In this document: piece by piece, positions 1-29,237 of the stretch
Layout: the number at the start of each line of letters is the position of its first letter
Position numbering within the stretch: the stretch's first letter is position 1
Assembly (NCBI GenBank): GCA_012799825.1
Contig: JAAZKK010000050.1
Span: 1 to 29,237, forward strand
DNA: 29,237 bases
Direction of reading: 5' to 3'
DNA from: Clostridiaceae bacterium
GTDB lineage: Bacteria > Bacillota > Clostridia > Saccharofermentanales > DTU023
The notes under the pieces: generated by a model
Told to the model about the DNA's origin: nothing
Databases searched by the model: none
The model's input: the letters and a program-made list of their open reading frames with translations, nothing else
Made by a program: the position numbers and the translations under genes

Positions 1-204
1 ATGACGTGTTCCAGAGGGAACTCAACATTTTCGGGCTCGATCACGCCTCGGAGGTTGGGAACCTTCCAATAGTCGAGGGCTTTTTTGCCGCAGATATATT
101 TTCGAAGATAAGTAGCCATGTGACAAGCTTAATGGAGTATGTGATGTTGTTTGTCGACTTCTTTCCGACAAGAGCTCCCTTTAACTGTCAATAGCTGTCA
201 AAAA

Positions 205-380
205 GGCGTGGAAATACCGGAAGGAGAGGCGGGTGATAACGTGGCAAGGCAGAAGATGACTGAGGAAGGCGGAGGATAACGAGGCAGGGCGGGAGGAGAG
301 GCGGCGGGGCAAGGCAGAGAATGACGGGCTAATGTGGCGGAATGACGGAGGAAGGTTGAGGAATGACGGAGTAAAGCGGC
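205..380. repeat. Degenerate purine-rich tandem array, about 21-bp period, about 8 units
   Basis: Head-to-tail units read directly: gatgactgaggaaggcggag / gataacgaggcagggcgggag / aatgacgggctaatgtggcgg / aatgacggaggaaggttgagg / aatgacggagtaaagcggc. The overlapping ORF 181..546(-) is low-complexity and probably spurious. Confidence 0.6.
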
Positions 381-763
381 TGATTTCCAGTTGTTTAAAA
401 TTAATTGAAAAATTGACCTCGGTGGTTAAGTGTAAAGGCAATTCTAAGGAGTAGACAGACAAAAAGGCAATAGCAACTGGAACACTCAATCTGTCTTTAA
501 CAGACAGATTAGAGGTTGCATGGCAATCAATTGAGACAACGAGCACAGTCTGCTAATCGCTCGATGAGAATGGAAGCTATACGGATAATGATGGAGATGA
601 CTGGTACCGCTTGTTATTCAGAAACGGAAGAGGATTTCCTGCTGTGTAGCAACAAAAGAGATAACAATAAATACCTATTTGTCATTTGTTGTGAGAACTG
701 TAAGAGATTGTGCACTACGAAGTCACTTAGGTTAAGTGAAAATAATATGATTACAACGCAATA

Positions 764-811
764 AACGGGACACCTTTCGGATATCCGATCTATCAAAGAC
801 GGTGTCCCGTT
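764..811 (+). terminator. Strong stem-loop with an 11-bp perfect stem, possibly an orphan intrinsic terminator
   Basis: aacgggacacc (764-774) pairs with ggtgtcccgtt (801-811). A moderately T-rich tail (atgactttttgtattg) follows on the + strand. No convincing gene lies upstream. Confidence 0.35.
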
Positions 812-849
812 ATGACTTTTTGTATTGCTTATCGACCAAAACGTTAATC

Positions 850-1042
850 AGAAAAGACAAATCTTCCTTATTGCCTCGGATCATATGCTGTGAGTAGGTA
901 TATAGATGTTCTAGCGATGCAAGTATATCTTCCCTAGTGCCTAAGATCATGTGTTGTGCGCATATGTCCGGAAGCTCAAGAGATTTGAGTTTCCCTTTTC
1001 TTGGAACCCAGATCGTGTGACCTTTGCAGTTTCTCTCATTGA
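850..1042. repeat. Three decaying copies (about 63-67 bp period) of the 3' end of the DsrE-like gene
   Basis: atcttccttattgcctcggatcatatgctgtgagtagg (861-898) matches atcttccctagtgcctaagatcatgtgttgtgcgcat (927-963) at about 76% by my hand count. A third unit sits at 990-1027, and the related in-gene sequence at 1057-1094. Confidence 0.6.
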
Positions 1043-1381
1043 CTAGAAAATGAGGACTTCATATCCTTTATTTACATAGTTTGAGACTCCGGCGTGATTA
1101 TACATGTCTGAGAGGAATTTAAGTCCTGCCTTCTCATTGTCCTCATACACGCCGAGTGTCTTTGAACACCCAAGGCAGACGCCCTGAATTGTTCCGTCCT
1201 CTTTGAGCGAAAGATACAACCTGTTCTGTTCTTCTTCCAACTCCTTTGGAAGTACACATGACATGCCTTCTAGGACAATTTTTACTTCGTGTCCTGATTC
1301 CTTCAGCTGTTTGGCATTCATAAGCGCGTGCAAAAAGCACATTTTTTTACCATCCATTGTGTAAATCAAAATTTTTTTCAT
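1043..1381 (-). CDS. DsrE/DsrF-like small cytoplasmic protein (112 aa)
   Basis: I trimmed ORF 1043..1426 to the ATG at 1381, which follows caGGAGGttcaccacc. The sequence MKKILIYTMDGKKMCFLHALMNAKQLKESGHEVKIVLEG...GVCLGCSK...GYEVLIF resembles the DsrE_2-type family as I remember it. Confidence 0.75.
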   Translation of the reverse strand: MKKILIYTMDGKKMCFLHALMNAKQLKESGHEVKIVLEGMSCVLPKELEEEQNRLYLSLKEDGTIQGVCLGCSKTLGVYEDNEKAGLKFLSDMYNHAGVSNYVNKGYEVLIF

Positions 1382-1579
1382 GGTGGTGAACCTCCTGTTT
1401 TCTCTGAAAAAACGTATTGCATTCATTTCATAATTAAAGAAATTCTAGCATAGAGTATCTAAGCTCATCGATTGCATTCGTAGCTAAAAATATAAACAAG
1501 GCTGTGAATATCAACATAACACCTCTGATTTTTTGAGTGTTGTCATAATCGACGTATTTGGAAGCACGTAAATATCTGG

Positions 1580-1935
1580 GAGACAGCAATTGGGAGCCGA
1601 AAACATGCTATTGAGAGAATACAAACAAGAGCCTGAAACCGAGAGCCCGCAACTATGAGGCAGTAAATGGGGGCCTACAAATAAGAGTTTGGAACTGAGA
1701 ACCCGCAACTAAGAGACCGCAATGGGGAGCCTGCAACTAAGACCCTACAATCGGGAGTTCGCATCCATCGCAGGGAACACGACAACGGTCAGTGCAACTA
1801 AGACCCTGCAACCAGGAGTTTGCAACTAGAAGTCTGGAACTAGCAGAAAACCCATTGTCAGCATAATATATCTTGTTCGAACGTCGTCTTCTAACTACGT
1901 GCTCTAACACCGCCCTCTAACTCTCTCCTCTCACA
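1580..1935. repeat. Degenerate short-period (about 14-15 bp) tandem array plus ctaac-type units abutting ORF 1936..2202
   Basis: The motif recurs as cccgcaactaagaga / gcctgcaactaagac / cctacaatcggga / cagtgcaactaagac / cctgcaaccagga / gtttgcaactagaa / gtctggaactagcag. From 1885 to 1935 the units ctaactacgtgct / ctaacaccgccct / ctaactctctcct lead into tcatgctttgac, which is the stop of ORF 1936..2202. Confidence 0.55.
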
Positions 1936-2202
1936 TCATGCTTTGACATCGTGCTCTGTAAAATAATTTGAGATTATTGCTTCTTCAATACACTGTAATA
2001 AGGGATGACGGAAGGATGAGTCATCATTCATGAAATTTGGCGCCCATAACATTTTAATATAGAATAAAAGAAAGACTAAGCGTTGGTTGTTGTAATATTG
2101 TAGGCTATTAGTTAAAATTCCCTCTATTTTAACCACGCCAATCAAGCAACTGATTTTTCTTATAATTAATTCCGCTTGTACATTATATTTCGTCAAGATC
2201 AT
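1936..2202 (-). CDS. Hypothetical small protein (88 aa), uncertain
   Basis: An AT-rich ORF with no recognisable motif. The only support is that a 3'-end echo array of the kind seen next to real genes abuts its stop codon. Confidence 0.25.
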   Translation of the reverse strand: MILTKYNVQAELIIRKISCLIGVVKIEGILTNSLQYYNNQRLVFLLFYIKMLWAPNFMNDDSSFRHPLLQCIEEAIISNYFTEHDVKA

Positions 2203-2699
2203 GGCGCAACTGATTTTGAGGGAAAAAGCGCGGACAGTTTTTTAAGTTTCTTAAATCTCTTGGCCGACAGGGTAACAACCATGGTCAATTTTTCGATTTA
2301 ATTTGATTTTAAATCTGCTAAAAAACAAGATAAGCAACGATTTCCTTCTTTATTTGAAAAACTGACCGGAAAGAGGTTAGACGCTGATCACTTTTTCTAC
2401 ATTAATTGATTTTTTGGACGATGAGAGATAGAGCGCTGGCAGATCTTATTAAAAATCGAATTTTTGGCCGGCAGGGGAATTTTGACCCAAAGATCCTTCT
2501 AAATTGGAGTTCTTTCGTGTTGTTGACTGATTTTATTTCTTTTAGCAAATTCAGCTCACGAATGAGTGTTAATTGGGACGCTGAAATTGCACCTTCACTT
2601 CTTGGCATCACGGAAGCTTGCATGCTGAGCTGATTATACAAGATTAGGACTGATAGTGAGAAATGTTTACAGGATGGGAACAGTGACTCTAATTAAACT

Positions 2700-3013
2700 T
2701 AGTCTAATTGGCGCACGGCAGAGAGTTGTAGTGAATATCACACGCTTCACAATTCTAGCTTATCATTTCATCGCTGATGCAGGCGTTCTTTGTTGGTGCA
2801 AGCTCTCTTTACTAATGCAGCTACTCTTGGTTGATGCAGGCACTCATTGTTTGGGCTGGTTCTCTTTGTTGGGACAGACGCTCTTTGTTGGTTCAATCAT
2901 TTTTTGCTAATGTAGGCACTCATCGCTGATGCATGCGCTCTTTGCTGGAGCAGGCGCTCTCTGTCGGTGCCGTCAGAAAAATGTCATCTGCATCAAAAAA
3001 TGACTCAAGGATT
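2700..3013. repeat. About 19-bp-period degenerate tandem array, at least 12 units, grading into the 3' end of the flavoprotein gene 3014..3658
   Basis: Consecutive units are gcaggcgttctttgttggt / gcaagctctctttactaat / gcagctactcttggttgat / gcaggcactcattgtttgg / ... / gcatgcgctctttgctgga / gcaggcgctctctgtcggt. The gene end that follows is ttagccttgttggcgcaggtacc. Confidence 0.7.
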
Positions 3014-3658
3014 TTAGCCTTGTTGGCGCAGGTACCAATTGGGTGCATTGGGATCGTGACCATGTTTCTTGAGGTTTTTCAAAACCATTGATGTCAGGAA
3101 CTTTGAAAAAATACGAGTTACGAATCTACCGGGCGGGGTTTGAGCCTGTTCATAAAGACTGTCAAGTGAAGAGCTCCCTTCTGCGATATGTCTTATAAAC
3201 TGATTGAAAGCTGGCACGACCTTCTTTCTGCTCATGTGGTTCTCTAAGGGTTTGCCGTCCAGCATGGCGCCGCCACCCAACACAAAGCCGCCCTGCCATG
3301 AAAGATGGTTTTGCTCAGCGAATAATTGGAGAGTAGTTAGCCCGTGTCGGTGCGTATGGATGTAAGGCATGCCGCCGTTGATGATGCCGTACAGTTTCTG
3401 TCCCGAGAATCCGCCACTCCGGGATGCTGTCTCCAGCAACTCAATCAGTCTAGCCGGGTAGGTATTGATGTAACACGGGCCGGATATCACGATGGTTTCT
3501 GCCTGTTTCATGGTCATTGCAAATTCTTCGAGGCTGTCCTTTTGGGGCAAAAAAACGACATCTCCACCTGTGAGATTGCGTACGCGCTCCAACAACATGG
3601 CGCTCGTCCCTTTGCGTCTGGGGCTGGCACAAAGGAGCATGATATTGTACTTATTCAT
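3014..3658 (-). CDS. Flavodoxin-like-fold NAD(P)H-dependent oxidoreductase (214 aa)
   Basis: Full ORF with RBS cgcGAAGGAGatagcccATG. The N-terminus MNKYNIMLLCASPRRKGTSAML and the segment TIVISGPCYINTYPARL are typical of FMN-reductase / flavodoxin_2-type proteins. Confidence 0.85.
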   Translation of the reverse strand: MNKYNIMLLCASPRRKGTSAMLLERVRNLTGGDVVFLPQKDSLEEFAMTMKQAETIVISGPCYINTYPARLIELLETASRSGGFSGQKLYGIINGGMPYIHTHRHGLTTLQLFAEQNHLSWQGGFVLGGGAMLDGKPLENHMSRKKVVPAFNQFIRHIAEGSSSLDSLYEQAQTPPGRFVTRIFSKFLTSMVLKNLKKHGHDPNAPNWYLRQQG

Positions 3659-3903
3659 GGGCTATCTCCTTCGCGATTTTGCAAGACATGATTTCATCAA
3701 ACCTACACGTCCTCTAAAATTTCCGATTTTTTGTCAATCTCGTATGCGCACTGTCCTTCACTTTCACAATCTCGTTAATCTTGCATGCGCGCTACTATTT
3801 TCGACTTTTTGCCAATTTTGCATGTACTCTGCTTTTTTCGAAATTTTGTCAAATTAATATGTAGACTATCTCTTTTGCTTTTTCGTCACTAGCTTTCACG
3901 GAT
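3659..3903. repeat. About 37-49-bp-period array, about 6 units, echoing the 3' end of gene 3904..4443
   Basis: The gene end is tttacacgtgggctatctcttttgcgatcgc. Echo units are ttaatatgtagactatctcttttgctttttcg (3854), tttgcatgtactctgcttttttcg (3817), cttgcatgcgcgctactattttcg (3780), ctcgtatgcgcactgtcc (3739), cctacacgtcctc (3701) and ttcatgggctatctccttcgcg (3654). The last unit carries the RBS and ATG of gene 3014..3658. Confidence 0.7.
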
Positions 3904-4443
3904 TTACACGTGGGCTATCTCTTTTGCGATCGCTTCAATCGATACATTATCTGTGCGGCTATCGAGAATAAATGCACTTCCTTCAACGTTCATGATAATC
4001 CGGTTTTCTTTATGAAGGGCGAAAAAGGCTGACCGTTCCGCTTCGCTCAGCTTGTCGCCGACGCCGACCATATAGTAGTTCATCGTCTGCCCGCTCATGC
4101 CTTTGACGAGCTCCCCATTGTTCATATAATAGCGGGGATCGCCCAACGCGCACATACGGTCCATCACCTTCTTAATATGGTGGCTGACACCGCCAAAGAT
4201 CACGGGAGAAATCAGCACAAGCGCTCGACAGGCAGCGATTTTTGGCAGAACCTTTTGCATATCATCTTGGATTACACAACGGCCATACGTTTTCCCGCTG
4301 CAACTGCTACAGGCGGTACAAGGCCTGATATCTAGTTTGTTGACAGTAAAACGAACGACATGCGTTCCCGTATGGAGCACCGCTTCCCTCAGCGTTCTGC
4401 TCCAATTCCCTACGCGATTATCTGAAATAATCACTGCCGTCAT
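3904..4443 (-). CDS. Flavodoxin-family / iron-sulfur flavoprotein-like NADPH-dependent FMN reductase (179 aa)
   Basis: Full ORF with RBS aatcAGGAGGAcagcgcATG. It has the Cys cluster CTACSSCSGKTYGRC and the segment LVLISPVIFGGVSHHIKKVMDR, both typical of Isf-like flavoproteins. Confidence 0.85.
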   Translation of the reverse strand: MTAVIISDNRVGNWSRTLREAVLHTGTHVVRFTVNKLDIRPCTACSSCSGKTYGRCVIQDDMQKVLPKIAACRALVLISPVIFGGVSHHIKKVMDRMCALGDPRYYMNNGELVKGMSGQTMNYYMVGVGDKLSEAERSAFFALHKENRIIMNVEGSAFILDSRTDNVSIEAIAKEIAHV

Positions 4444-4647
4444 GCGCTGTCCTCCTGATTAGAGAGTAATTTTGCAAAAAAGGGGTGTCAAGGCTTTTTG
4501 TCATCGCAAGGTAGCGCTGTGTGTAAAATCTTGGCAAATAATCCAAAAAATTAGTCTAAATGTCCGATAAATTCTATGTTTTCTCATTTTGTGTCGTGTT
4601 ATTTTCAGTCCTTTTTTCCTATTATGAGTTCATCGGGAGGTTAGACC

Positions 4648-5457
4648 ATGGACACAAAAAAGATTGGCACATTCCTAAAAGAATTAAGAAACGAAAATAA
4701 TTTGACGCAAGAGCAATTGGCAGAGCGCATGTATGTTTCTGGCAGAACTGTTTCTCGTTGGGAAACTGGAGCGACTTTGCCGAACATTGCGATTCTTATC
4801 GACCTTTCTGAGTTTTACAACGTTGATATAAGAGAAATCCTCGATGGCGAGAAAAAGGAACAATTTGGTAGAAAGGGTCAAATCACGGAGGAGCAGTTTT
4901 TTGAAAGAAGGAGTCAGTTTGATCGAGATGCGGAAATTGTGGAGACGCGACAAATCATGGAAAGGGAGCAAGTTGAGAGAGAGGAACAGTTTGATCAAGA
5001 TGGGCATGTCGTAGCAGATGGACAGATAGATGAAGAGGGGCAAATCGCAGAAAAAGACCGGTTTGTTCGTGATGGGCAAGTAAAGAAAGGACAGATCACA
5101 GAGAAAGGCAAGTATGTCCGAGATGAACAGATTATGGAGAAGGAGCAGTTCATGGAAAAAGAAAAGGAGAATACGATTTTGAAAGTGGCTGAATACAATC
5201 AGGAAGAAAAAAAGCGGATAATAAAGAAAGGACAGATCGGATTTATTATCTGTTTCATCTTTTCTCTTATCAAATTCACTATCGAGATCCTTGACCTTAA
5301 GAATGATGAATTTTGGTACAAGCTGGCTGATTTTGTTCGCGGCTTCATTGATGGTTTTATTTTCGTAATGATCATTGTCGGCATCCTTTACACGACAAAT
5401 CTTTTGAATAAAATTAAGAAAACAAAACAGCGCATCCTCAGAGGTCACAAAGGTTGA
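4648..5457 (+). CDS. XRE (Cro/C1)-family HTH regulator with a repetitive acidic linker and a C-terminal membrane anchor (269 aa)
   Basis: RBS GGGAGGTtagaccATG. The N-terminus LKELRNENNLTQEQLAERMYVSGRTVSRWETGATLPNIAILIDLSEFYNV is a canonical HTH_3 region. Hydrophobic segments IGFIICFIFSLI and FIFVMIIVGILY lie near the C-terminus. Confidence 0.85.
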   Translation: MDTKKIGTFLKELRNENNLTQEQLAERMYVSGRTVSRWETGATLPNIAILIDLSEFYNVDIREILDGEKKEQFGRKGQITEEQFFERRSQFDRDAEIVETRQIMEREQVEREEQFDQDGHVVADGQIDEEGQIAEKDRFVRDGQVKKGQITEKGKYVRDEQIMEKEQFMEKEKENTILKVAEYNQEEKKRIIKKGQIGFIICFIFSLIKFTIEILDLKNDEFWYKLADFVRGFIDGFIFVMIIVGILYTTNLLNKIKKTKQRILRGHKG

Positions 5458-5947
5458 ATTTTGCTAACGAATTGAGATGAAACTTGTAATCATTCTTTTA
5501 ATCTTCTTTTATGAAGTGGTTCCGCGTTTTAGTGCTTACGAAGTCGGTTTAAAGGGCGGTTCCACTTCCTAATGTTTCAGTTTTCGGTTTAAGAGGAGTT
5601 TCATTACTTGGCCCTTCCGAGTTACGTTTCTTTGTCTGACAAACTTTTGAATCGCAGGCTGTAATTCTTAGATGCGAGAAATGCTCATCCGACTACAATA
5701 TCTTTAATACAGCAGCAACTCGTTATACAGATATGAAAGACTAATGCATAGACGTACTACTGTGTTACATGCGCTACTCGTTGCTCAGTCGTAAAAGCAT
5801 TGCGGCCAATCAGTTAAGCTTGATTGGCCACAGATACGTTATGCGCTATATGTTGTTAATCGTCATATATGCTCGTGAACTCGAAGCTACGGGGCATTTT
5901 CCCGAAATGTTCCGAACATTGCATGATCGTGCTCGTGGATCTTGAGT

Positions 5948-6640
5948 TTACGGAACAAATACCCACGCGATTTCTGCGATTTTCGACCCAGATACGGTAA
6001 CCTCTACGAAGGTCAAACCGAGGTTATTATGCTCTATCGCAGGTATCATCGTGTTTAAAAATGTCTTGTAATCTACTTTGATGGGGTCAACCGACAATAT
6101 TTCATCAGGTAAATAAAACTGCGTGTTTTTCGTCGTGACAAACCATTTTGTTGGACCAACAGTGCGAATGTATCCGTATTCTTGTGTATCTTCTTCTGCT
6201 TCTTCCTGTGAGCAGCCGATATCGATCATATATGCTACGACCGCATCCATTCCAGTGAGCCATTCTACTTGGTCAAATGCGAATTCCGTCTCATATGGTT
6301 CTGTTCCTGCAGACCAGTCGGTCATATAAGCATAAAAAGTCTCGATTTTAGGAGGCTTCGTTGTTGTCGTGGTAGTTGTCGTCGTTGTGGTTGTCGTGGT
6401 TGTGGTTGTTGTCGTGGTTGTCGTATCGTCTACGCTCGTCGGAGGTATGGACGTTGCCGGAATCTCAGAGGGTTCTGTGGGCAGATCAGTGGCTTCTGTC
6501 GTCAGAGAGCTTGACTCCGGTGTGGTTTTTGAACTGGAGCCAAAGTTAAATAATTTCAGTAAATCGACGCACCCGCTTGATAAAGTTAAAGCACAGAGTA
6601 GCAAAAAAACTAACACTAATGCGATGATGTGTTTTTTCAT
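5948..6640 (-). CDS. Lipoprotein with a poly-threonine linker (230 aa)
   Basis: RBS GAGGAGGAtaaattATG. The signal peptide MKKHIIALVLVFLLLCALTLSSGC contains a lipobox (LSSGC). It is followed by a Ser/Thr/Pro-rich region, a run of more than 20 Thr, and a globular C-terminal domain of unknown family. Confidence 0.8.
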   Translation of the reverse strand: MKKHIIALVLVFLLLCALTLSSGCVDLLKLFNFGSSSKTTPESSSLTTEATDLPTEPSEIPATSIPPTSVDDTTTTTTTTTTTTTTTTTTTTTTKPPKIETFYAYMTDWSAGTEPYETEFAFDQVEWLTGMDAVVAYMIDIGCSQEEAEEDTQEYGYIRTVGPTKWFVTTKNTQFYLPDEILSVDPIKVDYKTFLNTMIPAIEHNNLGLTFVEVTVSGSKIAEIAWVFVP

Positions 6641-7159
6641 AATTTATCCTCCTCTTCGTGATAGCGCCACAAGGCAGAAATCCATTCGCTTCATTGATTC
6701 GTGTCGTCTAAGGTCAGTACGATTGGTTGTATGTCGTCAAACACCATATTTCAAGCCGCTTTCCCATGCCGTTTACGATCTGCTCGTCTGCCCGCACATG
6801 AGTACATGAGATCGGCTTTCTTACAACTTTTTCCAATTTCCAAATTAAATAGTTTTTTTTCTCAACAAAATGAAGAGAGTACAAAGAAGATCGCACTTCC
6901 CTTTTCACTTTTCAACTTCAATTTGTTCTTACTTCTATTTTAGGAGCCGTTGAATGCGCTGAACAGCTACCAATTATGGTAGGTTTGTGCAAAGAAGACA
7001 TGCCTAATCTGTGGTAAGGTCATTTTTTACGAATGATTTACAGAAGATGTATTCCAGCATTAGTGAAGGCCGGCATGAGACCGACCTTCGACATAAATAA
7101 AAATATCACAATCGGTCAGAGCGAATCTTGCGGAAAGATCGCTGACCATTTTATCCTCG

Positions 7160-7449
7160 CGTCTCCCGTGCTGATACGTTGGCTAGCCTCAATTAGACTA
7201 CGTCGGCAGATCTCAGACAAAAGTCTCAGTACATCCCTCTGAGCAGATCGCGCTTAATCGCGTTGGTCGACTTTGACTAGAGCGAGCATGAAAGGTCACT
7301 GACCCTTTCATCCCTGCGTTCTCCGTGCTGATCAGGCTTAAACGCGTTAGCCTGCTTTGATCAGAGTAAGCCGGGCAGATCGCGAGAAAATTCTCCGTAC
7401 GTCACCCAAGGCTGGTCAGGCATGAACGCGTTGACCGACTTTGATTTGA
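7160..7449. repeat. About 86-bp-period array: three decaying copies of the lyase gene 3' end (the fourth copy is the gene end itself, 7408-7495)
   Basis: U3 (7325-7407) is gtgctgatcaggcttaaacgcgttagcctgctttgatcagagtaagccgggcagatcgcgagaaaattctccgtacg. U4 is aggctggtcaggcatgaacgcgttgaccgactttgatttgatcagagcgagtcgggcaggtcgcgggaaaatttttctgcgag. Older units U2 and U1 are still recognisable. Confidence 0.75.
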
Positions 7450-8895
7450 TCAGAGCGAGTCGGGCAGGTCGCGGGAAAATTTTTCTGCGAGTCTCTCCTG
7501 CCAGTCGGACAGGGGGGCGAGTTTCCCGAGGAAAAAACGCAGGATTTTCGGTTCGTGCTCGAAGCGCAGGCCGCCGATCAAATCGCGGTTTTCAAAGAGC
7601 CACGTCACGCGGTCGATCGCGTAGTCGATCTGGCTCAGGGTGAAAACGCGGCGCGGCATCGCAAGCCGCAGGAGCTCCATCTCAGCGATCTTCTCATTCC
7701 CGTCATCATCTCTATTTTCGCTTAGTGTACCGCGCTCCATCCCCCGGATACCACCGGCAATGTAGAGAGCCGCGGCAAGTGCTGCTGCGGGATACTGTTC
7801 TTGAGGAATATGCGGAACGAAACGTGAGGCGTCGAGATGACAGCCAAGTCCGCCCGCCGGCGTCACGACCGGAATGCCGCGTTTTTCGAGTTCGTCGACC
7901 ATGTAGGCGATAAACTCAGGGCCTTGTGACGTTATGGCAAGATCGAGCGTCTCCTCAAGCCCGACGGCAATCGCCTCAATCTCGCGAACGGACATGCCGC
8001 CATACGTGAGAAATCCTTCGTTCAGCACGATCAGCTCTTTGAGCGGATTGACAAGTTCGCTCTCTCTCATGCAGATGCCGCCACCTCGCGCAAAACCGAG
8101 CTTTCTCGCAGAGAAATAAATGATGTCGCACTCGTCAGCAACAGCACGCATGATTTCTCTAAGCGAGAGATCTTTGCATTCCTCATCCTTGATTTTCAAG
8201 AAATAGAGATTGTCCTGAAGAAGTGACGCGTCCATGACAAGCGGGATATCATGCTTCCGACAAATCGCCGCTGCCTCTTTCAGATTCCCGAAGGAGAACG
8301 GTTGCCCGCCGATCAGGTTTGTCCCCGCTTCGATACGGACAAATGGCACTCGATCATTATTCTCCTCCAAAAACTTTGCTAGCGCTTTCGTGTCAAAATT
8401 GCCTTTGAACGGGTAATCACTTTGACAGTTAAGGCCTTCCGGGATAAGAAATTCGATAACCTCACCGCCACAGCGTTCGATATGTGCTCTTGACGTTGTA
8501 AAGTGATAGTTCATTGGCACAATATCACCCGGCTTCACGAGCAGATCTGCGAGAACCTTTTCACAGCCGCGACCTTGGTGGGCAGGCAAAAAGTGTTCCA
8601 TTCCGAAGATGTCTTGGACTGTTTTCTCGAGCCGGAAAAAGGACTCGCTGCCGGCGTAGGCGTCGTCTGCCCTCATCATCGCTGACTGCTGGCGATCGCT
8701 CATCGCGTTGACGCCGCTATCGGTCAACATGTCGAGAAAAATATCCTTATTGTGTAAAAGATAGAGATTGCTCGATGCTTCCTTTAGACGGGCGAGCCGT
8801 TCCTCAACCGGCAGCAGATTCAACTGCTGTACAATGCGCACCTTATGGCGCTCGAGCGGGATTTTCCTGCCGTCAAAAAAAGAGATGGTTTCCAT
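7450..8895 (-). CDS. Beta-eliminating lyase of the tryptophanase / tyrosine phenol-lyase family, with TPL-like signature residues (481 aa)
   Basis: I trimmed ORF 7450..9066 to the ATG at 8895, behind taAGGAGGAacgaacgc. Family motifs are DMLTDSGVNAMSD, the PLP-Lys context YFSARKLG, and GGMSVREIEA. The sequence has FTTS (TPL Thr124 position; tryptophanase has Asp) and LRFF (TPL Phe448; tryptophanase has His). Relative to TPL there is a C-terminal tail of about 18 aa. Confidence 0.9.
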   Translation of the reverse strand: METISFFDGRKIPLERHKVRIVQQLNLLPVEERLARLKEASSNLYLLHNKDIFLDMLTDSGVNAMSDRQQSAMMRADDAYAGSESFFRLEKTVQDIFGMEHFLPAHQGRGCEKVLADLLVKPGDIVPMNYHFTTSRAHIERCGGEVIEFLIPEGLNCQSDYPFKGNFDTKALAKFLEENNDRVPFVRIEAGTNLIGGQPFSFGNLKEAAAICRKHDIPLVMDASLLQDNLYFLKIKDEECKDLSLREIMRAVADECDIIYFSARKLGFARGGGICMRESELVNPLKELIVLNEGFLTYGGMSVREIEAIAVGLEETLDLAITSQGPEFIAYMVDELEKRGIPVVTPAGGLGCHLDASRFVPHIPQEQYPAAALAAALYIAGGIRGMERGTLSENRDDDGNEKIAEMELLRLAMPRRVFTLSQIDYAIDRVTWLFENRDLIGGLRFEHEPKILRFFLGKLAPLSDWQERLAEKFSRDLPDSL

Positions 8896-8986
8896 GCGTT
8901 CGTTCCTCCTTAGCTTTTTTCGATGCCATCGCGGCATCTCGCATGATCCGGCACTCATCGAGCCGGTGATCCGGGGGACGAAATGG

Positions 8987-9027
8987 AATAAAAAACGTCC
9001 GCCCGACATTTTTTGTCGAGAGGACGT
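8987..9027 (-). terminator. Intrinsic terminator of the T-box expression platform
   Basis: RNA ACGUCCUCUCGAC-AAAAAAU-GUCGGGCGGACGU forms a 13-bp stem with one mismatch and one G-U pair, followed by UUUUUAUU. Its 5' arm overlaps the 3' strand of the antiterminator. Confidence 0.85.
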
Positions 9028-9300
9028 CTGCTGACGTGATACCACCTCTCTTCGCTTCCACCTCACGGTGAAAACCTCTGCCGGTACGCCGATTCCTCAC
9101 TGCGAAGACAAAGTGGCCGTCTTCACAAAATCGGTTATACCGCCGCGCTGTCACGGGCGCACCCGTCGCCTCCTACCTCCGATCATACGGTCTCAGGACG
9201 CTGCTCGCGGAATGTATTCATCTCACCGTCTGCTTTTTGCCTCGCACCACCCGGCATATCTCTGGAAGCTTTCAATGGGATTACTTGTTTCCGGTCATGG
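8987..9300 (-). promoter_or_regulatory. T-box riboswitch leader with predicted Tyr (UAC) specifier
   Basis: Read on the minus strand:
- Stem I base CGGAA (9289-9293) pairs with TTCCG (9208-9212).
- AGTA box at 9282-9285.
- AGAGA bulge at 9258-9262.
- Distal loop GGGTGGTGCGAG at 9241-9252.
- Specifier GAA-UAC-A at 9213-9219, immediately before the base helix.
- Antiterminator: GAGAGG (9045-9050) / CCUCUC (9018-9023), a 7-nt bulge UGGUAUC (9038-9044), and ACGUC / GACGU around an AGCA loop.
- A competing terminator at 8987-9027.
- A weak candidate promoter TAGCCA-17-TACAGT lies near 9310-9340. Confidence 0.85.
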
Positions 9301-9617
9301 CATTTATGTTGTTTACTGTACCACAGGAATAGATCTTTGGCTAGACACAAAATGAATGATTTTTTCAAAAACGTCCAGATAGTCCAGATAGTTGAGAATA
9401 ATTCAGCTGAATACTTTCTGAAAACAAAAGAATATACGCAAAAGTGACAACAGAAGCTTAGATATAAAGACATGTTGTTACTTTGCTCTATTCATAAACC
9501 AACACTAGTACTCATTCCGTTACGGACATGACCAGATGAAATGAAGGAACTACAAGGAAAAGCATCTTTAGTCCTATCAGTTTTAGCTCTGACCTGACGG
9601 AACGAGTTAACCTCACA

Positions 9618-9773
9618 ATGATGAGTATGGACATATACGATAACCTCATCAACAAACAGGAGCTCTATCGTTTGCTCAACGAAGCCGAAGACAATTTCAA
9701 ATCAGGTAATGAGATGAGCTCCCGTGAGTCACTTCAAAAATTGCGCAAGGGTTTAAACGACAGAACAACGTAA
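9618..9773 (+). pseudogene. Possible remnant of the C-terminal part of a RelB/ParD-type antitoxin (51 codons)
   Basis: MMSMDIYDNLINKQELYRLLNEAEDNFKSGNEMSSRESLQKLRKGLNDRTT resembles the ...L.EAE.d...G......e.l..LR tail of small antitoxins. It has no SD and no intact partner ORF downstream. Confidence 0.2.
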
Positions 9774-10138
9774 TTCTGTCAAAGCCAAAGATACCATCAA
9801 AGTATTAAAGTGTTCATCAGCTGCCCAGTCATGACTTGAAAACTTCAAAAATAGCGATTAAATTTCTTGATGCGGTAGAAAAGACGGATCAGGGATTAAA
9901 GGTGATACCTTTACCGCTTTGAACTGGTGAAAGTTGAGATAATATAGCAACGGGAATATTAAAAATACTCTATTAGCAATTATCTCTTTTTGCAATATTT
10001 CTGAAAATGATGTCCATGTTTACTGCACTATCTATAGAAGAATGAACTTGGAGCTTATGTTTTAAAAACTAACACCCCTCTATGTATTGCAAAATTACGG
10101 CCATTTTTCATGCATTTTGTAGGGCACGGCGTCATTAT

Positions 10139-10906
10139 TCACCTGTCGGACAACAACACCTTGTTCTGATGTGTCCCAACAAGCTGTTGTATGTGCCGAT
10201 AGCTCCCCATCTCCCGGTACGCGTCAGGGAGGCCTGCCTTGTCAAGCATTCTCAGGAAGGAGTAAGCATCGTCGTATATGCGGCTATTGCCTTTTGTGAC
10301 GTAGTAATGCCCGTCGTGCGCTCGGTAATCAATCTCGTATATCTCCGAGCCGGGCACCTTGCCAATGCCAAAATCAATGAGTACCAATTGTTTTTTGTCG
10401 TTTATCAGCAGATTAGTAGCGCTGATGTCACAGTGGACGATTTGGAATTGCCGGAAGCATTTGTGTATCTCGATAAATTCGCCGCAGTACCGCTCAAACA
10501 GGTGCTCATCCGTCGGAATTTCAAAGTTGCGCAAATCAGCAAAAAATTGCGTGACTAGCAACGAGGTGTTTGTATCAAACGCCTTATCACTAGTCAATGT
10601 CCTCGGCACAAAGGGCAAATCGCAACTGGTTACATAGTGGTTGACAAAGATTTCGTTCCGAATGGTGCTGTCATTTTGCGCCAGCTTGACAAAACAAGTC
10701 TCCCCACGGTAATTTCCCTTGTAGTATTTGCGGATGGTTCCCTCACTGTCATCACCGATATACCAATTCTCCGTCCGATAAAGCTGTAAATCGGAAAGGC
10801 CATAGTCGGCTAGCTGGCTGATGGTTCGTCTGTGCTGCTCCGTTAGGTATTCATCCATGAACTGCCTGTGACGGCGCGGGTCGGTTGGAATTGGTTGGCT
10901 ACCCAT
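10139..10906 (-). CDS. Protein-kinase-like (eukaryotic-type kinase fold) protein, possibly a small-molecule kinase (255 aa)
   Basis: RBS AAGGAGGatgcgATG, 20 bp after the yhfX-like stop. It has the catalytic loop HCDISATNLL, the DFG motif LIDFGIG, and a candidate ATP-binding Lys in CFVKL. Confidence 0.8.
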   Translation of the reverse strand: MGSQPIPTDPRRHRQFMDEYLTEQHRRTISQLADYGLSDLQLYRTENWYIGDDSEGTIRKYYKGNYRGETCFVKLAQNDSTIRNEIFVNHYVTSCDLPFVPRTLTSDKAFDTNTSLLVTQFFADLRNFEIPTDEHLFERYCGEFIEIHKCFRQFQIVHCDISATNLLINDKKQLVLIDFGIGKVPGSEIYEIDYRAHDGHYYVTKGNSRIYDDAYSFLRMLDKAGLPDAYREMGSYRHIQQLVGTHQNKVLLSDR

Positions 10907-10926
10907 CGCATCCTCCTTGAGTTTTT

Positions 10927-12084
10927 TCAGTTCAATTGGTTACCGTATTTGTCGAAGATGCCTAGCATACGTGGAGCGCCGGTCCTTAGCCCTTCCACCA
11001 CCGCGATGGATGCATTTACTACGAAAAGCTGCGTTCGGAAAGCATACAGCACACCAGTTCCTACTGGTTCTGAGCATTCCAGCTGCGCATAGTAGTCGAT
11101 GTTGCCCGGCTGTACGTTCTCTGCGTTAACCAAATGATAGCCGCTCTCTTGGGCTACAATGGCGCGATGGATCTTAGCACGTCCATAGAAACCGCCGCCG
11201 AATACACAGCTTTTTCCGTTCCACTTGTGGGAAACCTCAGTAACGTATGCCATCGCCATTATTTCAACGCCGGGTGTACTGGTTGCACTTCGGTAGGTGG
11301 TTCCCGTGAATGCGTGCCCTGGCTCCAGATGAGTGACACCACCCCCGGCCGCTAGGGAAAAGGTAGCGCAGTCGTTCCCGCCCGGAGCATTGACCTGCTG
11401 TACCCGACAACCACAGTTCCTGCCTATATCTACCGCCTTACGCAAGGTATGAAAGTTGTGGGTGGGCTCCACCCGCTCGGAATCAAGACCTAACGCAAAA
11501 CAGGGAAAGGCTGTGAAACCCACAAGTTCCACATGTTCAAGCTGCTGAATTTCCTCAATCACCATCGGAAGTTGCTCAAGGCTAACTCCGCCATATTGCT
11601 GTGGATAGATAGTATCACCGACCTCGGTCACGCGTAGCAACAGTTGCTGCCGTCTACCGCTTTTATTCGCGTGACGGGATATTTTTTTTGCATTTTCAAT
11701 ATCCATCACGGTGATCACTTCTGGATCCATAGCTAGAGCCTCGTCCACACACCACTCAGGAATTTGCATGAGGTGTCCCAAATGCCCAATGACGAAGCCC
11801 TGACGGTGTAACGCCCGTGCTTCATCTATGCTCACAGCCACCGCCCGGGGGATACCACACTCAGCAATGGTCTTGCAAACCACAGGAATGCGCCCAATTT
11901 GCTTGGTCATCATGTACAGCTGCAGACCGAAATTATCCGCCGTTTCTTTTATTACAGAAGCGTTGCGCCGGATCGCGTCTAAGTCCAACACATAGGTGTT
12001 GGGAAGAATCCTACCGGTTCTATGAGCATATATCGACCATTCCACAAGGTCTAAATTCTGCTGAAGCAATGCGTCAACAAACAC
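10927..12084 (-). CDS. yhfX: YhfX-like PLP enzyme (alanine-racemase N-terminal fold, putative amino-acid racemase), 385 aa
   Basis: GTG start at 12084, 7 nt after GGAGGA that lies inside the end of the upstream gene. MFVDALLQQN...YVLDLDAIRRNA...LYMMTKQIGR...GHLGHLMQIP...VTHLEPGHAFTG...FRTQLFV is colinear with E. coli YhfX as I remember it. Confidence 0.85.
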   Translation of the reverse strand: MFVDALLQQNLDLVEWSIYAHRTGRILPNTYVLDLDAIRRNASVIKETADNFGLQLYMMTKQIGRIPVVCKTIAECGIPRAVAVSIDEARALHRQGFVIGHLGHLMQIPEWCVDEALAMDPEVITVMDIENAKKISRHANKSGRRQQLLLRVTEVGDTIYPQQYGGVSLEQLPMVIEEIQQLEHVELVGFTAFPCFALGLDSERVEPTHNFHTLRKAVDIGRNCGCRVQQVNAPGGNDCATFSLAAGGGVTHLEPGHAFTGTTYRSATSTPGVEIMAMAYVTEVSHKWNGKSCVFGGGFYGRAKIHRAIVAQESGYHLVNAENVQPGNIDYYAQLECSEPVGTGVLYAFRTQLFVVNASIAVVEGLRTGAPRMLGIFDKYGNQLN

Positions 12085-12087
12085 GGT

Positions 12088-13194
12088 TCAGTCCTCCTGC
12101 ATTATACTTTTTAGAGCTTCCTTCAAAATCCTCACTACAGTGTCGGCTCCAGCCCGCATAACATTAATGCGAATGTAATAGTTTAGACGCTCGGGGTTCT
12201 CAACGGCGAATGTTCTGGAAACCGTATAAAACAGCGCAGGGATCTCGTATTTCGATTCCGCCCCCACCGGACGGGGAGACGCACCCAGTTTTTCCGCCTG
12301 AGAAAGAACTCTGTAGGCAATGGGCTGTTCAAACTCAACCAAAAGTACTCGGGACTGCATATTGGCAACAAATACCCGACGAATGCCCCAAATCTTTTTG
12401 TCAGCAAGTTTTTGGATATCTACTCGCGCCTGCTCGGTTTGCATTGCCTGCACTGCCATGGCAACCGGTACGTTCACGAGACTTCGCAAGGCCTCCATGG
12501 CCTCCATTCCCTGCACCTGTGAGCCACCGGTACAGTTGCGTCGGCGAATGCGTTGCAGCAACTCGCGCTTGCCCAGCACACAACCAATACCTTCAGGTCC
12601 CTGCAGCTTGAAGAGCGAAAAAGCTGCAAGGTCCGCCCCTGCGGCAATGCCACACAACGGGGTTTTCAGCACAGCGTAGTTGTCGTCCACCACAACCTGA
12701 CACCCACAGCCTTTCAACGTCGCAATCACATCGCGAAGAGAATAGCTGTCGGTGAGCAACTGTCTTGCGTGTTGAACAACCGCTACGCTGGGCTTCTGCA
12801 AGGTAACAACGCTACGGGTTTCCTCCAGATCGTTGTAGTTCGCATTTACAACTCGCAGGGCCATGTCACGCAGGGTGATCTCGGTGGAAGGGTAGATAGG
12901 CGCAGCGTGCACCAGCACACTGCCACCCGGCTGTGCTACCGCCCCAAGAGCCTCACGAATGGCTCCGGTTCCAGCACCACGAACCAAAACGCAGTCCTGC
13001 GCGCCAAAAAATTGCGCCAGCGTCTGTTCTGCAAGGGTCGTGTGCAGGGGGCTACCGCCCTGCACAAGACCAAGATCACCCTGTTGCAAAAAAAGGCCGT
13101 TAGGGAAGTTCCTGTGTATACAATCCACCAATTTGAATTGCAGTTCCATTGCTTGCTCGATCGAAAGGGCATCCAACATTCCTGCTGTTGGCAT
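12088..13194 (-). CDS. yhfS: YhfS-like PLP-dependent enzyme (aminotransferase/lyase fold), 368 aa
   Basis: I trimmed ORF 12088..13257 to the ATG at 13194, behind GAGGTGatgag. Motifs GAGTGAIREAL, VVDDNYAVLK, FSLFKLQGPEGIG and VGAESKYEIPALFY match my recollection of E. coli YhfS. Confidence 0.85.
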   Translation of the reverse strand: MPTAGMLDALSIEQAMELQFKLVDCIHRNFPNGLFLQQGDLGLVQGGSPLHTTLAEQTLAQFFGAQDCVLVRGAGTGAIREALGAVAQPGGSVLVHAAPIYPSTEITLRDMALRVVNANYNDLEETRSVVTLQKPSVAVVQHARQLLTDSYSLRDVIATLKGCGCQVVVDDNYAVLKTPLCGIAAGADLAAFSLFKLQGPEGIGCVLGKRELLQRIRRRNCTGGSQVQGMEAMEALRSLVNVPVAMAVQAMQTEQARVDIQKLADKKIWGIRRVFVANMQSRVLLVEFEQPIAYRVLSQAEKLGASPRPVGAESKYEIPALFYTVSRTFAVENPERLNYYIRINVMRAGADTVVRILKEALKSIMQED

Positions 13195-13247
13195 CTCATC
13201 ACCTCGCATCCTCTGGCTATTTGGTTGTTTTGCGGGACACGCCTCGC

Positions 13248-15296
13248 TCATTCCCAAGTGATGATGAGGTTTCCGCCTTTTTCGCAGTAAAATCTGTCAC
13301 CAGGCCCCACAAAAATTGTGGTGTCCATCTGCTCGATAATGACCGGACCTATTCCCGAATACCCCTGAGGAAGATCATCTCGTCGGAAAACTGGAACCTG
13401 TTGGAAGCCCGTCTCCCGGAAGTAGACCGACCGCTCGGTTGCCGGTTTTGGAACAGCCGCCCCGCCAACTTCAAAGAAGCCTATGTCGCCCGATTTATCC
13501 AGTATACCGAAGCCAGAGCAGCGGATACTGACCAACTCCAGTGGTTCGTCGTTCGAAGCAGCATACCCATAGGACGCTTGATGCAGGACATGGAATTTCT
13601 CGGCTATGACGTCCCACCCATCGCCCGCAATATCCTCCGGATCGATCTCCATGGTCAGCTCGTGAGTCTGAGCCATGTAGCGAAGGTCAGCGTAAATGGT
13701 AAACCGCCGGTGATCCGAGTCAAAATCTGCTCGAGCCAGGTCTTCACTCGCCTTTGTTAGTAGGACATGATAGCGCTTACGTAGCTGGGCAGGTGCGAGT
13801 TCAGATAGTGGCAGAATCACGCTCTCCACGTAATCGTATCGCACGTCGCTCATCAAAAGGCCGATAGCGGCCGTGATGCCGGGGTAGCGGGGAACAATGA
13901 CCTTAGTCATATTCAGTGTTTTAGCAACAGCAACTGCCTGTAACGGACCCGCGCCTCCGCAGGCAAACAGGGCAAACTCCCTGATGTCGAATCCACGGTT
14001 AGCGACCAAACGACGCACGGCGTTGGCAATATTCTCGTTTACGATGTCCAACATGCCCTGAGCCGCCTCGTACACATCCATGCTGAGAGGCTCCGCTATC
14101 TTTTTGGCAATCGCATCGTGGCTCAAGGCAACATTGATGGGGAAGCTACCACCCAAAAGTGCCGTTTGGTTCAGCCGCCCCAGCAACACGTTGGCGTCGG
14201 TAAGTGCCGGTTCCTCACCGCCCTGATTGTAGCACACCGGCCCCGGCATGGCTCCAGCGCTGGTGGGGCCCATGTTCAGCATGCCGCCCCGGTCTATCCA
14301 TGCCAGAGTGCCGCCACCCGCTCCAATGGTAGCCACGTCGATGATGGGTAAATGCACCACGGTGCCAAATTCGATCTCCTGCTCGTCGCGGGTCATTAAT
14401 TCACCGTTATACACTATGGCAATGTCGGTGCTGGTGCCGCCGCTGTCGATAGAAATCACCGACCGCTCGTCAAGCTGCTTCGAAATGCCCTTCATGGCAA
14501 TGGCCGCTGCAGCTGGTCCCGAGAGCAGGGTGCGCGGAGCAATATGCTCCACCGGGTATACTGGCGCCACCCCACCATTGGACAGCATCAAAAGAATATC
14601 ATTTTGATACCCCTTTTCTCGGCTATCCCGACTCAGAATATCGATATAATCCTTCAAAAGGGGTCCCACATAGGCAGCCACGCTCACGGTGCTCATGCGT
14701 TCAAATTCACGCCATTCACGTAACAGCTCGCTTGATGTGGTAACGTACAGATGAGGATATGCCTCACGGATGATGGCTGCCGCCTGTTCCTCGTGGGAGG
14801 GGTTGATGTAGGAGTTGATGAAGCAGATGGCCACAGCTTCAATCCCCTCGCTTGTCATCCCTTCCACCAGACTGAGCAATTCACTCTTATCCACTGAGCG
14901 AATCACATTTCCCATACTGTCGATCCGTTCGTCTAACTCTAGGCGGTAGCGGCGCTCTACCAGCTCATCCGGCTGATCCCATTGTAGATCATATAGCCGA
15001 CCACGAGTGGTGCGACGGATCTTTAAAACATCCCGAAAGCCCCTCGTGGTAATCAAAGCAACTTTCGATCCCTTCTTTTCGATAACGGCGTTTGTGGCTA
15101 TGGTTGTGCCGTGCATAAACAGATCCACAGCGGACAGGTCGTATCCACTTTGGGCAATGGCATTCATTACCCCTTCGCGCAGGTTGTGCGGAGTGCTGTG
15201 CACCTTTTTTACAATGGTTTTTCCGGTGACTGGATCTAGAAAAATCCCGTCGGTAAAGGTTCCGCCAACATCAATTCCTATGTTTGTAGTTTTCAT
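13248..15296 (-). CDS. hyuA: Hydantoinase/oxoprolinase family, A (alpha) subunit, 682 aa
   Basis: MKTTNIGIDVGGTFTDG is the N-terminal ATPase motif, and the ORF is family-length. RBS GAGGGAGG. The ATG overlaps the hyuB stop by 4 bp (ATGA). Confidence 0.9.
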   Translation of the reverse strand: MKTTNIGIDVGGTFTDGIFLDPVTGKTIVKKVHSTPHNLREGVMNAIAQSGYDLSAVDLFMHGTTIATNAVIEKKGSKVALITTRGFRDVLKIRRTTRGRLYDLQWDQPDELVERRYRLELDERIDSMGNVIRSVDKSELLSLVEGMTSEGIEAVAICFINSYINPSHEEQAAAIIREAYPHLYVTTSSELLREWREFERMSTVSVAAYVGPLLKDYIDILSRDSREKGYQNDILLMLSNGGVAPVYPVEHIAPRTLLSGPAAAAIAMKGISKQLDERSVISIDSGGTSTDIAIVYNGELMTRDEQEIEFGTVVHLPIIDVATIGAGGGTLAWIDRGGMLNMGPTSAGAMPGPVCYNQGGEEPALTDANVLLGRLNQTALLGGSFPINVALSHDAIAKKIAEPLSMDVYEAAQGMLDIVNENIANAVRRLVANRGFDIREFALFACGGAGPLQAVAVAKTLNMTKVIVPRYPGITAAIGLLMSDVRYDYVESVILPLSELAPAQLRKRYHVLLTKASEDLARADFDSDHRRFTIYADLRYMAQTHELTMEIDPEDIAGDGWDVIAEKFHVLHQASYGYAASNDEPLELVSIRCSGFGILDKSGDIGFFEVGGAAVPKPATERSVYFRETGFQQVPVFRRDDLPQGYSGIGPVIIEQMDTTIFVGPGDRFYCEKGGNLIITWE

Positions 15297-17026
15297 TCGG
15301 CAGCCTCCCTCATCTCCGCCCGCAGCCGGTCGCTAGCGGCGGTATCCACTTTGTCCTGATCGTCGATGACAATACCATATTCTTGATACAAGTGCTCGCT
15401 TGAGAGAAGCCCGTGCAAGAAATCCTTTTCCGCGAGGGCGTAGTCTCGCTCCAGCGGATCACCGTAGCCGCCGCCGCCTGCAACCAAGACGGTCACCTCG
15501 TCGCCCTCTTTCACTAGGTAGTTGCTGGCTTTCAGGGTAAGGTTCACCTCACGTTCGGTTCCCATGTTTAGTACCAGTCCTTGGGGCATTGCCGGCTTGC
15601 CACCAAACAGACCCCAAGGAGGAAATTTCTCCCTGTCACCGAGGGCGCTCAGTTTTGCGGTGCCTCGAGCTATCACAAAGCGCTTGATAGAGCCGTTGCC
15701 ACCCCGAAAGCGGCCAGGGCCACCCGAGTCCTGTCGTAGCGACCACTGGTTGAACAGTATGGGGTACTTGCGCTCAAACACCTCCACGGGGGTGATGCGA
15801 GCACCGCCCCCAAACAGTGACACAAGGCCAGAAGAGCCGTCCTTGGTGGCACGCCCGCCAAAGCCACCTTCGCTGAAAAGATACATCACATAGTATTCGC
15901 CGGTCTTGTCGTCCACACCTCCCATAACTAAGTTGATCAGCCCGTGGGGGCACCCGGTGGACTTTTCTGGGCAGGCATGGGCCAGCGCGCCCAATGAGAC
16001 GCCGATTACTTTCTCGTACACCGTGCCCGCCATGGCGCTAATGGCCGCGGGAGGTCGTGCGTTCACCACCGTTCCCTCGGGGATGATGAAGGAAATGGGC
16101 AGAAAACAGCCGTAGCTCATGGGAACATCGGGAAACAGCGACTTTATTGTGACGATGACTGCCGATACCGTGGAGGAATATGTGCCGTTAGCGGCGCTGC
16201 GTGTCTGTGGGTCAGAGCCTGAAAAATCAAATTCCATGCGATTTCCCTTCACCGTCATCTTCACGGCAATTTTCACCGGGTCTTTGCAATACTTACTTTC
16301 CTCGTCCATATACTCTTCAAAGAAATAGCTACCGTCTGGAATTTTATCAATCTCCTTTTCCAGCATCACCTTGGCGTACTCAATGGTTTCTTCCATAAAC
16401 TCTAGGATGTTTTCCACACCGTACTTATCCGCCAACTCGATGACCCGGCGCTCGCCAATGGCTACCGAGGATATCTGGGAGGAGAGGTCTCCCTCTCGCT
16501 CCCAAGGAATGCGCACGTTTGACATGATGATATCGTGGACACCCTTGGCCATTACGCCACGCTCCATAATCTTCACTGGCGGTATGCGGAGACCTTCTTC
16601 AAAGTGCTCTTCAGCAACAGAGTTCAGGCTACCAGGTGTAGAACCTCCCACGTCAGCCCAGTGCCCAGCAATGGCCACAAATCCAATGCGCTTGCCCTTG
16701 TAAAACACTGGCTTGATGACCCCTACATCGTTGAAATGGGTGCCGCCAATAAAGGGGTCATTGTTGATAAACACATCGCCTTCAAACAAGTTTCCTTCGT
16801 AGACTTCCACGATTTTTCGCACGGAATATTGCATCATAGTAACGAATACCCCTAGGTCAGATTCTCCCTGAACGATCAAATTGCCGTTACCATTGAATAA
16901 GGCAGCACCTATATCCCGTCCTTCTGTAATGACCGCGGAATAAGCCGAGCGAAACATGTTGATATTCATTTCATCTGCAATACTTTTAAAGGCGCTTTGC
17001 AAAACCGAAAAAGTAATGGTATCCAT
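15293..17026 (-). CDS. hyuB: Hydantoinase B / oxoprolinase family, B (beta) subunit, 577 aa
   Basis: I trimmed ORF 15293..17293 to the ATG at 17026, behind GGAGGAcaatt. MDTITFSVLQSAFKSIADEMN...ITEGRDIGAALF is the typical N-terminus. The upstream in-frame extension overlaps the permease gene. Confidence 0.9.
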   Translation of the reverse strand: MDTITFSVLQSAFKSIADEMNINMFRSAYSAVITEGRDIGAALFNGNGNLIVQGESDLGVFVTMMQYSVRKIVEVYEGNLFEGDVFINNDPFIGGTHFNDVGVIKPVFYKGKRIGFVAIAGHWADVGGSTPGSLNSVAEEHFEEGLRIPPVKIMERGVMAKGVHDIIMSNVRIPWEREGDLSSQISSVAIGERRVIELADKYGVENILEFMEETIEYAKVMLEKEIDKIPDGSYFFEEYMDEESKYCKDPVKIAVKMTVKGNRMEFDFSGSDPQTRSAANGTYSSTVSAVIVTIKSLFPDVPMSYGCFLPISFIIPEGTVVNARPPAAISAMAGTVYEKVIGVSLGALAHACPEKSTGCPHGLINLVMGGVDDKTGEYYVMYLFSEGGFGGRATKDGSSGLVSLFGGGARITPVEVFERKYPILFNQWSLRQDSGGPGRFRGGNGSIKRFVIARGTAKLSALGDREKFPPWGLFGGKPAMPQGLVLNMGTEREVNLTLKASNYLVKEGDEVTVLVAGGGGYGDPLERDYALAEKDFLHGLLSSEHLYQEYGIVIDDQDKVDTAASDRLRAEMREAAE

Positions 17027-17115
17027 AATTGTCCTCCAATGGCTTGTAAGTTGCCACAGTTTGGTTACTGGTTTACCTATACTGATCGCCGTATCAGCAG
17101 AAGGTACCGCCGAGC

Positions 17116-18420
17116 TTAGTTTTTGGCAGGAATTGGCTTCATTACCTTGCTTAGGACGAGGTAAGCCACACCGCCCACAACCAGACTGTTGATGCCCGAA
17201 ACACCGATGGCAGCGTAGGGCAGCACACCCAAGGGATTGCCGGTAAAAAAGTCTGCAACAACCGCGATAATCCATGCTAGTATGGCCGGCCAATGGAAAT
17301 CCCCTATACCTTCAGTCTTTTTTTCAACGCCCCGCCTTACATAGAAATAGTCGATGGCGATAATGATGCCAATAGGCGGCATGAGCATGGCCAGTACTCC
17401 CAGATAGACAGCTAGATTCGTATACACGCCGGTAGCGCACACAATTGTTCCGATGAGCACCGTGACGATGGTGAAGATGTATTTTGGCATTTTGAACAGT
17501 TTAGAAAGAGCTAACCCGGCGGAATAGACGTTGTTGTCAGCAGAGGACCAAGTGGAAAACAGCAGAAGCAGAAAGCCGATGACGGTGAATAGTTTGCCTC
17601 CCATAGTCACGATGAGAGTCACCAGATCGGGGCTTCCGGTGCCCTTCACCGCAATGGCACCTAGAGAAACAAAGATGAAGAATCCGAGACCGAAAGAGAG
17701 CAACGAGGCTCTTGCAGCGCTTTTTCCAGTCTTGTCATAACGAGTCACATCTCCTGCCAGCGTGGCGCCGGCGATAAAAATACCGATGGTGGTGGTAACG
17801 CCCGTACCAAAGGTGATTGGAGCAGTTGTGGGGCCAATTTGGTTGATAGCAGTCCAACCGCCGCCGGCGATGATACCCTTGATAGCAGCAATCAGAACGA
17901 GTAGACACATGGGAACAACGATGAAGTTGCTGAGTGCAGCAACGCCCCTAAAGCCCAAAAAGGCGGAGGTGCCCATGAGTAGGCTAGCTATGATGCCACC
18001 TGACACGGTCAGTGAGCCGCTTGCCATCCCAAACAAAGCCTCTAGACTAGGGATGAAAAACCCAACGGTTACACCGTAAAACAGTATGTTGGCAATTGCC
18101 ATGGCAGCTGCCACGATGTTGGAACCCCTTTCGCCAAACGCGATTCTCGCAACCATAGATGTGGACAAGCCCTCCTTGGCGCCAATCATTGCCAGCGGCA
18201 TGGAGTAGACACCCAAAATCACGGCGCCTACAAAGATGGCCAGCAGAGCCATGGGCAGGGTCATGCCGGTGGCAATGTTGCCTCCTGTGATGGCAGGAGC
18301 AGGGTTTATGACCCAGCACAACAGCACGGAGATGATGGTGAACATACTTTTTCGTTCGCTTTGTGGTACTACGGACAGTTCGTTATCTTGCAAAACGCTC
18401 TTGCTTTTACTCTTGTTCAT
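17116..18420 (-). CDS. NCS1-family (purine-cytosine / hydantoin-type) permease, 434 aa
   Basis: RBS GAGGAGGTaagtatcATG. About 12 hydrophobic segments. The N-terminus ...VVPQSERKSMFTIISVLLCWVINPAP is typical of CodB-like transporters. Confidence 0.88.
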   Translation of the reverse strand: MNKSKSKSVLQDNELSVVPQSERKSMFTIISVLLCWVINPAPAITGGNIATGMTLPMALLAIFVGAVILGVYSMPLAMIGAKEGLSTSMVARIAFGERGSNIVAAAMAIANILFYGVTVGFFIPSLEALFGMASGSLTVSGGIIASLLMGTSAFLGFRGVAALSNFIVVPMCLLVLIAAIKGIIAGGGWTAINQIGPTTAPITFGTGVTTTIGIFIAGATLAGDVTRYDKTGKSAARASLLSFGLGFFIFVSLGAIAVKGTGSPDLVTLIVTMGGKLFTVIGFLLLLFSTWSSADNNVYSAGLALSKLFKMPKYIFTIVTVLIGTIVCATGVYTNLAVYLGVLAMLMPPIGIIIAIDYFYVRRGVEKKTEGIGDFHWPAILAWIIAVVADFFTGNPLGVLPYAAIGVSGINSLVVGGVAYLVLSKVMKPIPAKN

Positions 18421-18587
18421 GATACTTACCTCCTCATTTTCTTTTACTATGGTGTATCATTGTGTATCCCGCAGGTGTCCTCACTCGACAGAAGTGTGTC
18501 CTGTCTTTTTAGTGGGGAGTTTCACACAAACGGGAAACTTCCAACCGGATTTATCCGCCTCCACAGAACACTGCGCAGCGGGTGCCT

Positions 18588-19811
18588 TTATACCGGAAAA
18601 GCCGGCAGGGCAAGTAGCTCTAAAAAGCTAGTGCCGTTTTCTGGCGAAGCGGCACCGAAGTAAGCGGTGGCGGTTGCCCCTATGTCAGAAAGGGTCTCAC
18701 ACACACCAATGTTCAAGGGTCCACCCTGATGAGAATGGATCATCAAAGGCACCATTTCCCGAGTGTGGTGCGGATGGCCAATGGCGGGATCGTTCCCATG
18801 ATCCGCCATCACCACCAAGATATCGTCACCGCTCAATTCCCCTACAATGTCCGCAATGCCCGCGTCGGCAACCTCGAGTATGCTGGCAAATAACATCGCG
18901 TCCTCCTGGTGGCCACTCAAATCAGTTTCCTGCACATTGACGCAAAAAAAGCCAGATTTCTCTTTTCGTAAAAGCGCTAGGGTCTCCTTTAGAACGGCTC
19001 TTGTGTCCACCATAGATACACTGGTTCCGTAGGCATTGCTCACCACATCTGCCACCTTACCAAGCAGGTACACCGGTACGTCCATCTTCCCTAGAATAGT
19101 AGGCACCTGCACCTCCGCATTCACTCCGTAACCCAAATGTACGCAATGGTAATCGCTTCGGTATACGCCTGAGGCGGGAGCGTTGACTCCGATATAAGCT
19201 CCATATTCTTCTATGGCGGCCAACATGTCCGGTAGATGCACCCCTCGTCCTCCGAAAACGATTACTCGTGAAATGGTGCTAACCTCACGCACAAGCCGCC
19301 CAACCTCCACTGCCCACTCAAATGAAATGTCGTCGAGGGCAACCGTGACATTGAACGCCAAGCCAGGATCACACTCGATATTGTCGGCAATAGTAATACA
19401 CTCCTCTACAATCAGTAGCCGCTCTTGATCGCCCTGATACACACGGGTATTCCATCCGTTTTTGGTTAGAGTATCGTTTATTGTGTCCAGTTTGTTCTTG
19501 ATCGGTTCCATGACAGGTTTTTTTGGCAAGGTGCCCATGATCTCCTGATGGCCGAAGAAGGTATCCGCGCCGTCGTGCATAAGCTTTGCCCTTCCCCACA
19601 CCGCCGTTTTGCTGTACAGGATAGAATTCGTCTCAAATCCGCTGGCATTGGCAAGACCCAACCGCGACAAGGTGGGCAACTCAAGAGAAGGCACCGCTTT
19701 TACTATGTGCGCAAAGGTATTAGCGCCATGGTCTTGCGGACGCACAGAAGACACGTCAGGCATCTCCCCGATGCCAAAACCATCCAAGACAATAACAATG
19801 AATCTTCCCAT
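18588..19811 (-). CDS. yhfW: YhfW-like phosphopentomutase / metalloenzyme-superfamily phosphomutase, 407 aa
   Basis: MGRFIVIVLDGFGIGEMPDV is the DeoB/YhfW metal-binding N-terminus, and ADHGNDP lies near the C-terminus. I prefer the ATG at 19811, behind GAAAGGcgcaaa. The ATG at 19844 is an alternative start. Confidence 0.85.
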   Translation of the reverse strand: MGRFIVIVLDGFGIGEMPDVSSVRPQDHGANTFAHIVKAVPSLELPTLSRLGLANASGFETNSILYSKTAVWGRAKLMHDGADTFFGHQEIMGTLPKKPVMEPIKNKLDTINDTLTKNGWNTRVYQGDQERLLIVEECITIADNIECDPGLAFNVTVALDDISFEWAVEVGRLVREVSTISRVIVFGGRGVHLPDMLAAIEEYGAYIGVNAPASGVYRSDYHCVHLGYGVNAEVQVPTILGKMDVPVYLLGKVADVVSNAYGTSVSMVDTRAVLKETLALLRKEKSGFFCVNVQETDLSGHQEDAMLFASILEVADAGIADIVGELSGDDILVVMADHGNDPAIGHPHHTREMVPLMIHSHQGGPLNIGVCETLSDIGATATAYFGAASPENGTSFLELLALPAFPV

Positions 19812-20060
19812 TTTGCGCCTTTCTGCTTGGGATGGTGTTAACAACTAACTTATATACAGAATTTTGTACTATTTGCTATATCATATCACGTGTTTTACCC
19901 TGCGTCAATGCACGATACATATGAATTATTTGTTTATAAATTGTGCATTTTCCATAATTATTCGGAATCATTATTGCTCTTTTCTCTGCGTGATGATATA
20001 GTTCTATTGATATATATATTACTCTGTATATTTAAATTGTTGCATAAGGAGGACATTGTT

Positions 20061-20987
20061 ATGAGTTCGGCCAACACCATGTTCCGACAAAAAGTGGGCA
20101 TCGCTGCACAGCAAATTGCCGCTCAAATCATCCCGCTGGACGTGGGAAACCGGGTTCCGACAGTTTCGGATTGGACCCTGCAGTTAGGCGTTGCGCGAGG
20201 TACGATCCAGACGGCAATCCAATATTTGAGAGATTCTGGTGCTGTCAAACTACAGTTCAGGGGGAAAAAGGGTTCCTATATTGTACAGATGGATCGTATG
20301 AAACTTACTGAAATAGCAGGCTTACACGGTTTGATTGGGGTTATGCCGCTTCCGTATTCTAAAAAATACGAGGGGCTAGCAACGGGAATTTATAATGTAT
20401 TAAACGATGCCGGGCTGAACACCAACCTAGCTTTTATGCGTGGATCCGATAACCGCCTGCGCACACTTATGCAAGAGCGGTGCGATTTTGCGGTGATGTC
20501 AGAGCTAACCGCTGAGTACTACATAAAAATGGGTTATCAGGTTGCGGTAGTGCTGAACCTAGGCAATTTTTCCTATGTGGACAAGCACGTGGTGTTGGTA
20601 AGAAAGGACTTTAAAGGCCATTTCAACGGTTTAAAGGTAGGTGTTGACAACTCCTCCATCGATCAGAAAATGATGACGGCCTCCTTTTTTGAAAGATACA
20701 ACGTAACCTACGTCCCGCTCATTTACAGCGATATCATTGCCAGTCTTCGAAGTAGAAAAATAGACGCCGCTGTATGGAATTTTGACAATATTAATTTCTC
20801 GGAAAACGAACTCTCCTATTTGCCGATCAGCCAGAATGAGTTGCAAATTGCCGACACTCGTGCAGTGATTCTATGTCGCCAGGCTGATACACTGGTGTGT
20901 TCCCTTCTGGGAAAAAACGTAAACGCCCAAAGCATCTTAGAATATCAGCGCGACGTTCTCGTAGGCAGAATGACTCCGCGCTACTGA
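20061..20987 (+). CDS. yhfZ: YhfZ-like transcriptional regulator (N-terminal HTH plus YhfZ C-terminal ligand domain), 308 aa
   Basis: I trimmed ORF 19890..20987 to the ATG at 20061, behind AAGGAGGacattgtt. GVARGTIQTAIQYLRDSGAV, MPLPYSKKYEGLATG and LAFMRGSDNRL match my memory of E. coli YhfZ. The gene is divergent from the operon. Confidence 0.85.
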   Translation: MSSANTMFRQKVGIAAQQIAAQIIPLDVGNRVPTVSDWTLQLGVARGTIQTAIQYLRDSGAVKLQFRGKKGSYIVQMDRMKLTEIAGLHGLIGVMPLPYSKKYEGLATGIYNVLNDAGLNTNLAFMRGSDNRLRTLMQERCDFAVMSELTAEYYIKMGYQVAVVLNLGNFSYVDKHVVLVRKDFKGHFNGLKVGVDNSSIDQKMMTASFFERYNVTYVPLIYSDIIASLRSRKIDAAVWNFDNINFSENELSYLPISQNELQIADTRAVILCRQADTLVCSLLGKNVNAQSILEYQRDVLVGRMTPRY

Positions 20988-21135
20988 GACGAGGCCGGTG
21001 TAAAAAACTGTACTTGTGCTAAGAGTGACATCTTATCCGCAATTTGAAACATCTTCGGGTACAAAGAAATAGACCGAATTGTATGACTGTGATCTAGTTT
21101 TGAAAAAGAAAAGAGCCGTCTCAAAAAGTGAAGCA

Positions 21136-21559
21136 GTCATTAGTCTGTCTATACCGGATAATCGCTGGGTCAAGTTGACGAACCTTATTTCTCGGCCCTT
21201 TGTAGAAATGAAGTACCGGAAGAATTTTCGCGGTAATCGTGGATAGCAAGCTCATTGCGCATCACAGACATCCATCTTGCGGCCAGGCACGGCTTTAATA
21301 TATTGTGTATTCACAAGCATGGCGCGCACGTTCATCACTTCCAAGATGTTGTAGATGGGCTTCTAATATGAACCCGTACTCTCCATTGCCACCATCTGAA
21401 TCTTTCGTTTCAATAACCATTCGCAAAGCACAATCAGATCTCCGGTCATCGTCCCAAATGTCCATATCTCTTGTCGATTCTTCTCGTCTAAACAGCAGGA
21501 AACGATCTTTGCTTAGCGAATATCCATCCCACAACAACGCTCATATACAACTTTCATAG
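21136..21559 (+). pseudogene. Frameshifted remnant of a transposase N-terminal domain (IS4/IS5-superfamily, InsH-N-like)
   Basis: Frame 1 reads SIPDNRWVKLTNLISRPFVEMKYRKNFRGNRG and then hits a stop. Frame 2 reads ...NMNPYSPLPPSESFVSITIRKAQ. The remembered consensus is IPeDNrWVkLaklIPW...kY...F..n.Gn ... eNPY...PFdpS..v.FRKR. No DDE domain follows. Confidence 0.35.
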
Positions 21560-22228
21560 AATCCTCCCATAGAGCGCGGCATCTCATATCCCTTGATCTA
21601 TTACGCGTGCTCGGCTAGGCCGGCAACAATGTGTGGTGCAAATAAGATGCCAAACCAGACTACATAACAGGCTTGGAGCACTATTGTGACCTCGATCTTT
21701 GTCTGCTAAGAAAATTCTACGCTAAAATCGCCGCAACAACCCGGTTATGTAGCGCATGGCGAGGAATAGGACACGACGCCTCATGGAGGACTACATGTTG
21801 TCTTTGCTATCTGTCCAATGTATCAGTGTTTTAATTCTTTCTCTGTTATTAACGCCTCAAAGTCCTTCTAAGAGCCTTCTTTTCCGATTTAGGTCAATGT
21901 CGCTGAAATAAATTCTACTTTTCCAAAATTGGTCATGATCCCAGGATAACCTCCGCATAATCGTCAAAACCATGGTATCATTCGTGTATTCCACACCGTT
22001 ATAAAAGACTCTAATCATATTGTCGGGGAAGAATTTTCATGGCAAGAATAGAGCGTAAGAATCGCATCTTCCCCACTCCGCTTTCAAGATCATCTTTTGT
22101 TAATTTTAGGAGCCTATTTCTTTACTGAATAGCTGCTTAATAGGGTAGGTAAGCGTAAAATGCAAACCACTGTTAACAATTCTGGATAAATATAAATTAG
22201 AAGAAAAATAGGATGAGAATCGTGGGTT

Positions 22229-22879
22229 TCAAACAACTGCTTCGTCAAAAACACCGTCTGATACGAGACGTGATCGATCACACCGTGTCAAAGTGTCTTG
22301 GAGTACCAATGTGTCGTGCTCGCGCGCAATCTTTTCATAAAAATCAGACGCTTCCAGTGACAGAATACAGCCGCAGTATTTTTGGCGATAGAGCCCTATT
22401 TCTTTTGCCATCTGCTGGCCGCGACGGTAACCGTTACGCCAATCGCATGGAACAAACTCGATCGAGTACGGCTCACATGCGCGCCTGCCTTCCTCAATCA
22501 AAACATCGCGATTTTGCCACGGACTGACGAGTAACGTCGTGCTGACGTATTTGATGCCTAGTCTGTGCGCTACTTTTGCCAGGTGCTCAAGACGAACACG
22601 ATAACAAAAACGGCACCGCCCAGCACCGTCATTTGCGCGTTCTCGCCAAGCACTCGGCACACAAAGTGGATTGACGATCAACGGAATTTCGTAATATGCA
22701 GCCGCCTTGCTGGCGTTTTCCATACGGCGGCGCCATTCCATATTTGGATGAATATTGGGGTTAAAGAATAGCAATGTTACGTCGACGCCGGCATGGAGAA
22801 GCGTGTCGAGCGGCCACATTGAGCACGGACCGCAACATTGATGAAGCAGCCATTTCTGACCTTTATACTCCTCGTTCAT
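22229..22879 (-). CDS. queH: Epoxyqueuosine reductase QueH (DUF208), 216 aa
   Basis: LLHQCCGPCS, FFNPNIHP, RCRFCYRVRLE, STTLLVSPWQN and YRQKYCGCILS are the QueH Cys motifs. Confidence 0.9.
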   Translation of the reverse strand: MNEEYKGQKWLLHQCCGPCSMWPLDTLLHAGVDVTLLFFNPNIHPNMEWRRRMENASKAAAYYEIPLIVNPLCVPSAWRERANDGAGRCRFCYRVRLEHLAKVAHRLGIKYVSTTLLVSPWQNRDVLIEEGRRACEPYSIEFVPCDWRNGYRRGQQMAKEIGLYRQKYCGCILSLEASDFYEKIAREHDTLVLQDTLTRCDRSRLVSDGVFDEAVV

Positions 22880-23066
22880 ATGAACCCCTGTCCATCGTAT
22901 AGATCATTGATTGTGATTTGCGCGTCTGGCAAAACACAGGAATCGTCTCGTATTGTGAACGGCTACATAGCAAGCTCGTTATTTTGGCCTTTGCACACCC
23001 CGGAGAACTGTCGCGTCTTATGAACGGCCACACAGCAAACTCGTTTTTGGCTACTGCACTCCGCGT
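22866..23066. repeat. Two decayed tandem copies (about 100-bp period) of the last ~100 bp of ruvB
   Basis: cgttcatatgaacccctgtccatcgtatagatcattgattgtgatttgcgc (22873-) matches cgttcacatgtcaccctgaccatctattagatcgttgagcgtgatttgcgc (23063-) at about 79% over 52 nt by hand count. ggaatcgtctcgtattgtgaacggc, agaactgtcgcgtcttatgaacggc and the ruvB sequence ggaattgtcgcgtgtcttgtaaggc are related. Confidence 0.75.
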
Positions 23067-24185
23067 TCACATGTCACCCTGACCATCTATTAGATCGTTG
23101 AGCGTGATTTGCGCATCAGAAACTCCGCGGGAATTGTCGCGTGTCTTGTAAGGCAACCCGAGATGCTCATACCCTCCCCTTGTCAAAATACGTCCGCGCG
23201 GCGTCTTCGCGATAAAGCCAATTTGCATTAGGTATGGCTCGTAAATATCTTCGATCGTCACCGAATCTTCTCCGGTCGAAGCTGCCAAAGTATCTAAGCC
23301 AACGGGGCCGCCGTCGTAAATTTCCGCAATGATGCGCATGATCAGCCGGTCATTGCCGTCGAGCCCGATTTCATCAATGTCAAGAGCCTTCAAACCAATA
23401 TCACATATTTCGCGATTGATGACGTTGTCGCCGATGATTTGCGCGTAATCACGCATGCGACGCAAAAGCCTTATAGCGACACGCGGCGTACCGCGGCAGC
23501 GAGTTGAAAGCACCTCTAGGCCATCGGCATCTATGCCGACGCCGAGCAAGCCGGCATATCTTGTCAAAATCAACGCAATGTCAGCAGGTTTATAGAGATC
23601 GAGACGCTGAATCAGTCCGAATCGGTCACGCAGCGGTGATGTCAGAAGACCGGCGCGTGTCGTCGCGCCAATCAGCGTAAAATGCGGCAAATCCAGTCGG
23701 ATTGAACGCGCAGAAGGACCTTTTCCGATCATAATATCCAGCGCGTAATCTTCCATAGCCGGATAAAGAATCTCTTCGACTTGGCGGTTTAAGCGATGTA
23801 TTTCATCGATGAACAGCACATCGTGCTCATTGAGATTGGTGAGAATAGCGGCAAGATCGCCTTGGCGCTCAATCGCAGGCCCGGACGTAATGCGCATCTC
23901 CGCCCCCATCTCATGCGCGATGATGCCGGCTAGCGTCGTTTTTCCCAGACCGGGCGGACCATAAAGGAGAACGTGATCGAGCGCTTCCCCACGTGCTATC
24001 GCCGCGTCGATCGCAATTTTCAAGTTCGCTTTAACCTTGTCTTGGCCGAAGTAGTCATTCCAACGAACCGGTCGAAATTGGATTTCTTCTTTGTCTTCAC
24101 GGAGCGCCTTGCGGGAAAGAACTCGTTCTTCCGCCTGTTCACTCTCATCGTCATATTCAAATGGTTCTCTGTGAAAAAAATCCAT
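23067..24185 (-). CDS. ruvB: Holliday junction branch-migration helicase RuvB, 372 aa
   Basis: Walker [26 protein letters not shown] and [13 protein letters not shown]. The protein has N-terminal acidic and C-terminal extensions relative to typical RuvB. Confidence 0.97.
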
Positions 24186-24275
24186 ACCTACCTCGCCGTC
24201 GTTGAGCTTCTTTCACCAAAGCGCATTATCTGCCTATGTCATCTTATCAGATCCTGTCTTTGTGAGGTTACAGGA

Positions 24276-24887
24276 TTAGACGATCGCAAGGTGTTTGAGC
24301 GCGCGTTTCAGCAGCGTTTCGACGGTGTCGCCTGGCTCAGGATTGGCGCGTCGTATCGCTTCGTCGGCTTCTGCTCGGCTATAGCCTAAGACCGCCAAGG
24401 CGACCCCTGCTTCTTCGATAATCCCGCTGCTGGGTGAAAGCGTCGGTGTCGCAGACAAATCCTCGCGCGTAATGGGGACACCGGATTTTTTCAGTTTGTC
24501 CTTTAACTCAAGGATCATGCGCGCGGCACTTTTTTTGCCGACACCACGAATGGCGGTGAGCCGCTGTACATCTTCTTGTAAAATAGCAAGCGCAAACTCG
24601 CCTGGCGACACGGCGTCAACAATCTGAAGCGCCAATTTCGGACCGATCCCGCTCACTGTCTGGACGAGTTCAAAGAGTTTCTTTTCTTCCTCTGCTTGAA
24701 AACCAAAGAGGGCAAGCTCATTTTCACGGACGTGCAAGAACGTGTAAACAGTGCATTCTTCGCCGGAAGGCGGAAGCGATGCAACCATACGTGCAGGCAT
24801 CTCAATTAGAAAGCCGATGCCGCTCTGCTCCAGAACAATTTGTTGCGTTCCCTTGCGGACAATACGCCCTTTTATGCTTGCGATCAT
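24276..24887 (-). CDS. ruvA: Holliday junction DNA-binding protein RuvA, 203 aa
   Basis: I trimmed the ORF to the ATG at 24887, behind AAGAGGTGcattggt. MIASIKGRIV...GIGFLIEMP...VSGIGPKLAL...L..IRGVGKKSAARMILELK. Confidence 0.95.
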   Translation of the reverse strand: MIASIKGRIVRKGTQQIVLEQSGIGFLIEMPARMVASLPPSGEECTVYTFLHVRENELALFGFQAEEEKKLFELVQTVSGIGPKLALQIVDAVSPGEFALAILQEDVQRLTAIRGVGKKSAARMILELKDKLKKSGVPITREDLSATPTLSPSSGIIEEAGVALAVLGYSRAEADEAIRRANPEPGDTVETLLKRALKHLAIV

Positions 24888-24912
24888 ACCAATGCACCTC
24901 TTTTCGTCTCGT

Positions 24913-25223
24913 CTATAGGCGAGCACCCTCGCCCATTCGTAATTTACCCATCTGTAGTTTAGCGCATCCGTCTATCCATAGGCTAGCACCACCATATGCC
25001 AGCGGGCTAGCACCACCATATGCCAGCGGGCTGGAACCACCACATGCCTGCGGACTAACACCACAACATGCCAACGAGCTAACACCTCCACATGCCGACG
25101 GGATAGCACAGTCACTCTTCAGTGGGTTAAGCGCGAACGCCGTTCGTTAGACTAAACACGGATACCCATCATTAAGTTAAGCACGAACACACCTCATTAG
25201 GTCAAAGCGAAAGCCCAACTGTG
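24913..25223. repeat. 24-bp-period tandem array, about 12 units, filling the ruvC-ruvA spacer and grading into the ruvC stop region
   Basis: ggctagcaccaccatatgccagcg occurs twice exactly (24981-25004 and 25005-25028). It is followed by ggctggaaccaccacatgcctgcg, gactaacaccacaacatgccaacg, agctaacacctccacatgccgacg, ..., ttaagcgcgaacgccgttcgttag, ttaagcacgaacacacctcattag and tcaaagcgaaagcccaactgtg. The ruvC end is tcagcgccctcgccgcttcggcgg. Confidence 0.8.
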
Positions 25224-25754
25224 TCAGCGCCCTCGCCGCTTCGGCGGCCCCTTCTGGTATCCGCCGACGGCGCGGGTTGAATCGAGATCACCCGTATGCG
25301 CGTGGCAAATCGCGACAGCCAAGGCGTCCGCGGCATCATCGGGTTTGGGAACATCTTTCAAATTAAGCAAAATGCGCACCATTTCCTGAACCTGCGCTTT
25401 TTCTGCGTGACCGTAACCGGTAACGGCTACTTTGACTTGCATCGGCGTGTATTCATGAACGGGCAGGTTCTCCCTCGCAGCCGCGACGACGGCCACACCG
25501 CGAGCTTGAGCCGTACCCATGGCCGTTGTCGTATTGCGATAGAAAAACAATTCTTCGACGGCGACGCAGTCAGGCCGATACAATTGAATTAGGGAATCGA
25601 TGCCTTGATCAATGGCCAAAAGTCGTTCAGGAAAGGGCATGCCCGCCGACGTCTCGATCGTTCCGAAATCAAGCGTATTAAAACGCCGACCGTCATGTTC
25701 GACCACGCCGAACCCTGTAATCGCATAACCGGGATCGATACCCAGAATGATCAC
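25224..25754 (-). CDS. ruvC: Crossover junction endodeoxyribonuclease RuvC, about 176 aa
   Basis: IILGIDPGYAITGFGVV, VAVEELFF and DAADALAVAICHAH. The ORF caller starts at the TTG at 25760. I prefer the GTG at 25754, which lies 6 nt after AAAGGTGG. Confidence 0.92.
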   Translation of the reverse strand: MIILGIDPGYAITGFGVVEHDGRRFNTLDFGTIETSAGMPFPERLLAIDQGIDSLIQLYRPDCVAVEELFFYRNTTTAMGTAQARGVAVVAAARENLPVHEYTPMQVKVAVTGYGHAEKAQVQEMVRILLNLKDVPKPDDAADALAVAICHAHTGDLDSTRAVGGYQKGPPKRRGR

Positions 25755-25821
25755 GTTCAACCACCTTTCACGCGCGTTCTGTAAAACCTATTATAAATGG
25801 GAATTTGTCCGTTTTTGCCCG

Positions 25822-26835
25822 TCAGCTTTCCATGAAAGTGTGTAGCGCATTGATGTTCTTCACCCAATCAATATCATACATCTCGAGATCGTAAATGTAT
25901 TTCATCGCTTCATACGTTTCGAGAGGAAGCGACAACTGATCGAATGAATAGCCCTTATACTGCGGCGCTTTGAGGATGAACTGCATCATCTCCTGATCGG
26001 TGAGATTCGTCTTCACGCAGGGCATCAGCGCTTTGACCGAATCGTTAAGACGCGTAAGGTCGCTGCTCTTCATCTTATCAAAAAGCGCTAAAATCACCTT
26101 CCGCTGACGTCCCATGCGATTGAAATCGGAGTCGATTTTTCGAATGCGCGCATACGCAAGCGCTTGCTTACCGTTTAATAGCGCCTTTCCCACCTTAAAG
26201 TCCGCTTGTCCGGCCTCCTTATGCGAATTCAGGATCTTAGCTTCGGCTTCCGTAAGGACAATATCGACACCGCCCACCCGATCGATCGCCGTCTGAAATC
26301 CGCCAAAATCGGTTTGCATGTAACGCGTGACGTGCACTCGAAAGTTGCGCTGAACGGTCTTCAAGAGCAGCCTCGGGCCTCCCCACGTATGCGCTGCATT
26401 CAGCATGAAAAGCGGCACGTAAAAGTCGCGGAAAGCCGGATCGGGGTCGTTAGGGATGCTCACGTAAATCCCTCTCATCAGTGATGACAGATGAAGCGAC
26501 TTTGTTTTGTCGTTGATGGTGAGCAGCATGATCGCATCGGCACGTCCGTGACTTTCCGGATCACGAGTGTCGGTACCTATGATGAGTATATTCGTCAGCC
26601 CTTTGTCATCGACTAAGGGGACCTGCATCCCGTGACGCATATGATCAGGGACATCAAGCTGTTCAAGACCTGTTTCGATCGGAATCGGATCGTCGATCGG
26701 CTCGTAATCTCGAAGCCCGACGATCGAACGAAGGTACACGTACCCTAAAAGAACGACAGCAAGAAGCAAGCCGAGGACCACACCAAAAGCGATCAACGGC
26801 CAGCGTCTACGTTTCGAAGAATGTCGGGCAACCAT
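25822..26835 (-). CDS. LytR-CpsA-Psr (LCP) family cell-envelope phosphotransferase, 337 aa
   Basis: N-terminal TM segment WPLIAFGVVLGLLLAVVLLGYVY, plus ILIIGTDTRD...GRADAIMLLTIN and ALAYARIRK motifs. No obvious SD. Confidence 0.9.
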   Translation of the reverse strand: MVARHSSKRRRWPLIAFGVVLGLLLAVVLLGYVYLRSIVGLRDYEPIDDPIPIETGLEQLDVPDHMRHGMQVPLVDDKGLTNILIIGTDTRDPESHGRADAIMLLTINDKTKSLHLSSLMRGIYVSIPNDPDPAFRDFYVPLFMLNAAHTWGGPRLLLKTVQRNFRVHVTRYMQTDFGGFQTAIDRVGGVDIVLTEAEAKILNSHKEAGQADFKVGKALLNGKQALAYARIRKIDSDFNRMGRQRKVILALFDKMKSSDLTRLNDSVKALMPCVKTNLTDQEMMQFILKAPQYKGYSFDQLSLPLETYEAMKYIYDLEMYDIDWVKNINALHTFMES

Positions 26836-26845
26836 GATTTGGTAC

Positions 26846-26883
26846 CAAAAAAAGATGCTCGCAGGATACCCGCGGCCGCATCT
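26846..26883 (-). terminator. Intrinsic terminator after rpsT
   Basis: Minus-strand RNA AGAUGC-GGC-CGCGGG-UAU-CCUGCG-A-GCAUCU followed by UUUUUUUGG. It sits between the rpsT stop and the LCP start. Confidence 0.7.
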
Positions 26884-26905
26884 TTAGCACATCTTGATTG
26901 TGCGT

Positions 26906-27166
26906 TTAGTCCGAGAGTTGCTGAGTGCGGGCAATCCGAGCCTTGCGGCGTGCAGCCGTATTCTTGGAAATGATGTTGTCCGTCACCGCACGGTCAAGAG
27001 CCGCTTGCGCTTCGCGCGCCAGCTTTTCGGCGTCGTCTTGGCCTTGCTCCTTAGCAAAAATGGCTTTCCTGACAAGTGTATTCATTTCCGATCTACGGTT
27101 TTTGTTTGCCACTCTCTTCGCTTCCGACGAGCGGACACGTTTTATTGAAGATTTAATATTTGCCAC
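26906..27166 (-). CDS. rpsT: 30S ribosomal protein S20, 86 aa
   Basis: GTG start at 27166, behind GGGAGGTaacaaac. (M)ANIKSSIKRVRSSEAKRVANKNRRSEMNT... is canonical S20. The longer ORF 26906..27259 is an upstream extension. Confidence 0.93.
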   Translation of the reverse strand: MANIKSSIKRVRSSEAKRVANKNRRSEMNTLVRKAIFAKEQGQDDAEKLAREAQAALDRAVTDNIISKNTAARRKARIARTQQLSD

Positions 27167-27204
27167 GTTTGTTACCTCCCAGTTGTAACTTACAAGCACG
27201 CCGT

Positions 27205-27233
27205 ATTCTATCACGACGCCTGATCTCGCGCAA
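27205..27233 (-). promoter_or_regulatory. Candidate sigma-70-type promoter for rpsT
   Basis: On the minus strand: TTGCGC (27228-27233), a 17-nt spacer ending TG-a, then TAGAAT (27205-27210). It lies about 40 nt upstream of the rpsT start. Confidence 0.5.
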
Positions 27234-27377
27234 GTTTTAGCGATAGTGCCATGAGCCAAGAAGAACGCAAAGAAGAACGCAAGAAAGACGTTTGGTTTTT
27301 GTATATTTTCATTTTTACTTTATTCGTCTTTGTCTTGCTTCTTAGTAAGTTCTGCGTTCTATAATGTAATAAAATCA

Positions 27378-27405
27378 TTGACAAGAATAAAGCATTAAGG
27401 ATAAT
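27378..27405 (+). promoter_or_regulatory. Candidate sigma-70-type promoter for the Ldh_2-family gene
   Basis: TTGACA (27378-27383), a 16-nt spacer, then GATAAT (27400-27405). It lies about 30 nt upstream of the RBS AGAGGAGG and the TTG start at 27437. Confidence 0.5.
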
Positions 27406-27436
27406 ACTATTGTGATACAAGAGAGGAGGTTCACAC

Positions 27437-28567
27437 TTGTCTTATCAATACTTATCGTATAGCGTTCTACGTCAGTTTTGTGTGGATGTTTTTCAACGGT
27501 TTGGCTTTACCGAAAGTGAAGCATACATCATTCAAGATGTTCTATTATCGAGCGATTTAAGCGGTATAGAATCACACGGCATCCAACGCATGGTTCGCTA
27601 TCATAAAGGCATAGAAAAGGGCATGATTGATGTGCACGCCAAGCGTGAAATTGTGTTTGAGACGCCTATTTCCGCCGTCTTCGATGCGCATAACGGGATG
27701 GGACAGCTTGCGGGATATTATGCTATGGAACTTGCAATCCAGAAAGCAAAGGCGAACGGTGTGAGCATCGTAACTGTGCGCAATTCAAACCACTTTGGCA
27801 TTGCGGGATACTATGCGAAAATGGCTTGCAATCAAGGATTGATTGGGCTTTGTTGCACCAATTCGACTGCGATTATGGTACCTACATACGGACGGGTTGC
27901 TATGCTAGGCTCCAATCCCATCGCGTGCGCATTCCCCGCGGAACCAAATGATTTTCTGTTTGATTCGTCCACTACCGTGGTCACGCGTGGCAAATTGGAA
28001 GTTTACGATAAAATGCAGATACCGCTCCTTGAGGGATGGGCACTGGATAAAGACGGCCATCCTTCTACTGATGCATCGGACGTTCTTGCCAACATCGCCG
28101 GTAAAAATGGAGGTGGCATTATGCCTGTCGGCGGAAACAAGGAAGAGCTGGGCTCCCACAAAGGCTATGGCTTTGCCATGCTGTGCGAAATCTTCTCCTC
28201 TATTCTGTCGCTTGGTTGCACTTCTGATGAATGCAACATAAATAACAAAGGTGGTATTTGCCATGGTTTCATGGTTATCAATCCCGCGCTCTTTGGCGAT
28301 GCCGAACAGATCAAACAGCATTTATCCTCGTATCTTTGCAAGATTCGCAATTCACCAAAAGCAGAGGGGCAAACACGCATCTACACGCACGGAGAGAAAG
28401 AGCTTGAGGCAATTGCCCGAGCCAAAGCACACGGCATCCCCGTTCAAGACAATACCATCATGGAACTATCCAATTTGTGCGATTACTTGGATTTGGATTT
28501 TACTGAATATTTTGGTGAACAGTTTTTGAATTTCAAAGACAGTGGGTATACCAGTCAGTACTCTTAA
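27437..28567 (+). CDS. Ldh_2-family (malate/L-lactate/ureidoglycolate/sulfolactate dehydrogenase type 2) oxidoreductase, 376 aa
   Basis: TTG start behind AGAGGAGGttcacac. GIESHGIQRMVRY, VRNSNHFGIAGYY, GSNPIA and SHKGYGFAML are family motifs. Confidence 0.9.
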   Translation: MSYQYLSYSVLRQFCVDVFQRFGFTESEAYIIQDVLLSSDLSGIESHGIQRMVRYHKGIEKGMIDVHAKREIVFETPISAVFDAHNGMGQLAGYYAMELAIQKAKANGVSIVTVRNSNHFGIAGYYAKMACNQGLIGLCCTNSTAIMVPTYGRVAMLGSNPIACAFPAEPNDFLFDSSTTVVTRGKLEVYDKMQIPLLEGWALDKDGHPSTDASDVLANIAGKNGGGIMPVGGNKEELGSHKGYGFAMLCEIFSSILSLGCTSDECNINNKGGICHGFMVINPALFGDAEQIKQHLSSYLCKIRNSPKAEGQTRIYTHGEKELEAIARAKAHGIPVQDNTIMELSNLCDYLDLDFTEYFGEQFLNFKDSGYTSQYS

Positions 28568-28699
28568 AGAAATGGAGTAGAAGTAGATTTCCTTACGAAT
28601 TGAATGGTTCGTTAAGCGCTGTTCTGTACTAATTGAAACAGCGTTTGATGGATCCGGAGCTTCAGACAAAAACAGCCGACCTAGATGCTTAGTATTATA

Positions 28700-28905
28700 A
28701 ATAAAAATCTAGGAACGTCGTGGAAGATACAACACCAGATAGATACATGTCCGGAAGGATACACCGCTAATAAGATTCACCGCAGGGAAGATATATGGCC
28801 AAAGAGATTCAAGGCCTAAAAGGTTACAACACCGGAAAGATAAATGGGCAAAAAAGATACACCGCCGGAAGGATGCATGAGCAAAAAGATATACCGCCGG
28901 AGCCT
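28700..28905. repeat. About 16-bp-period degenerate tandem array, about 11 units (approx GATACACCGCCGGAAG)
   Basis: gatacaacaccagata / gatacatgtccggaag / gatacaccgctaataa / gattcaccgcagggaa / gatatatggccaaaga / ... / gatacaccgccggaag / gatgcatgagcaaaaa / gatataccgccggagc. ORF 28709..28912(-) over it is probably spurious. Confidence 0.7.
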
Positions 28906-28958
28906 CTGCCATAACTACACCATCTCATGAACTTAGCAACACAAACGGAGCCTCGATC

Positions 28959-29237
28959 ATGGCGCAGCCTTCTCATGAACCTAGCAATACAAACGGAACC
29001 TCGATCATGGCAAAGCCATCTTTCGAATCTAGCGACACAAGCGGAGCCCCTGCCATGACCGCATCATCTCACGAAACCAACGACAACGAATATCATGACG
29101 AGTTTACGAGGGCGATCCCTGATGAATCGCTGTACAAGCACTATGCGTTCGATGTAGAGACGATAAGGAGGATGCGAAAAAATGGTGTCCCGAGTTTTGA
29201 GTACAGTTACACATGTGGCAATCCCGGTTGTCAATTT
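28959..29237 (+). CDS. Partial CDS running off the window: an N-terminal region of 16-aa tandem repeats followed by a Cys-containing segment, function unknown
   Basis: The frame is open from the stop at 28878-28880 to the window end, and the first ATG is at 28959. Three to four 48-bp in-frame units encode PSHELSNTNGASIMAQ / PSHEPSNTNGTSIMAK / PSFESSDTSGAPAMTA, followed by ...DESLYKHYAFDVETIRRMRKNGVPSFEYSYTCGNPGCQF. It is absent from the ORF track because no stop lies within the window. Confidence 0.4.
   Translation, partial: MAQPSHEPSNTNGTSIMAKPSFESSDTSGAPAMTASSHETNDNEYHDEFTRAIPDESLYKHYAFDVETIRRMRKNGVPSFEYSYTCGNPGCQF

Follow-up and report, generated by a model that had tools for sequence, protein, structure and literature searches.

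The general view is that a deletion bias trims non-coding DNA in bacteria. In the free-living lineage described here, spacers grow through local duplication. Among bacterial tandem repeats, the mycobacterial MIRUs constitute one dispersed family found at many loci, with tandem units that lie in intercistronic operon spacers and preserve overlapping stop and start codons. The locus analysed here resembles the MIRUs in that a copied ruvB end keeps the stop/start overlap with queH; unlike the MIRUs, each array has a sequence of its own, and MIRU-like dispersed repeats were rejected because blastn revealed no single sequence family across loci.

The closest precedent found is Ehrlichia ruminantium, in which, according to the account in PMC10710844 of earlier work (Collins et al., 2005; Frutos et al., 2006), intergenic tandem repeats expand and contract between strains. 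As far as that account describes them, E. ruminantium and the present genome have in common long intergenic regions, locus-specific non-coding repeats, and active expansion and contraction across strains; indeed, a genome-wide excess of intergenic repeats, longer spacers, and units added or removed between strains were all found here. However, that alphaproteobacterium is obligately intracellular and has ~64% coding sequence, whereas the present host is a free-living member of the Clostridia with ~83% and a much milder excess. Judged against the same account, two features set the present genome apart: units of 14-191 bp, and a spacer whose birth from overlapping genes is directly traceable.

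A second comparison is offered by VNTRs, or minisatellites, and by microhomology-mediated tandem duplication, which has been shown in fission yeast (PMC8639346). There, as here, local head-to-tail copies form and revert easily, those inside genes tend to be in frame, and copy number varies among close strains. The present arrays likewise consist of head-to-tail copies above chance, with units of local origin and copy numbers polymorphic among strains. They differ in that no clear microhomology was seen at the borders, in a density far above that of congeners, and in the age of many copies, which are decayed and not subclonal. Close direct repeats are also over-represented in prokaryotic intergenic regions (Huang and Mrazek, 2014; PMC4060949), although the survey is based on counts of short exact 8-10-mer words and does not cover gene-end copies or lineage-specific bursts. 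A single literature search on partial gene duplications found nothing relevant. The initial remark that no known bacterial system gives rise to such a pattern was too strong, as E. ruminantium and VNTR/microhomology-mediated duplication are of the same kind.

Tandem arrays in the window

The window, that is, the whole 29,237-nt stretch analysed, is an entire contig of a 2.3-Mb Saccharofermentanales MAG comprising 129 contigs. Its host is an uncultured Clostridia bacterium of a free-living lineage from a biogas digester. Arrays were tested with TRF and by diagonal self-match scored against 100 dinucleotide shuffles, a test in which coding controls gave z < 2.5, except one at 4.5. Resemblances between a spacer and the end of an adjoining gene, here called echoes, were scored in the window against 200 shuffles. 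The first-pass annotation of this sequence had listed ten arrays, nine of which proved real (z 5-49 against shuffles, with TRF support), while that at 5760-5947 did not. The periods it quoted were about right, except at 22866-23066, where "about 100 bp" should read 191 bp and a ~60-bp inner unit is present. The regions are as follows, with the strand where one was assigned.

205-380: ~21-bp array inside a dispersed element (1-458); lag 21, z 5.3; TRF 235-288 and 319-371
859-1019: decayed local array in the spacer below the ORF 1043-1426; lag 66, z 16; 64% identity; unique in the genome
1610-1843: local array with lags of 56 bp (1620-1746) and 14 bp (1806-1843); TRF; z 25; unique
2767-2970: local 19-bp array of ~10 decayed units; TRF 2787-2896; lag 19, z 32; unique
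3659-3903: spacer with a 37-bp array (3777-3852); TRF; lag 37, z 11 over 3777-3888
5760-5947: claimed "irregular" array, unsupported; best diagonal score 11, z 2.3; no TRF row
7237-7481, minus strand: array of 84-89-bp units running into a gene 3' end; lag 84, z 17 (7237-7445)
22880-23066, minus strand: ruvB-queH spacer, junction duplication; self-match 22867-23157, lag 191, z 26
24948-25109: array of 24-bp units between ruvC and ruvA (spacer 24888-25223); TRF 24981-25109; lag 24, z 49
28799-29048, plus strand: 33-bp array (28818-28901), then 48-bp array (28898-29048); TRF; flank-to-spacer z 16; lag 33, z 13.5 (28799-28887)

The arrays had been described as local rather than as copies of one dispersed element. 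In whole-genome blastn this holds for every array except that at 205-380, each having no match beyond itself and the gene next to it. The exception is no local echo: positions 1-458 are the end of a dispersed multicopy element with copies on nine other contigs (82-99% identical), mostly at contig ends. An array-made spurious ORF was also seen at 181-546.

The further proposal that each array echoes its own gene terminus stands in the window for ruvB and for the 7450 gene alone, which are the only statistically solid 3' echoes. The array at 7237-7481 enters the 3' end of a beta-eliminating-lyase gene (7450-9066), and its unit 7361-7392 copies 7450-7481, stop codon included, with 84% identity over 32 nt; none of 200 shuffles reached the echo score (z 7.5). 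Elsewhere, ~20-nt motifs in the 3659-3903 spacer, which is flanked by two FMN-reductase-like genes (Pfam assignment), resemble the 3' terminus of the 3904 gene only marginally (p about 0.02-0.025), as does the echo of the gene end at 5948 (p about 0.02). The match between the 1610-1843 array and the ORF at 1936 is likewise marginal (p 0.09), and no significant match links the 859-1019 array to the end of the gene at 1043. At ruvC the shuffle test supports no echo of the gene end in the adjoining 24-bp array. That array also lends no support to the idea that gene-ward units are the most gene-like: in the unit identity matrix, mutual resemblance is confined to five to six distal units, the two farthest from ruvC being identical, while the ruvC-adjacent units are at background identity. 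The ruvC-ruvA spacer measures 336 nt here and 148 nt in a sister lineage. Many arrays in the window are untraceable to a gene end, and for these the sequence shows local tandem duplication alone.

Birth and collapse of the ruvB-queH spacer

Alignments show that the 187-nt spacer between ruvB and queH consists only of copies of its two flanks. Positions 22880-22966 copy the 3' end of ruvB (23071-23157), the ATGA stop/start overlap with queH being kept; the start of queH is copied at about 23040-23066. The ruvB-end echo is 72% identical across 81 nt and has z 16; in the shuffle test its score was reached by 0/200 shuffles. The inner ~60-nt unit has been duplicated again (22941-23066). In the sister lineage L085/L086/L087, ruvB and queH overlap by 4 nt (ATGA); in L088, a 4-nt gap separates them. 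Comparison of these junctions shows that the spacer arose from an ATGA overlap by tandem duplication across the junction.

The related species G004 (~90% nucleotide identity) shares this architecture but carries two additional ~67-nt units, giving a spacer of 321 nt. In the X17 strain (97.7% identity), position 22898 is joined to 23090 and the 191-nt duplication is absent. The absence in so close a strain of a duplication whose two copies differ by 28% prompted consideration of copies "born diverged" through DGR-like or error-prone copying. Because G004 carries the homologous duplication, the duplication must be old and have been collapsed in X17, and this idea was rejected; the ordinary mutation spectrum described below speaks against it as well. 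The junction thus documents a series from overlapping genes to a 187-nt spacer, a 321-nt spacer in the sister species, and collapse in a close strain, showing both the unpacking of an operon junction and a source of new non-coding sequence.

Strain variation and reproducibility

The check for copy-number polymorphism in orthologous spacers that the first-pass annotation had recommended revealed differences both among strains and in G004. Besides its loss at ruvB-queH, X17 has one 24-bp unit fewer in the ruvC-ruvA array, and other strains show differences of 60, 96, or 81 nt, or a 370-nt insert. The variants shorter by 96 nt and 81 nt fall in the 28799-29048 region. Copy-number differences (24, 60, 81, 96, and 191 nt) are in register with the units.

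At the same time, the arrays are reproducible. Logan, ENA, and JGI contigs (including L081-L084) from different samples, years, and assemblers carry them base for base. Eight contigs are 99.7-100% identical over 1-8658 with unchanged array lengths, and the 2767-2970 array was recovered exactly in eight independent contigs. Runs X3 and X4 show 0 differences over 22869-23265, 24952-25383, 22026-23085, and 24315-25088. In practice, such arrays break short-read assemblies and generate spurious ORFs; they could also serve as strain markers for digester communities.

Genome-wide distribution

Gene-end echoes were sought throughout the genome using crude gene calls (longest ORFs of at least 90 aa). 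They were found at 50/1155 gene 3' ends here, compared with 2/559 in five relatives (Fisher p 5e-7) and with 0/141 and 0/155 in two congeners. Echoes of 5' ends are rarer (13/1161), although with such calls the 5' boundaries, and hence the 5'/3' contrast, are approximate. Periodic spacers make up 21% here and 0-2.4% in two congeners, arrays number 130 per Mb versus 44-54 in congeners, the median spacer is 122 nt versus 50 nt, and coding density is ~83% (crude calls) versus 87-89%.

Relative to random placement, TRF arrays are enriched 3.4x in intergenic DNA and 1.9x across stop codons, and are depleted across start codons (0.5x) and within genes (0.58x). Of the intragenic arrays, 115/129 (89%) are in frame. 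The apparent restriction of echoes to minus-strand genes proved to be an effect of the window: genome-wide, 24 echoes are on the plus and 23 on the minus strand, and in the window itself the 48-bp array at 28898-29048 enters the 5' end of an ORF starting at 28959, forming a 5'-end echo. Echoes are somewhat commoner at convergent junctions (7.2% versus 4.1%), the difference from co-directional junctions not being significant (p 0.07). The observation that units have a stop-codon complement where they align with the gene's own stop is borne out at the 7450 gene and ruvB, and genome-wide the stop is kept at that position in 31/34 echoes and is identical in 25/34. Changes from gene to echo are 66% transitions with a G/C-to-A/T bias, involve all four bases, and resemble differences between strains. 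Because short-read assembly collapses exact long repeats, the age distribution of the copies is censored.

Origin of the arrays

The arrays are probably locus-specific minisatellites, produced by frequent tandem duplication and contraction and filtered by selection. In this lineage, stretches of 14-190 bp would often be duplicated head to tail, replication slippage or template switching being the most likely route, and would often be lost again. Copies disrupting a start region or a reading frame would be purged by selection, so that the survivors lie in spacers, span stop codons, or keep the frame within genes. A duplication spanning a gene junction would leave each gene one intact copy, so that the leftover gene end with its stop, together with any leftover gene start, would become new spacer; this would then decay by ordinary point mutation and might duplicate again, producing the graded, echoing appearance. 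The ranking of spacers (3.4x) above stop codons (1.9x), with starts and gene interiors depleted, is the pattern expected from selection on untargeted duplications. The earlier suggestion of lineage-specific tandem duplication followed by decay was thus essentially right, given the echo counts here and in the two congeners, the strain polymorphism, and the ordinary spectrum; the data do not show the aiming at 3' ends that it included. We infer slippage rather than unequal recombination as the molecular mechanism, and selection rather than targeting as the source of the 3' bias; any account of the high rate or retention in this lineage is likewise inferential. The mutation process at work is an ordinary one, here unusually dense and still active, and no new genetic element or molecular system is involved.

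A process aimed mechanistically at gene 3' ends would make the bias more than survivorship; replication might, for example, switch template on encountering transcription that is terminating, or mRNA 3' ends might be reverse-transcribed and then recombine. The fourfold excess of 3' over 5' echoes (50 vs 13) speaks for it, as do the presence of one reverse transcriptase gene (contig C31) and stop-spanning units that often end just past the stop, with 0.8-1.0 of the unit inside the gene in 14/33 arrays. Short ancestral spacers suffice to explain the last point, however, and targeting is improbable when pure spacer arrays are more enriched than stop-spanning ones, the start of queH was copied along with the ruvB end, 5' and in-frame intragenic arrays occur, and the spectrum lacks any adenine-specific or other unusual bias. 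A diversity-generating retroelement was rejected on that same spectrum and because the sole RVT_1 match lies on another contig. Duplications of the attL/attR type were dismissed, as the ruvB-queH spacer holds only flank copies and the arrays comprise 2-10 adjacent units with no insert; so was a CRISPR array, as units abut and diverge gradually with no unique spacers between them.

Selection for function, whether in translation uncoupling, as promoters, terminators, or binding sites, or in operon spacing, seems quite improbable. The ruvB-end copy near the queH start is conserved between G000 and G004 about as well as coding DNA, which fits a role as the queH ribosome-binding region, and 31/34 echoes retain the stop. 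Stop identity (25/34) nevertheless equals the expectation from 87% identity, no unit sequence is common to different loci, and copy number varies freely, a close strain lacking the ruvB-queH spacer entirely. The terminator-like elements once proposed find no backing either, with promoter- and terminator-like matches at shuffle level and no Rfam hits. It is very improbable that the arrays belong to a dispersed repeat family or to a mobile element: the element at 1-458, with its nine other copies, fits that description, but all other arrays are confined to their own loci. A non-biological origin, through strain-mixture mis-assembly, scaffolding, or sequence generation, has next to no likelihood. 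Arrays do occur at contig ends of this 129-contig MAG at 2x the expected frequency, yet the independently assembled contigs carry identical arrays, and the related species has a homologous, diverged one.

It is conceivable, though unlikely, that the excess goes beyond relaxed selection: replication or repair may have changed heritably, or some process may be tied to gene ends, such that duplication in this lineage outpaces the usual bacterial deletion bias. This would give bacteria a route to grow non-coding DNA and to separate overlapping genes. On inspection, the eight youngest arrays showed no clear microhomology at their borders, a view limited by decay and TRF trimming. Loss of standard repair genes was rejected as a cause, as G000 and all sampled congeners possess mutS, mutL, xseA, and recJ.

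Tandem Arrays in the Spacers

The array pattern of this genome is real, natural and lineage-specific, and it consists of an ordinary kind of mutation occurring at unusual density. The first-pass annotation had listed ten spacer arrays in the window. When each region was scored by its best match run on any diagonal (lags 8–200) against 100 dinucleotide-preserving shuffles, nine proved significant, with z from 5 to 49 and lags, in window order, of 21, 66, 56, 19, 37, 84, 191, 24 and 33. The supposed irregular array at 5760–5947 did not survive the same comparison, showing no significant self-match (z 2.3). Among 14 coding control stretches, z stayed below 2.5 except for one at 4.5. Tandem Repeats Finder (TRF) agreed that the spacers carry arrays.

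Arrays reported by TRF in the window
235–371, tandem array
1620–1843, tandem array
2787–2896, tandem array
3777–3852, tandem array
24981–25109, tandem array
28818–29048, tandem array

In whole-genome blastn searches, every array except 205–380 matched only its own sequence or the adjacent gene, so the statement that the units are not copies of one dispersed element holds for all but that one. The exception lies inside a multicopy element (window 1–458) with nine more copies, mainly at contig ends. This element, which may be an unclassified insertion sequence, extends past the contig start into a 323-aa ORF matching no Pfam family, as seen at L169:8540–9511; a similar ORF lies after queH in the sister lineage (L085:6146–7120). 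The 121-codon ORF 181–546, which overlies the 21-bp array and lacks independent support, is probably spurious and created by the repeats. Within the minus-strand ORF 5948–6640, whose product is a putative secreted protein or lipoprotein, an in-frame 9/12/15-bp repeat at 6358–6424 yields a threonine-rich linker. It exemplifies in-frame intragenic arrays, whose frequency is likewise roughly doubled in the genome under study (G000).

An origin of the arrays in assembly had been raised, and it is rejected by their exact recovery in contigs of independent studies. Logan contigs of two runs from other studies, X3 (2024) and X4 (2021), show 0 differences over 22869–23265, 24952–25383, 22026–23085 and 24315–25088. 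Four matching contigs from ENA, JGI and Logan (L081–L084) agree at 99.98–100% across 18229–26879, and eight further contigs match 1–8658 at 99.7–100% with array lengths unchanged.

Genome-wide Excess

The window equals contig C82 minus its last base, in an assembly of 2.31 Mb, 129 contigs and 47% GC. Relatives of its RuvB put the organism among uncultured Saccharofermentanales of anaerobic digesters, and the runs containing the organism are biogas-fermenter, bioreactor and digester metagenomes. The genome is larger than those of its congeners (2.3 versus 1.5–1.8 Mb), and G000 and a related species, G004, share a GC content of about 47% (54–58% in congeners) and a lower coding density. This contrast suggests that the mutational or selective regime shifted on this particular branch. 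For the genome-wide counts, genes were called crudely, as the longest ORFs that do not overlap and reach 90 aa; on these calls, the coding fraction was 0.83 versus 0.87–0.89 in two congeners, and the median spacer was 122 nt versus 50 nt.

TRF arrays number 130 per Mb in G000 versus 44 and 54 in two congeners. Among spacers of 100–800 nt, 21% are periodic in G000, 0–2.4% in two congeners and 7–14% in more distant genomes. Echoes, that is, spacer sequences resembling the end of an adjacent gene, follow 80 gene ends out of the 956 whose downstream spacer measures 100 nt or more, at a cut-off set to the 99th percentile of mismatched controls; at the same cut-off, 5′ echoes occur at 23/961 gene starts. 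With a stricter score (>30), the counts are 50/1155 (3′) and 13/1161 (5′). In sampled DNA of five relatives, 3′ echoes numbered 0/141, 0/155, 1/67, 1/96 and 0/100 (Fisher p 5e-7). In the window, the clear echoes had been noted only beside minus-strand genes; genome-wide, however, 24 lie on the plus and 23 on the minus strand.

In the window, spacers were compared with the terminal 60–150 nt of flanking genes, with shuffled spacers as controls. The proposal that every array echoes its gene end, with similarity decaying outward, applies only to a minority. Echoes are clearly significant at two 3′ ends, those of ruvB (lag 191, 72–76% identity over 51–81 nt) and of the lyase gene at 7450 (lag 89, 84% over 32 nt, including the stop codon), and at one 5′ end, that of the ORF at 28959. 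They are marginal for the gene at 3904 and the one at 5948 (p ~0.02). The spacers adjacent to ruvC and the gene at 1043 gave no supported echo in this comparison. Mutual likeness in the 24-bp array is limited to five to six units at a distance from ruvC (71–100% identity), and the units adjoining ruvC are at background identity.

History of the ruvB–queH Spacer and Strain Variation

An overlap of stop and start codons as ATGA is a classic arrangement. In the reading frame of ruvB, the copy adjoining queH ends with a TGA overlapping the queH ATG. In the sister lineage (L085–L087, RuvB 93% identical), ruvB and queH show exactly this ATGA overlap of 4 nt, and in a more distant relative (L088) they are separated by a 4-nt gap. 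In a four-way alignment, the bases after the current ruvB stop are a copy of the first ~26 nt of queH, and those preceding queH are a copy of the last ~90 nt of ruvB. Since the spacer copies both, its 187 nt are the middle of a junction-spanning duplication. The duplication left each gene with one intact copy, and an inner unit of ~60 nt was duplicated again afterwards.

G004, a separate species of the genus at ~90% nucleotide identity, has the same architecture plus two additional ~67-nt units, giving a spacer of ~321 nt. In the 97.7% identical strain of run X17, 22898 is joined straight to 23090, in repeat register, so that ruvB again has only one end. The duplication is present in G004, which is more distant, and a secondary collapse is therefore the best reading of the X17 state; it is thus no longer paradoxical that copies 28% diverged are absent from so close a strain.

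Comparison of spacers across strains bore out the expected copy-number polymorphism, the X17 collapse included. Contigs of other runs lack one 24-bp unit at 24981 and one 60-nt unit at 22941–23002, and differ by 96 nt and 81 nt in a 48-bp array. The ruvC–ruvA spacer measures 336 nt in the window and 148 nt in its sister-lineage counterpart, and the 24-bp array accounts for the surplus; in one diverged strain the distance is only 133 nt. Runs X3 and X10 contain a more diverged strain with a 370-nt insert at 24274, in the ruvA–ruvB spacer (90 nt in G000 and the sister lineage). The X17 strain also joins 9365 to 22192 with 90 different letters between, and X17 depth over 9366–22191 is about zero, which marks these 12.8 kb of GC-rich operon DNA as an island that varies between strains.

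Selection, Function and Cause

Relative to random placement, TRF arrays are enriched 3.4-fold in pure spacer and 1.9-fold across stop codons, and stand at 0.5-fold across start codons and 0.58-fold inside genes, where the period is divisible by three in 115/129. This order is what purifying selection acting on untargeted duplications predicts. A mutational process directed at gene 3′ ends is improbable, as it should place stop-spanning arrays at the top, whereas pure spacer arrays rank higher. Echoes occur at 7.2% of convergent versus 4.1% of co-directional junctions (p 0.07). The original stop codon is retained in 25/34 echoes, about the expectation from 87% identity, and gene-to-echo substitutions (66% transitions, with a G/C-to-A/T excess) are similar to between-strain differences.

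Promoter-like and terminator-like matches in the arrays did not exceed shuffle level, and an Rfam scan of the window at gathering thresholds matched no family, including at 9067–9300, a stretch proposed to be a T-box leader. One hint of function is the ruvB-end copy directly upstream of queH, where conservation between G000 and G004 is about that of coding DNA, as expected if this copy still holds the queH ribosome-binding region, formerly inside ruvB.

The nearest described situation is that of Ehrlichia ruminantium (PMC10710844); in fission yeast, reversible microhomology-mediated tandem duplication has been documented (PMC8639346). The edges of the eight youngest arrays show no clear repeats, although decay and TRF trimming weaken this inspection. 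The genome's single reverse-transcriptase gene is on a contig other than that of the window. Loss of mutS, mutL, xseA or recJ was rejected as the cause of the excess, since all four are found in G000 and all twelve sampled congeners. The exonuclease VII large-subunit ORF (G000:C121:25358–26233; G004:C232:6106–6981) has 496–502 codons, versus 379–446 in other intact congeners.

Follow-up and report, generated by a model that had tools for sequence, protein, structure and literature searches.

The analysis of a 29,237-nucleotide stretch of DNA from a Clostridiaceae bacterium (hereafter, the window) identified a probable single-gene unit, in which a tRNA-Tyr T-box leader precedes a stand-alone lyase from a sister clade of tyrosine phenol-lyase (TPL). 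The unit is predicted to be induced by tyrosine starvation and to form tyrosine from phenol, a reading to which we assign a probability of roughly 60% from the sequence comparisons presented here. Within this reading, the induction of the lyase by tyrosine starvation in vivo is a well-supported prediction, and the role of the enzyme is probably to supply tyrosine, most likely from phenol, and not to break it down.

A complete transcriptional T-box leader, as judged by sequence, is present on the minus strand of the window (9307-9017; Table 1). A permissive Rfam scan matched it to RF00230 from end to end (model positions 1-219, E = 5.4e-20, 89.1 bits). With default settings, Rfam gave no match in the window because this score is 4 bits short of the curated gathering threshold (93), apparently as a result of an insertion of ~60 nt before the antiterminator. 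The insertion holds a hairpin formed by GGUAUAACCG...CGGCGUACCGG, and the orthologous leaders show the same GUAU...GUAC element. The first-pass annotation, made from the letters alone, had described a T-box leader with its Stem I elements at this site and had proposed a comparison with RF00230; the full-length match on the minus strand agrees with that description.

Table 1. Features of the T-box leader and the lyase gene in the window (minus-strand elements read from the higher to the lower coordinate).
Feature	Position	Strand	Basis
Candidate promoter: -35 TAGCCA 9343-9338, 17-nt spacer, extended -10 TGG-TACAGT 9323-9315	9315..9343	-	Read from sequence
T-box Stem I	9190..9307	-	Rfam alignment
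Stem I K-turn-type UGA	9297-9295	-	Sequence and Rfam alignment
Stem I basal helix CGGAA / UUCCG	9293-9289 / 9212-9208	-	Sequence and Rfam alignment
Stem I AGUA (S-turn specifier loop)	9285-9282	-	Sequence and Rfam alignment
AG bay AGAGA	9263-9259	-	Sequence and Rfam alignment
Stem I distal loop GGGUGGUGCGAGG	9252-9240	-	Sequence and Rfam alignment
Specifier loop GAA	9219-9217	-	Sequence and Rfam alignment
Specifier codon UAC (Tyr)	9216-9214	-	Rfam alignment and orthologue comparison
Purine A 3' of the specifier	9213	-	Sequence and Rfam alignment
Stem II, Stem IIA/B-F-box region (GACGGGUGCGCCCGUGA), ~60-nt lineage-specific insertion, Stem III	9053..9189	-	Rfam alignment
T-box sequence/antiterminator	9020..9052	-	Rfam alignment
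Intrinsic terminator	8990..9029	-	Direct fold; stem 9029-8993, U-tract to 8990
Terminator-to-start spacer, small hairpins	8896..8989	-	Sequence
PLP-dependent beta-eliminating lyase, 481 aa, TPL-sister clade	7450..8895	-	Profile, PDB and alignment comparison

The antiterminator reads GAGG[UGGUAUC]ACGUC..GACGU-CCUC (9048-9020), with GAGG at 9048-9045, CCUC at 9023-9020 and a 7-nt bulge, UGGUAUC, at 9044-9038. The UGGU of the bulge is complementary to a tRNA 3' ACCA end, and bacterial tRNA-Tyr has an A73 discriminator. No tRNA genes were found in the window, and no tRNA-Tyr was found in 60 related loci. On direct folding, the terminator hairpin had a free energy of -21.8 kcal/mol (z = -5.7), and none of 200 shuffles was equally stable. 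It shares GACGUCCUC with the antiterminator, and its 5' arm is the antiterminator 3' strand; the two structures are therefore mutually exclusive. Both the bulge and the exclusive terminator with its U-tract had been proposed in the first-pass annotation, and they held up in the RF00230 alignment and the fold. A simple promoter and terminator scanner called nothing over 8800-9500; the terminator stem contains an internal mismatch and was seen by direct folding, not by this scanner. The promoter listed in Table 1 has eight of 12 consensus matches and was not called by the scanner, and its assignment is a weak guess, with a comparable TGTGGTATGGT at the corresponding position of the closest relative (L001). 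A Shine-Dalgarno (SD) sequence, AAGGAGG, is present at 8911-8905 on the minus strand, and the ATG of the lyase is at 8895.

The tyrosine specificity of the leader was examined in orthologous leaders. UAC occupied the specifier position in all 23 of the orthologous genome leaders inspected, and AGUA was likewise invariant in the 23-sequence alignment. GGUGGUA was also kept in 23 of 23, and the K-turn, AG bay and distal-loop elements of Stem I were seen in these leaders too. A script for direct register and covariation found UAC followed by one nucleotide, a purine, and a covarying basal helix in 19 of the 23; the other four deviated only in register or by a single mismatch. This script superseded RNAalifold on a MAFFT alignment of the 23 Stem I sequences, which recovered the distal helix alone, the variable helices being misaligned. 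A specifier in an adjacent frame (AUA or ACA) was rejected on the purine-plus-helix geometry and on the independent Tyr-codon leaders of relatives, described below, and the specifier is therefore UAC. The initial reading of GAA-UAC-A beside the basal helix as a tyrosine-specific loop was thus correct.

The association between the T-box and the lyase is far beyond chance. By profile search, this T-box precedes the lyase at 23 of the 80 genome loci, in each case with a UAC specifier, and at 19 of the 56 clade-level metagenome loci. It is retained across diverse Firmicutes, upstream of lyases that have diverged to ~63% identity, and the inspected T-box leaders, including that of the window, keep terminator-like hairpins with U-tracts.

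The lyase matched PF01212 (E = 3.7e-47). Its best PDB matches were TPLs (E = 1e-117 to 1e-109), with tryptophanases ranking behind, and it is ~45% identical over its full length to the solved TPLs (Citrobacter freundii 2EZ1/1TPL, Erwinia herbicola 1C7G, and 9J3U). The PLP lysine K265 aligns to TPL K257; Y80, F132-T133, N193 and D222 correspond to TPL Y71, F123-T124, N185 and D214; and M386, R388, R410 and F454-F455 correspond to TPL M379, R381, R404 and F448-F449. These residues fall within the motifs FTT (TPL F123-T124-T125), GMERG (M379/R381) and LRFF (F448/F449). Among 127 clade members, the equivalents of TPL Y71, F123, T124, N185, D214, K257, R381, R404, F448 and F449 were invariant, and that of M379 was kept in 126. 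The control TPLs carried YFTT/MER/LRFF and the control tryptophanases (TnaAs) HFDT/VEI/LRHF. The first-pass annotation had noted FTT and RFF as TPL-type residues in place of the tryptophanase Asp and His, and this distinction is invariant across the 127 members.

Databases label the protein as a tryptophanase or a TPL. The tryptophanase label is unsupported, since the lyase scored 343 bits for TIGR02617, where the cutoff is 826, and has Thr and Phe at the Asp and His positions. It also scored below the cutoff of the NCBIfam TPL equivalog TIGR02618 (428.8 against 720.7 bits), while passing the broad subfamily model NF009709 (580.9 against 285). Relative to TPL, the 127 members share the invariant changes R217L, K256R and M288F and a new R270; the TPL-conserved Arg217 (Arg230 of tryptophanase) and Lys256 are thus Leu and Arg in 127 of 127. 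The clade also has a C-terminal tail of 25 aa with an invariant W465. By these alignments and profile scores, the lyase is not a canonical TPL but belongs to a sister clade of TPL that is large, uncharacterised and spread over several phyla. The earlier description of a TPL-like enzyme therefore stands as to the TPL-type residues and is refined to a distinct sister clade whose active site is rewired in an invariant way. Clade members are at least 60% identical across phyla, and no characterised member was found in the PDB or the literature searched.

The T-box-controlled lyases are also depleted in tyrosine. They contain 11.1 Tyr residues per protein, compared with 15.1 in the non-T-box members (Mann-Whitney p = 2.5e-7, a statistic that ignores phylogeny), and the deficit is accompanied by a compensating gain of Phe. 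In the solved and control TPLs, the count is 20-28. In the window, Tyr makes up 2.3% of the lyase and 3.5% of the 16 other proteins.

Other apparent Tyr sensors precede the same lyase in relatives. In at least 11 other loci, the T-box is replaced by a leader peptide with 4-7 consecutive Tyr codons and a terminator (L058/L081-L085, L086/L129, L087, L135, L079, L126, L130), each with an SD sequence and a strong intrinsic terminator. The runs extend from YYYY to YYYYYYY, that of L126 being YYCYYY, and the peptides of all of these loci other than L130 are 20-29 aa long. They form at least five unrelated families, and the TAT/TAC variation is synonymous. The terminator z-scores were -6.3 for L058 and -4.7 for L079, and the 2:3 pairings were identified by eye. 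The features of an attenuator (an SD-preceded short ORF, a codon run, alternative hairpins and an intrinsic terminator) were thus found in relatives, not in the window. Runs of at least five Tyr codons in 1.73 Mb, on both strands, numbered two, and both were lyase leaders; all nine runs of at least four Tyr codons in 0.42 Mb, again on both strands, were likewise lyase leaders. Four T-box loci have a homologous Tyr-containing uORF, M[D/E]xDY[Y/A][Y/K].., overlapping the lyase RBS. In 23 control loci of TPL or tryptophanase type (37-42% identity), no T-box and no Tyr runs were found. To our knowledge, no attenuator based on a run of Tyr codons has been described, and those of the relatives appear to be undescribed.

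This distribution bears on whether the lyase is an ordinary catabolic TPL, the T-box association being non-adaptive or the leader not a starvation-ON switch here. In more than half of the clade loci (in Proteobacteria, Spirochaetes and others), no leader that would sense Tyr could be recognised, and four Firmicutes loci have an uncharacterised GUAG-repeat leader, which could reflect substrate induction; the nearest characterised relatives, moreover, are catabolic TPLs, and the database labels point the same way. However, the destruction of tyrosine triggered by uncharged tRNA-Tyr would be maladaptive. The covarying basal helix, the invariant UAC and the terminator-like hairpins persist down to ~63% lyase identity, unrelated Tyr-codon attenuators evolved at least five times before the same gene, the canonical TPL and TnaA loci are bare of both devices, and the lyase itself is Tyr-depleted. 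We consider a catabolic role the least probable of the alternatives.

The rewired active site would also suit an enzyme that yields tyrosine, or relieves its starvation, by another reaction, either by converting a Tyr-related compound or by destroying an antimetabolite (m-tyrosine, DOPA, or halogenated or nitrated tyrosines). Such an antimetabolite would block TyrRS and mimic starvation, so that the T-box logic would be unchanged and the chemistry different; a TyrRS inhibitor would set off both the T-box and the Tyr-codon attenuators. TPLs accept many ring-substituted tyrosines, and the invariant departures from TPL (R217L, K256R, M288F, R270 and the C-terminal tail) lie at catalytically relevant positions in a protein that scores below the TPL equivalog cutoff. 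We nevertheless find this unlikely. The residues that bind or activate the unsubstituted 4-hydroxyphenyl ring are kept (T124, R381, F448, F449, and M379 in all but one member), as is the general acid Y71. The depletion of Tyr in the lyase suits true tyrosine scarcity better than analogue poisoning, and the gene context points to no specific alternative substrate.

The analysis of that context showed no conserved partner gene, either by BLAST clustering of 764 ORFs from 80 loci or in a Pfam census of 115 flanking genes. Neither analysis linked a UbiD, UbiX, UbiC, TyrA or transporter gene to the lyase, and the census showed no phenol-producing or phenol-transporting gene. The absence of a conserved partner fits a one-step salvage enzyme. 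It argues against the alternative that the lyase completes a de novo route without TyrA (chorismate to 4-hydroxybenzoate to phenol to tyrosine) instead of salvaging environmental phenol. The tight wiring of the lyase to tyrosine starvation in many lineages and the high conservation of the clade across phyla would suit such a route, and 4-hydroxybenzoate decarboxylases are common in anaerobes. We judge it very unlikely, as free phenol would be a toxic obligatory intracellular intermediate without known precedent, and no UbiC-, UbiD- or UbiX-like or other recurrent gene lies among the 115 flanking genes or in the 80 loci. In the literature searched, no prior report linked TPL or tryptophanase to a T-box or to attenuation, or described phenol salvage. 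As a separate observation, four or five degenerate direct repeats of ~85 nt lie at 7130..7505 of the window, and the lyase coding sequence shares its 3' end with the first of them.

We thus favour a starvation-induced enzyme that salvages phenol. Genes for aaRSs, biosynthesis and uptake are the targets of T-boxes and codon-run attenuators, and since the lyase would be induced by tyrosine starvation, a tyrosine-supplying role is expected. TPL is reversible and also makes tyrosine from phenol and serine, and it is used industrially for tyrosine and L-DOPA synthesis. As the TPL machinery for the Cbeta-Cgamma bond is retained, reversible TPL chemistry is the most likely, and as the lyase would be made only under tyrosine starvation, so is the tyrosine-forming direction. 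With charged tRNA-Tyr, the terminator would form and the lyase gene would be off. Under tyrosine scarcity, the uncharged tRNA-Tyr would pair with the specifier UAC and the UGGU bulge, and RNA polymerase would read past the stabilised antiterminator into the lyase gene. The enzyme would then form tyrosine from phenol and L-serine by beta-replacement, or from phenol, pyruvate and NH4+ by reverse alpha,beta-elimination. It may therefore act as a 'tyrosine synthase' that works in one step, or an enzyme of phenol salvage, and would suit anaerobic habitats rich in phenol and ammonia, the source of the phenol being assumed. The first-pass proposal of tyrosine supply is supported by the conserved Tyr T-box, the Tyr-codon leaders, the Tyr depletion and the bare TPL and TnaA controls, while the synthetic direction and the phenol substrate are what we infer.

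A broader and more speculative extension, which we hold to be doubtful, is that the whole clade is a dedicated 'tyrosine synthase', mislabelled as tryptophanase, in many gut and digester anaerobes, and that in some lineages it is the sole tyrosine route, replacing TyrA. Phenol might then come from obligate cross-feeding by TPL-positive neighbours, or internally from chorismate through 4-hydroxybenzoate. If so, genes counted in metagenomes as phenol or indole producers would be phenol consumers; both compounds give rise to uraemic toxins. Even on the narrower reading, gut metagenome genes annotated as 'TPL/tryptophanase' may in this clade remove phenol and not produce it. The predicted one-step route from phenol to tyrosine would be a natural one and bears on amino-acid cross-feeding in anaerobic communities, and an enzyme evolved for synthesis would be of interest for biocatalytic tyrosine and DOPA analogues. 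The Tyr T-box regulon gains an unexpected member, and the apparently new Tyr-codon-run attenuators point to the same uncharacterised clade.

Compared with the prototype Tyr T-box, the Bacillus subtilis tyrS leader, the window shares the full architecture (Stem I with its K-turn, S-turn specifier loop, AG bay and distal loop, Stem II, IIA/B and III, a UGGN bulge in an antiterminator competing with a terminator, and the specifier UAC followed by A), with a UGGU that suits an A73 tRNA. It differs in the ~60-nt insertion and in its target, a gene for a TPL-like lyase that belongs to none of the aaRS, recognised biosynthetic or transporter classes; some relatives add the Tyr-codon uORF over the RBS. 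Compared with TPL (EC 4.1.99.2), the lyase has the same fold family and conserved catalytic and phenol-binding residues, but it belongs to a separate clade with the substitutions, additional arginine and C-terminal extension described above, and with approximately half the Tyr content. The regulation is the opposite: enterobacterial tpl is induced by tyrosine via TyrR, whereas the lyase clade lies behind apparent sensors of tyrosine starvation. Tryptophanase is homologous at the level of the enzyme family, and in both systems the leader senses the cognate amino acid. However, the three specificity positions of TnaA are occupied by D, I/V and H, and tnaC responds to free Trp by switching catabolism on, whereas a T-box or a Tyr-codon-run attenuator follows the reverse logic. 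Tryptophanase is also reversible, and E. coli trp mutants can make Trp from indole to support growth. Indole salvage by TrpB is an analogue of the proposed phenol salvage. The Tyr-codon leaders of the relatives share with trpL, pheL and hisL the SD sequence, the short ORF with a codon run, the alternative 1:2, 2:3 and 3:4 hairpins and the intrinsic terminator, but the enzyme under their control comes from a family considered catabolic. A precedent for a single Tyr-forming enzyme under tyrosine-starvation control is phenylalanine-4-hydroxylase (pah), which a T-box controls in the B. cereus group (PMC2494555).

The first-pass annotation had described a complete T-box leader preceding a tyrosine phenol-lyase (TPL)-like gene on the minus strand, and all of the elements it named were found (see the table). 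The default Rfam scan gave no matches in the whole window, and a permissive scan of 8800-9500 matched RF00230 full-length at 9307-9017 (-) (model 1-219, 89.1 bits, E 5.4e-20). The match falls 4 bits short of the curated gathering score (93); the apparent cause is an insertion of ~60 nt that separates the Stem IIA/B-F-box region from the antiterminator. The specifier region directly adjoins the basal helix, as had been read. The terminator hairpin was highly stable on folding (-21.8 kcal/mol, z -5.7, with 0/200 shuffles equally stable). It takes up GACGUCCUC, the 3' strand of the antiterminator that carries the 7-nt bulge UGGUAUC, and the two structures are thus mutually exclusive, again as annotated. 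No tRNA genes are present in the window.

The lyase frame is open upstream (8896-9066, -) across the terminator region as far as a GTG codon (9066), resulting in a 538-aa ORF call that is spurious; the SD-preceded ATG and the homologue alignments fix the true start. Within the insertion, a hairpin closed by GGUAU...GUACC was identified (window 9053-9140, -). A similar GUAU-hairpin-GUAC element is present in most of the 23 related leaders, suggesting that the Stem IIA/B-Stem III region contains an additional helix specific to the lineage.

Features of the T-box leader and lyase gene (window positions), and leaders of homologous lyase loci (L-numbered, genomic or metagenomic; locus positions)
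Feature	Position	Strand	Basis or remark
AGUA	9285-9282	-	sequence + Rfam alignment
AGAGA	9263-9259	-	sequence + Rfam alignment
Distal loop GGGUGGUGCGAGG	9252-9240	-	sequence + Rfam alignment
GAA-UAC-A specifier region	9219-9213	-	sequence + Rfam alignment
Basal helix CGGAA / UUCCG	9293-9289 / 9212-9208	-	sequence + Rfam alignment
Antiterminator GAGG[UGGUAUC]ACGUC-AGCA-GACGU-CCUC	9048-9020	-	sequence + Rfam alignment
Terminator hairpin, then U-tract to 8990	9029-8993	-	folding
SD AAGGAGG	8911-8905	-	sequence
Lyase ORF, 481 codons	ATG 8895 to 7450	-	sequence
Predicted Tyr-run attenuators	L058:1385-1600; L079:1435-1585; L082-L087, L126, L129, L130, L135		100-370 nt upstream of lyase start
G(U/C)AG leader	L003:5800-6003; L005:3943-4146; L008:5800-6003; L055:4733-4936		four Firmicutes loci

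The window lyase is a PF01212 beta-eliminating lyase (E 3.7e-47). Among the NCBIfam models it passes only the broad subfamily NF009709 (581 bits), and fails the equivalog cutoffs for TPL (429 vs 721 bits) and tryptophanase (343 vs 826 bits). The closest solved relatives are TPLs (E 2e-117 to 6e-109, ~45% identity, full length), with the solved tryptophanases ranking behind (E 3e-96 and weaker). The TPL residues Y71, F123-T124, N185, D214, K257, M379, R381, R404 and F448-F449 are all aligned in the lyase. The three positions separating TPLs from tryptophanases read FTT, MER and RFF, bearing out the TPL-type residues noted earlier; control loci of the same scan carried YFTT/MER/LRFF in canonical TPLs and HFDT/VEI(CEI)/LRHF in tryptophanases.

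The lyase is not a canonical TPL but a member of a very large clade of 479-483 aa proteins, labelled by pipelines as 'tryptophanase' or 'tyrosine phenol-lyase'. Members at 60-89% identity are present in Clostridia, Bacilli, Synergistaceae, Spirochaetes, Thauera, Acidobacteriota, purple Alphaproteobacteria (Rhodopseudomonas palustris BisB18, Rhodovulum, Rhodomicrobium) and a Bathyarchaeon MAG. The listed catalytic and specificity residues are invariant in 127 members, except for M379 (126/127). The clade differs from TPL by three substitutions invariant in the 127 members (R217 to Leu, K256 to Arg, M288 to Phe), a new Arg after the PLP lysine (R270; Lys in 4/127) and a C-terminal tail of 25 residues that includes an invariant Trp. 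The three substitutions and the tail may represent adaptation to a Tyr-forming role, or may be a sign of a different reaction. No characterised clade member was found in the PDB or the searchable literature.

Of 80 genomic loci of the clade, 23 carry a GGUGGUA T-box sequence at a distance of 70-435 nt before the lyase start, and a profile built from 24 leaders recovered exactly the same 23 loci and no others. UAC occupies the specifier position in 24/24 leaders, mostly as GAAUACA. A script locating the basal helix found UAC separated by a single nucleotide from a helix of 3-6 bp in 19/23 (18 with A, 1 with G), the other four deviating by register or one mismatch only. The helix shows compensatory variants (AGA/UCU, GGA/UCC, GCG/CGC, GGG/CCC, GAA/UUC), and the UAC and AGUA columns are invariant in the Stem I alignment. 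UGGU is present in the bulge of every leader and would fit a tRNA with A73, the discriminator of bacterial tRNA-Tyr; no tRNA-Tyr gene was found among 60 loci scanned. A metagenome scan added 19 T-box-bearing loci. The predicted specifier is Tyr, and the T-box-lyase association is conserved.

The search for other control elements in loci lacking a T-box identified small ORFs ahead of the lyase that contain Tyr-codon runs and encode MLKNFVNAVFTYYYYYYERGFFFERTVL in L058 (Synergistaceae MAG) and MTRSINFTAAYYYYYRAGSCLAVRR in L079 (Clostridiales MAG). These are the only two runs of at least five Tyr codons in 1.73 Mb (80 loci, both strands counted), and each lies in sense orientation directly ahead of the lyase. 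The folds match those of classical attenuators, in that a hairpin surrounds the Tyr codons and a strong terminator follows (z -6.3 in L058, -4.7 in L079), and an alternative 2:3 pairing is readable in L079 (AGCUGUCUUGCUG / CAGCGGACAGCU) and L058 (AGGGUUCUUUUUU / AAAAAAGAGCCCU). With the L058 enzyme as seed, a metagenome scan returned L082-L085, which retain the L058-type peptide (5-7 Tyr, with TAT and TAC exchanged synonymously), and YYYY was present in an unrelated peptide in L086/L129 and L087. The L135 leader has MGRGYYYYRTGAPERRVGLL and the L126 leader YYCYYY, and the peptide of L130 is long and Tyr-rich. All metagenome leaders that were folded, L086 also standing for L129 (same peptide), have a strong terminator hairpin together with an SD-like sequence, which is weak in L126. 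All runs of at least four Tyr codons in the 0.42 Mb metagenome set (9/9) were these leaders. The putative attenuators contain 4-7 Tyr codons in a row, belong to five or more unrelated peptide families and are a conserved, recurrent device; we know of no described Tyr-codon attenuator.

In four T-box loci (L026, L050, L070, L077), the stretch from the T-box terminator to the lyase contains a uORF with an SD, M[D/E]xDY[Y/A][Y/K]..., that is homologous among them (MDDDYYKYIM.., MESDYYYFKL.., MDPDYYYRHL.. and MEADYAYQAL.., respectively). At about -80 to +13, it overlaps the lyase RBS and start and stops on or just past the start, and may provide further Tyr sensing, at the translational level, on top of the T-box. 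L017 (a Bacillota MAG without T-box) has a mini-uORF, MVEKYYY*, about -250 from the lyase start, possibly upstream of the real promoter. The G(U/C)AG leader is conserved and has G(U/C)AG or UGGUAG motifs in two groups of three, spaced by ~8 nt within a group and by ~20 nt between the groups, with a terminator after them. It matched no Rfam family and resembles HutP- or TRAP-type protein-binding attenuators. Similar repeats, GGAUGGUA, were seen downstream of the T-box in L012 and L020. Neither T-boxes nor Tyr runs were present in the control loci with canonical TPL- or tryptophanase-type enzymes (0/23). A Tyr sensor was not recognisable in more than half of the clade loci, most of which belong to groups other than Firmicutes and Synergistaceae, and a single physiological direction need not hold for the whole clade.

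The lyase itself is marked by tyrosine scarcity. T-box-controlled lyases have a mean of 11.1 Tyr compared to 15.1 without T-box (Mann-Whitney p 2.5e-7), and Phe compensates (27.2 vs 23.8, p 3e-6), neither test being phylogenetically corrected; Trp, His and Met showed no difference. GC bias opposes this trend, as the non-T-box set includes high-GC Proteobacteria. The fewest Tyr among non-T-box members (8) were in L058, whose leader encodes YYYYYY. The number is 20-22 per 450 residues in solved TPLs and 21-28 in control TPLs. The window lyase has 11 (2.3%), compared to 3.5% in 16 other window proteins.

The lyase gene stands alone. When 764 flanking ORFs were clustered by BLAST, only generic recurrent families emerged (e.g., ABC ATPases, two-component systems, SDRs), and in a Pfam census of 115 genes flanking leader-bearing loci no family occurred in more than three loci. 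The window neighbours are unrelated to the lyase: genes for FMN reductases and an HTH regulator lie downstream of it, and upstream there is a yhfS-X/hydantoinase cluster. The latter (10139-19844, -) encodes yhfS/yhfX-like PLP enzymes, hydantoinase/oxoprolinase A and B subunits, a cytosine/purine-type permease, a metalloenzyme-superfamily protein and a kinase-like ORF; with a divergent YhfZ-type regulator gene (19890-20987, +), it is probably an uncharacterised catabolic island (10139-20987) without relation to the lyase. Immediately downstream of the lyase, 4-5 degenerate ~85-nt direct repeats were identified (7130-7505), the first overlapping the final ~45 nt of the CDS; copy two would encode ..EFSRDLPGLL*, and the array may be a partial tandem duplication or a repeat element.

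T-boxes and codon-run attenuators raise expression when the cognate aminoacyl-tRNA is scarce, and their usual targets are aaRS, biosynthesis and uptake genes. A precedent is phenylalanine hydroxylase, which forms Tyr by an alternative route and is under T-box control in the B. cereus group (PMC2494555). Given three mechanistically different Tyr sensors on one clade, the Tyr depletion and the sensor-less catabolic homologues, we infer that the lyase is induced in vivo by tyrosine starvation, a well-supported reading. The first-pass annotation had further proposed a Tyr-supplying direction; the starvation induction on which this draws is well supported, and the phenol substrate and direction are what we infer. 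TPL chemistry run towards tyrosine would be the simplest, because the residues binding and activating the 4-hydroxyphenyl ring, and those cleaving or forming Cbeta-Cgamma, are conserved. Tyrosine would be formed from phenol and serine by beta-replacement, or from phenol, pyruvate and NH4+. Both are known TPL reactions, and the former is thermodynamically favourable. The lack of a partner gene would fit a one-step salvage. Record names of the clade loci point to anaerobic digesters, bioreactors, termite/animal guts and activated sludge; phenol and ammonium are common in digester, gut and sludge-type habitats.

Consistent with the earlier remark that TPL is not known among described T-box regulon members, a T-box regulon census lists no TPL or tryptophanase gene. 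Among 8 million full texts, there was no report of a T-box or attenuator tied to TPL/tryptophanase, or of physiological phenol-to-tyrosine salvage, though either may have been mentioned before. In vivo, tryptophanase (the analogue of TPL) is known to support the formation of Trp from indole. Riboswitch and enzyme fold each belong to known kinds; what is new is their combination, with convergent attenuators, and the anabolic role that it implies.

Follow-up and report, generated by a model that had tools for sequence, protein, structure and literature searches.

At positions 10139-20987 of the window, which is the whole 29,237-nucleotide stretch of Clostridiaceae DNA analysed here, an ORF check finds seven co-directional genes on the minus strand and a divergent yhfZ-like regulator on the plus strand. 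The gene set, strands and coordinates that a sequence-only reading of this DNA had proposed are thereby recovered as eight ORFs, and the same eight genes come from independent calls on public metagenome contigs in which this sequence occurs unchanged. The features are as follows.

20061..20987, plus strand: yhfZ-like GntR-type regulator (HTH_41 + YhfZ_C), 308 aa, from NCBIfam, Pfam and BLASTP
19812..20060, no strand: AT-rich divergent control region, 249 bp, with a putative operon promoter and two operator-like sites
18588..19811, minus strand: yhfW-like metal-dependent phosphomutase (alkaline-phosphatase superfamily), 407 aa, the operon's first gene
17116..18420, minus strand: NCS1-family permease (CodB-like), 434 aa, from Pfam, NCBIfam and context
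15293..17026, minus strand: hyuB (Hydantoinase_B; metal-site subunit of an ATP-dependent cyclic amidohydrolase), 577 aa, from Pfam, NCBIfam and PDB
13248..15296, minus strand: hyuA (Hydant_A_N + Hydantoinase_A + Hydant_A_C; ATP-binding subunit), 682 aa, with a 4-bp overlap with hyuB
12088..13194, minus strand: yhfS-like fold-type-I PLP enzyme, 368 aa, from Pfam, BLASTP and PDB match
10927..12084, minus strand: yhfX-like fold-type-III PLP enzyme, 385 aa, GTG start, from Pfam, BLASTP and PDB match
10139..10906, minus strand: small protein-kinase-fold kinase of a rare family, 255 aa, the operon's last gene

The minus-strand genes run in the order yhfW-like, NCS1 permease, hyuB, hyuA, yhfS-like, yhfX-like and kinase-fold, with successive spacers of 167, 89, -4 (the hyuB/hyuA overlap), 53, 3 and 20 bp. 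A GGAGG-type ribosome-binding site precedes each start codon, and the tight packing (3-167 bp), the 4-bp overlap and the ribosome-binding sites are all as they had been read from the letters. One promoter-like site lies upstream of the yhfW-like gene and no terminator-like sites were seen in the operon spacers; an internal promoter might lie in the 167 bp between yhfW and NCS1. The divergent spacer, described earlier as AT-rich and about 250 bp long, measures 249 bp at 30.5% GC. It contains a promoter-like TTGACG-17-TATGAT with an extended -10 TG (minus strand, 19908-19880), an inverted repeat AATGCAC/GTGCATT at 19907-19949 and, at 19853-19870 and 20013-20030, two imperfect matches to the palindrome TATACA-N6-TGTATA. 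Such degenerate copies occur four times in the window against 0.65 expected, and two of the four fall in this spacer. A palindrome upstream of yhfZ is common to the variant loci described below, being perfect in L101 (ATATACAG-N4-CTGTATAT, directly upstream of yhfZ) and near-perfect in L095, L099, L104 and L106. The spacer sites are promoter-like and operator-like, a putative promoter with putative operators, and each related locus is headed by a yhfZ gene.

Profile-HMM searches confirm the family names given from the letters, with Pfam and NCBIfam placing YhfS, YhfW, YhfX, YhfZ, Hydantoinase_A, Hydantoinase_B and NCS1 all in their families. The regulator matches NCBIfam NF041241 YhfZ_full at 344.5 bits (cut-off 260) and Pfam YhfZ_C at 220.9 bits, and BLASTP against E. 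coli K-12 gives 33% full-length identity to YhfZ. The yhfW-like protein reaches 528.8 bits with NCBIfam PRK12383 phosphopentomutase (cut-off 254) and is 46.5% identical to E. coli YhfW over its full length; its nearest solved structures are phosphopentomutases, with the match limited to the C-terminal half. The yhfS-like protein (Pfam YhfS-like_C, 112 bits; Aminotran_5, 48 bits; PDB 4J8L, 337 bits) is 49% identical to E. coli YhfS, and the yhfX-like protein, in which an alanine-racemase-like N-terminal domain is joined to YhfX-like_C (Pfam Ala_racemase_N, 58 bits; YhfX-like_C, 93 bits; PDB 4KBX, 275 bits), is 38% identical to E. coli YhfX, both over full length by BLASTP. Catalytic hallmarks are intact in these three enzymes and in the kinase-fold protein. 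For YhfW, D10, D83-T84 (the nucleophile position), D297/H301, D337-H338 and H349 are kept in 73-83 of 84 members; K196 (S-x-F-K motif) and the DDNYAV motif of YhfS are invariant in 88/88 sequences, as is K61 of YhfX in 83/83.

The permease scores 75.5 bits with Pfam Transp_cyt_pur and 215.8 bits with the NCBIfam cytosine permease model, under the cut-off of 326. HyuB matches Pfam Hydantoinase_B at 561.5 bits, and its best NCBIfam match is caprolactamase beta (305 bits, under the cut-off of 1000); the three Pfam domains of HyuA score 273, 181 and 34 bits, and caprolactamase alpha 522 bits, again under a cut-off of 1000. In the PDB HyuB scores highest with 7HK5, an N-methylhydantoinase (312 bits), and with 6YRA_B (254 bits; deposition name 'Hydantoinase'), against 152 bits for acetophenone carboxylase and 96 bits for acetone carboxylase. 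By these scores HyuB is nearest to the hydrolases within its family (N-methylhydantoinase, caprolactamase), not to the carboxylases. HyuB belongs to a tight clade of 71-100% identity, beyond which the next relatives drop to 59%, and D38, H97, D100 and H122 are invariant within it. Judged by position only, their counterparts in CapB would seem to be the metal ligands D41, H99, D101 and H124 (PMC8453981). Lactam hydrolysis is endergonic, which is why HyuAB-type enzymes couple it to ATP (PMC8453981; PMC11033972).

Pfam weakly links the 255-aa protein to Pkinase, RIO1 and ABC1, and NCBIfam, also weakly, to Bud32 and Kdo kinase, the latter a sugar kinase with a protein-kinase fold. Its AlphaFold model (pLDDT 92.6) matches protein-kinase folds, with eukaryotic protein kinases as the Foldseek matches, and is small, with a reduced C-lobe and without regulatory domains. 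All of 11 homologues keep K74, E85, H158-x-D160-x4-N165, D178-F-G180 and RxYDDAYS, a motif of this family. The family is rare: searches gave only 11 clusters in a set of 5.8 billion proteins and, at E<=1e-30, about 56 representatives in one of 1.84 billion. Homologues of 42-55% identity lie within the same module in L095, L096, L099, L104 and L106; others are found in polysaccharide biosynthesis loci, and in L089-L091 an NTP-transferase is encoded two genes downstream of the homologue.

The E. coli php-yhfSTUVWXYZ cluster had been described as uncharacterised, and its RefSeq product names ('putative' or 'uncharacterized'), the PDB titles of 4J8L ('Uncharacterized protein YhfS') and 4KBX ('Uncharacterized protein YhfX') and the literature searched, in which no functional characterisation was found, agree with this. 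Canonical clusters were surveyed in the best 80 of 311 yhf loci from GTDB species: Php occurs in 72 of these 80, often accompanied by an amidase-signature-like protein, YhfT and YhfU in 71 and YhfY in 66, and HyuA, HyuB, NCS1 or the kinase in none. YhfY is a PRD protein. YhfU has an RpiB-like fold, modelling as an RpiB/LacAB-type sugar-phosphate isomerase (TM 0.73-0.79), and is not EIIB-like; YhfT is a membrane protein without detectable similarity to known EIIC. HPr and Enzyme I adjoin the yhf genes in 6/80 loci of the same best 80 of 311. Four of the six are Treponema loci, which add EIIA_2 and an Mga/PRD activator; PTS_IIB follows downstream in three of the four and EIIC-GAT then in two. 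In some genomes the canonical yhf genes therefore have a complete PTS of the Gat/Asc type (EIIABC) as a neighbour.

Genome-neighbourhood mining shows that HyuBA-linked yhf loci recur. The same eight families, with shuffled order, are present in at least five further metagenomic lineages, including L096/97, L099/100, L104/105 and L106 (proteins only 41-86% identical), and partial versions are seen in L095, L101 and L108, the last of which ends inside hyuA. An NCS1 gene precedes hyuB in 7/7 HyuBA-linked loci. The permease is 59-73% identical to its counterparts in L096, L099 and L101, and HyuA is 65-70% identical to those of the same three loci and 53% identical to the sister-clade HyuA of L102. 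Across variant loci NCS1 (59-73%) and HyuBA (65-75%) are conserved alike, and the yhf proteins have diverged further; YhfS and YhfX from six HyuBA-linked loci, this locus and five others, each form an exclusive clade. The arrangement of eight genes is far beyond chance, and the invariant core of yhf clusters is YhfZ, YhfW, YhfS and YhfX.

Around this core, two exchanges can be seen. The kinase is present and YhfY/YhfU/YhfT absent in this locus, L096, L099, L104 and L106, whereas L101 combines NCS1 and HyuBA with YhfY/YhfU/YhfT, HPr and Enzyme I and lacks both kinase and Php. Since the kinase and YhfY/U/T alternate while NCS1 stays with HyuBA even in L101, the exchanges are distinct from each other: NCS1 plus HyuBA take the place of Php, with or without the amidase-like protein, and the kinase takes that of the PTS-linked YhfY/YhfU/YhfT. 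The earlier proposal of a non-orthologous displacement is therefore upheld in one half, with Php in 0/7 HyuBA-linked loci (L108 being cut off within hyuA) against 72/80 canonical ones (best 80 of 311). Its other half, NCS1 in place of YhfT, is not supported as it stood, since NCS1 accompanies HyuBA in all seven loci, including the YhfT-bearing L101. Nor do the loci support the kinase as an extra step. The idea that it stands in for PTS phosphorylation comes from HPr and Enzyme I adjoining yhf genes in only seven loci and from the PRD protein YhfY; the kinase could instead make up for the loss of another YhfU or YhfT function. L101 is awkward here: having HyuBA but no kinase, it would need the PTS-linked genes, or a gene at another place in the genome, to phosphorylate a cytoplasmic HyuBA product. 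Together, the two exchanges reduce the range of compounds on which the orphan yhf pathway might act.

A further indication of substrate type comes from a sister HyuBA clade, the nearest outgroup at 51-60% identity, which lies among AnmK, MurQ, NagA and NagB genes, each above its NCBIfam cut-off; a PIG-L deacetylase and sugar ABC transporters are encoded there too. No description of a HyuBA clade in such anhydro-MurNAc/MurNAc/GlcNAc catabolic clusters was found in the literature searched. Because of this neighbourhood, the isomerase-like model of YhfU, the kinase homologues in polysaccharide biosynthesis loci, and 3PNZ as the second-closest solved relative of a canonical Php, the ring that HyuBA would open is more likely to be sugar-derived than a simple hydantoin or amino-lactam. 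We take 3PNZ to be the Listeria enzyme Lmo2620, for which Xiang et al. in 2012 reportedly described 'hydrolysis of phosphorylated sugar lactones' (cited as reference 68 in PMC4191879). PLP enzymes of the YhfS and YhfX fold types normally act on alpha-amino acids, for which a sugar-derived lactam is not an obvious source.

From family membership and gene context a six-step pathway can be drawn, which as a whole we would give an even chance. A cyclic amide of the lactam type, most likely derived from a sugar or amino sugar, would be imported via NCS1, and HyuBA would spend ATP to open the ring and so uncover a carboxylate and an amine. A hydroxyl would then be phosphorylated by the kinase, in place of the PTS phosphorylation of canonical clusters, and the phosphate shifted by YhfW. 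The amino-acid end would be processed by YhfX (racemase/epimerase type) and YhfS (lyase/aminotransferase type), giving a keto-acid phosphate for central metabolism, and YhfZ would sense the substrate or an intermediate and control the divergent promoter. The sequence-only reading had already placed ring opening before phosphoryl and PLP chemistry; that order is plausible and gains support, with the ring now more likely a sugar derivative than the lactam of an amino compound then suggested. On balance the best reading, to which we would give even odds, is a catabolic operon complete in itself and controlled by YhfZ, one modular form of the widespread, uncharacterised yhf cluster. No published description of this eight-gene system was found in the literature searched.

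Other explanations must be weighed against such an operon. It is unlikely, though conceivable, that NCS1 is a non-orthologous replacement for YhfT after all, with HyuAB replacing Php and the kinase adding a step without canonical counterpart. YhfT, which spans the membrane several times and forms a Pfam family by itself, could be a transporter, and it is absent where NCS1 is present in this locus and four other lineages. However, L101 retains YhfU/YhfT and yet has NCS1 directly upstream of hyuB, in L108 NCS1 and HyuBA come after a YhfY-like gene, the conservation of NCS1 tracks that of HyuBA and not that of the yhf proteins, and the kinase is missing exactly in the locus with YhfY/U/T, HPr and Enzyme I. 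Rather improbable is an anabolic salvage route, in which a scavenged sugar derivative, once its ring is open, would receive a phosphate at the anomeric position and pass through the mutase back into envelope polysaccharide or peptidoglycan synthesis. Phosphomutases of YhfW's superfamily interconvert 1-phosphates and 5-phosphates, and both the polysaccharide loci of kinase homologues (L089-L091 near an NTP-transferase) and the sister clade's peptidoglycan-sugar recycling clusters would fit. Against this, none of the module's loci contains a nucleotidyltransferase or glycosyltransferase, the two PLP enzymes have no obvious salvage role, a dedicated permease with a GntR-type regulator bearing a ligand-binding domain is typical of inducible catabolism, and the PTS link of canonical relatives is a catabolic signature.

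We give little credence to the view that one transcript carries two unrelated functions, with NCS1 and HyuBA forming an ordinary unit for hydantoin, N-methylhydantoin (creatinine) or 5-oxoproline. Hydantoins and pyrimidines are known substrates of NCS1 carriers, HyuB homologues are annotated 'N-methylhydantoinase B' in source records, and the best solved HyuB relative is an N-methylhydantoinase. However, the linkage outlasts shuffling of gene order in at least six lineages, YhfS and YhfX co-diverge with NCS1 and HyuBA as exclusive clades, and HyuBA is placed between yhfZ and yhfS under a YhfZ-type control region. Carbamoylase, sarcosine oxidase and creatinine deaminase occur in none of the module's loci, the caprolactamase models score far under their cut-offs, and the nearest HyuBA outgroup keeps company with genes for amino sugars, not with those for creatinine or hydantoin. 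Least probable of all is that the 255-aa kinase-fold gene lies outside the pathway, as a hitch-hiker or a regulatory protein kinase. That its homologues also occur in unrelated polysaccharide contexts, and that Pfam and Foldseek return protein-kinase families and eukaryotic protein kinases, would favour this. The gene is nevertheless kept in the module in five lineages at 42-55% identity, before or after yhfW, and lies 20 bp from yhfX with its own ribosome-binding site. It is absent only where PTS-linked genes are present (L101), its small form with a reduced C-lobe has no regulatory domains, and its weak NCBIfam matches include Kdo kinase, a sugar kinase of the same fold.

Set beside known systems, the proposed catabolic operon shares YhfZ, YhfW, YhfX and YhfS with the E. 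coli K-12 cluster yhfZ-yhfY-yhfX-yhfW-php-yhfU-yhfT-yhfS (b3376-b3383), at 33-49% full-length identity with family-specific domains, as well as the type of regulator and the tight operon organisation. Counterparts of the E. coli-type cluster are found in Clostridia, Erysipelotrichia, Bacilli, Treponema, Leptotrichia and Petrotoga. Unlike these, the locus has no Php, YhfT, YhfU, YhfY or amidase-like protein, has NCS1, HyuB, HyuA and the kinase, and places its YhfS and YhfX in a separate clade. The canonical cluster is paralleled in logic by the L-ascorbate ula/sga system of E. coli, an Asc-family PTS with a lactonase on a phosphorylated lactone: PTS phosphorylation of a ring compound is followed by metal-hydrolase ring opening, and the Treponema EIIA_2, PTS_IIB (3/4) and EIIC-GAT (two) belong to ula's PTS superfamily. 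However, UlaG has a metallo-beta-lactamase fold, not that of Php or HyuBA, ula has no PLP enzymes, and the present locus has no PTS component. With the ATP-dependent lactamases and hydantoinases, namely caprolactamase CapAB of Pseudomonas jessenii, N-methylhydantoinase and the valerolactam-/5-oxoproline-hydrolysing OplBA type, the locus shares two subunits (Hydantoinase_A with N/C domains; Hydantoinase_B) encoded by overlapping genes. It differs from CapAB in its scores of 522/305 against caprolactamase equivalog cut-offs of 1000, and from caprolactam, creatinine and glutathione-cycle contexts in that its HyuBA partners are YhfS/X/W and the kinase. The sister HyuBA clade, whose proteins are 51-60% (HyuB) and 44-53% (HyuA) identical to those of this locus or to one another, differs in its ABC transport and its GntR/UTRA or RpiR regulators, in an AnmK-type instead of a protein-kinase-fold kinase, and in having MurQ, NagA and NagB downstream where this locus has YhfW, YhfS and YhfX. 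In both clades HyuBA is accompanied by an uptake system, by a kinase that uses ATP and by sugar-phosphate enzymes that act downstream.

The eight-gene module at 10139-20987 is a genuine, recurrent and rare variant of a widespread orphan operon, the canonical yhf cluster of the E. coli php-yhfSTUVWXYZ type. Seven minus-strand ORFs run in one direction (yhfW-like, NCS1 permease, hyuB, hyuA, yhfS-like, yhfX-like, kinase-fold) and one yhfZ-like ORF diverges on the plus strand. The spacers along the minus-strand genes are 167, 89, -4, 53, 3 and 20 bp, with 4 bp shared by the hyuB and hyuA reading frames, and a GGAGG-type ribosome-binding site precedes every start codon of the module. The divergent spacer measures 249 bp at 30.5% GC. 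Our ORF calls agree with the gene set, strands and coordinates of the sequence-only reading, and its assignments to YhfS, YhfW, YhfX, YhfZ, HyuA/HyuB and NCS1 were all upheld by Pfam and NCBIfam profile searches. The module's exact sequence is also found on public metagenome contigs and in a MAG, where HyuB is NMA17780.1.

Canonical loci can be collected by a species scan seeded on YhfS. One genome each of 185,579 species yielded 311 relatives, and the best 80 of these (L009-L088) were inspected; they come from Clostridia, Erysipelotrichia, Bacilli, Treponema, Leptotrichia, Petrotoga and others, with a YhfS 45 to 52% identical to that of the window. Nothing in the representative genomes exceeded 52% identity, so the host species, or the window's locus, is absent from them. 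Among the best 80 of 311, Php is present in 72, YhfT and YhfU in 71, a YhfY-like PRD protein in 66 and YhfZ in 65. This uniform content indicates that the canonical architecture is very stable, and the window departs from it: no ORF in the window matches Php, YhfT (PF10797), YhfU (DUF2620) or YhfY, making it a variant rather than a member of that architecture. The sequence-only reading had proposed a neighbourhood survey of the HyuBA and Php types, and the two do separate, as none of the 80 canonical loci has HyuA, HyuB, NCS1 or the kinase near YhfS. An amidase-signature-like protein of ~340 aa with a GSSSG motif (Pfam Amidase 26.9 bits against a cut-off of 27) is found in 51 of the 80. It is regular in Firmicutes and other canonical clusters, and is found neither in E. 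coli nor in any HyuBA variant. Examples are:
L082, 4068-5054: amidase-like protein
L034, 8002-9093: amidase-like protein
L049, 8928-9956: amidase-like protein
In four Erysipelotrichaceae loci (L037, L040, L076 at 12305-14648, and L077), a second Php and a longer YhfS-like gene (~450 aa) come straight after yhfW, a partial duplication of the pathway.

The recurrent variant loci were found by contig look-up for members of the kinase family and the HyuB clade. The latter is tight, at 71-100% identity followed by a fall to 59%, and a metagenome scan with a HyuB profile returned 20 loci, one of which (L108) belongs to the window's clade. Between variant loci the proteins are only 41-86% identical and gene order differs, which argues that selection holds the association together. 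Neighbour-joining trees place the YhfS proteins of the six HyuBA-linked loci in a clade of their own, separate from the 80 canonical sequences and E. coli, and do the same for YhfX; YhfW shows no such exclusive clade.

Comparing the variants reveals two swaps, not one: HyuBA, with NCS1, stands where Php does in canonical clusters, and the kinase alternates with YhfY/U/T. The proposal that HyuBA takes the place of Php holds, with Php in 0 of 7 HyuBA-linked loci (L108 ends within hyuA). The accompanying proposal that NCS1 replaces YhfT is not supported as it stands. NCS1 goes with HyuBA in 7/7 loci. The kinase and YhfY/U/T are mutually exclusive: the five lineages without YhfY/U/T have the kinase, and loci with them lack it. 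One variant with YhfY/U/T, L101, also carries HPr and Enzyme I, and the connection of the canonical cluster to the PTS is independent of this locus: 6/80 canonical loci (Petrotoga, four Treponema, Allofournierella) have HPr and Enzyme I within one run of genes. The Treponema clusters (L035, L036, L041 and L059, ~2800-15200) have a Mga/PRD-type activator, EIIA_2, HPr and Enzyme I upstream in 4/4, and PTS_IIB downstream in 3/4, followed in two by EIIC-GAT. YhfT is kept in all four, and none has YhfZ.

One explanation considered for the second swap was that YhfU and YhfT form a new PTS EIIB/EIIC pair, so that the choice is simply PTS versus kinase. YhfU (L101, 13755-14102; E. coli, 2549-2902 of L002) has an invariant Cys, in a CxTGxG motif. 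Its AlphaFold model (pLDDT 95.8) resembles RpiB/LacAB sugar-phosphate isomerases (TM 0.73-0.79), and the 50 matches listed include no EIIB. Profile comparison of YhfU and YhfT with UlaB, GatB and UlaA (hhalign) gave nothing, the comparison with RpiB was marginal only, and the YhfT profile had no PDB match. We therefore rejected this pairing on the side of YhfU. As a result, the PTS link rests only on neighbouring bona fide PTS genes, and the kinase replaces a unit associated with the PTS, the biochemistry of which is understood only in part. The RpiB/LacAB-type fold provides a functional lead for DUF2620. A function for Php was likewise sought through characterised phospho-sugar lactonases. 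The PTE of the Bacillus halodurans yhf cluster scores best against E. coli Php (228 bits), and its relationship to 3PNZ is distant (137 bits), so no function can be transferred directly.

The protein that alternates with YhfY/U/T is 255 aa long and is predicted to have a bilobal protein-kinase-like (PKL) fold with kinase motifs. K74, E85, H158/D160/N165 (HxDxxxxN) and D178-F-G180 are all invariant, and the AlphaFold model (pLDDT 92.6) matches protein kinases in Foldseek with probability 1.0 and TM 0.40-0.48. Profile scores are low: Pfam Pkinase reaches 24.1 bits, under its cut-off of 31.7, RIO1 (23.7 against 22) and ABC1 (23.1 against 22.9) are barely over theirs and on short stretches only, and NCBIfam gives weak local matches to Bud32 and Kdo kinase. 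The family is tiny: a search of 5.8 billion proteins gave 11 clusters, and one of 1.84 billion about 56 representatives at E<=1e-30. Other members lie immediately next to polysaccharide pyruvyl transferases in loci for polysaccharide biosynthesis (L089, 8881-14083; L092, 5648-10145; L093, 6313-10822; protein P0270). In L089-L091 the homologue lies two genes upstream of an NTP-transferase, and one member is fused to an FrhB/FdhB-like domain.

The proteins shared with the canonical cluster are true family members. The YhfS-like protein is assigned to the YhfS family (PLP fold type I with a YhfS-like C-terminal domain) by PF22475 (YhfS-like_C, 112.3 bits against a cut-off of 27), PF00266 (48 bits), 49% identity to E. 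coli YhfS over 359 aa and PDB 4J8L (337 bits); its putative Schiff-base lysine, K196, is the same in 88/88 sequences. Similarly, the YhfX-like protein belongs to the YhfX family (PLP fold type III with a YhfX-like C-terminal domain), given PF21279 (YhfX-like_C, 93.4 bits against 27), PF01168 (Ala_racemase_N, 57.7 bits), 38% identity to E. coli YhfX over 386 aa, PDB 4KBX (275 bits) and a Schiff-base lysine, K61, conserved in 83/83 sequences. The YhfW-like protein is a predicted phosphopentomutase-like mutase of the alkaline-phosphatase superfamily. It is 46.5% identical to E. coli YhfW end to end, scores 528.8 bits against 254 with NCBIfam NF009049 (PRK12383), and conserves the metal ligands and the Asp-Thr nucleophile motif (D10, D83-T84, D297/H301, D337-H338, H349). 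It is not a DeoB orthologue, because true DeoB models score below their cut-offs (162.6 against 256; 134.1 against 341.2). The YhfZ-like regulator scores 344.5 bits with NF041241 (cut-off 260), 220.9 with PF14503 (YhfZ_C) and 45.7 with PF14502 (HTH_41), and is 33% identical to E. coli YhfZ end to end.

Variant loci in which yhfZ is the first gene of the operon have a palindrome, ATATACAG-N4-CTGTATAT, directly upstream of yhfZ, in these regions:
L101, 7088-7272: perfect copy
L104, 1-384: near-perfect copy
L106, 3323-3453: near-perfect copy
L099, 7108-7572: near-perfect copy
L095, 1-750: near-perfect copy
A strict core, ATACA-N4-8-TGTAT, is found upstream of yhfZ in 7/61 canonical loci; the background rate is 0.009 per 300 nt. 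The divergent spacer of the window holds two degenerate copies (TATACA-N6-TGTATA, 19853-19870 and 20013-20030), and for the relaxed pattern the whole window gives 4 matches where 0.65 would be expected. The palindrome is a candidate YhfZ operator, and the two copies in the divergent spacer would fit control of both promoters by YhfZ. The minus strand carries a promoter-like site with an extended -10 at 19908-19880, which places it ~70 nt upstream of yhfW; terminator- and promoter-like sites across the window are overall at chance level. No terminator-like site is present in any module spacer, and the whole window gives no match to an Rfam family, riboswitches included.

HyuA (three Hydantoinase_A-type Pfam domains at 273, 181 and 34 bits) and HyuB (Hydantoinase_B, 561.5 bits) are predicted to be adjacent-gene subunits of the ATP-dependent hydantoinase/oxoprolinase/lactamase family. 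They are related to caprolactamase without being one, as the CapA/CapB equivalogs (NCBIfam NF050156, NF050157) score 522 (alpha) and 305 (beta) bits against a curated cut-off of 1000. By PDB matches the pair is nearest to hydrolytic members, with N-methylhydantoinase 7HK5 at 312 bits and 6YRA_B (deposited as 'Hydantoinase') at 254, rather than to the weaker-scoring acetophenone (152 bits) and acetone (96 bits) carboxylases. HyuAB-like AgaF/AgaG offer a precedent for agropinic acid, a sugar-amino-acid lactam, that we did not count as evidence. Lactam hydrolysis is endergonic, which is why HyuAB-type enzymes pay for it with ATP (PMC8453981), and related enzymes take five- and six-membered lactams (PMC11033972). 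The NCS1 permease matches PF02133 (Transp_cyt_pur) at 75.5 bits against 23.5 over residues 18-393 and reaches 215.8 bits with the CodB equivalog NF008241, short of the cut-off of 326. It is CodB-like, with a specificity not assignable from profile scores.

Clues to the substrate may come from the nearest outgroup of this HyuBA, L102 and about a dozen environmental loci with a HyuB of 51-60% identity. Sister-clade loci include:
L102, 54-8524: sister HyuBA
L109, 4613-11996: sister HyuBA
L112, L114 and L115, ~7000-15800: sister HyuBA
L116, 644-11395: sister HyuBA
Over NCBIfam curated cut-offs, the neighbours of sister HyuBA are anhydro-MurNAc kinase AnmK, MurNAc-6-phosphate etherase MurQ, NagA and NagB, which ties this HyuBA branch to amino-sugar metabolism, again paired with a kinase. 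PIG-L deacetylase, GntR/UTRA or RpiR regulators and sugar ABC transporters also occur in these clusters. We found no description of the HyuBA-AnmK/MurQ association in the searched open-access literature, which is weak evidence, and a study of an unusual form of muramic acid recycling in mycobacteria makes no mention of hydantoinase-type enzymes (PMC13041923). An ATP-dependent cyclic amidase within peptidoglycan-sugar recycling clusters appears undescribed, and we flag this link here. Muramic delta-lactam is an obvious candidate substrate for the sister HyuBA.

Taken as evolution's own experiments, these module exchanges constrain the orphan pathway. They suggest that a ring-opening step is required, by Php or an ATP-driven cyclic amidase, that a phosphorylation step is required, through PTS-linked genes or a free kinase, and that intermediates are sugar-phosphate-like. 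We judge the mechanism that follows about as likely right as wrong in its order of steps and its class of substrate. The substrate would be a sugar-derived ring compound with nitrogen: the HyuBA variant would take it as a lactam, and the version with Php and the amidase-like protein as a phosphorylated lactone or lactam that is sometimes N-acylated. A phosphorylated intermediate would be needed; on the simplest reading, PTS-fed clusters get the phosphate on entry and the NCS1-fed variant makes the intermediate with ATP. Ring opening would unmask an amine and a carboxylate, where both PLP enzymes could act. We infer that substrate and intermediates are sugar-like from the amino-sugar context of sister HyuBA, the RpiB-like fold of YhfU and the phosphomutase YhfW, and for the substrate also from the kinase homologues in polysaccharide loci.

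A bolder reading, which we consider improbable, is that the whole HyuBA lineage, the window's clade and its AnmK/MurQ/NagA/NagB-linked sister alike, consists of ATP-dependent lactamases for amino-sugar lactams, for example muramic delta-lactam from spore cortex, and that the YhfW/YhfX/YhfS core, including that of E. coli, is an unrecognised PLP-dependent route degrading the resulting phosphorylated amino-sugar acid. To our knowledge, no enzyme opens the ring of muramic delta-lactam. If this amino-sugar reading were true, PTS-fed versions would use Php to open the phosphorylated ring without ATP.

Several observations bear on the surroundings of the module. It is bracketed in the window by gene-poor flanks of 1.1-1.2 kb each with short ORFs only (9067-10138 and 20988-22228), in one of which gene callers report a 51-aa ORF (9618-9773). 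In L104, a DDE transposase and a phage-type integrase abut the module (11440-14337); L104/105, with transposase and integrase adjoining, keeps the gene order of L099. Together, flanks and transposase/integrase hint that the module moves as an island. Further genes in the window are:
7450-8892, minus strand: tryptophanase-family beta-eliminating lyase (NCBIfam PRK13238, 581 bits against 285)
5948-6640, minus strand, and 4648-5457, plus strand: a pair comprising a predicted protein whose N-terminus resembles a signal peptide and which contains 23 threonines in a row, and a neighbouring HTH protein with degenerate EEQF/GQI repeats, both unrelated to the module
The lyase lies downstream of the operon on the same strand after a gap of ~1.2 kb, and is not kept beside the module in other loci.

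E. coli K-12 has the yhf cluster, as do at least 311 sequenced species, and structures have been solved for three of its proteins (Php, YhfS and YhfX). The earlier statement that it is uncharacterised is borne out by RefSeq product names, all 'putative' or 'uncharacterized', and by PDB 4J8L and 4KBX, each named 'Uncharacterized protein'. No paper in the searched open-access literature assigns it a function, nor did we find the window's gene set described there, which is weak evidence. This orphan cluster can now be narrowed to testable substrate classes, phosphorylatable lactones and lactams with an amine, and the version with permease, HyuBA and kinase, being soluble and PTS-independent, should lend itself far more readily to reconstitution in vitro. 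Among known systems the E. coli cluster itself comes closest: it carries Php, YhfT and YhfU, which the window lacks, whereas YhfS, YhfX, YhfW and YhfZ are common to both.
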